DNA of 64,000 nt from Lytechinus pictus. Taxonomy: Eukaryota. The notes under the pieces are model-generated. The model saw only the letters and a list, made by a program, of their open reading frames with translations. It was not told the DNA's origin and made no database searches. Positions 1 to 64,000 of this stretch are shown here, one piece after another. The first letter of the stretch is position 1. Every line of letters begins with the position of its first letter. The stretch is taken from positions 13,950,001 through 14,014,000 of the forward strand of contig NC_087246.1 of NCBI RefSeq assembly GCF_037042905.1, written 5' to 3'. Made by a program: the position numbers and the translations under genes.

Positions 1-8
1 CTACTTTA

Positions 9-412
9 TGCTTTTCACACTGCATTTCCTTAACCCCATACTATCTTTTTTTGGTTTCGCACTGTCTTCCTTAACCCCATAGTAATTGCTTAGCCGGGGT
101 TAACGCATTAACCCCGGACTATCGCACAGCTCATGAATATTGATGATTTTGCCATACAGAGCATGATTAACGTGCAATTTCGACTTCTGTGATTGGCTTA
201 TGCTTAGCCCCACTCTTAATTAGCACGGTTTCGTTTCACACTACATTTCTTAGCACCGCAATTGTGGTGCTAGCACCGCAATTAGCCGGCTAACCCTGCT
301 TTTTGCAGGGCCAGATAGTACCATACTATTTACCCTGCTAGCCCAATTTGCTAAAAATGTAGTGTGAAAACGAAGTGGGGTTAAGGAAAAAATAGGTGCA
401 GTGTGAAAAGCA
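9..412. mobile_element. MITE / non-autonomous DNA transposon
   Basis: TIR TGCTTTTCACACTGCA (9-24) / TGCAGTGTGAAAAGCA (397-412), TA on both flanks; internal sub-repeats TTCACACT and CCTTAACCCCA. Confidence 0.8.
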
Positions 413-3400
413 TATATGAGTCCACTAGAATGATTGGTATAATTTTTTGTAAATCTCTCTTTAGCTTTAGAGCTAGTACAGGTTATCTGGCGATGCTCTC
501 AGCTCCACACCAACTTATTATTTTTTTTTAAATCAGACAGACAGTGAAAAGCAACACAGCATTATTATTTTTTTTTTTTTTTAAACCCAAAATCTAATAC
601 CACATAATATCATTGATAAATAAGGGGTAAGAATAATGAATCCACTTTTACCCCAATGCAATTTCCTGATATGGAGAACCACCTCTTCAAAGTTGGGTTG
701 CTTTAGGTTCAAAGTCTCGGGATAGAGGTCACCATATGTTCGCAGGGTTAGTTCAAAATTGTGACGTATTGTGATGGGAGCCCAACTTTGAAGAGGTGGC
801 ACTCCGTACAGGGAAATCGGATTGGATTCATTTTGATTATCCTGTTTCATGTTGTGTTATATTTTGGGTTATATTTTCCTTCAAGTCCTTTTTCAACTGC
901 TGCTATAGTATTAGTGATAATGAACAAAAGCCAACAGATGTGTAAAATAAATAATAAAAATAGTCAAAATCTCTTGACTTCTCCTGACTTGACAACATCA
1001 CGATCACATTGTAAATTGAATCAGGACCACATTCAGATCCAATGGTCTACATACATGTACATGGTTGGGTCCTACTTCCTTGCCCTATGTAGGTACATAC
1101 ATGTATACGTGTAGTCAATTAACCATGGTCATTGTTCATAGGGCCTTCATGAACATATTCAATCTGGATTACAGCCTTGGCTGCTTAAACCATTAATTGA
1201 TGTCATCTTTTATTATTTCAACATATAGGCCTACAGTATACATGCAGATTCATGTTTTACGTTTAGTTAAACAAAAGCCTAATTCATTGCCATTTTACAT
1301 TACTGCTAAAGTGGTTTGGAAAAGGAAGTTGCGTGGAAAAACCTTTGGTATCCATAGAAGCAATATGTTTACATTTTGGCTTATCTCTGTAAATATTATA
1401 TAATGTACCTCATGGCTAATGATAAGGTCAGATTTAGTGATATCCTGAAATTTGTTGTAATACCTTGTTTTGGTTATCAAGGAATTGATGTAATAATTTG
1501 TTAAAATTTAATAATCCAAACTACATGTTATAACATTTTCAGGTGAGTATTTACCTATTATAACAGTCCTTGTTATTACTGTGAAGTTTTAGTAATAGGT
1601 CAGTAGGTCTAGACGTGTTGGCATTTTTCAGCTGTAAGAATGTAAATTTGGCATAAAATATTGAGCATTGTATAAAATTTTAGAATTTTTTATGCTTTAT
1701 ATTGGTATTGATTCCTTCAAAGTGCGAAGTTATGAACATGGGGAGAACATCCAAGCTTTGAACGTGATTAGCTTGAAACCTTGTTTGGGAGACCAGTTGA
1801 AGTGTAGGACTGTTCTTTAATCACTCACAATATTACAATGTATGAGGATATGATCCTTAATTGATTTCTCTCTTGGTCATGTTCCATTACCATTTCTTGG
1901 GATTTTTTTCAGTACGTATAAAGATTTTATGTTGGTACTAAATAATAGAAAATACGATACAGGTCACCAATGATACAAGTGCTTCTGGACTTTGCTTCAG
2001 ATAACATCCTTTTTCCGGTTTATCAACCTCAGTTTTCATTCCATATCCTGTCAAGTTCCGGTCACATAATAGCAGATGAGAACCCATCTACCGCTATTCC
2101 TTTTATGACGATGTGGTTTTCATTGTGCAAATTTGCTTATCATGACCCCACCAACAAATTATTTGTTGTTGAAAATGATGGGAATTTTTTTAATGAAAAG
2201 GATCCAGTGTCTTTGGTTATGATCATTGGCTTGTTGGCATCCTTCGTAGGATGTCTGTAAAATATTTCTTATGATAAATGTGTTGTGATAGTTTTACGGA
2301 GAAATGATGTCATTATTTACCTCAGGAAATTTTTAAAAATCACGAAAATGCCGCCCATAAGATTTTTCATTCAGAATAAAGCATTTTATTAAAAAAGAAA
2401 AAAAAAATGTTTCACAAGTCAACAAATTTATTAAAAAATCAGCTCTCTATACCAAAATGGGTGGGTGAGAAGTTATTACAATGAAAATCACAAAAATTCA
2501 GTGTCCTTGCCTTTTCCTAAATCCTCAGTCACATTTCACATTTTCACTCCCACTATACCACCATCAGTATGGCGAATAATGTATTGATCCCATTTTCTAT
2601 CAGATTTTTTTTCATACTTTAATTTTGCAAAACTTTTTATAACGTTGACTTCTGAACTTCCTAACCAACAAGGATGTCAATCAGATTGTAATTGTGTCAT
2701 TGTTATAAATCATTTGATGATTTTGTGCATGATACCTGTAGACTAGAAACTGCATGTTATCCTGAGAACAATAGAGGAGGACATACAGTTTTTCATGGAA
2801 TCACATTTTGTTGTACTTTAGGTCATTAACATTTGTTTCATATTCTTCAAAAAATTACCAAATAACGGATAATGACCCTTGGGTAAAAAGAAAAAGTTTT
2901 CCTGCTTTCATTTTTTTTTTATACTCTTCTACTTTAATGTATGTCATTATGAATGTTCACAAGGAAAATGGGGATTAAAACTTCAAAATCATTGAAATGA
3001 TGTTACATAAAGGCCTTTGAAAGTTAATATTCATATCGAATCCATTGCATAGCACGAATGTCAATTTTATGTCGATGGTAGAACAAAAATATCAATGCAT
3101 CAAGATTAAGATCAATAATTGCTGCTAATTTGAAGAATACTGTAACTTGTCAACAAAGATCAATGCCTTTTCTGAAGAAAATGAGGGGAAACCCTATTTG
3201 TCAAATGATTAATCAGTTATATTAATTATATTGCATAAAAATATAGTTGATTGTAGGATACACATGTTGTTGACCCATACAGTTCATTCTGTAAACAAAT
3301 GTGTCAGAGAAATAGTAAGTCAAAGTTTCAACATACACAGAGGACTGTAAACATAAGTACCAGATATTGGTTATTGACATTACACAGAAATTATTCGCTA

Positions 3401-3718
3401 TGATGCACGTGATGCAAAGCTACCAACTAGAGTGGCCAATTGTAAATAAACTGTGAGATAATATATAGTAAGCAAGCCTTTACAGGATGTCTGAAATTGA
3501 TTTGCCTTGTAATAAACAATATATTTGCTGTTAGCTTCTCAGAAGGTTATTGACTGAATAATTTTTTATAGGTAGATGCACCGACAGTATTTTGTGTTTC
3601 ATCTTATTTTTCTTTCTTGCTGCTCTCTTTATTTTGTTCTTCCTTGTGAAAATTTCTGTCCTTTTCTCTATCTTTCCCACTTTCATTTTCTTTGTTTCTG
3701 TCTTTATTTGTTTCTCAT

Positions 3719-3886
3719 NNNNNNNNNNNNNNNNNNNNNNNNNNNNNNNNNNNNNNNNNNNNNNNNNNNNNNNNNNNNNNNNNNNNNNNNNNNNNNNNNN
3801 NNNNNNNNNNNNNNNNNNNNNNNNNNNNNNNNNNNNNNNNNNNNNNNNNNNNNNNNNNNNNNNNNNNNNNNNNNNNNNNNNNNNNN
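3719..3886. other. Assembly gap (168 N)
   Basis: Run of N following a T/C-rich low-complexity tract. Confidence 1.
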
Positions 3887-5610
3887 TGCAATGATGCCTT
3901 TTCAAATGTTTTAATGCACTAGAACTTTACATTTAGGCCCTGTTTGTCCTGTTAGGACAGTATACTGGGCATAAAGGTGGCACATTTTGACCTATGTTAC
4001 TACCATATATGTCTGACCACGGATTAGTGGTTAGGAAGTTACTTGTGTACATGTATGTTCAGATAATCTCACTGAATAGTGCCTTTATGATGGTTATGGA
4101 CTTTAAACCCAACTAAAATATTTCTTCCTTTCATTTCTTTGTAATACGCTGGATCTGTGACTTCACTGCACGCTACTTTATGTCATGGGTTATTTTGGGA
4201 TATGCTGTCTGCACACGTCTGAACAAAGAGCACCAGACTAATAGAGTGAAGAAAAAATATAGAACTTGATAAAATTGCAGTTACTACATTGTTTGTTAGT
4301 CATGAACATGATTTGAAAAAGAAAAAAAAAAATTACACAGAAGTTTGTAAAGTCTCACTTAGGGACATATGCCTATATGTGTCACTTTTCAATTATATTA
4401 TTTAAAAAGCCTGTACAAAGGCTTGGGATCTTTTGATTGATATATATTTTGTTTTAAAATGTAATTCTCAAACATGTGACAGGATAAATGGGGATACAAT
4501 CTAAATCCTTCTGATTAAGTTTTGACTTTTGATGTATTCAAACTTCAAATGGCCTTTAGAGTTAGACACAGTTCAATTTTGACCAAGTCATGGAGCTATG
4601 AGCTATATATCTGATCAACAGAAAATTAAAAAATAAAGAACCAGTTAATGAAATGTGATTTGTAAGATACGAATGTGAGAATTCAATTCACATTATTACA
4701 GAAGCTTTATGAGGATTTTAATAGCTTTAAAGCACATTGTTATGTTATGAGGCTGAATTGACTATAGAACTGCTCCATCTTCATTTTCTTAATGTACAAT
4801 GAAAAGATTGACTTCGACTGTCAACCCAATACTTTTTTAGTAACGAGCATCATTACTAGATTCAGAACGTCATGAGAATTTGTAAAGCAAATGTCATCAG
4901 AATAAACACTAATTTTTTTTAGAATTTTGCCCAAATTGATTCATATCACCATTGTTTTCTCATTGGTCAGTTAAAATTAGTATCTTCATCATTCTCTTCT
5001 GCTAGAGGGACGTTAATTCAATGTAAACATATGAAAATACTACCTTTCTTGCTCTAGACTGTTGATACTGTCTCCTAATACAGTGAGTCAGAGGTTAGGA
5101 CGTGCAGACTTCTCTGACCCCAAGCTCAGCGTGAAACTAGGGAAGCAGTCCCGCCCAGCTTGTTTGGTTTCACATTCTATGCAGTCATTCACACTGGGCT
5201 GTAATTGAACTTAAAACGATTTTAGTAGGTGGGTAATGCTGAACGGACATAAGTTTTTGTTGAAGCCATAAAATTACCTTCAGTATTTGAGTTTATATGG
5301 AAAACTCACACTGATGCGTGTGGTAATAAATTCACTTTTTGTAGGTGAAAACAAAATGATCAGCACTGTACTGTAGGTGCAATAATAGCAGCATTTCATA
5401 AAGAAAGTTGAATCTGTTTTGTAATATTTTGCACTGTCTTTGTGTATAATTTCATAAGGGGTTGGGGAGGGGATGGTGATGGGGATGGGGCAAGTGGAGC
5501 AGGATGTAAGAGGTACAATACACACACTAATACTTCCCTCCCTGTTCACGTCATGAATCTTGGGGTAAATAACCACACCCAGGTGACTTCATAGAGGTAC
5601 ATAAAATCCA

Positions 5611-5812
5611 AATGTCAACATACATCAATGAAGACTATGATAATAGTTGCATACACATTTTCATTATTCCTATTCAAGTAAAGTTTTCCTTCCAGAATAA
5701 CGTCACATACCTGTGCATGTATGATTTTTGTAAAGAATGTCAGCATACGTCAATGAAGCCGATGAATAAGTACCGGTAGTTGCTTTGGCTTTATCATTAT
5801 TTCTATTCAAGT
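5611..5812. repeat. Imperfect direct duplication (about 70 bp; 5611-5679 and 5736-5812)
   Basis: AATGTCAxCATACxTCAATGAAG...TAGTTGC...TCATTATTxCTATTCAAGT occurs twice. Confidence 0.85.
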
Positions 5813-7690
5813 GATATTGTTAACATAATACATGATGTTTTCAAGTGCAAACTATTATTTTGATATGCCCTGCCTTCGGACGATATTGTCACACTTGATG
5901 GAGACTGCTACAGTATAGTAGCAGGTGGTTACAAATCGTTGCAATGTCTGAATCCCACTCAAGATCTATGGCCATTCCACAGTTTACAAAATATATTTTT
6001 GCTTTATATAACAGGTGCCTTACAATATACTATGTGCTTTTATAGGTTTGACAATTAATTATTTTGTGTAATTTTCATTTAAACTAATTAATTTCTTAAC
6101 CAGGTCTATCTAACACCACTTTTCTTTTGTGATGAAGTGACTGATGATCATGATACTTGATAGACCAAAATGATTATGTGATAAAATGGGAGGAAAAAGC
6201 AAATGGCACTTAGCTTGAATTGATATTGGACTAAATGATGATTGGGCCAAAAGCAATTAAACCAAGTAATCAAACGTTTTCGACATATTGGTGTTAAAGA
6301 CAATCACTCAAAAAATCAAAGACCAACATCTGTGCAGGGTGTCTGCAGACTCGCATCTTATTCTCAATTTATTGAATCAATAAGTGGGCCTTGAAAAAAT
6401 CAAACTTTGTGGTCGAAATACAATTCCATCCAGCCTTGGAGGATAAAAATTCAGACCACCCTAGTTTGTCACACCTAGTTTGTTGTGACAAACGTATGAT
6501 GTATGTTTTTATGTTGTCTATACCAAGGCAACAAATGATTCTGGGTTTGAATCTCCAACCTGATGCCGAGAAAGACGAGGTTCGAGGAGCGAATAAAAAT
6601 GAATCGGTACTTGGATGCTTACTATGGTTATGGCGGAAGTTGAGGATGTTTTAGTTTGATCAAATGATATTCCATGGCCGGGCAAACAAAATCTGACATT
6701 CTAACCTTGGCAAAATGAAAGTAGGCTTGGTCAAGATCAACCCAATAATTGCCACAGTTAGTTCAGTACCGGTATATACGTCAGTTTCTACATGACTTCA
6801 CAGAATGAAAAGGGGACAACGTGTTAAGTATAGGCTACTATTTGTCATACAGAACCTTTTTACTGACCAAATCAGTTTGATCGAGCAATGAGGTTATATA
6901 TTCGCTAAAAATAACTTGAATCACTCCACATCCTATGTGTATTTATGAACATCTATATGTAGAGCATTATGCCTTATTTTATCACATGACTTTTGTGCAA
7001 ATAGGCGCATTGGGTAGCAGTGTACAGTACATGCACAGTAGTGCTATACAATTTGTTTTCAGTGAAAATAATATGACCAGCATATTTGAATAACTGTTCA
7101 TGTAAGAACTTACAGAATTCATTGTTCCATCATGTGCACATAGAGGGAAAAAGGGGAAGTGTTGATGAGAAATAGTCCCATCATATCTAATGTCTTTGTG
7201 TTGTGTTTACAACTTTTTGGAGAAAGAAAATAGTTCAGAATATTTTCTTTAACTGGAGAAGCCCCCCTGCTTCTGCAGCCCCTGGTGTTGATTTAATTTC
7301 TGTATGAAATGTAAATGTACATATCAAGAAATGTCTCAAATATGGCCTTTTTGAGGGGGGGGGGTATGTGTGTGAGGACTTCCCCTTGATATTGGTAGTG
7401 TGTACATCCAGAATTTGGGGCATAAATTGTAAGTTGGATTTCTATGGTTAGGTTCTCAAAACTACTGCCACTAAATTTTCCTGTTTAGGTTTCTGGTCCT
7501 AATGAAAATAGTGCATTGCATACAGACAGCTGAAACACCCCATTGCCACCGACCATCTTCCTTCCATCCATCAGCTACCAACATCTTATAAATAACAAAA
7601 ACTTTGATGATCAAGGAAACAACTGCATAGAAACCTGTATTGAGCTATCAGTCATCCACATGAACATTGAGCGATAAAACTGGTTTCTTT

Positions 7691-8125
7691 GAGGCCGTTC
7701 TCATTACGCTTTCTAAAACTAGTTTACTGGAAACCGATTCAGGAAACCAGTTTGGAAGATCGCTCTGTTAGCGTCCCACTTGATCACACGAAAGTGGTTT
7801 TCAAAATCACTTCACTTAAAGCGATCTTGTTGCTATGGAAACACTCTCAGTGGGTGACACGGTTCGCGCGAAATTTGAAACCGCAGCCTAGGCTTTCTAC
7901 ACCCGGCGTGTGGAGTAGCGTGCTCAAAATGTGTGAAGATCATTTCCCGAAGAATGGTTGTTTCCTCACTTATGCTAATACCAGTTTAACGAGGCAAAGC
8001 GATCTTGAAAATTACTTTGCGAGGTGGTTTTCTGAACCGGTTTGGAAGATCGCTTCAACCGTTCTTACTACACGTTAAACTAGTTTCCAGTAAACCAGTT
8101 TTAGGAAGGTAGTGAGAACGGTGTC
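7691..8125. mobile_element. MITE with about 45-bp imperfect TIRs
   Basis: GAGGCCGTTCTCATTACGCTTTCTAAAACTAGTTTACTGGAAAC ... GTTTCCAGTAAACCAGTTTTAGGAAGGTAGTGAGAACGGTGTC; internal repeats (GTTTGGAAGATCGCT twice); TSD unclear. Confidence 0.8.
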
Positions 8126-9161
8126 TTTGTCTTCTTAACACGGTTTCGAAGGAATAGTTATATTCATTTTCACTTTTACTCCCTGTATATTCTATTGTTT
8201 TTATTTCTGTACCGTTTGATAAACTATACATACTGTTGTGTAAATCGCAAAGTTCTTTCTGAAGATCTTTCGGTATTAAAGCAGTCTGTCTTCCTTGTTG
8301 TTGGTAAACATACCTACAAAGCATACTAGCCATATCAACTACTGGTATTAGAAAGAGATGTTTCAGACAGCATGTTCCAGCAATTCATGGATGTTGCCAT
8401 GGGATTTTGATAATAGTCATAGATAGATTGGGAAAAATCTCACCAGATTACCTTGTGTTTTCTTGTAAGCACTTGAGTTTCAAGTACTAATATACAGAGG
8501 AGGATGTTTCAACTTGGAGAGGCTTGGTTATTGAAAAACAATTGACTTGTCCACACAGACGACTACAGTTCACACGTTTCTCAATATACTGCAACTTGCT
8601 CACATTCATTTTCATGCTTCAAAACTGTCGTAAGGAAGACATTTTTACAATACTTGATACACTGGACATTGTGGAACTCGCAACTACAGTAAGCCTATAT
8701 CAAGAAGGAACATGATTTACAGTCTTCAACTTGAACTTCCTACAGCATTTCATGGAGAACTGAAATGAAAAATGGATTTCACTACATCGATTATACACTT
8801 ATCATAATTTTTTAAAGGAAGATTTCTTAAAAATTTAGTCTGCTACATTTGTGGTATACAAATTCAGATGATAACTGAAAGGTGCTATTTACAAGGGGAA
8901 CTTTTTATTCCTGGAACTCTTGAGATGTCCTGTAACATTCTATGAGAGCTGAAATGGGACTATGGTGATTACCCACATTCAGTTTGGAGTCTCACAACTC
9001 TTTTGAGAAGTTCTTTTATTCTAGATTACATAGCATGGCCATGCTGACAAAATCAAATGAGCAATGAAAGGTCAATATTCTGAACAGTTTGCTCAGTGTC
9101 TGCAAGAGTACCTGCAACATTTCTGGAGAACTAAAATTCTTTGATTGCTCCATGGTAAAGA

Positions 9162-9984
9162 ATGGAGGGCATGGATAATGGGAACTGTGCTCTCACAAAT
9201 GGAAAAGAGGGACAGGTACAAGAAGATGGAGAAGGAGAGGAGCAGGAGAAAGAAGAACAGGTGCAGGACCAAGAAGATTTGGAAGACAGGGTACATGGGC
9301 AGAAGCAAGAGGAAAAAGTGCAGGAACAAGGAAACGATAAGGATAAGGATAAGGAGCAGGAACATGATGACCAAAATAATTTTGTGTTAGAGCAGGAGCA
9401 AAGGGAGCAGATGCAGGAGGACAATGGAAATTGGAAAGAAGAAAAGCAGGAGCAAGAGTACCAAGTGCTGGATCAAGAAGACAGTGAAGAAGAGGAACAG
9501 GAGGAGAAGAGAATAGAGCAGGTGCAGAAGCAAGAAGATAGGAAAGTTGAGGAGCAGAAGCAACAGCAGGAAGCCAAGAAAGAAGACAAGCATGGGATTG
9601 AACAGGTGGATGGGGAAGAAGAGGAGCAGAAGATGCATATGGGTGGTAACGAAGAGCAGGAAGATGGGGAAGGAGGGGAACATGTGCAAAAGCAAGGAGA
9701 TGAGACCAAAGAGAAGCAGATGCAGGAGCAAGTTCAGGCACGAGAAGATTGGGAGGAAGGGGAGCAGAAACAAGAAAAAGTGGAGCAGCTGCAAGAGCAA
9801 GAGCAAGGAGCTGGAGGAAATGATCAATATAATAATATGCAGGAAAAAGAGAAGCAAATGCAGGAGGGTGATCAGTGGGAACATGAAGAACAAGGGAAGA
9901 GTGATGATGATGATGGAGAATGGGATAGATATTGGAGTCGAGAGGAAGATTGGTACCTGAAGATGATAGACAGAGTGTTTAGTG
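9162..9984 (+). CDS. BCR/ABR: Putative first coding exon: 274 codons, Glu/Gln/Asp-rich low-complexity N-terminus
   Basis: ATG in AGAATGG context with an in-frame TAA at 9156. Open to a consensus G|GTAAGT donor at 9985 in phase 1, matching the phase-1 acceptor at 13085. Confidence 0.65.
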
Positions 9985-12900
9985 GTAAGTTACAAATAAT
10001 ACCCATAGAGAAAATAATAGGTGTGGTGCATGTGCAATGATCGATTTGAAGAAATGAAACTTAACAATGCCTGTTATGAAACTGTATGTGATGTGATCAA
10101 GGCTCCTTTGCATAAAAGTTACTATAATCATGATAATAGTAACTTTGTCATCAAATGGTGTCTTCCATAGTATCCTTGTACTTGATTGGCTATTGAGCAT
10201 CGTTGCCATTGTAGTTATATCATGGCAAAGTAACCATAATATTAACTTTTATGCAATGGGCCCAGAGCCTATTCAGATTGTCGTCAATTGTCGTGATAAC
10301 AGACCCTTCCAACAGAAACTAGGGAATTCGTCAACTTCTAGTACATCATTTATTATTTTTCATTAATTGAGACCAGCATATTACATCCTAAGCATGACGT
10401 TCTACCATCATTGATGGCTACAAACCAGAATGATGGGTACATAAAAATTAGAGTTTCAGTGTGATTCCAACCAAAGGTTAGATAAACAATGATTTTTCAA
10501 TTTGGGAAATTGACTTACACCTATGATTCATATTTGATCTGATGTGATGTGAATGAGTAGTGACATGAATTGCATATATACACAGCAAAGATGACTATGC
10601 TAGGCTATTATGTACATGTATAGTTTGCATTTTGCAGACACAAAACTCTTTGTTTGCTGGAAAATGTGTTTTAAAGGTATGGACTTGGCTTAAATGTGAT
10701 TGTGCTCTATTTTTTTGTTCAGGGAATCTGGAGGGTGGTGTCTGGATATATTTTTTGTCTGACCATTTAACTTAACTATTTTTGCTATAATACAATTGTA
10801 AAATTATTGTTCAGGGGAATAAAACAATGTAAAATGCTTTACATTGAAATTGAGTAATGGTCCTAAAAATCAGTTAAATCATGGACCTGTTACAAGAGTG
10901 GACAGGATCTTATTATTAAAAGAAAAACAAATCAGCAAATTATGAGGGTTCTCAACGATGGTGAACCCTATCTATTGAGTGCAACAGGTGGTTGATTTCC
11001 CTGAAATGATGGATCACATCAGCACACCTTTTCCTCTTATAGTATAATTTAATTGATGATTAAGGTTGGTTGATTGTCCTTCAGACGGCTCAATCTCTTT
11101 GACCCTTTTTCAGGACAAGGAAACTTCAGCAAGTTAGCAGTGCTATTACATGTATTCACCACATGGTTATAAACTTGGAAGGTTGAGTGTGTTCAAATTA
11201 ATGGAAGACATATTGGCATTTGTGTTCCATCCACTAAAAACAGTGACTGCATTAATAGTACATCACATAATTATTAGTGAGATTTTAGATTAAAAGAAGT
11301 GATCATAGTGTGGCAGAATTCAAGTCAGCTATTGTCTTTCATAGCTGCCCAAATTTTGAGTGGGTTACTATAATGTGAACAATTATTTTACTGATTAAAA
11401 TACTTTTATGGACCTTTTTGTACTGTTGTACATCACAAACTTTTTTTTTCCAAGTTAATAATACTGAATATACTCCCTTTTTACAACAAATTTGTTTTAG
11501 TGTGAATACCATCATTGCACACACTTCCATTCCCTATCAGTAATACAAAGCCAGAATAGCTCTATAGCTGATGAAAGGGTTTGGTGATTTGGTAGTGATA
11601 TTTTACCTGATTGCAAAGAAAGCATGAATGCTTTGCAATTTTGCATAGTACATAATGCAGAGTCTGAAGTAATGAGATCTGATTCACTATTCACTTTACT
11701 CTAGACCTGTTATTGGTTAAAGTGTCAAATATAAGTCTGTGCTTGCAGACGAAGGACCAACGGCTTTGGATCCTTTCCGAGGGACCTGGTGATGAGGATT
11801 TAAATGCCTTACCATAGGGCACCAGCGCACCAAGTGGGAATCAACCCCGGTAACTTGAATGCAAAACCCCCACTCCTTTGAAACTTTTATAGCATTGATT
11901 CTTCTCGTAGCCAGCTACTGTATAATTTGAAAGCCGCTCCATATCAGACATTCCCTACCTGAAAAAGCTAATGTAAATTCTTAATTCTGTGTAGAAGCTT
12001 CAATTGTGGCATTTATTTTACTATGAAAAAGTTGCCACATTCAACCAAAGGTAATAGGATTGGGAAGGAATATGTTATCTGACAGGCAGTTTCCACAATA
12101 GCTTGCCTCTGTATAACCTTGTTGTGATTATTAAGAAATTATTTATATATCCGGAATTGACTTAGTTTACGCCAGCTGTTATATGGGAGGGGGATGATCG
12201 GGTCCATTGAGGTCAATTGATAGATAAATTAGCACAACTCATATTTCCCCTTCCCAATAGCTGAACAATTGATTATGTTTCAAAGAAGCAGGGGCCAAGA
12301 AATCTCAATGTGGTTATGACTAACCTAAACCTGTCCAGCTGTTATCGTCTTCATTTGAGTGGGCCTGTATATGAAATGAAAGCTTCAAGAAGTTATTAGG
12401 GACAGTATCGAGTGTGATGAATCGCTTTGTTTTTCCATTGGATTCCAGCTTCAGAGAATTATTTTATCTCAAGTTGTACTTATACTTTCTTTTATGCCGA
12501 TTGGATAAAAAAACTCTATCATTGTGTCAGATTGAACTTGTCACCTGTATGCAGTTGTTGTTTTTTTTAGTTAAAGATTTGGAAAGGATGAATACTTCAT
12601 TTATGTATTGATAAGTGACTGAAATCTTACAGGAACATTTCACATTGGTTTGACTTCGCCCCTCTACTCCCCTTCACTTGTACATGGAATCTAAACAAGG
12701 ATTTGTTTTAAAGTATGCTTGTGATTGAAAAAAAAGTAATTTGATCTTTGGAAACATTTCATGGTCATCATTCATGGATCTTACATGGATTTATGCAATA
12801 TTTCTTGTTCAGTGGTTATAGTCCATTGAAGGAAACAATTTTTGATCCTGGTTTTATTGGACAAAATCTTGTTTCATTGAAAGGATTCGTGTGACAGTAG

Positions 12901-14322
12901 CAGAAAGCCATGAGTAAGTAATTATGCTGTTTTGAGTTCCTTCTCTTGGATGAAAATGAATTATATAAGATTTTTTAATTCCTGCAAATAATAAATTCAC
13001 TCCATATTTTGTCATGTAAAAAAAAGAATATCATTTGAAATAAATGAATATTAAATCTCTATCATATTTTCCCTCTCTTACCAGGAGCGCTGTCTTCAGA
13101 TTCAGTAAGCCTAAGCCCATCGGTGGATTCCGTAGAAGATAAAGATGTTGATCCGGCCGTTATCAGACCTAACGATATCAACATTACACTCACAGATAAT
13201 GGACAACATAGCCCTTCTCTTGATTCACCACATTCTGCTACAACACCAAGCAGGGTAAGTGGAGATGTGGAAAGGGATTCAAACTTTAAATTACCCCCCC
13301 TCCCCCTGTAAAAAAAATGGAGAATAAAAACAATAAATAACAAAAAAATAAAAACATAGAAATTAATAAAGAAATATTAATAAATAAATAAAATAAAATA
13401 ATAAAAAAATCAAATAGAATACATCAATAAAAGATGAATAAATGGAAAAAAATAAAAATTAGTTGTAATCGATAATAAAATAGAATAAAAATGAATAGAT
13501 TAAAAATATAGAAAGATAGATGAATAAGATATAGAGATATTCAAAATTTAAAAGAAAAGTTTTGTTTTTTTCTCAGAAGCCAACAGATCTGGGAAAGATG
13601 TAAGTGAAAGTTTTTGCAAAAAAGGGCCTCACAGTAACAAAAGTTATGAACATTTCAATTCCCACATTTATAAATGTGTTGAGATTTTAGATTAACAATG
13701 CCCTCATGCTGATAAGATGCAGGGATGTAAATATGCTCTACTGTCCATTATATGAAAATCTACCTTTCTCAAAAAGTTTCTGAGATAATATAATTTTTTT
13801 ATGGATTGTAGGTGATGTAATATAATGGGTTTGCTGAAAAGTCAAAAAATCTATAGGTTAGTTCCACTGGCACCCTACAACACCTTTACCAAAAATATTT
13901 CAAGAGTGCTTCCATATTAGAGCGGGCATTGACTCATTGCACTTATATTTTCCTTTGATGTGTTGTTTCTTTGTATGGGACCAAAATGTGGTTTGCACTT
14001 TTTTGGGGGTGAATAGTATATCCTATATTGACGCTCATTGATAATAAATAGGCTAATTTGTCTGTTGTGGAATAGAGTTAGGAATATATAGGAAGATTAG
14101 AATATTGAATCCTGTGTTGGTAACTTGGTGGTCCAGAATAAAAAGTACAGTTATTATTGAACTGCTTTTGTGGCTTTTGGTAATGACTCGAGAAAACACC
14201 TGTATTATGTGTCGTGATTCATACCCTAGTTTTAATAGATTTGATTCAGCTAAAAATGTAGTATCCTATTGGCAACGATTTGAAAGGATACATCGGAAGT
14301 AGTCTACCCTCTTTTATAGTAC

Positions 14323-14354
<32 letters not shown>

Positions 14355-17300
14355 CTTTGGATTGTTAGAGCTTAGATGGTGACAGGACAGGGAAACACGA
14401 AAGTGATGGAGGTTTTGTATAAAAGCAAGGAGAATGAGCTTTCTTTGTGAATTATCAGATGAATTAATTGGCTGAAATTGAAAAGCTCGCTATATTGTCA
14501 TCTGTCACATTTATCTAAGGTTTCATATTTCAACATACATGTAATTTTCAGGACATTGTTATAATTAATTTTTAGGTGTTTGATACCATTTTGTTTGTTT
14601 GTTTGTTAACAGGGTGATTCTATCAAGCTTTCAACACCAGAGGTAGAGAAGTTGAGCATCAGGAGACTGTTATTGGGTGGCATTCTGGAGAGCGAGCAAA
14701 AATACATTAAAAGCTTGGAAATTCTGCAAAAGGTAGGTACATGTATAAGAATATGTCTCTGAAAAAAACCCACAAAAACTCAATCATATTCAAGTAGTAG
14801 CCTACTTATCAGTTCATGAAACAAGGGACAAAATAATCATTGAAATCTGCATTGATTTCCCTTACAGCTTTTCCCATTTTCTACTTTTCGTCAATTTTAC
14901 CAATTCGTCCCTACTGTGGACTTTCTATAAAGAGATATTACACCTCATTAGGCAATTTATACATATGCTGTGACCTTCACATATCATAATAGTACATTGT
15001 CATTTTCACCTGATTAAATCCATATTTACTCTTTAATACAATAACATCTACCATCTCTCACTGTCGTGAATAACTACTGAAGTTTAACAAATTGAGACAT
15101 ATGCAAAAGCACTCCTATTGAGTTTACACAGCATTTAGTGTATGCAGGAGTTAGTATTCACAACTTCCTATTTTGTTCCACCGACTTTTCCCTTAAGATT
15201 CAATCAAGTTTCATAAAAATCTTTCCTAATTATAGTTCTTACATTGATTTGAATAATAAAGGCACATGAAGTCAATACAAGATCATTATCTGTGATACCA
15301 GATCATTTTCATCGTCACACCAAAATTAAATATTAGAAAAAAAAGTTAATTGCTGTTTCTTTTTTAAACAAAACTTGGGCTTCAGTCAATCAATGCTGAT
15401 GCAGAAAATTGCAATTTCTTAGGAATTTTTTATTGCAATGTTTAGCAATGTTCTTTTGAGAAATGAATGATTTATCACCTCGATGTAATTATACATTGTA
15501 AAGATACATGGTAGAAGAGTTTATGATTGAGTGCCTGAGCATGTACTGGGTACTGTGAATGTGCAATCTGATGTACAGATAACACATGTCATTAGGCCCA
15601 ATTACTCTGACCCGTCCCACACAAAGGTTTCAATAATAAATTGTCAACATGATATTGCAATGACATTTATTCCAAGGCTTTATTTAACTGACTGAATTCA
15701 ATATTCAAACAAGCAAAATATTTCCTCTGCTGGCTTGCTTTCATTCTGAACAGTATTTTTTACCATTTAGTGGACTTTTCAAGCATTGTGTATTTGTGTT
15801 ATTGGATGAGTTGGTGTGTATTTGTTTTGTTTGTTTATTTCCCGATTGTTTGCTTGTCAGTTCAGGATTAGTGAACAAATATAAAAGAAGGAATTTTTAC
15901 AGTAGGAAAATAAACCTGGTTATAAATAGTACAAATCGTCCAAGATTCTGAAGTGTTTATAACATAGTGTGCTTGGATTTTGGGTTATGTTGCATAGTAG
16001 TATATCACACTAATTAGAGAATGTAAACATCAGTGTGAAGTTTCAGCTCTTCCACTATGTAGCTCCTTATATGGATGTGAAGATTAAGCTATTAAGTGCA
16101 CGTATATTTTCCCAATATTGGATTGAAAATGCACGTTTTTAAAGAAAAAAATTGTAAATGGGATCATTTACGTGTAGGTTGGTTAAACATGGAGATGTCT
16201 GTGTTGATAGATCCCAAATTGTGCTAAATTTGTGATGTCTTTAATATAGTCATTATTATGCTAATCTATATTAAATGGTTATTCAAAACACAGAATTACT
16301 GAATGAAAAGTGCATTTTAAATGAATTGTTGTTGGATCCTGGTGGGAAATCACAATAAGTGGTTCTTGACTTTATTATGGAGATCATATATCTTCTTTCA
16401 CTTTTTATTTTGATAATAAAAAGGTGAATCTCGGATCTAAATGGGAGGGGCATAGAGCATTTCGAAACTGATTTATCTCAAGTCACCTTTCCTGCTTATT
16501 GATGAGGGAGGAGAGGAATTGAGAAATAAGGGAGGGGGAGGATATGAGTGTGGGGATGAAATATATAGAAAGAGGGCAAGAGATAAAGATAGAAGAAGGG
16601 GATAAAAAACAAGGATGATTGAAGGAATTTCAGGAACTTGGTACCTGCATCCAGTTCTAAAGTTGTATCCCTTCCAAAACTTGACACCTGTTTCTGTGGC
16701 TCTTCTGCAGATTCAGGTTTCAGGTCTTCACATTTTTCACTTATATTTGCCCCTTTTTTGCCCCCTCCCCCATAAGTGGCACCTAGGGCACTTGCCCCCT
16801 TCCCCCTGTGCCATTGGTGCTCTTTTAAACCACCTTCTTGCAAATTTCTCATTTTTAACATACAAAGTATGATCCGGGGATTCCCTGGTTAGATTGCATT
16901 ACAACTATTGTTGCATTTTGGCAGGGAAGTGTACGCAAGTACTTAGAGGATATTGCAACTTTGCAAAAGTTAAAAAGACAGAAATGACTCATTAATATTT
17001 CATCAATAAATGATGAATGGCTTCATTTCTGAAGCTGAAATTGCTGAATTATATATATAAAATGATGACAGAGGTGTTCCTGATTGTGAATGTTATTTTA
17101 TACCATGTTTGGTAATTCTCATTTCCCAAAATGAATAAATCACTGTTTCATTTTCATTCTCTCAGCAGTATAAATGCAAAACATTTATAAGTGCCTTTCT
17201 GAGTCACTGTTATTAGATAATTTTGATTCATAAGATCTCATGGTGTTGATGTAATGTTATATGCAGATGACACACAAATGTATATTGTCTTCAATCAATG

Positions 17301-20300
17301 TGATCGCCAGGTTTCAGTTGAAAAACTGAATGCCTGCATCGTTGATATTAGGAATTGGGCAACCAAAAATAAACTGTCTCTTAATGATGAAAAAACTGAA
17401 CTTATACATTTCACTTCGAAGTTTCGTACAGAAATAAGTATGATTGATGTTAGGGTTGGCAACAATCATGTTGCTCCTGCTGCCAATGCTAGAAACCTAG
17501 GGGTTATTTTTGATAGACATATCAATATGAAAGAGCAGATTAGTTCTATCTGCAAATCTGCCATGATAGCAATCAGATGTATCAGTCGAATAAGAGGGTT
17601 TCTGAATGTAGAGGCAACAAAAAGCCTGGTCCATGCATTTGTCACCAGTCGAATCGACTCATGTAATAGCTTGCTTTTTGGTCTTCCCCAAAAAGACATA
17701 CACCGTATACAGATGCTGCAGAATATTGCAGCTAGGCTGGTAACTCGCACTCCTAGACAACACAGCATAACCAGTACCCTGAAGAAATTACATTGGCTTT
17801 CTGTTGAAAAGCGCATCACATTCAAGATTCTTTGTTTAGTTTTTAAAGCTCAGCATGGCTTATCTCCATCATACTTGTCCAATTTACTAAATGATTACAA
17901 CCCACCCCGTAACCTTCGATCAAGCAAACAAGTACTTCTTCAAATTCCCAAAACCCACACAAGCTTTTATGGTAGCAGATCATTTGCTGTAGCTGGACCA
18001 ACCCTTTGGAACAAATTACCCCTACATATCAGACAGGCATCCACTTATTCAACTTTCAAATCCTTACTCAAAACCCATCTTTTCCGAAACTCATAACTAG
18101 GTGTAGTATAGGTATTTATTTTATAGATAAACATTGTAAGTTTAAATATTAAGTAATTCTGTAATTCACAAGTCTATTTTCTTTGTTTGTAGCATGTTTA
18201 CTTTGTAACCTTTATTGTAAAGCGCATAGAGAAACGTACAGTTTATTATGCGCTATATAAGAAAAGTATTATTATATTATTATTATAACAAGGAATCCAT
18301 TTACATGATTAAATAGTCTAATACTGATTTCAACATTTTTATACAATGAATACCCTCACAAAGAAAATCATAACCTGGGTCCCGTAACACAAAGGTTAGT
18401 GATTGATCGTACGCTTGATTGTCACGATTGATTGTACATTGTATTCAGTGGAATCAATCGTAGAAAAATGTTCTACGATCATTGCTAAGCTTTGTATTAC
18501 GGGCCCCTGGTTACTCAAAAGTTGGAAAACTTTTTGGCAATGCATTGGTAGTCAATAAATTTGAGGGATGAAAGTTAAGAAATATGGCGCAGAGTTTATT
18601 TTACTTTGTAATAGAAAATACATAATTCATAACTTCTTCCATATACCTCATTATTCATCATTTTGTTTATTTTGCTGCCAAGTTTATACCATTACTAAAC
18701 AATCACTATTTGTGACCTACACTGTCAAAAGAGTGCTTTTATCTGCAGTACGACACATTGGAGAATTCGACATTTGAATTTGTGTGTTGAACAACTGTTT
18801 GAAAAATTTAATTTAATGTGTCAGAGATATAAAAATCACTTTCTATTAAACTATGTGAGATGTATTTGATAGGTTCAAATTCTCAATTGTCAGTTTTTTT
18901 TCAATGAGTGCCCACAAGTACTCTTATTGCTGAATATGGTCACAAATGAAAGTGAATCTTCCTGTCTCTGCATGTATACATGATCATGCACTGTTGCTTT
19001 GATTATCCCATAGAGATACAGACTTTGTGATTATTCAAACCATTGGCTAATGACTCCCCTGTTATGACTGCATTCAAGAGACCGTCGTCCTCTTGTATCT
19101 AACAGTAAATTGGCACTGCGAGGCGGCAAGCCGTTTGGGTCAAGTGTTTAGGCGCTCAACTGACGCATGTTTTATGAGATGACTCAGCCTCATGGAGGGG
19201 ACTGAAAGTAACTAGAGAGGTGTGACGCCTCGAAAGGGGGAGAAAATGACTGAGAAACGGAAAAAACTCTTCAGAGTTTGGAGAGGGATTAACGAAAGTG
19301 ACAAAGTGGTGTCAAGTGATTACCTTTGTTTACAATAAATATATAGAGGTACTTCATAGATAATTTGTAATACTTATAGGATGTACAAAGTGACCTTTTA
19401 AATTTTATACTTCACTGTATCTAACATCTCTCTATCTGCACATCTCTTTTCTATATGCATATTGTTTGCATACAAAAAAATTTAATCAGTCATCTTAAGA
19501 ATGACAGATTAAGTTGTGATAGTGGTATACTTGCCCCTTCAAATTACTGATTATCTTGGATCAATTGATATTAATTTTTTTTTTAATTTGAAGGTGTGAC
19601 CATTATACTCTTCAAAATTGTTGACTAAATTGCCCTCTTGCATAAGATTGAATTTACTTTCAGGAGATCCAGATTTATATTGTTCAGTCATCACTTTTTA
19701 CTCATGCATATATATTTGAATAAAATTTATTTATTTTCCTTGAAATGATTGTTGATTAATGTTTTATATGCGGTTATTGTTGAAATGATCAGTTATATAC
19801 AGCATTCGATCAAATGCTTTGATGGCACTTTCAATCAAAAGTAATACAATTACGATTCCTTGAAATCGTTATTATTTTCTGAGCCCCATATCACTATGTG
19901 ATATCAAAGATATTCATAGCCAGTATTGTCATTTCCCCCCTCATATGATTGACTTGCTTGAATGAAATTAATTTTAATTTTGTCATCTTCTCTCCATCTT
20001 AGGTAATGAAGACTTTCAAAGCCAGCATCAGCACATCTACACCTGTAATGACGGAGGAAGAATATGACACCATGTTCTTCAGGATACCTGAACTCCTCAA
20101 TGTTCATCGTCAGTTTGTCCATCACATGGAACCAAAGATGGAACATTGGACTCCGGAACAGATGCAGGGAGATTCTTTTAAACTTCTGGTAAAGAACAAT
20201 AATTCAAACTTCATAACAGTTGCACTTTATTAATGTTGTGATGTATTAAATGCATTTTCATGATTAATATTTTGTTTCTATTTTTGCTACTCTCAACACA

Positions 20301-23300
20301 GATGTGATATTACGATTATTCAGAAGTGTGATTATCAACATCCCAAGGATTTCAGAGATTTATCTTTTTCTGGCTTGAAAAATGATAAAAAGTTCATAAA
20401 TGTCTTAACAAAGAACTGCAATATAGGGCATGCAGAACTTCTTTAATAAAATGCATTTAACGTCATTAATATATTCCACAATCACCTAATCTTAATCAAA
20501 ATTTTTATAATATTGTCCACTCTTTTAGAGATTGTCCGAGGTTTGTTAGCTTTATTGATAATGCCATGACTAATGAACTTCTACACCCATGGATGATAAT
20601 GTGTAGTCAGTTTCATCAACGTATAGTGTATTCATACATGTTTTGTATAATTGTGCTCTGTGCTCGTATACAAATTGGAGCCAAGCTGTGCTTTTCGTAG
20701 AATTAGCACATGCCTGACTTTGCCGCTGGCCGTAAAGTGAATTCGTTTGGTTATTAACGTTGGACTATGCGCTGAGCTGTGGCATCAATTAGATTAATGA
20801 ACCAACATGCCCGGCTATTGAGCTATTTGGCGGGAGGTAATTGGTGTATTAGCTGGCTGTCCGGATTAGGCGGGTGTTGCAATGTGTTATTGAACCCGAT
20901 GTTACATTTTAATGGAAATGATAGTGAGAGGGGACGGGGGGGGGGGTAGAAATACATAGGCAGACATGGATTACTGAAACCAATATTACATACCTTGACA
21001 TCAGTTATAGAGACAGACAAACATGAATAGACAGAAATGGACATGTCTATTATACGAATGACTTTAATTCATGTGAGGGTAGAAGGATTGTAAGAAACAG
21101 AAACTCAAGAAAGAGAAAGGGGAGAAGGAAAACCTAAAAGATAATAACATATAATTTATTTAAAAAGTGGGGAAAATAAGCAAAAGAAGAAGAGGATGTA
21201 AAATGAAGTAATGTTTCATTTAGTCATGAACTGAAATAAATATATTCTTTATATTCCCCTCATGGTATTATTTAAATTACTTGCTTAAAAATAAGACTGT
21301 AGTCAGCTCTTAAAATACATGTGATGACATACCCTAGTTTGCCTTTTGTTCATTTCAAACCTAAAACAAAACTAAAATATAGGGTATTGCCCAAATAGGT
21401 GTGACAACTGAGTCACAATGGTATGATAGAGAGAGAGAGATGATTGTAACTTAGTTGCAGGATCGTCTGCCTGGCAAAATATAACAAAAAACAAAAGACA
21501 ATTTTGATGATGAAATTACGGACCCTTCGTGTGTTGTCTGTTGAAATCGGCAGCTCAGCCTTCATCAATAAATGGTGAGATTCCGTGAGTCACTCATTTC
21601 AGGCATCAGGGGTGTATTGTTCCTCGTTTACTTTCCTCCTCCCTAAAGTCATACCAGACGAGTTGGTGATGAGGATGGTGATGATGATGAGGGTGATGGG
21701 ACCGGTGTGTCAGTCATTCTCTTCTCTTTGTTCTACTAATGAGTTTGTCCATCTCACTTTATCGCCTTTTGCCTCCTTGTCCTTCTTTCTCTCTCTATCT
21801 CTCTGTGCCTCTTTTGCCCCCTCTCTTCCCCCTCGTCTCTCTTAAATTACTCTTTCTAACTTTCCTTCTCTACATTTCTCTATCTCTCACTTTAAACTTT
21901 TCCTCACTTCGTCTCCTATTGCTTCCTTGTCCTTTCTTTCTCTCTTTCTCTTTTTCTTTGTCTTCCTCTTTCTCCCGTTGTCTCTCCCTCTCCGTCCTTG
22001 TCTCTGTCACTCTTTCTAACTTTCCTCCTCTATAATCCTCCTTTCTTATTTTCCATCTTGTCCAATTTCCGCTGATTCCCATGATTATAGGCTGAATCAA
22101 CAAAAGAGAGAAAAGTCCACTTGTAAATATGATGACAGTCCTCCATACCAAGCATGGTCACTGTCACACAGAAAAATAGTCTCTGTCCACAGACTGTCCT
22201 AAATAATGGAAATCATGAAATTCTCAATTGATGTTGCAGAGATGGATGGGAATACTGTATCTGTCATGTATTGAGACTGCTAATGATTAATATTTATGAT
22301 GCCCATGTACATGTTAAAAGCATTATCTCATTATGTACAATTATTACATAATATTGCTCAGGGGGAGGGGTGAGAATTTCCCCAGGGTTCAGGGGCACGG
22401 GATCAATTTGATTAATTCCTTTCAACACAGCTTTGAGGAAACATGAGTGATGAGAAAGAAAAAACTAGTTTAAAGAAGGTGTTATCATCCTTATGTTATC
22501 ATCATCATCCATATTATCATCAAGATTATCCTCATCGTTGTTGTCATCTGCATTATCATCATTATCGTTCACCCATCACTACCACCACCACCATCATCAT
22601 CATCATCATCTTCACCATAATCGTCACCATCATCATCATCATCATTATCATCAACGTAATATTATAATGTCTATTAAAAATGTCTATTAAAAAGCTCTCT
22701 TGTCTCTCGGCAAACTTTCAATTCAATTTCAGTCCAAAATATTGAAGAATATGATTGCCCTAAATATGTATACTGTGTGCAAACTGTGCACGTCTCGATG
22801 CAGGGCATGCTTCCATTTGTAGAATACCCCTTCTTAAATTCACAGAAATGGTCTGGATCATTACACTACCTTCATTCGTTAGAGGAAACCCTAATTAGCA
22901 TGAGGGGACCAAGATGAAAAATGTTTTAATGCAATGGACCGCAAAGCTAGATACCTCATTCGGAGGATAATATTTTGTGGTTTCAGACCAGATCTTGATG
23001 GGAATGTAATTGGATAAAGAGATGGTCGATTTCAGAAACGAGGAAGGGGGGAATAAACGGGGAAGGGAAAACAGGTATATCAATATTTTCCGGGTATAAA
23101 CAATAACAGTGGGGTTGTGCTATCATTGTTTGATTAGTTTCAAGGGATGAGGGATGACTCACGGAGGACCAAAATTAAATATGAAGTCGAGATGCTCTGT
23201 TTTGGAGGGAAATTGGCCTGATTGTGCTGAGCTCAGGTTTTCTGGAAAGCCATTGGTATCTGGGAATATTAAGGCTGGCAAAGTTCAGGGAACTGGTCGA

Positions 23301-26300
23301 GCGTTGTCCTTGTTGTGCACGTTTAAGTGATTTGAAAGAAAATTATGAAAACAGAAATGATGAGGGTACTATGATGTCATATACTACATCATATTCCCAA
23401 ATAAGGTAAATGACCATTCTCATGTGATTATATGTATATCCTGGAGGTAGAATATTCATGAACTGTAAAAAGTTATTTCTGTATAATTTCTGCAATACCA
23501 TTGCACCATCATGTTATCATGTAGGAGTTACATACTTTTGTTTTGTTGTGTGATGTTCAGGATATGACATAAATAAATGATATGTTCAGGATATCTATCA
23601 TTATATGGGCCACAATAAAAACTATATCGATTTATAGTTCAAATAAATGCCTCCTACTTTTATAGACTTCTGTGGCCTTTATTTTTTTAAATTCTTTTGT
23701 CAATGTGATAAATTGATATTTTCTTCCCAATAGCATCAACTTATCAAATATTCTAGTGTTGGCATTGTCCATTATCATTACCCCACTTATGGAAATCCTG
23801 ATTCGATTTTTCACTCTTAATTTTTTATTAACTTTTCAAGTATAAAAACTCTTCCATATTTTGACTTTTCAATCCATGTCAGTAATAAAATTTCAACCTG
23901 AGACAAGATTGCATACTCATCTTATGATAACATTATTGTAATACCAATAGACTTTTGTAATCTGAGCGGGCCTTTCAGTACGCATGAATAGGAACTTCTT
24001 CCTGTGCACGTCATAACTATTTATCATTCGCCCGTCACCCCAGTGCCAGCAAATTGCTTTTTGATATTCCACCCTGATAACCCTCTGTCTCTTTTTTTCG
24101 GTTGTCACCCCCCCCCCTCACAGGCAAGCCATTTTGACATCCATGAAGAATACATCGCCAACTACAAGCGTGCCATGAGCACCTTACAACGCCTTCAAAC
24201 CGAGAACGAGCTCTTCCGCAACATTGCCCAGCAGGCACTCAAACTGGAATCGGGAGAGATGTATACTCTAGAGGGTAGGTCTCATTAGAATGGGTCACTC
24301 TTTTGTGTTCTCGCCAGTGATTTTCACTGACAAATTTGCTATCCACCAATGAGATGCAAGGATTTCAGTAGCATATCACATTTATCAGTAAAAAAATCAT
24401 GAACTATTTTGTTTCATGAAATGCTCCCCTTGAGAGAGCATCAGGGTATTATAATACCTGCATAATGCTTAGATACAATGTATGAAGCCCTATATAAAAA
24501 GCAGAATATGATAACTATATTACAGCAAAATCATATTGCTTTCATTACAGAGAAGAGGAGGGGGAGGATCCCACAATATAACAGATTTTACAGTAATATT
24601 ACAGGTGCACATTGGTAACCACTTTCCATAACCCTCTTTCATAATATGCCTCAAAACACATTATTGCCCCAATATGGAGTAATATTGCAATATTCTGTCA
24701 AGGGTCAAATAGCTGCAAAATAAGGAGAAAGCAAAATCATGTTAAATGCCATTGAATGGATCATATCCATAAAATAGTCTCAATATTAATTGCTTTTGAT
24801 AATATTGATAGCTGGAGTATATGAATGGGATAGAGGGTACAGTAGGTACATGTTACTATAAAGAGGATATGAAGTAAAGAGGAAGAGATAAGATAAGGTA
24901 AAAGAATATAAGAGAAGTAGCAAAATCAAACCCCTTCCTGAAATGGAAGGAGTGGGGCTATACAAAGGATAGATAGCATCCAGAGGTATTTCCATCTCGA
25001 TAAAGTTATCACTAAAATGATCTTCAAACAGGAAAACTCGGCAATACTAAAGGTTATTTATAGCAGAGACAGCATCATAGTGTAGCGTAGTATTATTATG
25101 GCCTCATGTTTTTAAATTTTGTGGGGAGTAAAATCATCTTCATGTGGATAACAATGATCGCCTTAAACTTCAGCTTATTAAATGTACAATTGAAATATCA
25201 TCAATTCTATAAAAGAGTTTGAAAATAGTGAGTTTTTTAATTTTAAGTGTTTCATTTATAAAGTGTGATTATATCTTTAACATTTTTGGTTTTATGAATA
25301 ATTAACTTTGTGTGCACTTTAGACTGTTTACTTCTACATTATAATGAAAATGATAAAAAATTTGGAGATGAGTTATAACAACTATAGAGAGGGTCTGATT
25401 TCTGACTGTTTAAGTGGTATGTTTTCAGCTGGGTGTTATTTCTTAACCCTTCCCCAACTAGCTATTTTAATCATTACAATACAGCAAATTTAAATGTAAT
25501 AAAGGATAAATTGAAGATTTTATTAGTTTACCACCACCAGTGATTCAAAGGATATTTTGGACTTGATTAGATAAATGCCAGTATTACTTGAAACAGAAAT
25601 TTATGATTTCATAAACATTTGCTCATCCACTTTAGGATATTACTGGCCAATAAATTTGATATGATACTAATTTAGAAGATTCCCCCCAAAGCATCCCCAG
25701 GCAATCTTGAGTGTAGTATCAGAGCCCCATGTTTTCCCTCTCTAATAATTGATGCCAAGCACTCGGGTTTTGATTCATTGCAAGATGCGTAAGCCGGAGG
25801 TTATTTATGAATAATTATCTTGTTTCTGTAGCTCTCATTAGGGGGATATCGTAAGGCGAGCTGCAGTGATGATTGCGAATGATGCGTCCAAATTAGATAA
25901 ACTTCTTTTGCTGCTCGTAATTCATTTGAGAAGGCCTGAACTGCATAGTTTTTTATAAGGACTCTCTGTGTTTTCATTCATTTTGAATTGTTTTGCTGCA
26001 TAGGGTTTCTCTGGTAGTTAACAATAATTTTCAGGTGTATATTTTCCTCTCAACTTCCTTCTCAGATTTCTTCTGATTTTTTTAACAGTTTGCTTTAACA
26101 GTTCCAAGAAGTAAAATTATTTGATTTGAAGTTTGGCATAATGCTATTAAAGAATACTGAAATCAGATTTTCTTTACTAGCCTTGAGGTAGGAGTAAAGT
26201 TTAAATCAAAAATTTGATTGTTCAGATCTTATTGGTTAGAATGTTCATACCAAATGCTATTAGAATTTATTTGAAAATTAGATCACAACAGATTATATAG

Positions 26301-29300
26301 TGTTGTTTGGTGTGAGACAGCAAAACTAGAGCTGAAATTCCATTAATAAATCTAAACATATATTGAAATTATGAAGGACTTATTTGTTTATTAGAAAAAA
26401 GAACATAAAAGATAATAATTTGCAGTCTTAATATAGAATTGATTTTATTCTTATTTTTTTTAGTCCAATAACATCTTTTCAAGGTCTGAATACTTCAAAG
26501 ACAAAAGTGCAAATAATTAGAGAGGCACTTATCAACTAAAACATGTGGATGTTATTCCAAAAGTATGAATGTACAAGGAATTCTAATAAGAAGTATTCAA
26601 TATTTGTGTCACAAGACAAACATAGTGCTTTGTCTAATAGTATCAGTACTCCATTAGTCCATTAGACTATAGAACTTACAAAAAGATGAAAGATGGTATT
26701 AGCATACGGTGTACCTAATCTGGGAGCCTCTTTCGAGCTTTGCACAAACCCTTGTGCCAAGGTTGTGATAAATTTAGAACTGAGCCAAATATATGTGAGT
26801 GAATATTAGTCATAATTGTTGAAAATTGAATACATTTTATGATACCACGTGATCTACTCCTGGGATGTCTTTATTCAATGAGGAATTGCAAAATTGTGAG
26901 GAATGTCTGTTTTGAGTTTGGGGTACTCATTTTGATAACAGGGAGGCCTTTATTGAATGTATCTAGTTTGAAATACATGTTCATTCCATTTTTTTGGGTT
27001 CAAGTTGTGAGATTGAATTGTTGAAGAACTGGGCTCAAAGTGATCAAATGAGAATACAAGTTAAGATAAATATGTTGTGTGCTGTTCCAGAAATGCTAAA
27101 GGATAAAAATTGACTCCATTTTAGACAAAGAGATGCAAGCATGGGAGTGCATGGTTCTCTCTGAATATTCCAGTAATTTTGTAATGTTGTGAATGAAATG
27201 ATATTTGAAGAGCATTTCTTTGCATTGGGCTTTTTAAAGAATAATTTTTATCCAATGAATGTGACGAAATCAAAACTCACAATACTGTATTCACACCTTT
27301 TACAACTATGTATATACCTTTTACATGTACCACTGTTAATGTTGCTAAATTACAAAGTTGTAAAATTAAATTGAACAATGATAATCAGATTCCGGACCTG
27401 CATGCTGCAGAACTAATGGCTCAAGTGCAAAATTGATATATTTAGAAAAATACCTTAATCATAAATATAGTAAGAAAAAAAGATTAAAAGAAATAGGAAA
27501 ACGAAAACCAACAACATGAAACAGTTTACATAGTCATTCCATCTGAATTGATTCCAATTTAAATTCAGTATTCAAAGAGTTATACCCCTTTCATAAACCT
27601 AATTATGTGGCTAATAGCAGCATAATTTGGTCGTAAAATCGGAGGAGGACCAGAGTTATCCACATTATTTTGATGCTGCAATTATCCGCATAATAGCGGC
27701 ATCGGGACCAGATTTTGACTTTATGGACGCAATCCAAAGTAATGCAGATAATTGCCATGGTGCGGTCACAAGGTCACCCTTTTCCAACACAACCGCATCG
27801 GAGGGGGTGTGTGCGGTTGAAATGACGATTATCCACCTTTTTCAGGACGGGCGCTCGTAAAAATAGTGCGGATTATTTTCGGAGTTTGTGAACGCAATTT
27901 TTATTGATTTATCCGCATTACTCTTAGGCGGCTAATTGGAGGATGGGTTTATGAAAGGGGTATTATTGTCTTTTATATCCAAATTGCTTGCTCCCTTTAT
28001 GAGATGGGAGCAATTAAAAATAGCATGAATTGAAGTAAGTTACACAAATATGATAAATCCAGCTTCATTGTTCTTTGATTCTGGGCAGCTGCACGATGTT
28101 TACCAAATAATCCAGCTTATTATCCTGGATGCATCTATCTAATAGCTTCTATTTAGAGATAATAGAAGTGCTATTCATGCTAATAAACCATGCACAGTGG
28201 GACATAATTAATTAAACTCTTGCCAGAATGCCAAGCTTTTGATCTAATGAGCTTGTTTGATTTCCAGACGGAAGGAAAAATGGAGTGTGAAACAGGAGGC
28301 CCCATTGCCATTTTCAATGAATAAAAATAGAGTTTTGTGCCAAGTTTTCTCTCCTTATTTTTGTAGAGAGTGATACAGTAGGCTCAGTATCATTAAGACT
28401 AAAGCCTTGCTTTAATGGATGAGGGATGCCTTATAAGAAGACAAAAAGAGGTCCTGGTTGTGCTTCCCCATCTGAAACTAGGATAAATTTTAGCTGAAAA
28501 TTTAGAATTAATGGCAGTTCTGTATTTTATTGTATTGGTGTTAAATATAATATAATCATTTAAGATTAGTGGCATAATCTCAGATATTTGTAATTTTATT
28601 TTATTTTAAAATATTACTGGTATACTGATATGTCTTTTTTCTTCAAAATTTACAAGAGATATTATGATGTTTATTATGATTGGTGATAGTCATTTTTCCT
28701 CTACCTTTGCTCTCATTTTCAGCTATGCTATATAGCCCCCTCCAAGGTATCACCAAGCTCACAATGATACTCAATGTAAGTATTCATTCACAAGTTTATA
28801 CTCACTAGTAATCACAAAAAATAACTTGTTTTGCTTGTTAGAGGTCTCAGGTCATCAATATCTATTAAAATGATGGTTTAAAAGATATTACAGAATTGAT
28901 AATTTTGTGGAGCGTTGTGGCCCAGTGGATTAGTCTTCTGACTTTGAAACAGAGGGTCGTGGGTTCGAATCCCAGCCATCGCGTAATTTCTTCAGCAAGA
29001 AATTTATCCACATTGTGCTGCACTCAACCCAGGTGAGGTGAATGGGGACCCGGCAGGATTAATTCCTTGAATGCATGAGTGCTGAAAGGCAGCTCGAGCT
29101 AAAGCCGGGGTAATAATAATAATAACAACGCGCCTCGGAATAGAATATTTCTAGATAGATGGCGCTATATAAATGCCTATTATTATTATAATTTCACTGG
29201 TGTTAGACACAAGAAATTTGTGAGTAGACTACTTAATGTATATGAATATACTCATCAGTATAATGGCTTGTAGGGACCTATAACACTGACTTTTTTTCTG

Positions 29301-32300
29301 TTCGAGTTCAAGAATGCCAATTATTATTTTCTATATATTTATTAACCATTGACCTGTAAAAAGATGGATATTATACAAATATATCAGGCTTTGAGAAAGT
29401 ATAGTGGGAATTATTTATCCGAGGTTGGACTGGCAATTACTATTTTTCCCGAGGAAAAATAGTTACATTGCCAGTCCAACCGAGGATTAATAATTCCCAC
29501 TATGCTTTCGAAAGAAACGCCTGATATATTTGTTTTATATCCCTCCAGTCCTTGCTGATTTTTAACCAATCTCGAACAAATCTAACATTGCCGGACCTAG
29601 TCCTACTCTAGCTGTCGAGCTATAAAATTTGCTAGACAGTTCATGGGTAGGCTGCGCGCGGCTTCTACCCGACTGCACTTAATGAGAGGTCCGCTGCGCT
29701 GCGTTGCCGCAGTGGCACTCAAAATAAATACCGGTACGCGCAGTTAAAATGTATGCTCTAACGTTAAAAATTAATATCGGATCTTGACTCACCTTGTTAG
29801 GTATGTTTATTCCATATTTAAGGATCCTGTATGAATGGCCGTCGGAATTATATTTTCTGCATTGTAATCTAGACCCAATTCCACACTGTTTTTCAGATTG
29901 TCGGCACGGTTATTTGGGCGAGAGCTTGTATTTTACTTTATTTACTTTTTGCGGATGATCGATACCGGTATATGGGTCAAGTCAGGGAGCATGCGCAATT
30001 CAAAGTTGAGAGAAAATATCGAGCATGAGCATGCGCAGTTATGCCCATGAAAGTATATCGAAAAATATACGGAGCTACAAGAAAACTATACGGAGCTAAT
30101 TGCAGCGATGTGTTTTCCTATTGAAATTATACTTTGTCACATGATCACGAATTGACCAACCGTTTATCTAGAATACTCATGAATATTCATAAGAGGGATA
30201 TAATAAATATTAAATGTATTCAATTCAATTTAATCTAATCCAATTTCAGTCTTGTGATAAATTGGATACATGACAGATGTTCAGAGATCAAATTTTTTAA
30301 CATTTACAAGAAACAAATTTTAATGGAATTCTTTGATGACAAATTATTTCAAAGCTACACATCAAAACGATGCAACTTAGACACCACATACAACAGAAAA
30401 AAATTAGCGGTAGGCTAATTATTCATTTCAATAGGTTTGCACATTTATTATTGAATTTTCACTACATGATGTGCACTCAAGCTGGAAATTGGAATAATGG
30501 TTCTCGCAGCTTCATTAATGTTGGTCGTCTAGAACATAATAATTTTCCTGAGGTGAACCAAAACTCATCCATCACGTTTGGTTTGTCACGACACAGCTGT
30601 GGAAGGTGGACTGAGTCACAAACGTGCAACAAAAGTAATTTGAGAGGGCGTAACGAGATGATGAATAAGTGTTTAAAAGTTTTTCAGGTTCCTCCTGTCT
30701 CTGACTGTTCTGTGTTGCTCACACTAGTTTATGTATTTTTTGGTCTCATGAATCATTTTTGTTTCACTTTATTATTTTTGTTCTTTGTCAGTCTGTTTGT
30801 TTCTCTTTTTCTTGTTTGTCTTTTTGTAAGTTTTCTCTCTTTACCATTATCATCATCATCATCATCGTTGTCATTATTATTGTCATTGTCATTATTGTCA
30901 TGGTCATGTCACTGTCATTACCACTACCACCACCACCACCATCCTCATCGTCATCAGCATCATCATTATCATCATCAGCATCATCATCATCATTGTAATC
31001 ATCATCTCATTCATCTGTCTCCCCCTTCACATGGCTTCCCCATCCCGAGAAGTATCAATGAGATGAGTGTCTTATACTGAAAATATTACTTTATCAATCA
31101 AATTTGACCATTGGAATTTGACTCATTTCCAAATAAAATATGACTAAAATATTTAGAATTTAATGTAAAGTTTGTATGTTTTGGGATCATTGACTTCACC
31201 TTGTAACACCTATTATTTGCATTCATCAATATGAACATAAATCCAAGCTCCTGCCAACACTATAGCAACCAATCCAATGAAGTTGTGTTATTGTAGCATT
31301 CTAACATTATGTCAATCCCACATAGTTTCTTGTGTAAATCATGCCTTGTTCTAAAATGTATATGAGCAGATCCCCTATGTGAGCTCTGGAAATCCAGTTT
31401 CAGTTGTGGTCGCAGACTGTGAGCGAGGAGTGGGCTTACAACCCATCAGGAATTTACACACAGAAACCAAAACTTTGCTCTTCTCACCAGCTGCCTCAAC
31501 AGAGGTCATGTTCTCACTTGCAAATAAGAACGTTTTGTGTAATTAAAAGCAGAATTTTATTCCAGACATGTTTGAATTAAAGTCCTTCAGTGATTAACAA
31601 TAAATCCAGATATGCTACATGGTTAGTGACCATTTAAACTCTGTATTTAATTTGAATCCTAAAGATATGTTTTCAAATCTCAATAGATTTAATTTCAAAT
31701 TTTAAAGGTTTAAATCTAAATTCAGTGTTCGCATGGTCATTAGTCACAGCTCAATATGATTTTATTTTATTCCATGAAATTCAGAGTGTATGATGTACAA
31801 TCATTCTCTTAGCAATCATGATTTTGCTGTTGGGTGAAATTAACACATGATAGTACAATATTTTTGTTATTTTAGATTTCAGAGACAATGTCTGCGAATA
31901 TTTAGAGAATTTAGATTCAATTCTAATTCAGTTTTATTCAGGAATCTTAACAAAATCGCAGAGGGCTAACAATGTAAGTTTACAATAATAAAACAAAAAA
32001 CATGTAGGTATGAAAACAACAAAAAATGTACAAGTTAGTTAGTTACATGTTAAAAAGTATAAAATTCATAAATCATTATACTTTGTAAAATAGTATGCAT
32101 TTAAGTCACTCTAATTATATCTTCTACATATATTTCTGTCAATACAGAATAAAAAAACCCCAATAATTTGGCAAAATTGGAAAATTAAATCATGCAAACA
32201 TGATGTAGAGCAGTGAATAGTACTATACATGTACAGGAGTACGATTTAAATCTTTTGAATATCCATAGATTGGGTGTAGATCCTTTTCTTATGCATGGCA

Positions 32301-35300
32301 TCATAGAGCTCAAGCTCAGATCAAAGTGGATATTGATATTTATTAGATATTTTAAAAAAGGATAAACTGAAGAGCTTTTTGGGGGAAAGTCACCTTTCAA
32401 CATTGTAGACCAAAGGAGGAAAGAAAGATTACCTCTCAATTAAAAAAATGAATATAATACTCTCAAGAATTTTTTTCAAATTTGTTATGTATTTGATGGT
32501 CAATCAACCGGTGAGATAGATATTTTGTGAAGTGACTCTTCTTTTAGTAAGGAATTTTTTTATATACTCCTCTATTTCCTGCGGATATCTCGATGGATAG
32601 GCCTGAATAATCTCACTTTACTTGCGTATGAGAGGAGCGAAGCTTGATTAGAACATTTAATCAGAAAGGGAACCCGGGGATTTTGATTTATTACATCCTA
32701 AGCGGTCAGTTGGGCTGTTGAAACATCAGATTAATGGTGTCTCTTATTTTAGTCAGTGATCTGTTGGTTGTGGATGTCGTGTTACAGCTAGAGTTGTGCT
32801 CATAAGTTAGTGAACCCCAAAAGAAAAGCACTCCTTTATGCTGAGTGTTGATTGTAGACAACAACACTGCAATGTTTGGCAAGCCCAGAGAATCAAACTA
32901 TTGAATGTAACATTTTATTATCTGACTTCACAATTAAATATCCAAAACGTGGCAGAACTTAAACACTTTAAACATGTTCATTTTCTGGTGGGGTTCACTA
33001 ACTTTTTAGTACCGTACCATTGTGTTTGTGTTGTTATAGATTAGGGTTTGAAATAATGTTCATTTAATGATTTGGCGGTTATTGATGTTACTTTTTTTTC
33101 TTCTTTTTTTGCTGGGATTGATGAATCAAATCAATCTAACTCCTATTCCTACACATCTAAAAATAATCTCAAGTTGATTTTAACTTATCAACACATGCAC
33201 AGTATGTGTAAACAAATCATTCCTTGTTGAAATGAATTGCACTTATGAGAAGGCCGGAAAGTTATATTTAGAGTGAAAACTTTCAATCAGTAGTTAAGTG
33301 CTGGTCATGAGATTTAATTGCATAAGAAACTGCCTCAAAGTTATTGGGATATGGTTATTATACTAGTTAATAAAACTATGAATTAGTGTAAATGATCTCA
33401 GGATCACCATACTGATGAAAACCTTACACAATTCTATGAAGAGTCCTCTGCACTTCACATACAAATGCATGTATTGGAGTACACACAAATATTTTGCTAA
33501 ATATGTAAGCATGTTAGTGTATCACTCTTTTTTTTTTGGGGGGGGGATATATTTTGAATTGTGAATTGTGAGGAATCTGAAGAGTAATTCATTGTATGTG
33601 ACTTTTATTCTTGTCAAATAACATTGAAAGAATTTGAAAAAAAAGTTTTTCTGATTGAATTTCCTTTTAAATACAGCCCTGTCATAGGCTAAGTTGTTAA
33701 ACAAACCTGATAATATTAATTCATTGATGTCTTGATGTAGTTCTTTTTTCTCAAACGCTCAATACCAGCATAAAACAAAGAGCTGTCAATTCTGATAGTT
33801 CTCATTCCTAACTTTTAGTTAATGATGATCTTTCCCTCAGAAGACACTTTAATTTCCTTCTATGCACACTATTTTGGAATGAAAGTCGATAATCCGTGTT
33901 TTGAGATGCCCCGATTCAGGGCCTTTTCATCGATCTCCATAATGTAATACTTCCTGATAGGAACATGGCATTCATTTACTCCTAATGAACCATTCAAGGA
34001 GGTCATAAACCCTTCTACTCACTGAGCTGTGTCTCGCCAGGTGCAGTACATTGCGCATGATTTCCGCCATTTTCCATTTCCCCATTCATAATCTAGAATT
34101 AAACGCACCCCAGAATTCTAATGATAACATTCTGTATTCATATTGAAATTGGAATAGGAATTTTCGGATCTACTGAGAACTAAAATACCTCTAATTTATA
34201 AGATATTGTTCAGGCCTTGAAATGCCCTAGAAAATTATTTTTACACTAGTTCTTGAGGTTTTTAGCAAGTGACACTTGCTTTCAAATTTACTCACTTGGC
34301 AAACTAGCAACCCAACCTGGCAGGCGATAGTATATCTGTCATTTACAATCTTGCTAGGCTAAGCACTTGACACGTCTTCAAGGAAAACCATTTAACACCT
34401 GGGTAGAAAGTGGCAGACCTACATGTATTGGATGCTAGATGTGTGTATTATTTTCATTTTTTCTCCAAAATTGTCAGGATATTATTAGAATTTGAATAGG
34501 GAAAGGTACTCTTCAATAAAGGCACTATAAATAGCTGCATGTCTGCAGACGACAATTTACATGACTGGCTTACGTGCAAAATATTTTATATGAATGCCAC
34601 GTGATATCCACTCTTTACAAGAATGCCCTTTCGAGTAAAATAAGGTCAGGAAATTCCACACCTTCCTTTGCAATGTATGCTCTCACCTTATTCATTAAAT
34701 GTTGTCATAATTTCATAGTCTTTTCTCTCTTTTTTTCCAATACAAGATCGAAACCAAAAATATGATGAGAATGCTGTTTTATGACATTTTTGTTTGTTTT
34801 TAGGATGCAGCATTTGAATGGGGAGGGTTATTCACAATGTCTTTAATCTGCACTTCTTTTCAATAATACAACAGAGTCCAAAGGCTACCAAGGTGGTATT
34901 CCCCTTATTTGTTCTGCTTCAGGTCAGGTTGATCTAAGAACAATATTCCATTATAAATTTACATATTTTCTTTCATTTCTTTTTTTCTTTTTGTATACAT
35001 CAACTTCATCAAGATGTATTTCAAACTTCAAGGTCTGCTTTGTTAGTCTTTTCATACAGACTCTTGGTGGTAATTAATAATTTCAATTTCTTGTGCAAAA
35101 AACCCCAATCATTTGTGAAGTGCATACAGGTTATGAATATTATGCACTTTTGAAAACACCATATCATTATGATTATTTTTTCTTACTTTAACTTACAAAG
35201 TATTTTATTTGTTAAAAGTATGCTGTAAATCATCATGCCAACAAGCAAATTCCATTCAGATGCATTCTTGTCAATTTCAGTTTCACAAAAGTGTGATTAA

Positions 35301-38300
35301 TTTTGCAGTTGACAACTTTTCTCCTTAAGCCTCTGTAGCATGCACTGTGAGAATTGAAATATTAAAGAATATTGAATTAATGATGAATCCCAAGCACAGG
35401 GAAGAATAAGGGTTAATGAAGAGAACTTGCTTTGATATTCCTGGAAAAGAGTAGTGTTTAAATGAAATTTGTAATCACTTTGAATTAGAAAACATTCATT
35501 AATGCATTGTTGAACTCTTATTGTCGAGTAAACTTAACCAAAAGGATAAATGCAGAGGAGTGATGTCACAATATAAAGGGCGCAACTTGCGGGCACGTAT
35601 TACAAAATGCATAAATTAACTTACTCTGCAATGTATAGCCTATATATTTTGTACTTGGAGTATTTTTTAACATTTTCCTTAATTCTGAGAATGAATGTTT
35701 ACAATTTATTATGTTCAACTTTTTAAGCATGTAGGTATATGAGGAAGTGAATAAGTATGGGGTTGTTCAGTAGAAAAATCCTAGGCTAGTAAATAACAAG
35801 AGTGGTGAAAGTCTGTATGAAAATGGTTATTCTCGTCAAGTACTAAAATGTGTGTTATTATGGCAATTCCAATTCTTTTGTACTCTCAGATGCATATTAT
35901 ATTTTATGTTCATTTTCATAAAAAGGCCATTGCAAGAAAATTGTTGATACTGTACATGTAGTGTTGCTTTAATTCAACTATTTTTTGGTAACTCTAATTG
36001 TTCGAGGAAATTTGTATTTAGATTGGTGTGTTTATGGAGTAGAATAAGTAATCTATTAAAGTAAATTTGCCCTTAAGAATTTCAATATTTATGTTTGTAC
36101 CTTACCTTTGAACAAATCATTAAAAATATATCATTCATTTACATCCATCTGTGATGTTACCTAGATATGATTCATTTTGTTATTGTGTGATATAAAATAT
36201 ATTTGTAAGGTGACTGTTGAAAATTAATGGTCCACTGTAAACAGAAAGTTGTATTTCTATTGAAGAACTTTTAGAAAACATTATGAATATACATTTTAGG
36301 AAGTAATATGAATTGTAAATGCAGTTCATTTATTACATTTATCAACGTGTAAATATGTCATGTGATATTGAATTATTGATGATACAAATTGATTAATAAA
36401 TAGTTCTGTATGTTTTATGATAGTGCAGGAAGCAAAGTTTCAATTAATAGCCAAGATTACATTGTCACTGTGAACTCATCATTTAAAGTGTGTAGCATTA
36501 AAAACTTATTTGCAATTGAATGCAAATATTGATTGCAATTTTTGGAATTGATAAATGATTTAGGTATAGCAAATCTTTTTAATACTTCTTGTTGAAAGAA
36601 GCAGATTCAACAACTTTCATTTATGAATTCTCAAATGATTACAATAGGAAAACTTACAATTATTTTTTTGGTTTAAAACAGATTAGCTATTGATTGTAAC
36701 TTTTTTGTTGTATGCCTGCTTAGTCTGTGGCTTATGCATTTCTGTCTTTGATGATTTATGTGTGTCAAAGGATTGTTAAGACAATCCAACATAAACATAA
36801 TTTTTCTGCATATGTACCTTCTAGTTCTATACACAGTAAAAAAGGACAATTTTTTTCACCTGTCATTCCTAACAATTAGGTGATTGAAACTTTTGAATAA
36901 CTTAAAAGAAAAATTAAAACAACTTGCTTAAAACTGTTGTTGGTGACCACTTTAACCAGGTTGCCATGACATTAATGCAAAGCAATGTAATCTGTCTATA
37001 ATAAATTTTCATTGAAGACAAGGAGAGTGGTCTCTATGGCCAGGTTTCTTCAGCAGATGCTCAAATGAGAAATGATATTCAAGGGAAACAGAAAGTGATG
37101 ATAAGCGATAAACAGACAGTCACTATATTAAAAAATAATAATTATAGCTGGATTTTTATAGTGAATTTTGAAGGAGGACACAAAGTGCTACTATTATTAC
37201 CCTGGCTTTAGTTCATGGCACCGTTAATGGCACTCAGTTCATTCAAGGAATTAATCCTCCCGGGTACCCATTCACCTCACCTGGGTCAAGTGCGGCACAG
37301 TGTGGATAAATTTCTTGCTGAAGGAAAACACGCCATGGCTAGGATTCAAACCGATGACCTTCTGTTGGAAAGGCTAGAGTTAGAACCATCCCCATTAAAA
37401 GCAGGTGTGGTTGATTAAATTAGCCCATTATTCTTTTTTTTTTCTTGATGGAATGTAGGACCTCTTGAAGCACACACCAGAGCACCATGAGGATCACAGT
37501 ATTCTTAGCCAAGTTCTTGAGAAGACCAGAAAGTTCTTCAAACAGGTTGATGATGCCACAAGAGAGATACACAGTACAAAACAGGTATGAAATAAACAAA
37601 GAGACAAGCAAATAAACAATTAGTCATTCAAATCATAGCTTGCACAATTAAGAGTGTCTTGCTATCAGCCATGATGAAGAAAAGACCAGAGAGAGGACAA
37701 AACGGGTATGGAATAATCAAAGAGACAAACAAACAAGCAAATAAACGTTCAAATCACTGAAAATCCTTACAAGCGAAGCTTCCAAAAAAGATATAAATTT
37801 TTGTGATTGTGGAATAAAGAACGATTTCTCATACATTTACTTCATAAATAGAACAGTCGGGATAATTTTTTTTTTGAATGATCAAGGAGATCTTCCAACC
37901 ATTAAAACATTTTTTTTAAATATGTTTCCTCATGAATGATTATATCACATTTCATTTTAACATTTTTTTTACAATCTATTAGATTGAATTGAATTGATCA
38001 CTGCTCAGCAATTCTGCCATTCACTGGCACATAATGTATAAAAACTTTTCCAAAAGAAAAGCAACTAGGTAGGGCCTGCATGAAATGATAAACTAGTTGC
38101 ATGAAATATTTTGTTAAAAAGTACATTGAGGAAAGAAAACCAAGGAGTGACTAAAATATCAATGGTTTTATCAAAACCTTGACCATTGCATTAGGGAGAG
38201 AGAAAGAGAGAGTCATAATAATCCCCATGTAAAAGGCAGAAGGGCATTAAAGTCTGTATTACATGTGTATGATACAACTTTTAGTGCCCTTCTGTTACTG

Positions 38301-41300
38301 AATAGTCAATCTGTGGTTTCCTTTTGTAAAGGAAGTAAATCCAATGCTGTATTCATTGACCATGGCAGAGATAAAGAATAAAACGAGGGTTACATTTGTC
38401 AAATTGGTCATTAAAACTACTTTCATGGTGATCTAGATGGAGTGTATAGTGCTAATAGCATACACAATCGCTCGGCATCGAATAAATGATTAAGACACAC
38501 CAAATATATGCCATTATTTGAATGTATTTTCAATTTGATGGCAATCTTCTGAATATTGCATTTAGGCTGATGATGAAGTCAAAAGCTAATTTCTTTCCAC
38601 CCTTTCTATCTTTTCCAAAATATTCACCTAAAATCAAAGCCTTTGAAACTGAATTTTCTTCATTTATTTCACCTTCATGTATAAAAAGAACAAAATGTGA
38701 ACTCACAATAAATACAAATGTTAGGTGTTGTTCAGTGCTTTTTACAAAATAAGTATACCTCTTCAATAAGATAGACAATGAGCATGTATTTTATTTCTTC
38801 ACCTTTGAAAGGTCTGGCATCATTGCACACCTTTTTGCAAGAAAACATGGCATATTCCTGACCAAGGTGTATGAATATAATCAAATTAGAGCGGCCAATT
38901 TAAGTTTGCAATGTGTTTGACATCTTGCGCTAGGCAACTTAATGCCTGCTTGTAAGTTATTCCTTTGTCTTTGCAAGTAAATTGAATTAAGAGTGTATTC
39001 CCAGTGGAGAAATCTGCAAGTAATGCAGGTAATTTGATTGAGATGTACAAAGTCTTGGAGGGTTTGAAGCTGGTCTAGGGTATGGTATATAAAGTTGTAA
39101 GATAAGCTGTGTGGAGGGAATGTTTGAGATTTCTGTTTAGGTTGAGACTTCAAATGCTATAAATTTGAAACTGATTATAACTTTTAGAAGTATTATAAGA
39201 AACTGGAATGTACATTTTAGAATAGATAATTTTATTTATTTTTTCATATAAAAGAAAATACTATTTCTTAGTGATTTCTCATTTATCATTGTTCCTGTTT
39301 CTATATTTTTATCACAGTTTGCAATATTTCTGTTGTTGGGTGGGATATATCATTTCCTAATCTATTATCACCTTGGTGATTTATCAATTTCAAACAAGAA
39401 ATGAGAATTATGTTTGAACCTTTAATGCTTATTTTCTTGTTCTTGACCCAGGGTGGTGTTTCATAAAGCTGTTCGTAAAGTTACGCACAACTGTTAGAAC
39501 GACAGGAACATGTTCTAATACATAAGTCAGCTACATAGGGATATATCATATAGCACAAGAAAGGGTCACCAGCCGTGTGTTAAGTCATTCATAACTTACG
39601 GACAGCTTTATGAAACGGGCCCCTGGTATTGTAACTTTATGTATTGAACTATTCAGTCAACACAATCCTGCTCTCTAACAGTGAACCTAATATAGACATA
39701 CATGAAAACAGTCACCTCCCTGTGTTATAGCATGGTTCAGTTAATAGTTGCATATTTATAGGCCTATATATGACTGCAGTATACAATATACTTCAGAATT
39801 CCTTAACAGTATAGAAAGAGGAACTGTAACAAGAAAATCACAACCTATAGAGCAGTTGATGTATGACAAAGAGAATAGATTTCTAGGGAGACATAAGCTG
39901 AGATAACTAACTTTTTCAGGAATTTGAAGAAAAAAAAAGAAGTTTGATTATAGGTACATGTATTTACCCCAATTTCTTTCATATATGTACAAAATTGTAA
40001 TAGGTTTTACTTATGAAATCTTGGGAAAACATATTGTGTGTGAACTATAACAGATAATACTTTTGAAACTAATTGTGCTGTATTGATGATGATTTATTGT
40101 GTCATAATAATCCCCATTCAGACACTAGATCATGAAAGAATTGTCTGGGGAACAGTCAGTTGTTTCCTCATACATGTAAATCTGTGATATTGAATAAGAA
40201 TGAAATTTTATTACCAAAGATTCCTTCACCTTGTTATGTATTTTGTCATTTATTCACCATTTATCTTGATTTGAAACAATTTTAAGTCATGAGAAGAACT
40301 TATTTCAAATGACTGTGATTTCATATCCAACTAATCTAAAAAAAAATTACAAAAATTTATTAGTCTGTATCTTTTTTGTGTTGTACATTGATGTATGTTT
40401 TATAGCTAACAATATATCAATAGAAAGAAAAAGATATCAACATATGCATAGAGAAATAGATAGTTGTTACTTTCTTTGTTTTTTATTCTCCAGAAGCGAG
40501 AGTTGGTTCGTCAGGGTTACCTCGTGGAATGGACAGAGGGAGGGCGTAAACTAAGGAGAGTACTTCTCTGGTCAGATCTTATCATTTGTGCTTCAAAAAG
40601 AAATACCAGGTACTTACATGGACCATCTATCCTCCATTTGTTCAAAAAGCAAAAAGAAGATTGTTGATGCATTATTTAGCATTTATTAGCACATTGAGTG
40701 TAATCCATTTTTTTAATTAAATTATTCTGTTTAGGCGTTTCCCCCCAAAAAAGAAAATGATGGTAATTTACCAAATGGATGAGAACATAGAAATTGTATT
40801 TCTAAATTTTTAAAATGTGTCAATGATACTTTTTTGTAGTTAGAGAATGATTGATGGTTGTTTTTTTTTTTTTTTTTTGCTAAAGATAGGTTATAGTTTA
40901 ATAAAGAAGTGATTTTTTTTTTTAATTTCTTGTGAGATTGTAACAATGAAAATGAGGTAGAAATAAAGCTGTATATATTCTTTTATTCCTCTTTAATCTA
41001 TAGAAACTTCTTGCCATATTTATGAGAATATGCTTTTCACTCCAATTGTAGTCTTTTGTAAAGTGACACTGCTTTACAATTGATATTATAATTAACCTTT
41101 AATTTTTCCCATTTTTGAAATAAATATTTCCATAGCAATGATTCCACTTGTGCATACAAGCATTTATTGTTAATTTATTCATTGTAATTATAGTAATATT
41201 ACTGTTTTAGTAAAAGGCATGATTTATAGACCTTATACAACTTACGTATCTTTACCATATATAATATACACATGTTTGTGTTAGTGAATACCGTAAAATC

Positions 41301-44300
41301 CAGTATACATGTAGGTTAATGCTCTCAAATTTCTTGTGTATCCTCACCATATTCATAACCTGATCTGTGATTGTATATTTCTGCTGGTCAATATTTCAGT
41401 GGTATGTTCCAGCGTGACAAAGGCCAATACGACTTCCAATGGTACATTCCACTCACCGAGTTGTCACTCACACCGAATGATCGATGCGAAGGTTGGTGTT
41501 TGAAGGTTTATTGCTTTATAGGAATATATAGAATGGAGGTCAAAGGTCATTTTATCATGGCTTGATGAGATATATCACAGTGTTGATGCAAGAACACCCT
41601 TAACACCACTCTTTCGCGCATCGCATGCGTGCAAAAACGCCCTTAGTGAATTGTGTGAGGTCATTTCTGTACTGATGTGGTGCACGAAAATGTTTTGATA
41701 AGGGCATCCTTGCACTGACACAATGTTATTATGCATGACACAATGATGATTTCATACATTAGTTCTTGGTGTTTTAATGCTTGTTTATTCTTAAATCACA
41801 GTTTGACAAATGAACAACTACCATCAGAGTTCAGATGCCTTGAAACTAGATTGAATTAAATAAAACTTGACTCAAAACCATAATAATTAAAACCATTGCA
41901 TCAATGTGACTGTCACATAAATGTTTGGGACATATAGATCACAATCTTTGTTTTATTTTGGGTTTATAGGTTGCTACTTGAAAGAGAAATCTGTACCTGA
42001 TTCTATAAATTCTGTATAAAAAGTACTTTTACGCATGACAACCATCAGGATATTTCCTTAGTGCATTAAAACTCTTTAATCCAGTTAAAAAGACAGGTCA
42101 AGGGGTTGATATTTTTGCCTGGTGCCAATATTTCTTCATAGACAAGTCATTTTATCTGGAAAGGCCTCTCTTGACCCAGGTGTCAAGTAGGTGTATAGTG
42201 CATAGGAGTTGTTTATTGGCAGCTGGTAACAGCTGTGCATGATATACAACAAAGTGCAGTGACATATTTGTTAATTAAACTAAATGAAACTCCTGAATTA
42301 ACTTTTGCATTGATAAATTCAATTTAGTTTGCCAGTGAGCAATTATATGCCCATCAATATTCCAATATGACAGTTCATATATATGTCTGTTTGGAAGCCT
42401 ATAGTAGAAAACATATTCATAAACTAGGTGTTCTATGATCATGTTCTCGCACCAAGCATGACATGAGTTGAAATGATAAGAACACTGTACTACAAATGAA
42501 AATCAACAGCCATACATGTACAGTATATTGCATATATCTTATTTTGCAGGACACAAAAGTATTTCACTGGTAGGATCATTTAAGAAATTAAAAGCCAAGT
42601 ACTTTGGTCACATTTGATAGTACCAAATCCTTGTAAAGGAGATGAAAAAGGGAAGAAATGAAGCCTTGGACTGAGAAAGAGATCCAGAACCAGAATCATT
42701 TATTATAAGTAAATGTAAAGAACCACAGTGGGGTAAAGCTAAAAATATTTACTGAAATGGCAGAAGATATAGTTTAAAAGGAAGTGCTGAAATCAGCAAC
42801 CCCAAGAGAAGATACTTTGATGGATTGACATTGCTCAAGCATTTTTTCCATCATTCTCAATCTCTGTCTCTCACTGTTTCACTCTGTCTCTGACTGTTTT
42901 TCTCTCTCTCTGTGTCTTTATCTGTTTCTGTCTGACTCTATTTTTGAAATCCTTTAGCTGAACCAGATGTAGTTGCCAAGAGTGATTTTGAGTTGAGGCA
43001 GATGAAGAAAGACATCTCAGAACTACAAGAAAAGATTAAAAGAGACAAGGCAGCAGTAAGTATCATCTAACATGATAACATTCATCTATATTTGCTTCAC
43101 TTTACCCACGTGAAAGAAATTCTTACCTGGCAGGAATTGATTCTTTGAAATGTTAAGCTGACTGATCAGCAGCTGTGCTAGTGCCAGAGTAATAATTCTG
43201 TAGAACCAGCAGTGGCACATTTGACTGACATGAGAGCTATATAGGGGAAGGCAGGGTAAGTTGAGCATAGGGGCAAGTTGAGCCACCGCCCCCAGGCCAA
43301 TAATGAATTAGTTAGACATTATGGTGGTGTCATGTATTGATGACCCATTACATAACCCTTAACCCCACCACATTGTTTTCAACTTTGAAACAAAAAGTAC
43401 TTTTTTAGAGGGAAAAATACAAATTTCAGCCAAAAAAAGTAAAAAAGGGTGTGAAATAGATAAGTGTTTTTTACACACACACTTCTTTACATATAATAAA
43501 GCATATGAACAACATTGTCAGTCCAGGTATGGATCTTCATTCTTGTCACAGTTTTTTACATGATGGATACATAAGAAATGTGTGGATGCGAAATTATCGC
43601 ATTAAGTTCGGACTGGGGTAAGTTGAGCCAGCAAACATGGGGCAAGTTGAGCCATGGTAATTCTTATGGTAATGTAAATGAAAACACAATCAAACCTTAA
43701 AAAGTCATCGATATGCAGGCAGAAAAGAGCAAATTCACATGACAGTTCTTTTCCTTTTAGAGAATGTTAGTATTTTTAGAGAATTAGCAAGTGAAAAGAC
43801 TTTAAATAAAAAAGTTGACATGCTGGTTCTTCCCGCATACATTTTGTACATAGTTTTTGTGGCTCAACTTACACTCGAAGGTGGCACAACTTACCCCCAC
43901 AGATGGGGCAAGTTGTGCCACTTGACATCGTTTTTTTCAAAGGTCACATCGACTTTCAGTGTGGGGGTAGAAAGTTGAATATAGGTGAAAAAGATTTCCC
44001 AATAATCATATTTAAAGGCAAGGTACTTATTTCTACAATATTATTAGTCATATCAATTCTATCATGCAAAATGCAAAAAGTGTCACAACTTACCCCGTCT
44101 TCCCCTAAGGTTCTACTAAAATATCACTTCCATTATCATTTTTGAAATAGTACTCATCTTTTATGTCATTGTAATGATTCGGTATATCTTGGAACATTTG
44201 TTGTACAATTCTGTTTTTCATTAAGGAAGAGTGATGATAGTAATGATGCCCCTTCCCCCACCCCCCCCTCCAAAAAACAAAGAAGTGACATGAAGCATCA

Positions 44301-47300
44301 GGGATACAATCCAACCTAAGATTAGTTCTAACTTATTCTCTGACTTTGCGATAGGGTGCAGTCATACTTCGTAAACAACAAAGGGGGGAGTTCTGGTGAC
44401 AAAATAGGAAATTCCCTTTAACTTTAGTGACCCCCTGCTTTTAAAGTGACAACTCTTTAGCATGTCTTAGATTATTTGAGCTGATGTATATCTACCTCTC
44501 TTCAAATCATAACTTTCTTTGATGTACTTACATTTCAGAAACAATCAAGAGCAATTCTGAAGAGTATTGATCAGAAAAGGAAACAAATGGGAGAATTGGT
44601 AAGAACACCTTACATTATATATGCAGTGTATAACCATATAGCCTCATTTTGTTGAAGGTGGTACAAAATCAATGAATGATTCACATTATAGTGATATAGT
44701 TAAAGAAGCTCAAACTAATTCTTTGTTCAATACTCTTGTTTGTGGCATGCAGTAATGTTCAGATTGATATATATGAATGATGTTATTTTCAAGATATCTG
44801 TGACTGAATAGTGCAATTCATGAAATGGTGTTTTGGTAATGGTACAATTTGTATGCAGTTGCAGGAATGATAACTCAATCTAGCAATGTTGTCTACTTAC
44901 CAATTCTTTAATCTGTTGAAGCACATGATGACACTTATGATATGAAGTTCTGGGACCTTATCTTTATTTGAATTACATGTTTTTATACCATGTAGGACCA
45001 TGCCACTCGTATGTTTACAAAGCTTCAAAATCTTGTCAGAACATAAGAAGGATATCAATAAATTTCAAAGTGCATGAAAGTGTAGACTATCATGATCCAA
45101 CTTCTCTTTCATTTGATACTTTTGTAATTTGTTTAATGATTTAAAACAAGGTTTAATTATGTAAATACTGAACAAGAATCTAATGAACCAATTCATGAGG
45201 TAAACTTCCCTTTAAGTAAGCTCCCTTACTCGTCACACATTCTTTTGGAACAATGTGACTCTTATTAGGAACAATGCCTACATTACTTGTATTTAGAGTT
45301 GTGAATTTTAAAAAGAAATAATAAAAAAAAAATGAAAATGAGTCCAAATTTACAAAATGGTTGGGGAGGGGGGTATGGTATAGGAGAAGCATTAGGCATG
45401 TGATGCACTTTCAACACTTCAATTCAAAGAAGAAATGGACTTCAGTCAAAATAGATACTTGACTTGATAAGATATTTTCTCTTGCATCTCCCCCCAAAAA
45501 TGAATTGAATGAGAATAAGCAGTGTGTCATGGAGAATCGTCATAGGAAAGATCTCTATTATGGTGCCAGTGGGGATTTCCATTTTATGAAAAATTTTAAC
45601 CACACAGAAAATCATTGGGTTTATTGACATTCACAAGCATGCATTAGTGATGTCTTGATGAACAAATTCATTGTGTGAGTTGTATGTTTGAAATGAAGCA
45701 TTCCCACAGTACAATACACATTTGTTCAGCTTTGTTTGCCTTTTATTACTCGTATACAACACACATCACATGGATATACAGATCCAGGGGGGCCGCAAAG
45801 GGTGCTTGTCCTTCCCTCTTGCCTCAAATTGGCCTTATGTCCCCTTGCCAGATCATATTTATTATAAAGTGATAGCCTGTCCCCATTATTTTGGTTGTTT
45901 TGGTTGTTTTGGTTGATTTATTTGTTGTTTGTCAGGTAATTGTATCCCCTCTCTTTCTGTAGAATCCTGGGTCCGCCCCTGATGGCGTGTACCTTTTGCC
46001 CTCGACTTGTGGTATCAATAGAACCCAAATTCCAGGGATACAAAAATATGGCTCGGCTCAAGGGCGGAAAATATCATTTTTAGAATCATATTCATCCCTT
46101 CTTTGACAAACAGTCTGTACTTTCATGGTTGCTCTGCCATTCTGATACGAAGTACTGAAATATGTGAATATTTTTACCACCAGCAAGTCAAAAAGCTATT
46201 GTTATTAGCCAATGGAATTGTGCAGATGTGATCAGCAAGTGCAAATTTATTATCAAATTCAGATATGTTCTCTATAGAAAATGCAAAAATAACCCATCCA
46301 ATTTATTTTGTGTATTTTTTGGCCCTAAGTAGAACAGGTAGATTTTTCAATGCATTAAAATATGAATAAAAATGGATACAAGCAAATATTACCTGATGTA
46401 AATTTAAAGGTAATAGGTTGTCTACTGTTACAATTTTTTTTCTTAGCATTTTCTGATCTTTGATGTTACAAACAGTAGTTTAAGTGAATAGGAATTGGTT
46501 AAACCTTTGTACCCATGCAAAAATAACATCCCAGCAAAGAAATTGCATGTTTATTCAGTTTCTATGAACAAAATACTTTTTATGCGGAAAATAGACTAAG
46601 GGTATTAAGACCCTGAATGCATGTACTTTATGACATTATTATAATAATTTTTTGGTCATAACACTTTTCAAAATAAAGTATTGATGGTTTGACATACCAG
46701 ATATCCATTTATGTATTATACGTGTATTTATTAGACATCATTGAACCGTATTCATATCACCCTGATCAGAACAAAATGTCTATTTCAAAAAGATTTTAAT
46801 GTTCTAATGGCTGTTCACAGTATATTTATTGCCTTCCATTTGGCTATGGAAACCTAGACTAGGTGCATTCATTTTTTGCTCTTTGAATTCATCTGCTATT
46901 TTATTGCAAAAGTATTGCACATGCTATATAGCTACAGTTGAGGCCAGAAGTTTACATACACCCATGAAATTCAAAGAAAAGTTGACACTTGCCAAACATC
47001 ATAAAATTACTGTATCTTATAAAATATTTGTGCTATCATGATGAATATGATATTAACAAATGAGTATGTCATGCCCCTTCATCACATTGCTTTGTCATCA
47101 GGAGCCAAAAAGTATTTAGGTGTCATTTTTCCCCAAAATCTTCATATTTTAGACAAATTAAAAACAAAAGCTTGACAGAAGCATTTCATATTTGTGCGGC
47201 TAGTTACTTCTCAACACAAACATTTTAGATTACACTTTTTTTGTTCAGTGGTGACATATCATGATAGAAAATGTAATATAAATCATAGATTTGACATTTA

Positions 47301-47548
47301 TATATTTCTAGGAAACGATGTTTGAAAATATAATAAACAATAAATACATTAGGCACGAATATACCTGAAATATACTTTAATCCCAACTGCATCCCAATCA
47401 TGTGAAAGAGCTTAATACACTTTTTCATTTGATACCCAATTCGTCATGGTAGTATTTATATTTCTGAAGATATAGTAAATTTTACAATGTTTGGCAAGTG
47501 AACAAATTTCACTGAATTCCATGGGTGTATGCAAACTTTTGGCCTCAA

Positions 47549-47586
<38 letters not shown>

Positions 47587-50500
47587 GAAGATAAGAATTA
47601 TACATGATTAAAATTTACAAGCGGTGCTCGAGTTGAAAGCTAGTAGTCGCTGATATAAACCTCAGTATGGTTATTAAAGCTGGTACCCATTTTAATAGCA
47701 GTGTCATATTACTTTAATGTATGAAGTGGAGTAATATGGTTGCAGGTGTGTGGAAACTGGGCTTGTTTGGATCTATGTAAGATATGTTAAAGCTTTATTA
47801 GTCTTGTGAGTCCAGGGTGGAGTGGGGTGAGGGAGGTCACAGTGTTTTAAGTCTGACCAGGGCCCTGTCTTACAAAGAGTTACGATTGATCCGATCAGTC
47901 ACAATTCTATGGAAATCCAGTATTGTCATAATATTTTTTACAAGAAATTTTACAAACGTCCTTTGTAAACAAAAAGAAGCACACTGAATTTTCAAGAAAA
48001 CCATGGATGTATGAATACATGTACATCATAGTAAGAAAATATTTTGAACAAACATGCATTTCAGATGTTGACATTCCTGGCTTTCCATAGTTGAGATTGA
48101 TTGGATCAATCGCAACTCTTTGTTAAGACGGAGCCCAGAAATCACACTGAAATTCTCAATTATGTGTGGTACATAATGCATCACTACAATGGTCAGAGTA
48201 TGCTGATGGAATGTGCATTAATGGTTACAGCATATTGAAAATATTGCACTCATTGTGGCACTTATGCGTGGTCTTTAAATCTTTTGGAACCATTTTAGAC
48301 TGCCACCACAGAGAACATAATAAAATAATAACGCAGTACTTGTATAGCGCATATCACGTTATGTCATAACGTCCCTATACGCTTCCAAAGGACTTGGATA
48401 TTATTACCCTGGCTTGTTGTCAAGTCCTTATATTTTATACAGATGATTCTTCTCTTGTATTGTCTTGTTTGAAGTTGAGGAAAATGATGTATTATACTCA
48501 CCGCTGTATTTGATGACAAAAAGTAACATTATACATGTAGGAGTATTGGCAATTATGATTTCAGTTGAAAATTTTATTTTTTACTAGGTTTATATAGTTT
48601 TTATATAGTTTAAATGATATTGATAATTATTTATTATTGACACTTTAATTTGTTCATGTTACCATTTATTTTAAATAATTTCTCTTTTTGCAGGAAGTTG
48701 GATATGTTCTTGAATCTCCCAAGCTTCCATTTCACTTATATCACCATTCAGGAAAGGTAAATATTAGCTATTTCATAATAAGGGTTTTCAATAAAATGAA
48801 AGAGAAAAGGAAGAAAAGTGCATCCTTCAAAGAATATCACCCAAATTACTCTCTTAAATATTGTCCTGTACTGCTTAATTCTCTCTTCTATTCTTTGTGA
48901 CTGAATTCTTTTAGATCTTCTGTGTGTGAAAATTTTCATTCATTTTAGTTGATTATTGCTATTAAATGTTCCAGTGCTTCCTGGTATCCATTGTTGTTTT
49001 AATTATAGTTGTTATTGTCATTATTCATAGATCAAGATGACAGCCCGTTTATAATGATTAACCAAAGATACTTTCAAGATGTAAATGAAATTAATTGAAA
49101 TATGACAATATTATAACCACTTCATCAAAGCAATAACTTTGGGGAAAGCAAGGGGAACTAGGAAATGAATAATGATTTGACCTTCGATTAAAATTTCTAA
49201 ATTATTCTAATTACAGGTTTCCTCTTTAATTTATGTTATAAATTATGAATTACATGTGTATGTTTCCCATTATCATACAGACCTACACCATTTTGATGTC
49301 ATCGGACTATGAGAGATCAGACTGGAAAGAAGCCATCTTGACAACGAAGAGAGAGTGCAGAATGACGCCTTCTATCACTCCATACCACATTAGCAAGCTT
49401 ATACCAAAGACAAGACGGGTAAGAACTATGGGAGCTAGAGAAATTATCGTATTAATTATCAAATATTGAGGCCCCTCGTTTCCCCCTCTAATGCAATACA
49501 GATTCAGATTTATATTTTTGTTGTCCATATATTTTGGAATGGAAATTCATACTTTTTGCACATTATATATATATATATTATAGAAAATATGAAAAATTTG
49601 AAAGAAAATAAGTAGACCTACAATGAATATGTGAACAAACAAAGTAATCTACATAATGCATGTAGCTGGTACATATGTCTGCTTATCCATCTACTCTTGA
49701 GAGGATAGTCGTGATCAAAGGAATGTCCAATTCATTTCATAAAATGTTCAACGAATTTCTCAGAATATAATATCTGTTAGTAAATGCAACATCACAGGGG
49801 AATAGAGGGCAATTTTTTTTTGTATGGAGAAGAACAGCGGGTATTCAAACCATTAAGTGAATTGGAAGGGATTTGTCCCTTACAAAATGGTAGAGATTTA
49901 ACACAATACTCACTTTATGTCACCATCCATAAAAACTTGATAAAACCCTGTGTAATCTACATAATTATTGATATATTTCTTTTGTGTTATTTTTTTATCC
50001 ATAGCTTCAAAAGAAAAACAATGAATTTTCTCTCATAATATCTTTATAATTGACTCTCTGATGACCAAATGTAGATTTGGTTGTTCAGAAGTAGACAAAA
50101 AAAAATTGAACCAAAGAGCAAAACCCTCAACCACTTTGCTGTACCTCGATGATTTTTAGGGCCACTTTTTTGGTTGTCATGTTTCGGTTTAGAGTTTGTT
50201 AGAGTGTATTTACTCCTGTTTCCTTCCTCTTTCCTGTTGCCATTTTCTATTCAGGGACGAGATTCCTATGTCAACATCAGCTCAGTTTTACTGAAAGACA
50301 GTGAGTATATAATCTGCAGCTGGGTCCTGTATTATAAAGCTTAAGGATTGATTGGAAGATTAATTTTGATTGATGATTGCATTGAACATTATGCATAATC
50401 AGTCTTTAGAATCAGTTGTACAATCGATTGCTAAAGTGTATGTTACAGGTCCCAGGTTAATATGTAATAAAGCCATCAGAAACTATGTCAAGTAACTTTA

Positions 50501-53500
50501 TGAAGAACTTGCATACATGTACGTGCAGTATGAAAAGTCAAGTGTGATCATTTCCATTTTCATTAGCTCTTAAAAGTAGAACTAGGACTAATGTAGATTA
50601 AATGTCTTATTTGGTTTTACTTGTACAGCAGGTGCAATAAAACTAGGAATAGTAGTTGGAGGGGTGGGATCGAGAGATTTGCCGGGGGGGGGGGGGTTGT
50701 CATCTGCTTAATGGACGCCAACTGCTGACATCATGATTTGCTTCTCACGTACCATGGTTAATATGAAACTGAAACAAAGTCCAAGGATGGGTGGTTATGT
50801 ATGTAATGCAGTACATAGAGACTGCATACATGTGTCATGCTGTACGCAGGGCCTCCTATTATAGAAAGTTTATATTTCAATCAATATCACGTATGTAAAG
50901 CCACCTGTTGCAAATTTATGACTTGTGGGGTGTCCGTTACTGAACAAAACGAGCATGCAGAGTGGTCAATTTGACGACGAATGCACAAGCATATATATAC
51001 ATCGTACATGTACATCTTGAGCATTATGCTTCATGCGTTCATATTCTGCATGACAAGTATAACACCTGAATGGGCCCATCACTTTTCATTTTTGAGAAAT
51101 TATTTTTAAAGATTAAAGATCATTAGCATAGCTTTATATGGTAGTGTATCAGTATTTTTTTAGGGGGGTATTTAAGCAAATTTTCATTACTTCTGCATAA
51201 TTTTCCTTGTGAATCATAAAATCCAGGGTAGTAATTAGCAAACAAACTCAGACAACATCTGTATCGATTAAAAGTTATTATGTAGTACAATGATACAGAG
51301 TAAACATACTTTGGCTATCATTATCTATGTTCAGATAATGTGTGTGCTTTGGAGGTGGAGTCTTACACAGCTTTTATTTCCATTTGTTCTTTATGTTTGG
51401 TTTAAACTTGTTTCAATGTTTGAACATGTTTTATGGTTTATTTTCTGAGATACATATGAGTGAGTCATGGCATCTTGTTAGATTATTATAAAAATCAACT
51501 ACCAGCTTATGCTTTTCAATATTTGGTGTTCAAGTTAATATTAAACAGATATATTGGATGAAGAAGTTAGTCATCCTTATTTTTCTGTAGAAAAAAAATT
51601 CTTTAAAACTAATTCCCTAAAAACTCATTTATTTCCCCAAAAGGCGTGACCCCTAATACACCCAAAAAAGTCTGGTATTTTTCCTTGTTAAGGAGCGTCA
51701 CATGTTTAGAGGCTAGATAGGTCAAAAGGTTCCAAGTTTGTTTGCCCATCCATGTTTTTTGTAGATGATTTAGAAGACATGTGCTAATGGATGTGTACAC
51801 CAATGTGTATATGACACAACCCCTCCCCCTTGCAGTATTTCCCTTGTCTAAGGGCATAGACTTAATAAATTTGACCCTATAACACAAACTTAAATCATGG
51901 ATCAATTTTAATGCATGATTATCAATCATGACAATCAGTTCTGCAATCAATTACAATGCTTTGTGTCATGGGGTCTTCATTAGTAATCAGCTCAAACCAA
52001 AATGTTCTGATAAAGTCATCAGTATTAGGACTGACATCTCATCCACTCATACTGTTAGTAATATCCTGCATACCTTGGTGTTCATAACAGTATTCCCATT
52101 AACTGTTGGCTATAAACTTGATGCCATATTTGTACATCGGGGCCTGTAGACATGTTTGAATGTCCTCAAATGGAATATAGACAATTGTTGAGGATCCATC
52201 CTATACATGTAGTGTTTTATAGTATAAAACAAGGCATGTCATTGTATAGATTGCTATTAAAGCAGGAAGCAGAGCAAGCTATTAGGACGCTAATCACCTT
52301 CCTGAATTCTCGTGTGGCTTTTCCCTATATTATTCTCCTTTTTTTGTTTTGCAATTAGCTTTTTATTCAGCATATTTCCTTTGTTTTTGAAAAAGAAAGA
52401 CCTTTTCTTAGCTAAATGAAAAGCATGATATTTCAGTTCAACAAATATGGTATCTTTCTATGTGATTTATAAGATGATGTACATACACTTGCACACTGCA
52501 CTTCACCAGTGCGACAATACACCTGACGGTGGCCTGTACTGTTTCCAGAAGAAGAAGATTTGTTTTAGCCCTTGTGTGCATAGGAGTATACATATCTTTA
52601 TGCAGTTATTTTTCTCCTTAATGGTATTCAGTATTAGGACACTATAATTTATTCCTTTTCCAATGATTGAACAAGATCATATCTTATATTCTAATCTTTA
52701 ATAAATACCCAATAATTTTAGCTGGTTTTCTTCAGAATATAATCATGATAAAAGTCAGTATTAGCTCAATTTTGTCTTGCAAAAACTTAGTCTTCTTAGT
52801 TCCTGAATCATATGTTCTACCTTTATTCTCATTAACTTTAATTACCGGTATGCTTGCTAATGTAAATGTGGGATGTATGGGTTATTCAAAGGTATTTAAA
52901 ACCATTTAGTGTTTGTGATGTGCTGGTTTACAATAATGTATTTAATGAGTACTCGTCAAAGGACAGGTGCAAACTTCAATGATGACTTGATGAGGTGGGA
53001 TGTTTATGTCGTGATAAAAGATCTGTGAAACATAAATTGCATAGTTTAATGAGATTTGTTTACAATATGATATATCAATGGGCAGTAGAAACTTGGGAGT
53101 ACCCCACCTTGCACATACTAGTAGTTATAAAACATAATTTATGTGGTATATATGTTTACATTAATTTGCTCATTATAGAGTACTAGTATGGAAAGGATTC
53201 AGGAAGTATCTGTAGTTTCAAAGAGAAATATGAAAGGGTGTGTTTGCATCTAGGTATAAAAATTACATTTTTAATTACTTTTTTCTAGTCAATGAAAAGT
53301 AATGATAAACCAAATTTTTTGAATCAGTGAACTATGAAACATATAAACATTTGAACAAGGGTGTTGAGGAACCATCTCACACTGTGTAAAGTAATATGTT
53401 CAGTTTTGTAGAAGACGGTATTTCCACAGCACAAAACAAAAAATCTCCAAACTGAATCCTGAATTTCTTTAAATTTATAAGCATTTCCTGGAATTATCAA

Positions 53501-56500
53501 GTTTATTTTTAAACAAAAATAGGACAATAAGTCAAAGTCCTCTTTTATTTATACACTCCCTCGATGTGGACAAAGCAGTGCAAGTGAAATTTTTTGAGCT
53601 GAATAATGAGTTGAATAACTGTCCAAAAGGACATGTATATTAAAACTTGTTACATTTGATTATGTTGTATTTTTAATTTTTGTACTTCCCATAATTTTCT
53701 GGATTTTTTTTTCATTTCATGAAGATGGCCTGGATTTCCTGGAATTCAGGAAATTTCATTCTAAAGTGGAAACACTCGTAAAAGAGGGTTTTTTTTAGAT
53801 ATATCAAAGATATTACTGGACGTTTGAAGAAAGTGTTACTTTATGATTTCACTCAAACTGAGGCAAAGATATATTTTGCATCACAAGAATGTTTTTTGAA
53901 TCGTTATATTTTAATTTTCATTCACATACATGTGTTATCTTTTATTTCTTGATTTGTTTCTTCCTAGATGACGAGCTGCTTACGGGCATGCTGCATGTAA
54001 TAGTGAAAGAAGCTAGAGGGTTAACAGTCCCCTCCCGTAAGTAAACACATTGTATTCGAACCTCAAATTATCTTACATTAATTGAGGTCAATAAACTTTA
54101 CTTTACTTGTAGGACTAAACCTATTCATCGATCAAAGTAGAGATGTCCTTTGCTGCTCTCCTTCAGATAAAATTATACTGTCAAGTCTATTCTTAAATGC
54201 ATTCACTGAACAAGTAGTAACTACATCTTCTAGGAGACTGTTCCACACATTTATCACTCGGTTAGCAAAGAAAAACTTACACACATCAAGACGTGAATAT
54301 TTTTTTCTAGCTTTAAGGAATGACCACGTGTTTTACCACTATTTCTCAGACAGAAAAGCTCAGAACTTGTATCATAGTATACCATGCAGATATTGTACAC
54401 ATTAATCATGTCACCTCTATTTCGTCTGTGACTGAGTGGCATTAATTTCAGGTGGCGAAACATCCAGTGTATGAAAGGTGCTTAATACCTGGGATCAATT
54501 AATATGGTAAAGATTATCAAATATGTTATCTGTTATTGTGTATTGTGGGAAATTGTGCATTTGTATAATTCATGAGCAATAACAATGCTTGCCTTTCTAA
54601 GTACTGTCTGTACTACTAGAGATATTGAAAAATTAGCTACTGTACGATTGATAATCATGATTTTCAAAGCTGCAGTGACCAAATACAGATTTTAAACTTA
54701 ACATTACTGTCCCATCAGAATTAATTCAACACACAAAGAATATCAAATCATTGTCATGGCAGGAATGAACATCCATATAACTTCACCATGCGATTCCATG
54801 AGCCGTTGATTGTATATCTGATTTTTACAATTGATTCCAAAATTAAGGACCAAGACCCTGTTGCATAAAGTTACCATTATGGTAACTTTGCCATCCATTG
54901 GTGGCTTGTATGGAACCCTTGATTTTGATTGGCTGTTGATCATCAGCGTACCCTGGTAGTTACCATTGGATGGTAAAGTTACTATAAAAGTAACTCTTAT
55001 GCAACAGGGCCCTGATCTTTGAACAATGGTTGCCAAAAGATGGCAGCAAACAGAATAGACAAATACTGTCACGTTTTTTTTTCAGAGTTGTATTGCTGTC
55101 TGGAGACTGATGCATACGGAATCTTCTCTCGTATGGCAAAAACTAGGAAGACATCAAATACAATCAAACCAAAGTGGAATGAGGTAAGTATTAATTTGTC
55201 GGTTTGCTTATTTAAAATCAACTCTTTTCCCACATGAATGCGTTAACACAAATGTATAATCATATGAAAAATGTATCACTCAAAAGAAAAATTTTATTCC
55301 AACTTATTAATATAATAATTTCCTTATTACTGAAATGTTATTTATCCAGGGCACTAAGTTATTCTAATGTCGACTCTGTTCTCTTGACCAAAGGCCATGT
55401 TATAGTTTTTGTTTGTAATTGCTTGTTGGGCTCACCCTACAAATGTGACTGTATCTGGTGTGCGCTAGATCATTTTTTTTTCATAAACACCCTCAAAGAG
55501 GTGTAAATGAACCACTGAGGCATGCAAATAAGCATACAGTAATAAACAGCCCCATTTTCACTACCACACTTATAAAGCGCCTGCACCGTACATGAACAAA
55601 TATCTGGGGTAATGTGAATGGGGTCATAGTTTAATAGCCTTCTTGATGATTGATTATGGTTGTCCCCTCACTCAGTTTCACTTTCATAAATCTATTTTCA
55701 TTAATGTCCAAAATATTGAATATTAGAGGGAAGTAGGCCCTTTAAAATCATAATAAAAGTTTCAATTTCGACCTTATACTTAAGTGCTTTGCTTTATAGC
55801 ATTCTAATTGTGTAGTATCTGATGTTTCTATTCAAAGTTTAATTGAAGTATCTCATATTACATTAAAAGTGCACGTCACAAATCTAGCTAAGGGGTTCAC
55901 GTAACAACCTTTTTTTAAATTACAATTTTCCTTTGTCTTCCATATGTCATAGAGCTATGCAATACATATTATGGTGTGATGATAATCATAACCACATTTT
56001 AATCATTAAAAATGCATATTAATTCCTACTTCAATTGATTGTAATTAGTTCAGTTTTTCAGTTCTTGAATAACAAAATATGAAAATAAAATGCATCAAAT
56101 GACTTCAAATTCCACTTTATTTCTAGATTGAAACATTTTGCGTATCATCATGACCATTATGTGTTATTAAAAAGGTATCAATTTAGGCAACCAAAGTTTC
56201 TGACTTCCATTTCATTGACATTTAAATCATTTGTGATTCATGTATGATAAATGTTGATAAAAACTGGCTTTAAAATCTTCATTGAATTCTTATGATGGCA
56301 ATAGGAGTTTGCTCTTGACGTGGATGGAGCGAAGACGCTGAGGATCCTATGCTATGATTTCACCAAGGGTCTGGATGATGAGATGTATGACAAGGGTGCT
56401 GTCAGTCTTGCAAAGCAGGATATCAGTGTTACAGGAGGCAAGGATTTCACCATTCTCATGGACCAGGTAAGTCATGTGGTATGACAGCGATATCATCGGG

Positions 56501-59500
56501 TTCATAGAATAGGAGATTTAGGGTTGCTCTCCACCCAGGTGTAGTAAATGAATACTCGGTAGAAAGGAATTCTGATAGTGCCTAGGCAGCCCAGCTAAAG
56601 CCGGTGTAATAATGTTATCATTAAGCAGGGCCCATTGGGAGAACATTTTTCAGAACTACAGTAAAGTGGCTATATACCATGGGTAAATATGACATTATTA
56701 TCGTTTCTGTTGTTCTGTTATTATTATCAGAGAGTGGTATAAGTGGCAAAGACTTAATGGAACAGGTGCATATAAGAGAGGTTTCATACCACTGTTTATG
56801 AAGAGATGTTGAAAATGTATATGTATGTGAAGGATGGTAATAATTTGTACTGTCTTCCCATGGTATAAAGCTGAGTGAAATAGTACATGTGTAGTCTAAA
56901 TAGTAGTTAGTGCAGATATACCAGATACATGGTGTTGCATAGGGGTAACATATTTCACTGATTGACACCAATTGGTCCAGAAAGACAGAATTGTACCTTT
57001 TGTACCACCAGTATTTATATTTAGTAAGACATACACAAAGAAAATCAAGTGTCATTTAATTGATTTTAGGCCTATTTCCCTAAAGACTCTTTATATTGAT
57101 GATACGAAAGATGTTCAATAGGCATGACACTACCACTATATCAATGCTACTGTTGACTTCAACAATGGTTATCTGCCTATTATGTGATTTTAATCCATGA
57201 ACCTGGACAATGAGGATTAGCACATCAATCACCCACTGGCCTGGATTGATTAAGCCCTCATCCTCTTGTCTTTGTCAGATGATAATTGAATAGAACTGTC
57301 CCCAGGATTTTATTGATTATCTCTGATCCTATATAGAGCGTTTTTGTGTGATGTTATTGTTTAGGGTTTATATCCATGTTCAGTGAGGTGGTCAAGAGCA
57401 TTTTGAAGTCTCTGGGAACTGTGTGTTTTAACTCAAGTTTCTCAGGTAACATTACCTGTCTTGTCTTGGGTACAGTAGGCATCTGCAAGCTTGCAAGCTC
57501 CACACGTCCATCTTCATTGTGGTTAAATGTCATATTCTCTACCAGAAGAAGTATGCATCTACTTGTACTCTGGGTTTTAATTAGCTCTTTATAAAAAAAG
57601 TTCATCCTCACTCCTTTTGAAGAAGATTGTTTGCAGTGTTGGTAGCCAGGATTACATCTGGATCTTTGGACTCACATCCTTGGTTAAATTGTCCTCTCTT
57701 TGGTTACTTTCCAAAACCAAGGTTGCCTCTACAAGCGAACTTTGAGCAGGATACCACTCCTGCACATACAGGATACTTAGAGTCATTTGGATCACTTTTG
57801 ATAGTTATTTTCTATAAACAGTATATGTGTTTGCAGCTATTTGGTATAAACACATACCTCATCAGAACTTCCTTCCACAGACATTTTGTGCTGTCTTAAA
57901 TTTGGCCCATCCGTGATGGACCACTTGGGAGATCTGTCCACTTAGCGAACAGGAGGATTGTTATGATCATACGGATTGCTTTTTAATACTTCCTTGATAT
58001 ATCACCTGTTTTGATACATATATAAACATATATGCATTAAGATATCCTTCCGCTCAGATATACACTGGCATCATTGACTCAGCATTTGCCATGGCCTGTT
58101 AACAGACTCCATCTTCATTGCGGGACTGTATGCCAGATTTGTTAACTTTACCAGTTGAAGAATCTTTGTCATTTCAATCATCTTTGCTACCTGTTGATGA
58201 ATGGTATAGCATGCGTATAGATGGACTGAAAGAAAAATGCTCATCCTTCAGAAGTTAACCGTCATCAGATGTACACTGTCCTTGTGAGTCTCTTATTTGC
58301 TTCGTCAACAGAGGATATCAAGAATCAGGTTGCCATTTGCATCATTTGACAAATAATTTCTTTTCACATACTGAAAGACAAAGGATTTCATAAAGATGTG
58401 GAGATTTTGTCTTGTGGTATATGCCTACGCAAGGAACAATCTGTTTGGGTGTTTTGGGATACCTTCAATAAAACTCAAAACGAAAGATGATGTGGTGAGT
58501 ATCGTGACCAGGGATTCCTCAAAGGTCACCATCGCCCCCCCCTTCCACTCCCTCTCCATCTTTCCCTGCAAATTCACATGTATTTATGATTTATATTTAT
58601 GTATGAGGTGTGCGTACGCAGATGATATTGATATATCCAGCACATGTACAATTGATTTGTCATTGTCTGGTTCCTAAGGACAGACATTATCACATTGAAT
58701 TGCTTCAGCTATTCAATCAAAACCAAGCTCAAGGCTGGACCAAAATATATGTTACATGTAAGTGTTTGGAATGAAGCAGTAATATTTTTTTTTCTTTCTT
58801 TCCTTTTCATTCCATGGTTGGTACATGTATGTAGTCACTTTTTGTTCTGAATGGGGCATGTACCGATATATATTTTGTGCACAAATATATTTGTATAGTA
58901 GTCATCCTAAATGCATTTTTATATTTTCTAAATATCCATTCACAGCTCCAAGTTGATGTGACAGTACGCTTCGAGTCATCTGAAAAGACTCTAAAGAGAG
59001 TTCATTCAAGGAAGAAGATGGGAGTCTTTGGGGTACAGGTTGGAACCTTGGCTCATCGGCAGGGCAAGAATATCCCCAACATTATCACACTTTGCGTGGA
59101 AGAGGTCGATAGGAGAGGTATGTCCACTTTTCATTTTCTCCTAGGCCTGTTGTAAATAAATTTTGCAATTGACGGCAACTATACTTTCAATGACAATTAC
59201 CTTAGTGACATATCAAACCAATGAAAACCAAGGTTTTCCTGCAGTGGCACAGGTACAGTCATATAATCTTTATGTAACATTGACCTGGTGATGTTGAGAT
59301 TTTGGGCGACAGTTTGGAAAGTTTAACTTATTCATTTTAGGTATCTCTGTGATACAAACAGTTGTATTTACCATGGCCAAATGGCAGGGAAAAAAATATC
59401 AAAATATAAAAATCTAGAAAAAGGTGTGAAACAACATTTTAATAGTTGATTGACAAGTACACCCATTTGTGATATTCTCTAACTCTGAAGTGAAATTTCT

Positions 59501-59998
59501 GCAGAATAGTTTGAAATTATTAGACTTTGACTTCACATTAATATCTTTGGAGCTCATCAAAGAAGTATAGCACATGTACATTCAGAAGTATTCTGAACAT
59601 TCCATGAGTGCGGGAGTCGGTAGCTTGATATGATGGCTTAATTCTCTTGGTTTTCATCATTGTGAACCTTAAGGTTTATTGATTTCAACTCGCTTCATAT
59701 GTCTTGGTTGTACTTTCCCATAGCTTTGCTGGTTTATTACACCAGCTGTAAAATTTCTAGTGTTAATTCCATCTTTACCTGGTACATTTCACCTGCTACA
59801 TGTAAGAATTCCTTGTTAATTCCTATATTTGATTGAGTGAAGCTTACATTAAGAGATTCCGATGGTTAATTGATGAAACCGCCACATAACTTTCCATTCT
59901 ATTTTTCATCACTTTTGTAGGTATCCACGAAATGGGAATTTACAGGATATCAGGATCATCAGCTGACATTCAGAAATTGAAGAAAGCCTTTGAAATAA
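9162..59998 (+). CDS. BCR/ABR: BCR/ABR-family RhoGEF(DH)-PH-C2-RhoGAP protein, 19 exons, 3'-incomplete: join(9162..9984,13085..13254,14613..14732,20003..20188,24124..24274,28723..28775,37459..37584,40494..40609,41400..41491,42958..43055,44539..44598,48694..48756,49281..49418,50255..50300,53968..54036,55086..55183,56305..56466,58946..59117,59921..59998)
   Basis: All introns are GT-AG, phases match at every junction, no internal stops. Motifs are colinear with human BCR/ABR as recalled: GILESEQKY, FFRIPEL, DLLKHTP, GRKLRRVLL, QWYIPLTELS, SSDYERSDW, TLRILCY, GVFGV, CVEEVDRRG, GIYRISG. The first exon is less certain than the rest. Confidence 0.93.
11745..11872 (-). mobile_element. Degenerate tRNA-derived SINE fragment (second family)
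   Basis: Minus strand reads GGGTTGATTCCC (box-B-like) followed by GTGCCCTATGGTAAGGCATTTA, typical of SINE heads. Confidence 0.45.
13085..13254 (+). CDS. BCR/ABR: Exon: Ser/Pro/Asp-rich linker (GALSSDSVSLSPSVDS...SATTPSR)
   Basis: Pyrimidine tract + CCAG acceptor; AGG|GTAAGT donor; phase 1 to 0. Confidence 0.85.
14325..14352. repeat. (AG)n microsatellite plus G-run
   Basis: Direct reading. Confidence 0.9.
14613..14732 (+). CDS. BCR/ABR: Exon: start of DH domain (GDSIKLSTPEVEKLSIRRLLLGGILESEQKYIKSLEILQK)
   Basis: CAG acceptor, AAG|GTAGGT donor; DH CR1-type ILxSExxY motif. Confidence 0.95.
17230..18288 (+). mobile_element. 5'-truncated L2/CR1-group non-LTR retrotransposon (RT from the YADD motif to the C-terminus, 3' UTR, TAT tail)
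   Basis: IRSHGVDVMLYADDTQMY, LNDEKTE, RNLGVIFD, LVHAFVTSRIDSCNSLL, LHWL, RSFAVAGPTLWNKLP, FKSLLKTHLF; stop at 18096; 3' stem AGCGCATA/TATGCGCT; (TAT)n tail. Confidence 0.95.
18378..18506. mobile_element. Short Harbinger-like MITE, CTG TSD
   Basis: CTG|GGTCCCGTAACACAAAGGTTAG ... CTAAGCTTTGTATTACGGGCCC|CTG. Confidence 0.8.
20003..20188 (+). CDS. BCR/ABR: Exon: DH domain (VMKTFKASISTSTPVM...FFRIPELLNVHRQF...GDSFKLL)
   Basis: TAG acceptor, GTAAAG donor, 62 codons; resembles BCR IFFKVPELYEIH...GDLFQKL. Confidence 0.95.
21745..22060. repeat. CT-rich polypyrimidine low-complexity tract
   Basis: Direct reading. Confidence 0.85.
22483..22655. repeat. Degenerate (CAT/CAC)n trinucleotide repeat
   Basis: Direct reading. 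Confidence 0.9.
24124..24274 (+). CDS. BCR/ABR: Exon: DH domain (ASHFDIHEEYIANYKRAM...EMYTLE)
   Basis: CAG acceptor, G|GTAGGT donor, phase 0 to 1; YxxNY motif. Confidence 0.93.
27583..27962. mobile_element. PIF/Harbinger-type MITE, TTA TSD
   Basis: TTA|TACCCCTTTCATAAACC ... GGTTTATGAAAGGGGTA|TTA: perfect 17-bp TIR with a 3-bp TWA duplication. Confidence 0.88.
28723..28775 (+). CDS. BCR/ABR: Exon: DH CR3 region (AMLYSPLQGITKLTMILN)
   Basis: TTTTCAG acceptor, GTAAGT donor, 53 nt, phase 1 to 0; aligns with BCR LLYKPVDRVTRSTLVLH. Confidence 0.9.
28909..29190 (+). mobile_element. Full-length tRNA-derived SINE
   Basis: Box A TGGCCCAGTGG, box B GGTTCGAATCC, body ACCCAGGTGAGGTGAATGGG, 3' GCGCC...GGCGCTATATAA and (TAT)n tail; possible ATAATTT TSD. 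Confidence 0.92.
29363..30210. mobile_element. Non-autonomous element with a long terminal palindrome at one end and a short direct repeat at the other (Crypton-like)
   Basis: About 180-bp hairpin at 29363-29545 centred near 29450; GAGGGATATAA-like motif repeated at 30193; CpG-rich interior; no TIR pair or clear TSD. Family assignment is inference. Confidence 0.55.
30845..31012. repeat. Degenerate (CAT/CAC)n repeat
   Basis: Direct reading. Confidence 0.9.
37133..37388 (-). mobile_element. SINE, same family as 28909-29190, inverted and more diverged
   Basis: The reverse complement shares CTTCAGCAAGAAATTTATCCACA, ACCCAGGTGAGGTGAATGGG, GGATTAATTCCTTGAATG and CTAAAGCCxGGGTAATAATA. Confidence 0.9.
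37459..37584 (+). CDS. BCR/ABR: Exon: end of DH domain (DLLKHTPEHHEDHSILSQVLEKTRKFFKQVDDATREIHSTKQ)
   Basis: TAG acceptor, CAG|GTATGA donor; DLLKHTPxxHxDH motif. Confidence 0.95.
39452..39622. mobile_element. Harbinger-like MITE with CWG flanks
   Basis: CAG|GGTGGTGTTTCATAAAGCTGTTCGTAA ... TTACGGACAGCTTTATGAAACGGGCCC|CTG. Confidence 0.78.
40494..40609 (+). CDS. BCR/ABR: Exon: start of PH domain (KRELVRQGYLVEWTEGGRKLRRVLLWSDLIICASKRNT)
   Basis: Strong acceptor, AG|GTACTT donor, phase 0 to 2. Confidence 0.95.
41400..41491 (+). CDS. BCR/ABR: Exon: PH domain (SGMFQRDKGQYDFQWYIPLTELSLTPNDRCE)
   Basis: TTTCAG acceptor, G|GTTGGT donor, phase 2 to 1; WYIPL motif. Confidence 0.93.
41580..41722. repeat. 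Degenerate fold-back palindrome (old MITE)
   Basis: GTGTTGATGCAAGAACACCCTTA... is mirrored by ...TAAGGGCATCCTTGCACTGACAC over about 60 bp with mismatches. Confidence 0.6.
42958..43055 (+). CDS. BCR/ABR: Exon: PH helical insert (AEPDVVAKSDFELRQMKKDISELQEKIKRDKAA)
   Basis: TTTAG acceptor, GTAAGT donor, phase 1 to 0. Confidence 0.92.
43244..44105. mobile_element. Non-autonomous TA-targeting DNA transposon (Tc1/mariner/pogo superfamily-like) with GGGG...CCCC termini
   Basis: TA|GGGGAAGGCAGGGTAAGTTG ... CAACTTACCCCGTCTTCCCC|TA; about 8 copies of GGG(C/T)AAGTTG(A/T)GCCA-like motifs in both orientations. Confidence 0.85.
44539..44598 (+). CDS. BCR/ABR: Exon: PH insert (KQSRAILKSIDQKRKQMGEL)
   Basis: TTTCAG acceptor, GTAAGA donor, 20 codons. 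Confidence 0.88.
46935..47551. mobile_element. Non-autonomous Tc1-like element
   Basis: TA|CAGTTGAGGCCAGAAGTTTACATACACCCATGAAATTCA ... TGAATTCCATGGGTGTATGCAAACTTTTGGCCTCAACTG|TA; right flank expands into (TA)n. Confidence 0.9.
47552..47581. repeat. (TA)15 microsatellite
   Basis: Direct reading; starts at the TA TSD of the Tc1-like element. Confidence 0.95.
47861..48135. mobile_element. Harbinger-like MITE, CAG TSD
   Basis: CAG|GGCCCTGTCTTACAAAGAGTTACGATTGATCC ... GGATCAATCGCAACTCTTTGTTAAGACGGAGCC|CAG. Confidence 0.85.
48322..48414 (-). mobile_element. 3' tail fragment of a SINE/LINE
   Basis: Minus strand reads AGCCAGGGTAATAATA...AAGCGTATAG...TATGCGCTATACAAGT...TTATTATT. Confidence 0.6.
48694..48756 (+). 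CDS. BCR/ABR: Exon: PH domain (EVGYVLESPKLPFHLYHHSGK)
   Basis: TTTTTGCAG acceptor, AAG|GTAAAT donor; resembles BCR SPSMAFRVHSRNGK. Confidence 0.93.
49281..49418 (+). CDS. BCR/ABR: Exon: end of PH domain (TYTILMSSDYERSDWKEAI...PKTRR)
   Basis: CAG acceptor, GTAAGA donor; SSDYERxxW motif. Confidence 0.95.
50255..50300 (+). CDS. BCR/ABR: Exon: PH-C2 linker (GRDSYVNISSVLLKD)
   Basis: Long pyrimidine tract + TCAG, GTGAGT donor; this 46-nt exon provides the required phase 0 to 1 bridge. Confidence 0.85.
50323..50452. mobile_element. Degenerate short MITE related to 18378-18506
   Basis: CTG|GGTCCTGTATTATAAAGCTTAAGGATTGATT ... AATCGATTGCTAAAGTGTATGTTACAGGTCC|CAG; nearly identical length. Confidence 0.65.
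53968..54036 (+). CDS. BCR/ABR: Exon: start of C2 domain (NDELLTGMLHVIVKEARGLTVPS)
   Basis: CCTAG acceptor, GTAAGT donor, phase 1 to 1; resembles BCR [21 protein letters not shown]. Confidence 0.93.
54095..54500 (-). mobile_element. CR1-type LINE 3' fragment, frameshifted
   Basis: Minus strand encodes RRNRGDMINVY, KTRGHSLKL, then after a frameshift FFANRVINVWNSL and AFKNRLD; (GTAAA)n tail near 54095-54110. Confidence 0.88.
54854..55011. mobile_element. Palindromic Harbinger-like MITE
   Basis: GACCCTGTTGCATAAAGTTACCATTATGGTAACTTTGCCATCCATTGGT ... ACCATTGGATGGTAAAGTTACTATAAAAGTAACTCTTATGCAACAGGGCC|CTG. Confidence 0.8.
55086..55183 (+). CDS. BCR/ABR: Exon: C2 domain (QLYCCLETDAYGIFSRMAKTRKTSNTIKPKWNE)
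   Basis: T-run + CAG acceptor, GAG|GTAAGT donor; LYCxLExDxxG and AKTR...PxWNE motifs. Confidence 0.95.
56305..56466 (+). CDS. BCR/ABR: Exon: C2 domain (EFALDVDGAKTLRILCYD...FTILMDQ)
   Basis: TAG acceptor (weak pyrimidine tract), CAG|GTAAGT donor; TLRILCY motif. Confidence 0.93.
56521..56615 (+). mobile_element. SINE body fragment
   Basis: CTCTCCACCCAGGTGTAGTAAATG...GGCAGCCCAGCTAAAGCCGGTGTAATAAT resembles 29020-29120. Confidence 0.6.
58946..59117 (+). CDS. BCR/ABR: Exon: end of C2 / start of RhoGAP (LQVDVTVRF...GVFGVQV...IPNIITLCVEEVDRRG)
   Basis: CAG acceptor, G|GTATGT donor; GVFG and CVEEVxRRG motifs. Confidence 0.96.
59921..59998 (+). CDS. BCR/ABR: Exon: RhoGAP arginine finger (GIHEMGIYRISGSSADIQKLKKAFEI)
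   Basis: TTTTGTAG acceptor, GTAAGT donor; GIYRxSG catalytic motif intact. Confidence 0.96.
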
Positions 59999-60599
59999 GT
60001 AAGTTAATTGGAGTCTTCAAAATGTTATTTCATATTTCATGAATATCTGCCAATCCATATTCATGTTATTACTCAATTATTAATCCATTTCTAATATGAA
60101 TATTATTCTTTTCATGCCTTAATTTATTGCAGGTCTCAAATATTTTTCTTTCTAGTTTACATGTAGGGCAAATTTGCAAGTATTTTTTTTTCTTTAAAAA
60201 GAAGGATTTAGATAGAAGTTACCAAAAAGAGTAAGCATGTAGTATTTCTAAAACTGCATAATACACTCATTCAATTCCACATATACAGTATCTGGGCATT
60301 TTAGAAGAAAAGTTCAGATGATATTTAAAGAGGTGCTTAATTTCCTTAGCAGATCACTGAAGAATAATCCTAAATGGATACTATGTTTTACAATATAAAT
60401 TCACATCACAGTACCCATTCTAGGCTGTAGTCCCACTTCATATATTTTCATGCCATATTTGCATCTCTAATGGTCCTATTATCTTTATATTTAATATCAG
60501 TGCTAGATATCAAGTAGTATCTTACATTTATTCACTAAATCTTTATTCTCGCTCAAAAGTCTCAATCTGTCTTCTTAATATGCTCTATAGTACTAGTAG

Positions 60600-61008
60600 A
60601 TATGTGACATCCCATCCCAAAACCAACAATAAGTTGCCGAAAAATGAAAATTTAGAATTTTATTTGAGCTTGAAATAGTAGATCCTTACCTTTAAAAGGA
60701 TATATGACTTTTCCAAACTTGATCAACGATAACCCACATAACTACTTGATTGAATGTAGTAGACATTAACGTTAGAGCTTCAGAAAATAAGGAGAAAACA
60801 AGGTTTGAAATTAAGGGTTCCCCAAGCATAAGATGTGCATGGTGTGCAATCTGTGTTAAACTTCCAAGCAGTCTACAAACAATAGTGTAAAAAATCTAAT
60901 TTTCTTCTTGACTTCGCAACTTCAAATAAGCTAATTTCTATTTTTGGCTATTTACAAAGAAATTTCCCTGGTGACCTGTTGTTGGTTTTGGGGTGGTTAA
61001 TCACATAT
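60600..61008. mobile_element. MITE with about 30-bp imperfect TIRs
   Basis: ATATGTGACATCCCATCCCAAAACCAACAA ... TTGTTGGTTTTGGGGTGGTTAATCACATAT. Confidence 0.7.
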
Positions 61009-62578
61009 GGATATGCAATTTTAAGACTTTTTATGCTCCATTGTATTGCAGAACAGCATAATTATTAAAGTATATCACATGAACACTTTCATCTCTTTTT
61101 TGCTTTAGAAGGTTCTGTCCCTTTTTAAGAAATAAAATACTTCTATGCCTTTTCAGATTTATAAAAAGTATGTGTCTAAACCTCATTATATAATGTGTAA
61201 TCCATATTTTTGCATCTATTAATCTTTTTGCCATATATTTATTAATCCCTTTTTAATGGATAAATGACAGCATTCCATGATCTGTGTGAAATTACCGAAT
61301 CTGGTATGTGTATTTCATTGCTGTGTAATCTTTTCAGAGCCAGAAATACATCATTTCTATGCACTCAATGGTGCTCCACTCCTTTATATGTCAAAACAAA
61401 AAACAAAAATATAATTGGAAATCTTTCTAGAAAAATGTAAGGAAACTTGTTAGTGATGCATGGTTTTGGATAACATTATTCCATATTTGAATGCAATAAA
61501 ATACATTTCAGAGTATTTGCTGTTAAATTTGAATTGCTTTATAGCAATCAGTAATATTATAGTTGTCCAAAATATTGTATTTTAGCTTTGAGACGGATTT
61601 CCGTAAATGATATCTGAATATCAAAGTGTAGGGGTACAATATTTGTTCAATTTACAGGAATGTGCAAAACATTGACAATCCCTTCAAGAAATGATGCAAA
61701 TTTCTGGTGTTGAGAAGACTTTGTTATTGCTTTTTGTGCATGTTGCATGCATGTTCCTTCTAGTTGTATGCATTCATTGTTTTCTATCCTACATTACGCA
61801 TGCAGGCCTGGCCAGTTTCCCCAATGGTATGTTATTTAATGCATTTTTTTTTAAATTGGTACTTCTATGCCTGCTGTATGCTACACATTATATGCATGCT
61901 GTATCAACATTACTTGTGGATATATCTTATTCTTCTGCTTCTGCTTCTACCAGCTTGAAAACTATGTGCAGCTATTGCTACATTGTAGAGCCCAACTAAT
62001 TGTTGATATTGTATCTAGGCAAGGTGACACAGTCAAGGGTTCCTATAGCTTGCTCTACTATACTCCACTCCCCATGGACCATGCTTTATAAACTCTGATT
62101 TGCAAAAGTGTGGAGAGTTACATTTTAATCAATAATTTTGATCATTATATCATGTCTTTTTTAATATGGCCTTTGTAAATCTGTGTATATGTATCCTGCA
62201 ATGTTTTTTTTCTTCTCCTATTTTTTATTACCTGAATGATTGCAGTTTAATCTTTATACATGTAATTCAGTGCCATTCTTATTCTTTTTTTAAATTTTAA
62301 TCTTATGTTTGACCAATATGAACATATCTCTTTCTTAAAAATAGAGTAAATGATAATATCCTTTTCAATAGTCATACTGCATATGACCAATTCTTAGTCA
62401 TATTCAGTATCTTTTGGTCTGTTTGGTGTTTTATTTTGGATGTGATATTTGTAAGTAAGTGTTTCTATTTAAAACATCTTTTTTTCTTTTATACCTTTCC
62501 TTATTAATTGATGTACTATTGCAACTACATATGTGTATGTACATGTATATATACATACATACTGTCTACAGCCTTTAA

Positions 62579-63182
62579 GGGGAATCCAACCCAAATAAAA
62601 ACTTGATTTTATAAGGAAAAGAACAATCAGACAAGTTGACCGGTGACAGTTTGAACAATATTGGACAAACAACAAGAAAGTTATGAATTTTTAAAAGTTG
62701 TAAATATTGGTAATCACTATACCCATGGAGACTTCAAATTGGCTGCATATGGGATGTCATAGTGATGTAAGGCAAGGACTACTCTTCCATGTACTCCAAT
62801 ACATATTATGGCTAAAATGTCATTTTTCCCAAAAGTTTTATTTCAAATTATATTTTTATTTCATGATGACATAAAACAATATACTAGCTACCTGGGTTAT
62901 ATTTAGATTACTGCCCCAGGGGAATGGGTACTTAGGAGAAAACCACAAATCCCTGATAATAAAGTACATGGCCTACATGTATGGGAAAGTTGTCCTTGCC
63001 CCTTGTCATAATTTACTTACCCAGTTGCCAATTTGAAATCTACATATTATTAGTGATCTCAATTTTAAAGCAGCTATAACTTTCTTATTGCCTGTCCGAT
63101 TTCATTCAAACTTTCACCATTCTATTTAATTTATTTTTCTCCTTCCCAACACAACATTTAATGGCCAAGGCTGGATTCCCCT
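62579..63182. mobile_element. Kolobok-like non-autonomous element, TTAA TSD
   Basis: TTAA|GGGGAATCCAACC ... GGCTGGATTCCCCT|TTAA; short TIR with purine-start termini (not the CCC start of piggyBac). Confidence 0.75.
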
Positions 63183-63228
63183 TTAAGGTCTTTAAAGTGG
63201 TTTTATCAATCATTTAGAATCAGGGGAT

Positions 63229-63545
63229 GGGGTTGTTTCATAAAGCTGTTTGTTTGTACATGCATTACAACTGAATGCAGGACTGGAACCTGTTCTTGTG
63301 TGTGAAATCAAGATTCTCAATCGCTTAATTTGATTGCTATCTGGTAAAACTGAAATCAGGTCTTTGTAGGTTAGAATTCTTGCTGTTAACAAACATCTGC
63401 AATCATTTATTTTATTTGTCAAAATTATGAGATATTAGGTCCCACTTTGTTAAAATGGGAAAAGTTTGGTATCTCATATTAAAACAGGTCACCAGTTGTG
63501 CATAAATTTGTGAGTAAATTACAAACGGCTTTATGAAACATCCTT
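63229..63545. mobile_element. MITE related to 39452-39622
   Basis: TGTTTCATAAAGCTGTTTG ... CAAACGGCTTTATGAAACA. Confidence 0.7.
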
Positions 63546-64000
63546 GGGAATTTTTTTTTGGTCTTTTCTTTTAGTTTTATTGCATCACATGCTTTAATTT
63601 TGCACATTTAAACATGTATGCTCACCCTATTGATATTCTTTTGTAAAACTAGTACAATCAACTTTGGCCTTTTAATGGTTATTCATGTATTGTGTACCCT
63701 CTCAAGCACACATGCTATCACATCACACTTAGAAGTATGACTTAATTTTAATGAATTTGCTTAGTACATTAGGAATATTGAATTTCAGCAATGGTTACAA
63801 TGTACATGTAGTTGCAGCAGTATACATGGTGAACCTTGTCTAGGGGCAGAAATTTTCTGACTCATAGAAAAAGAAGAGGTAAAAACCATGAAAACCATTT
63901 ACTGGCAAGCAAAAAAAAGGAGGGAACGTCATGGAAAGTCTGTCAGGAGGGGGTTAGTTCCCTTCACCCCCCCCCCCCATAATGCAAGTGGTTAGCAGTG

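What the first reader, a model, noticed from the sequence alone, without database searches (positions are those of the whole stretch)
1052..63810. Large excess of the palindrome TACATGTA across the gene body: a candidate record of Tc1-type excision footprints
Seen: I count at least 28 exact TACATGTA, at 1052, 1098, 4048, 10613, 11147, 14536, 14738, 27322, 32226, 34420, 35953, 39955, 40171, 41306, 42513, 48016, 48532, 50514, 51005, 52204, 58753, 58822, 59797, 60158, 62257, 62540, 62974 and 63803. None lies in a predicted coding exon, and I see no shared flanking homology. A rough mononucleotide model (about one-third GC, my estimate) predicts only 2-3. Known: Tc1-family elements duplicate TA and end in CA...TG, so excision with end fill-in can leave TA-CA-TG-TA. 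An element with exactly these ends is present here (46935-47551). Inference: repeated insertion and excision has added 6 bp at many intronic TA sites. Two copies sit inside other transposons (48016, 62974), which allows the change to be polarised.
Basis: partly seen in the sequence, partly recalled or inferred. Interest (0 to 1): 0.8.

Follow-up and report, generated by a model that had tools for sequence, protein, structure and literature searches.

The report
Genome-wide Tc1 transposon excision scars
The eight-letter palindrome TACATGTA is five to ten times too common here because cut-and-paste Tc1-type transposons landed on a TA, jumped out again and left six extra letters behind, about 190,000 times across this sea-urchin-like genome, which gives a countable fossil record of past transposon movement.

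Summary
All 28 TACATGTA sites exist. Expected numbers are 2-6 under Markov orders 0-4. None lies in the 16 exons I could map.

The excess is genome-wide, not a property of this gene. There are 224,046 copies in 811.7 Mb, against about 33,000 expected.

The footprint reading is strongly supported.
- At 62974 the window's copy of an abundant 613-bp MITE reads TACATGTA, where 28 sampled copies and about 1,450 genome copies read a bare TA.
- Over three MITE segments (28,476 TA sites x copies) I found 14 TA-to-TACATGTA insertions, at least 3 of them clearly independent. I also found 5 TAGGCCTA, 4 TACCGGTA and 1 TACTAGTA.
- Of 30 copies with exactly +6 bp, 19 carry a perfect TA-xy-y'x'-TA palindrome.
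- Flanks show the Tc1-type A-Y-R|TA|Y-R-T target bias.
- Tc1-like elements ending TA|CA...TG|TA are present, and so are at least 150 DDE_3 transposase matches over Pfam's cut-off, most of them in open frames of about 364 codons.
- The insertion rate in the MITE predicts about 179,000 intact scars. The observed excess is about 190,000.

Not shown: the orthologous or allelic state of the unique sites, the polarity of 48016, and the source elements of the sister palindromes.

First readers flagged the same motif in other windows of this genome; none of those notes has been followed up.

The parts
1052..1059 (.). TACATGTA site; TACA/CATG-rich flanks
1098..1105 (.). TACATGTA site, directly followed by TACGTGTA (1106)
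4048..4055 (.). TACATGTA site, 162 bp right of the N gap
10613..10620 (.). TACATGTA site
11147..11154 (.). TACATGTA site
14536..14543 (.). TACATGTA site, intronic, 67 bp before a mapped exon
14738..14745 (.). TACATGTA site that starts at position +6 of the splice donor AAG|GTAGGT
27322..27329 (.). TACATGTA site, intronic
32226..32233 (.). TACATGTA site, intronic
34420..34427 (.). TACATGTA site, intronic
35953..35960 (.). TACATGTA site, intronic
39955..39962 (.). TACATGTA site, intronic
40171..40178 (.). TACATGTA site, intronic
41306..41313 (.). TACATGTA site, intronic
42513..42520 (.). TACATGTA site, intronic
48016..48023 (.). TACATGTA site inside a 280-bp MITE; polarity not resolved
48532..48539 (.). 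TACATGTA site, intronic
50514..50521 (.). TACATGTA site, intronic
51005..51012 (.). TACATGTA site, intronic
52204..52211 (.). TACATGTA site, intronic
58753..58760 (.). TACATGTA site, intronic. A contig of the relative over 58735-59196 is 6 letters shorter; this is a hint only
58822..58829 (.). TACATGTA site, intronic; same hint as 58753
59797..59804 (.). TACATGTA site, intronic. Contigs of the relative over 59719-59911 are 7-8 letters shorter; this is a hint only
60158..60165 (.). TACATGTA site, intronic
62257..62264 (.). TACATGTA site
62540..62547 (.). TACATGTA site in a (TG/TA/TACA)-rich low-complexity stretch; origin ambiguous
62974..62981 (.). TACATGTA site shown to be derived: other copies of the MITE read GGCC-TA-TGGG
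63803..63810 (.). TACATGTA site that shares its first TA with TACAATGTA (63796), a non-canonical form
46933..47553 (.). Tc1-like non-autonomous element of 617 bp: TA|CAGTTGAGGCCAGAAGTTTACA...TG|TA. This is a candidate source type for CA/TG scars
   Evidence: 813 matches to the terminal repeat genome-wide
62575..63186 (.). TTAA-flanked MITE of about 610 bp with about 115-bp inverted ends. It was used as the molecular clock and polarity reference
62884..62889 (.). TAGCTA where the MITE consensus has TA (+4). This looks like a one-letter-per-end scar of the G...C class
   Evidence: (4 letters left out at 62884)
47857..48137 (.). 280-bp MITE that contains site 48016
1226..1233 (.). TAGGCCTA, a sister palindrome (also at 39759 and 57067)
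5771..5778 (.). TACCGGTA, a sister palindrome (also at 6767, 29729, 29963 and 52843)
14610..59994 (+). 16 mapped exons of a BCR/ABR-like gene (RhoGEF-PH-C2-RhoGAP). This is the host gene, and no site lies in these exons
3719..3886 (.). assembly gap (N); touches no site

Best explanation
Most TACATGTA sites are scars of Tc1-type cut-and-paste transposons. An element with ends CA...TG inserts at a TA and duplicates it. On excision the transposase cuts the non-transferred strand two letters inside each end, so each flank keeps TA plus two element letters (TACA and TGTA). The host joins the two ends without trimming, and a bare TA becomes TACATGTA (+6 bp). This has happened throughout the genome and leaves about 190,000 intact scars.

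Sister families with ends GG...CC, CC...GG and CT...AG leave TAGGCCTA, TACCGGTA and TACTAGTA.

Shown here: the excess, its TA-bounded 8-mer specificity, the derived +6 state, recurrence at many TA sites, the target-site bias, and the presence of suitable elements and transposase matches in open frames.

Inferred: the two-letter stagger, end joining that keeps both overhangs, and that the 27 window sites I could not polarise arose the same way. By background arithmetic about 22-25 of the 28 should be scars.
For: 1. Excess.
- The window has 28 sites against 2-6 expected.
- A random 200 kb has 39 against 9.6 at order 4.
- The genome has 224,046 against about 33,000 scaled from order 3.
- Among all 256 TAnnnnTA words, the only enriched ones that are not low-complexity are TACATGTA (67 v 10.9), TAGGCCTA (16 v 1.2) and TACCGGTA (8 v 0.95).
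- Genome counts are 66,473 for TAGGCCTA and 20,388 for TACCGGTA.

2. Polarity.
- At 62974, 28 of 29 sampled MITE copies read TA (the 29th, L024, has its own scar, below).
- Genome-wide, 1,456 copies have the unchanged segment, and the window's copy is the only one with TACATGTA there.
- Copy L024 has an independent TACAAGTGTA at the same TA.

3. Recurrence.
- Three MITE segments with 20 TA sites give 28,476 site-copies.
- These hold 14 TA-to-TACATGTA events at 7 different TA sites, plus 5 TAGGCCTA, 4 TACCGGTA, 1 TACTAGTA and about 18 trimmed or extended TA...TA forms.
- Of 30 copies with exactly +6, 19 are perfect TA-xy-y'x'-TA palindromes and 3 are one letter off.
- A satellite unit in L007 shows the same +CATGTA.

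4. Target bias.
- Only positions -3, -2 and -1 differ from generic TA flanks: A, then C/T, then A/G (p = 0.007, 3e-6, 2e-5).
- The sister palindromes show the same bias.
- This matches the palindromic ATATATAT-type preference of Tc1-like elements (PMC7913693).

5. Sources.
- TA|CAGT...ACTG|TA elements are at window 46933-47553, L010 and L027.
- The terminal repeat has 813 matches, at least 100 of them exact.
- At least 150 DDE_3 matches are over the cut-off, none with an internal stop and most in open frames of about 364 codons.

6. Bookkeeping.
- The rate is 4.9e-4 scars per TA over 2.25% MITE divergence, with 65.6 million TA sites.
- That predicts about 179,000 intact scars at mutation-decay balance, against an observed excess of about 190,000.
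- The 14:5 ratio of new TACATGTA to TAGGCCTA events mirrors the genome-wide ratio of about 190k to 63k.
Against: - No unique-sequence site in the window was compared with an ortholog or a second allele.
- Site 48016 could not be polarised.
- Some sites arise by point change: paralogues of L007:8997 read TATATGTA. A few sit in TACA/TGTA-rich low complexity (62540, 1052, 1098).
- Known Tc1 scars in C. elegans are mostly +4, TATGTA or TACATA (PMC12632400). Sleeping Beauty leaves TACAGTA or TACTGTA (PMC6943129), and these are not enriched here (16.5 v 14.6). A dominant +6 form therefore needs a host repair habit that I have not demonstrated.
- Source elements for the GG/CC, CC/GG and CT/AG classes were not identified.
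- Several MITE events share a TA site and might be inherited rather than independent. Their differing linked variants argue for at least 3 independent hits at each of the two most-hit TA sites.
- The rate calculation rests on 14 events and assumes a constant rate.
Confidence: 0.85

Rival explanations
1. A TA-specific 6-bp insertion process other than excision of Tc1/mariner elements. Examples are another transposon superfamily, or a repair reaction at TA-directed breaks that adds short palindromes.
For: Source elements for three of the four palindrome classes were not found. A few 4-bp palindromes (GATC, GGCC) are inserted at non-TA junctions in MITE copies.
Against: - The TA duplication, plus two letters that match the ends of resident TA-flanked elements, is the specific signature of the Tc1/mariner superfamily.
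- The inserted letters do not depend on the flanks, so snap-back or templated synthesis does not fit.
- The flank bias is the Tc1-type A-Y-R|TA|Y-R-T.
- Tc1-like transposase matches in open frames are present.
Confidence: 0.07
2. Compositional or mutational bias (CpG decay to CA/TG, or TACA/TGTA microsatellite junctions) produces the word without any insertion.
For: One site in the sample differs from its paralogues by a single substitution (L007:8997). Sites 62540, 1052 and 1098 lie in TACA/TGTA-rich stretches.
Against: - The excess persists at Markov order 4 and against dinucleotide shuffles.
- Only the T...A-flanked form is enriched.
- Single-letter neighbours are enriched far less than the motif itself, at most 2.4-fold (TGCATGTA) and 1.5-fold or less for the rest.
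- Polarised cases are clean 6-bp insertions.
Confidence: 0.04
3. TACATGTA is a functional motif (a binding site for a protein or RNA-binding factor) kept by selection in introns.
For: It is a palindrome, it is absent from exons, and one copy abuts a splice donor (14738).
Against: - It appears as a new insertion at arbitrary TA sites inside young MITE copies and a satellite.
- Its density is similar in random genome pieces.
- Three unrelated sister palindromes behave the same way.
- A neutral rate-and-decay balance accounts for its abundance.
Confidence: 0.02

Closest known systems
Tc1/Tc3 excision footprints in Caenorhabditis elegans
   Same: TA target, CA...TG element ends, and retention of terminal element letters between two TA copies. 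The two-letter stagger of the non-transferred strand is from my own knowledge of Tc3 biochemistry. TATGTA also occurs here as a minority form.
   Different: In the worm, about three quarters of somatic scars are +4, TATGTA or TACATA (PMC12632400). Here the +6 form that keeps both overhangs dominates. It has accumulated to about 2x10^5 copies, and I found no report of that.
Sleeping Beauty canonical footprint TAC(A/T)GTA
   Same: The window's element has a similar terminal repeat (CAGTTGA...GAAGTTTACATACAC; the resemblance is from my own knowledge). It shares the TA target, the 3' overhangs and end joining (PMC6943129), and the AT-palindromic target preference (PMC7913693).
   Different: Sleeping Beauty cuts three letters in and leaves +5. 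TACAGTA and TACTGTA are not enriched here.
Mariner/Stowaway excision scars found by whole-genome comparison of Asian and African rice
   Same: A genome-scale record of DNA-transposon excisions (PMC4423477).
   Different: In rice only 8 of 94 excisions were clean, and most carried deletions or filler. Here a single uniform scar dominates and shows up as a k-mer excess without any second genome.
Minos 6-bp footprint in Drosophila (own knowledge, not checked here)
   Same: A Tc1-family element that leaves a characteristic 6-bp addition at TA.
   Different: The Minos scar holds four letters of one end plus TA, so it is not a two-plus-two palindrome.

Membership tests
Tc1/mariner excision footprint | Sits at a TA target, with TA present on both sides of the added letters | tested here: met
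   Only the T-ACATGT-A form is enriched. Polarised cases are TA to TA+CATG+TA.
Tc1/mariner excision footprint | Added letters equal the terminal letters of both ends of a resident TA-flanked element | tested here: met
   Met for CA/TG: elements at 46933-47553, L010 and L027. No source element was identified for the GG/CC, CC/GG or CT/AG classes.
Tc1/mariner excision footprint | Derived state: the ancestor had a bare TA | tested here: met
   Shown for 62974 against 28 sampled and 1,456 genome copies, for 13 further MITE events, and for one satellite unit. Not tested for the 27 other window sites.
Tc1/mariner excision footprint | Flanks show the superfamily's palindromic target preference | tested here: met
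   A-Y-R|TA|Y-R-T at positions -3 to -1 only, p down to 3e-6; compare ATATATAT for ZB, SB and Bari (PMC7913693).
Tc1/mariner excision footprint | A transposase able to do it is encoded in the genome | tested here: met
   At least 150 DDE_3 matches are over the cut-off, none with an internal stop and most in open frames of about 364 codons. Activity itself was not tested.
Tc1/mariner excision footprint | The same site is seen occupied or empty in an allele or a sister species | tested here: inconclusive
   The indel table from the laid reads was truncated. The only pointers are length deficits of 6-8 letters in relatives' contigs over 58735-59196 and 59719-59911. The assembly holds no haplotig.
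Sleeping Beauty-type footprint (three-letter stagger) | Excess of TACAGTA/TACTGTA | tested here: not met
   16.5 observed v 14.6 expected in 200 kb.
Functional cis-motif | Presence predates and outlasts neutral sequence; position is constrained | tested here: not met
   New insertions occur at arbitrary TA sites of young repeats. Cross-species conservation was not testable.
Microsatellite or low-complexity product | Embedded in tandem TACA/TGTA or 6-bp arrays | tested here: not met
   About 4 of the 28 sites have such flanks. Spacing variants TACA-N1..6-TGTA are near expectation.

The most novel reading that the evidence does not exclude
In this echinoid-like lineage, Tc1/mariner cut-and-paste turnover has been intense, and germline repair uniform.
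- Intact canonical scars of at least three element classes number about 270,000, which is about 1.6 Mb of added DNA.
- They make up most 6-bp insertions.
- They outnumber the standing copies of the one candidate source family counted here (about 400 elements) by two to three orders of magnitude.

The scars would then be a quantitative clock of excision. They would also be a natural read-out of an end-joining mode that keeps both non-complementary 2-nt 3' overhangs.
Probability: 0.55. Interest if true: 0.75.

Novelty: new variant of a known kind. Interest (0 to 1): 0.68.

Why it matters
Excision is the invisible half of cut-and-paste transposition, because genomes normally record only the insertions that stayed. 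Here the departures can be counted from a single assembly.
- Excision rates can be estimated per TA site per unit of divergence, about 0.02 here.
- Families can be compared by their scar type.
- Targeting of introns against exons, and selection on it, can be measured.
- The small-indel spectrum can be partly attributed to transposons: about two thirds to three quarters of +6 events in one neutral repeat family.

It also points to a germline repair outcome (both overhangs kept) that differs from worm, fish, mammal and rice.

In practice, indel-based population and phylogenetic analyses in this group should expect recurrent 6-bp insertions at the same TA in parallel. Motif-discovery work should mask these palindromes.

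Tried and rejected
- Sampling 1-2 Mb of the genome.
- A search for an alternative haplotig of 58300-60500 found only the window itself.
- Read laying on 58300-63900 covered three runs of a roughly 5% divergent relative and one run of the same or a closer organism. It confirmed the bare TA in paralogues at 62974, but it showed only 12 of 118 indel rows. The unique sites stay undecided and no second call was allowed.
- Polarising 48016. The one related MITE copy in hand is 80% identical and does not align at the site. An anchored pattern found only the window.
- A scan for TA-flanked inverted-repeat elements by terminal dinucleotide was too noisy to assign GG/CC, CC/GG or CT/AG sources.
- The tool's reversed-word control (ATGTACAT, 85,448) is a poor null, because it overlaps tandem scars and the TGTACA palindrome. 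I used Markov expectations instead.
- Literature searches for the motif together with footprint or transposon terms, and for sea urchin together with mariner and excision, found nothing relevant. Plasterk 1991 is not held.
- Rejected readings: Sleeping Beauty-type +5 scars (not enriched), snap-back or templated repair (the insert is independent of the flanks), and a gene-specific feature (the density is genome-wide).

Full report
**Observation.**
- Dinucleotide shuffles give 1.9 on average and never more than 6.
- Markov expectations from the window are 2.4, 3.2, 5.8, 14.4 and 22.9 for orders 0, 3, 4, 5 and 6. Orders 5 and 6 are estimated from words that already hold most of the motif, so their rise is expected.
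- At order 4 the Poisson tail is 3e-11.
- The word is the third commonest 8-mer in the window, after two T-runs.
- The excess belongs to the full 8-mer. T-ACATGT-A occurs 28 times, and the other fifteen flank pairs 0-7 times.
- The flanks share no homology.
- The N gap at 3719-3886 touches no site.

**Gene context.** A sea-urchin homologue found with one exon is annotated as active breakpoint cluster region-related protein of Diadema antillarum. It has a RhoGEF-PH-C2-RhoGAP architecture. It maps 16 exons on the + strand from 14610 to 59994, and none contains a site. The organism is therefore probably an echinoid. That is an inference from 82-92% exon identity.

**It is genome-wide.** The assembly is 811.7 Mb in 368 contigs and holds 224,046 copies, or 17.7 per 64 kb.
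- Twenty random 10-kb pieces hold 39 copies, against 9.6 expected at order 4.
- The window is only mildly above average (p about 0.014). The gene body is not special.
- Scaling the order-3 expectation from 264 kb of unbiased sequence gives about 33,000 copies genome-wide, so the excess is about 190,000.

**Sister palindromes.** Among all 256 TAnnnnTA words in that sample, the only enriched ones that are not low-complexity are TACATGTA (67 v 10.9), TAGGCCTA (16 v 1.2) and TACCGGTA (8 v 0.95). Genome counts are 66,473 and 20,388. Sleeping Beauty-type TACAGTA/TACTGTA is not enriched.

**Polarity.** Site 62974 lies in a TTAA-flanked MITE of about 610 bp that is very abundant.
- In 29 other copies, 28 read GGCC-TA-TGGG where the window reads GGCC-TACATGTA-TGGG.
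- The remaining copy (L024) has an independent TACAAGTGTA at the same TA.
- Genome-wide, a 40-nt segment between exact anchors has unchanged length in 1,456 copies and is longer in 81. The window's copy is the only one with TACATGTA at that TA.

I repeated the anchored search on two more segments: 36 nt (1,536 unchanged, 35 with +4 to +14) and 77 nt (1,178 unchanged, 42 with +4 to +14). Reading the matched strings by eye gave these results.
- There are 14 TA-to-TACATGTA insertions at seven different TA sites, 5 TAGGCCTA, 4 TACCGGTA and 1 TACTAGTA.
- About 18 trimmed or extended TA...TA forms occur: TATGTA, TACGTA, TACATTGTA, TACAAATGTA, TACGGTA, TACCCGGTA, TACTATATAGTA and others.
- The rest are tandem duplications, homopolymer changes or filler.
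- Of the 30 copies that are exactly 6 bp longer, 19 carry a perfect TA-xy-y'x'-TA palindrome and 3 a one-letter variant.
- Events that share a TA site sit on different linked variants, so at least 3 hits at each of the two most-hit sites are independent.
- The unbiased 30-copy alignment gives the same picture. It also shows that the window's copy carries a +4 TAGCTA at 62884, consistent with the 4 letters left out there in other copies.
- A satellite unit in L007 has the same +CATGTA. A second TACATGTA there differs from its paralogues by one substitution, so point origin exists but is the minority.

**Target bias.** Compared with the flanks of all TA dinucleotides, only positions -3, -2 and -1 deviate: A, then C/T, then A/G (p = 0.007, 3e-6, 2e-5). 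TAGGCCTA and TACCGGTA show the same bias. This is the palindromic preference reported for Tc1-like elements (ATATATAT for ZB, SB and Bari; PMC7913693). The TA sites of the MITE that were hit most often fit the same rule.

**Sources.**
- The element at 46933-47553 is a 617-bp Tc1-like MITE with TA|CAGT...ACTG|TA ends. Its terminal repeat occurs 813 times with up to 2 mismatches, at least 100 times exactly.
- A second CAGTGC... family is in L010 and L027.
- The genome holds at least 150 DDE_3 matches over Pfam's cut-off (729 candidates). None has an internal stop, most lie in open frames of about 364 codons, and most give the same score, which suggests a young autonomous family.

**Mechanism.** Tc1/mariner transposases cut the non-transferred strand a few letters inside the element. 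That leaves 3' overhangs, which end joining turns into footprints (PMC6943129). A two-letter stagger on CA...TG ends gives TACA and TGTA. These overhangs cannot pair, so joining them untrimmed gives TACATGTA. The stagger and the repair mode are inferred from the product and are not shown. The same rule explains the sister palindromes.

**Bookkeeping.**
- Fourteen scars in 28,476 TA site-copies, over a mean MITE divergence of 2.25%, give about 0.022 scars per TA per substitution per site.
- An 8-mer decays about eight times faster than a single site. With 65.6 million TA sites, the balance is about 179,000 intact scars, close to the observed excess.
- New events in the MITE stand at 14:5:4 for the three classes. 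The genome excesses are about 190k, 63k and 17k. The CpG-bearing class is rarer at equilibrium, as expected.
- These figures rest on few events and on a constant rate, and they are rough.

**Limits.**
- The unique-sequence sites of the window were not compared with an ortholog or a second allele.
- Read laying was allowed once, and its indel table was truncated. Contigs of the relative are 6 letters shorter over 58735-59196 and 7-8 letters shorter over 59719-59911. That fits the model but does not show the absence of a scar.
- Site 48016 could not be polarised.

**Comparison with what is known.** Scars of this superfamily are textbook at single loci. The dominant forms elsewhere differ: +4 in worm soma (PMC12632400), +5 for Sleeping Beauty (PMC6943129), 0-3 bp for ZB (PMC7913693), and mostly messy in rice (PMC4423477). 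I found no report of a uniform scar reaching k-mer-level excess. First readers of this scan noted the same motif in other windows of this genome. None of those notes has been followed up, and they are not independent evidence.

Noticed in passing
genome G000, e.g. C9:712162-714088, C4:487726-489835, C5:7793050-7795124: Many Tc1-like transposase (DDE_3) matches lie in inverted pairs 1.3-1.7 kb apart, both in open frames. This may be a hairpin-forming arrangement.
   Followed up: no
window 62575-63186; L022-L050: A TTAA-flanked MITE of about 610 bp (ends AGGGGAATCC...GGATTCCCCT, about 115-bp inverted ends). It has well over 1,500 copies at about 2% divergence from consensus. In L027 one copy is nested inside a Tc1-like element.
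   Followed up: partly
window 14732-14745: A scar begins at intron position +6 of the donor AAG|GTAGGT and keeps the consensus T there. Insertions next to splice sites are evidently tolerated.
   Followed up: no
window 63796-63810 and 1098-1113; G000:C1:59157-59170, 70562-70575, 207577-207590: Adjacent or overlapping scars that share a TA (TACAATGTACATGTA, TACATGTATACGTGTA, TACATGTACATGTA). They seem more frequent than random re-hits would give, about 3 per 100 sites on C1. Either the TA of a scar is a favoured target or the 6-bp unit slips.
   Followed up: no
unbiased 264-kb sample: TGCATGTA is 2.4-fold over expectation (35 v 14.4), more than the other one-letter neighbours. It could be decayed scars or the intronic TGCATG motif.
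   Followed up: no
MITE copies at G000:C7:45798764, C7:47319698, C17:9095443, C10:34259574: Short palindromes (GGCC, GATC) are inserted at non-TA junctions. TA-to-TATA occurs in 18 copies of one segment. Origin unclear.
   Followed up: no
window 59115-59919: Run X10 carries a contig that joins 59115 to 59919 with GT..AG ends. This matches the intron between two mapped RhoGAP exons, so that run probably holds RNA.
   Followed up: partly
L007:7100-9200 and L001-L020 in general: A tandem repeat of about 210 bp in L007. Another highly repeated unit gives the top 8-mers of the 200-kb sample (GTACAAGG, GCTAGTGT and others).
   Followed up: no
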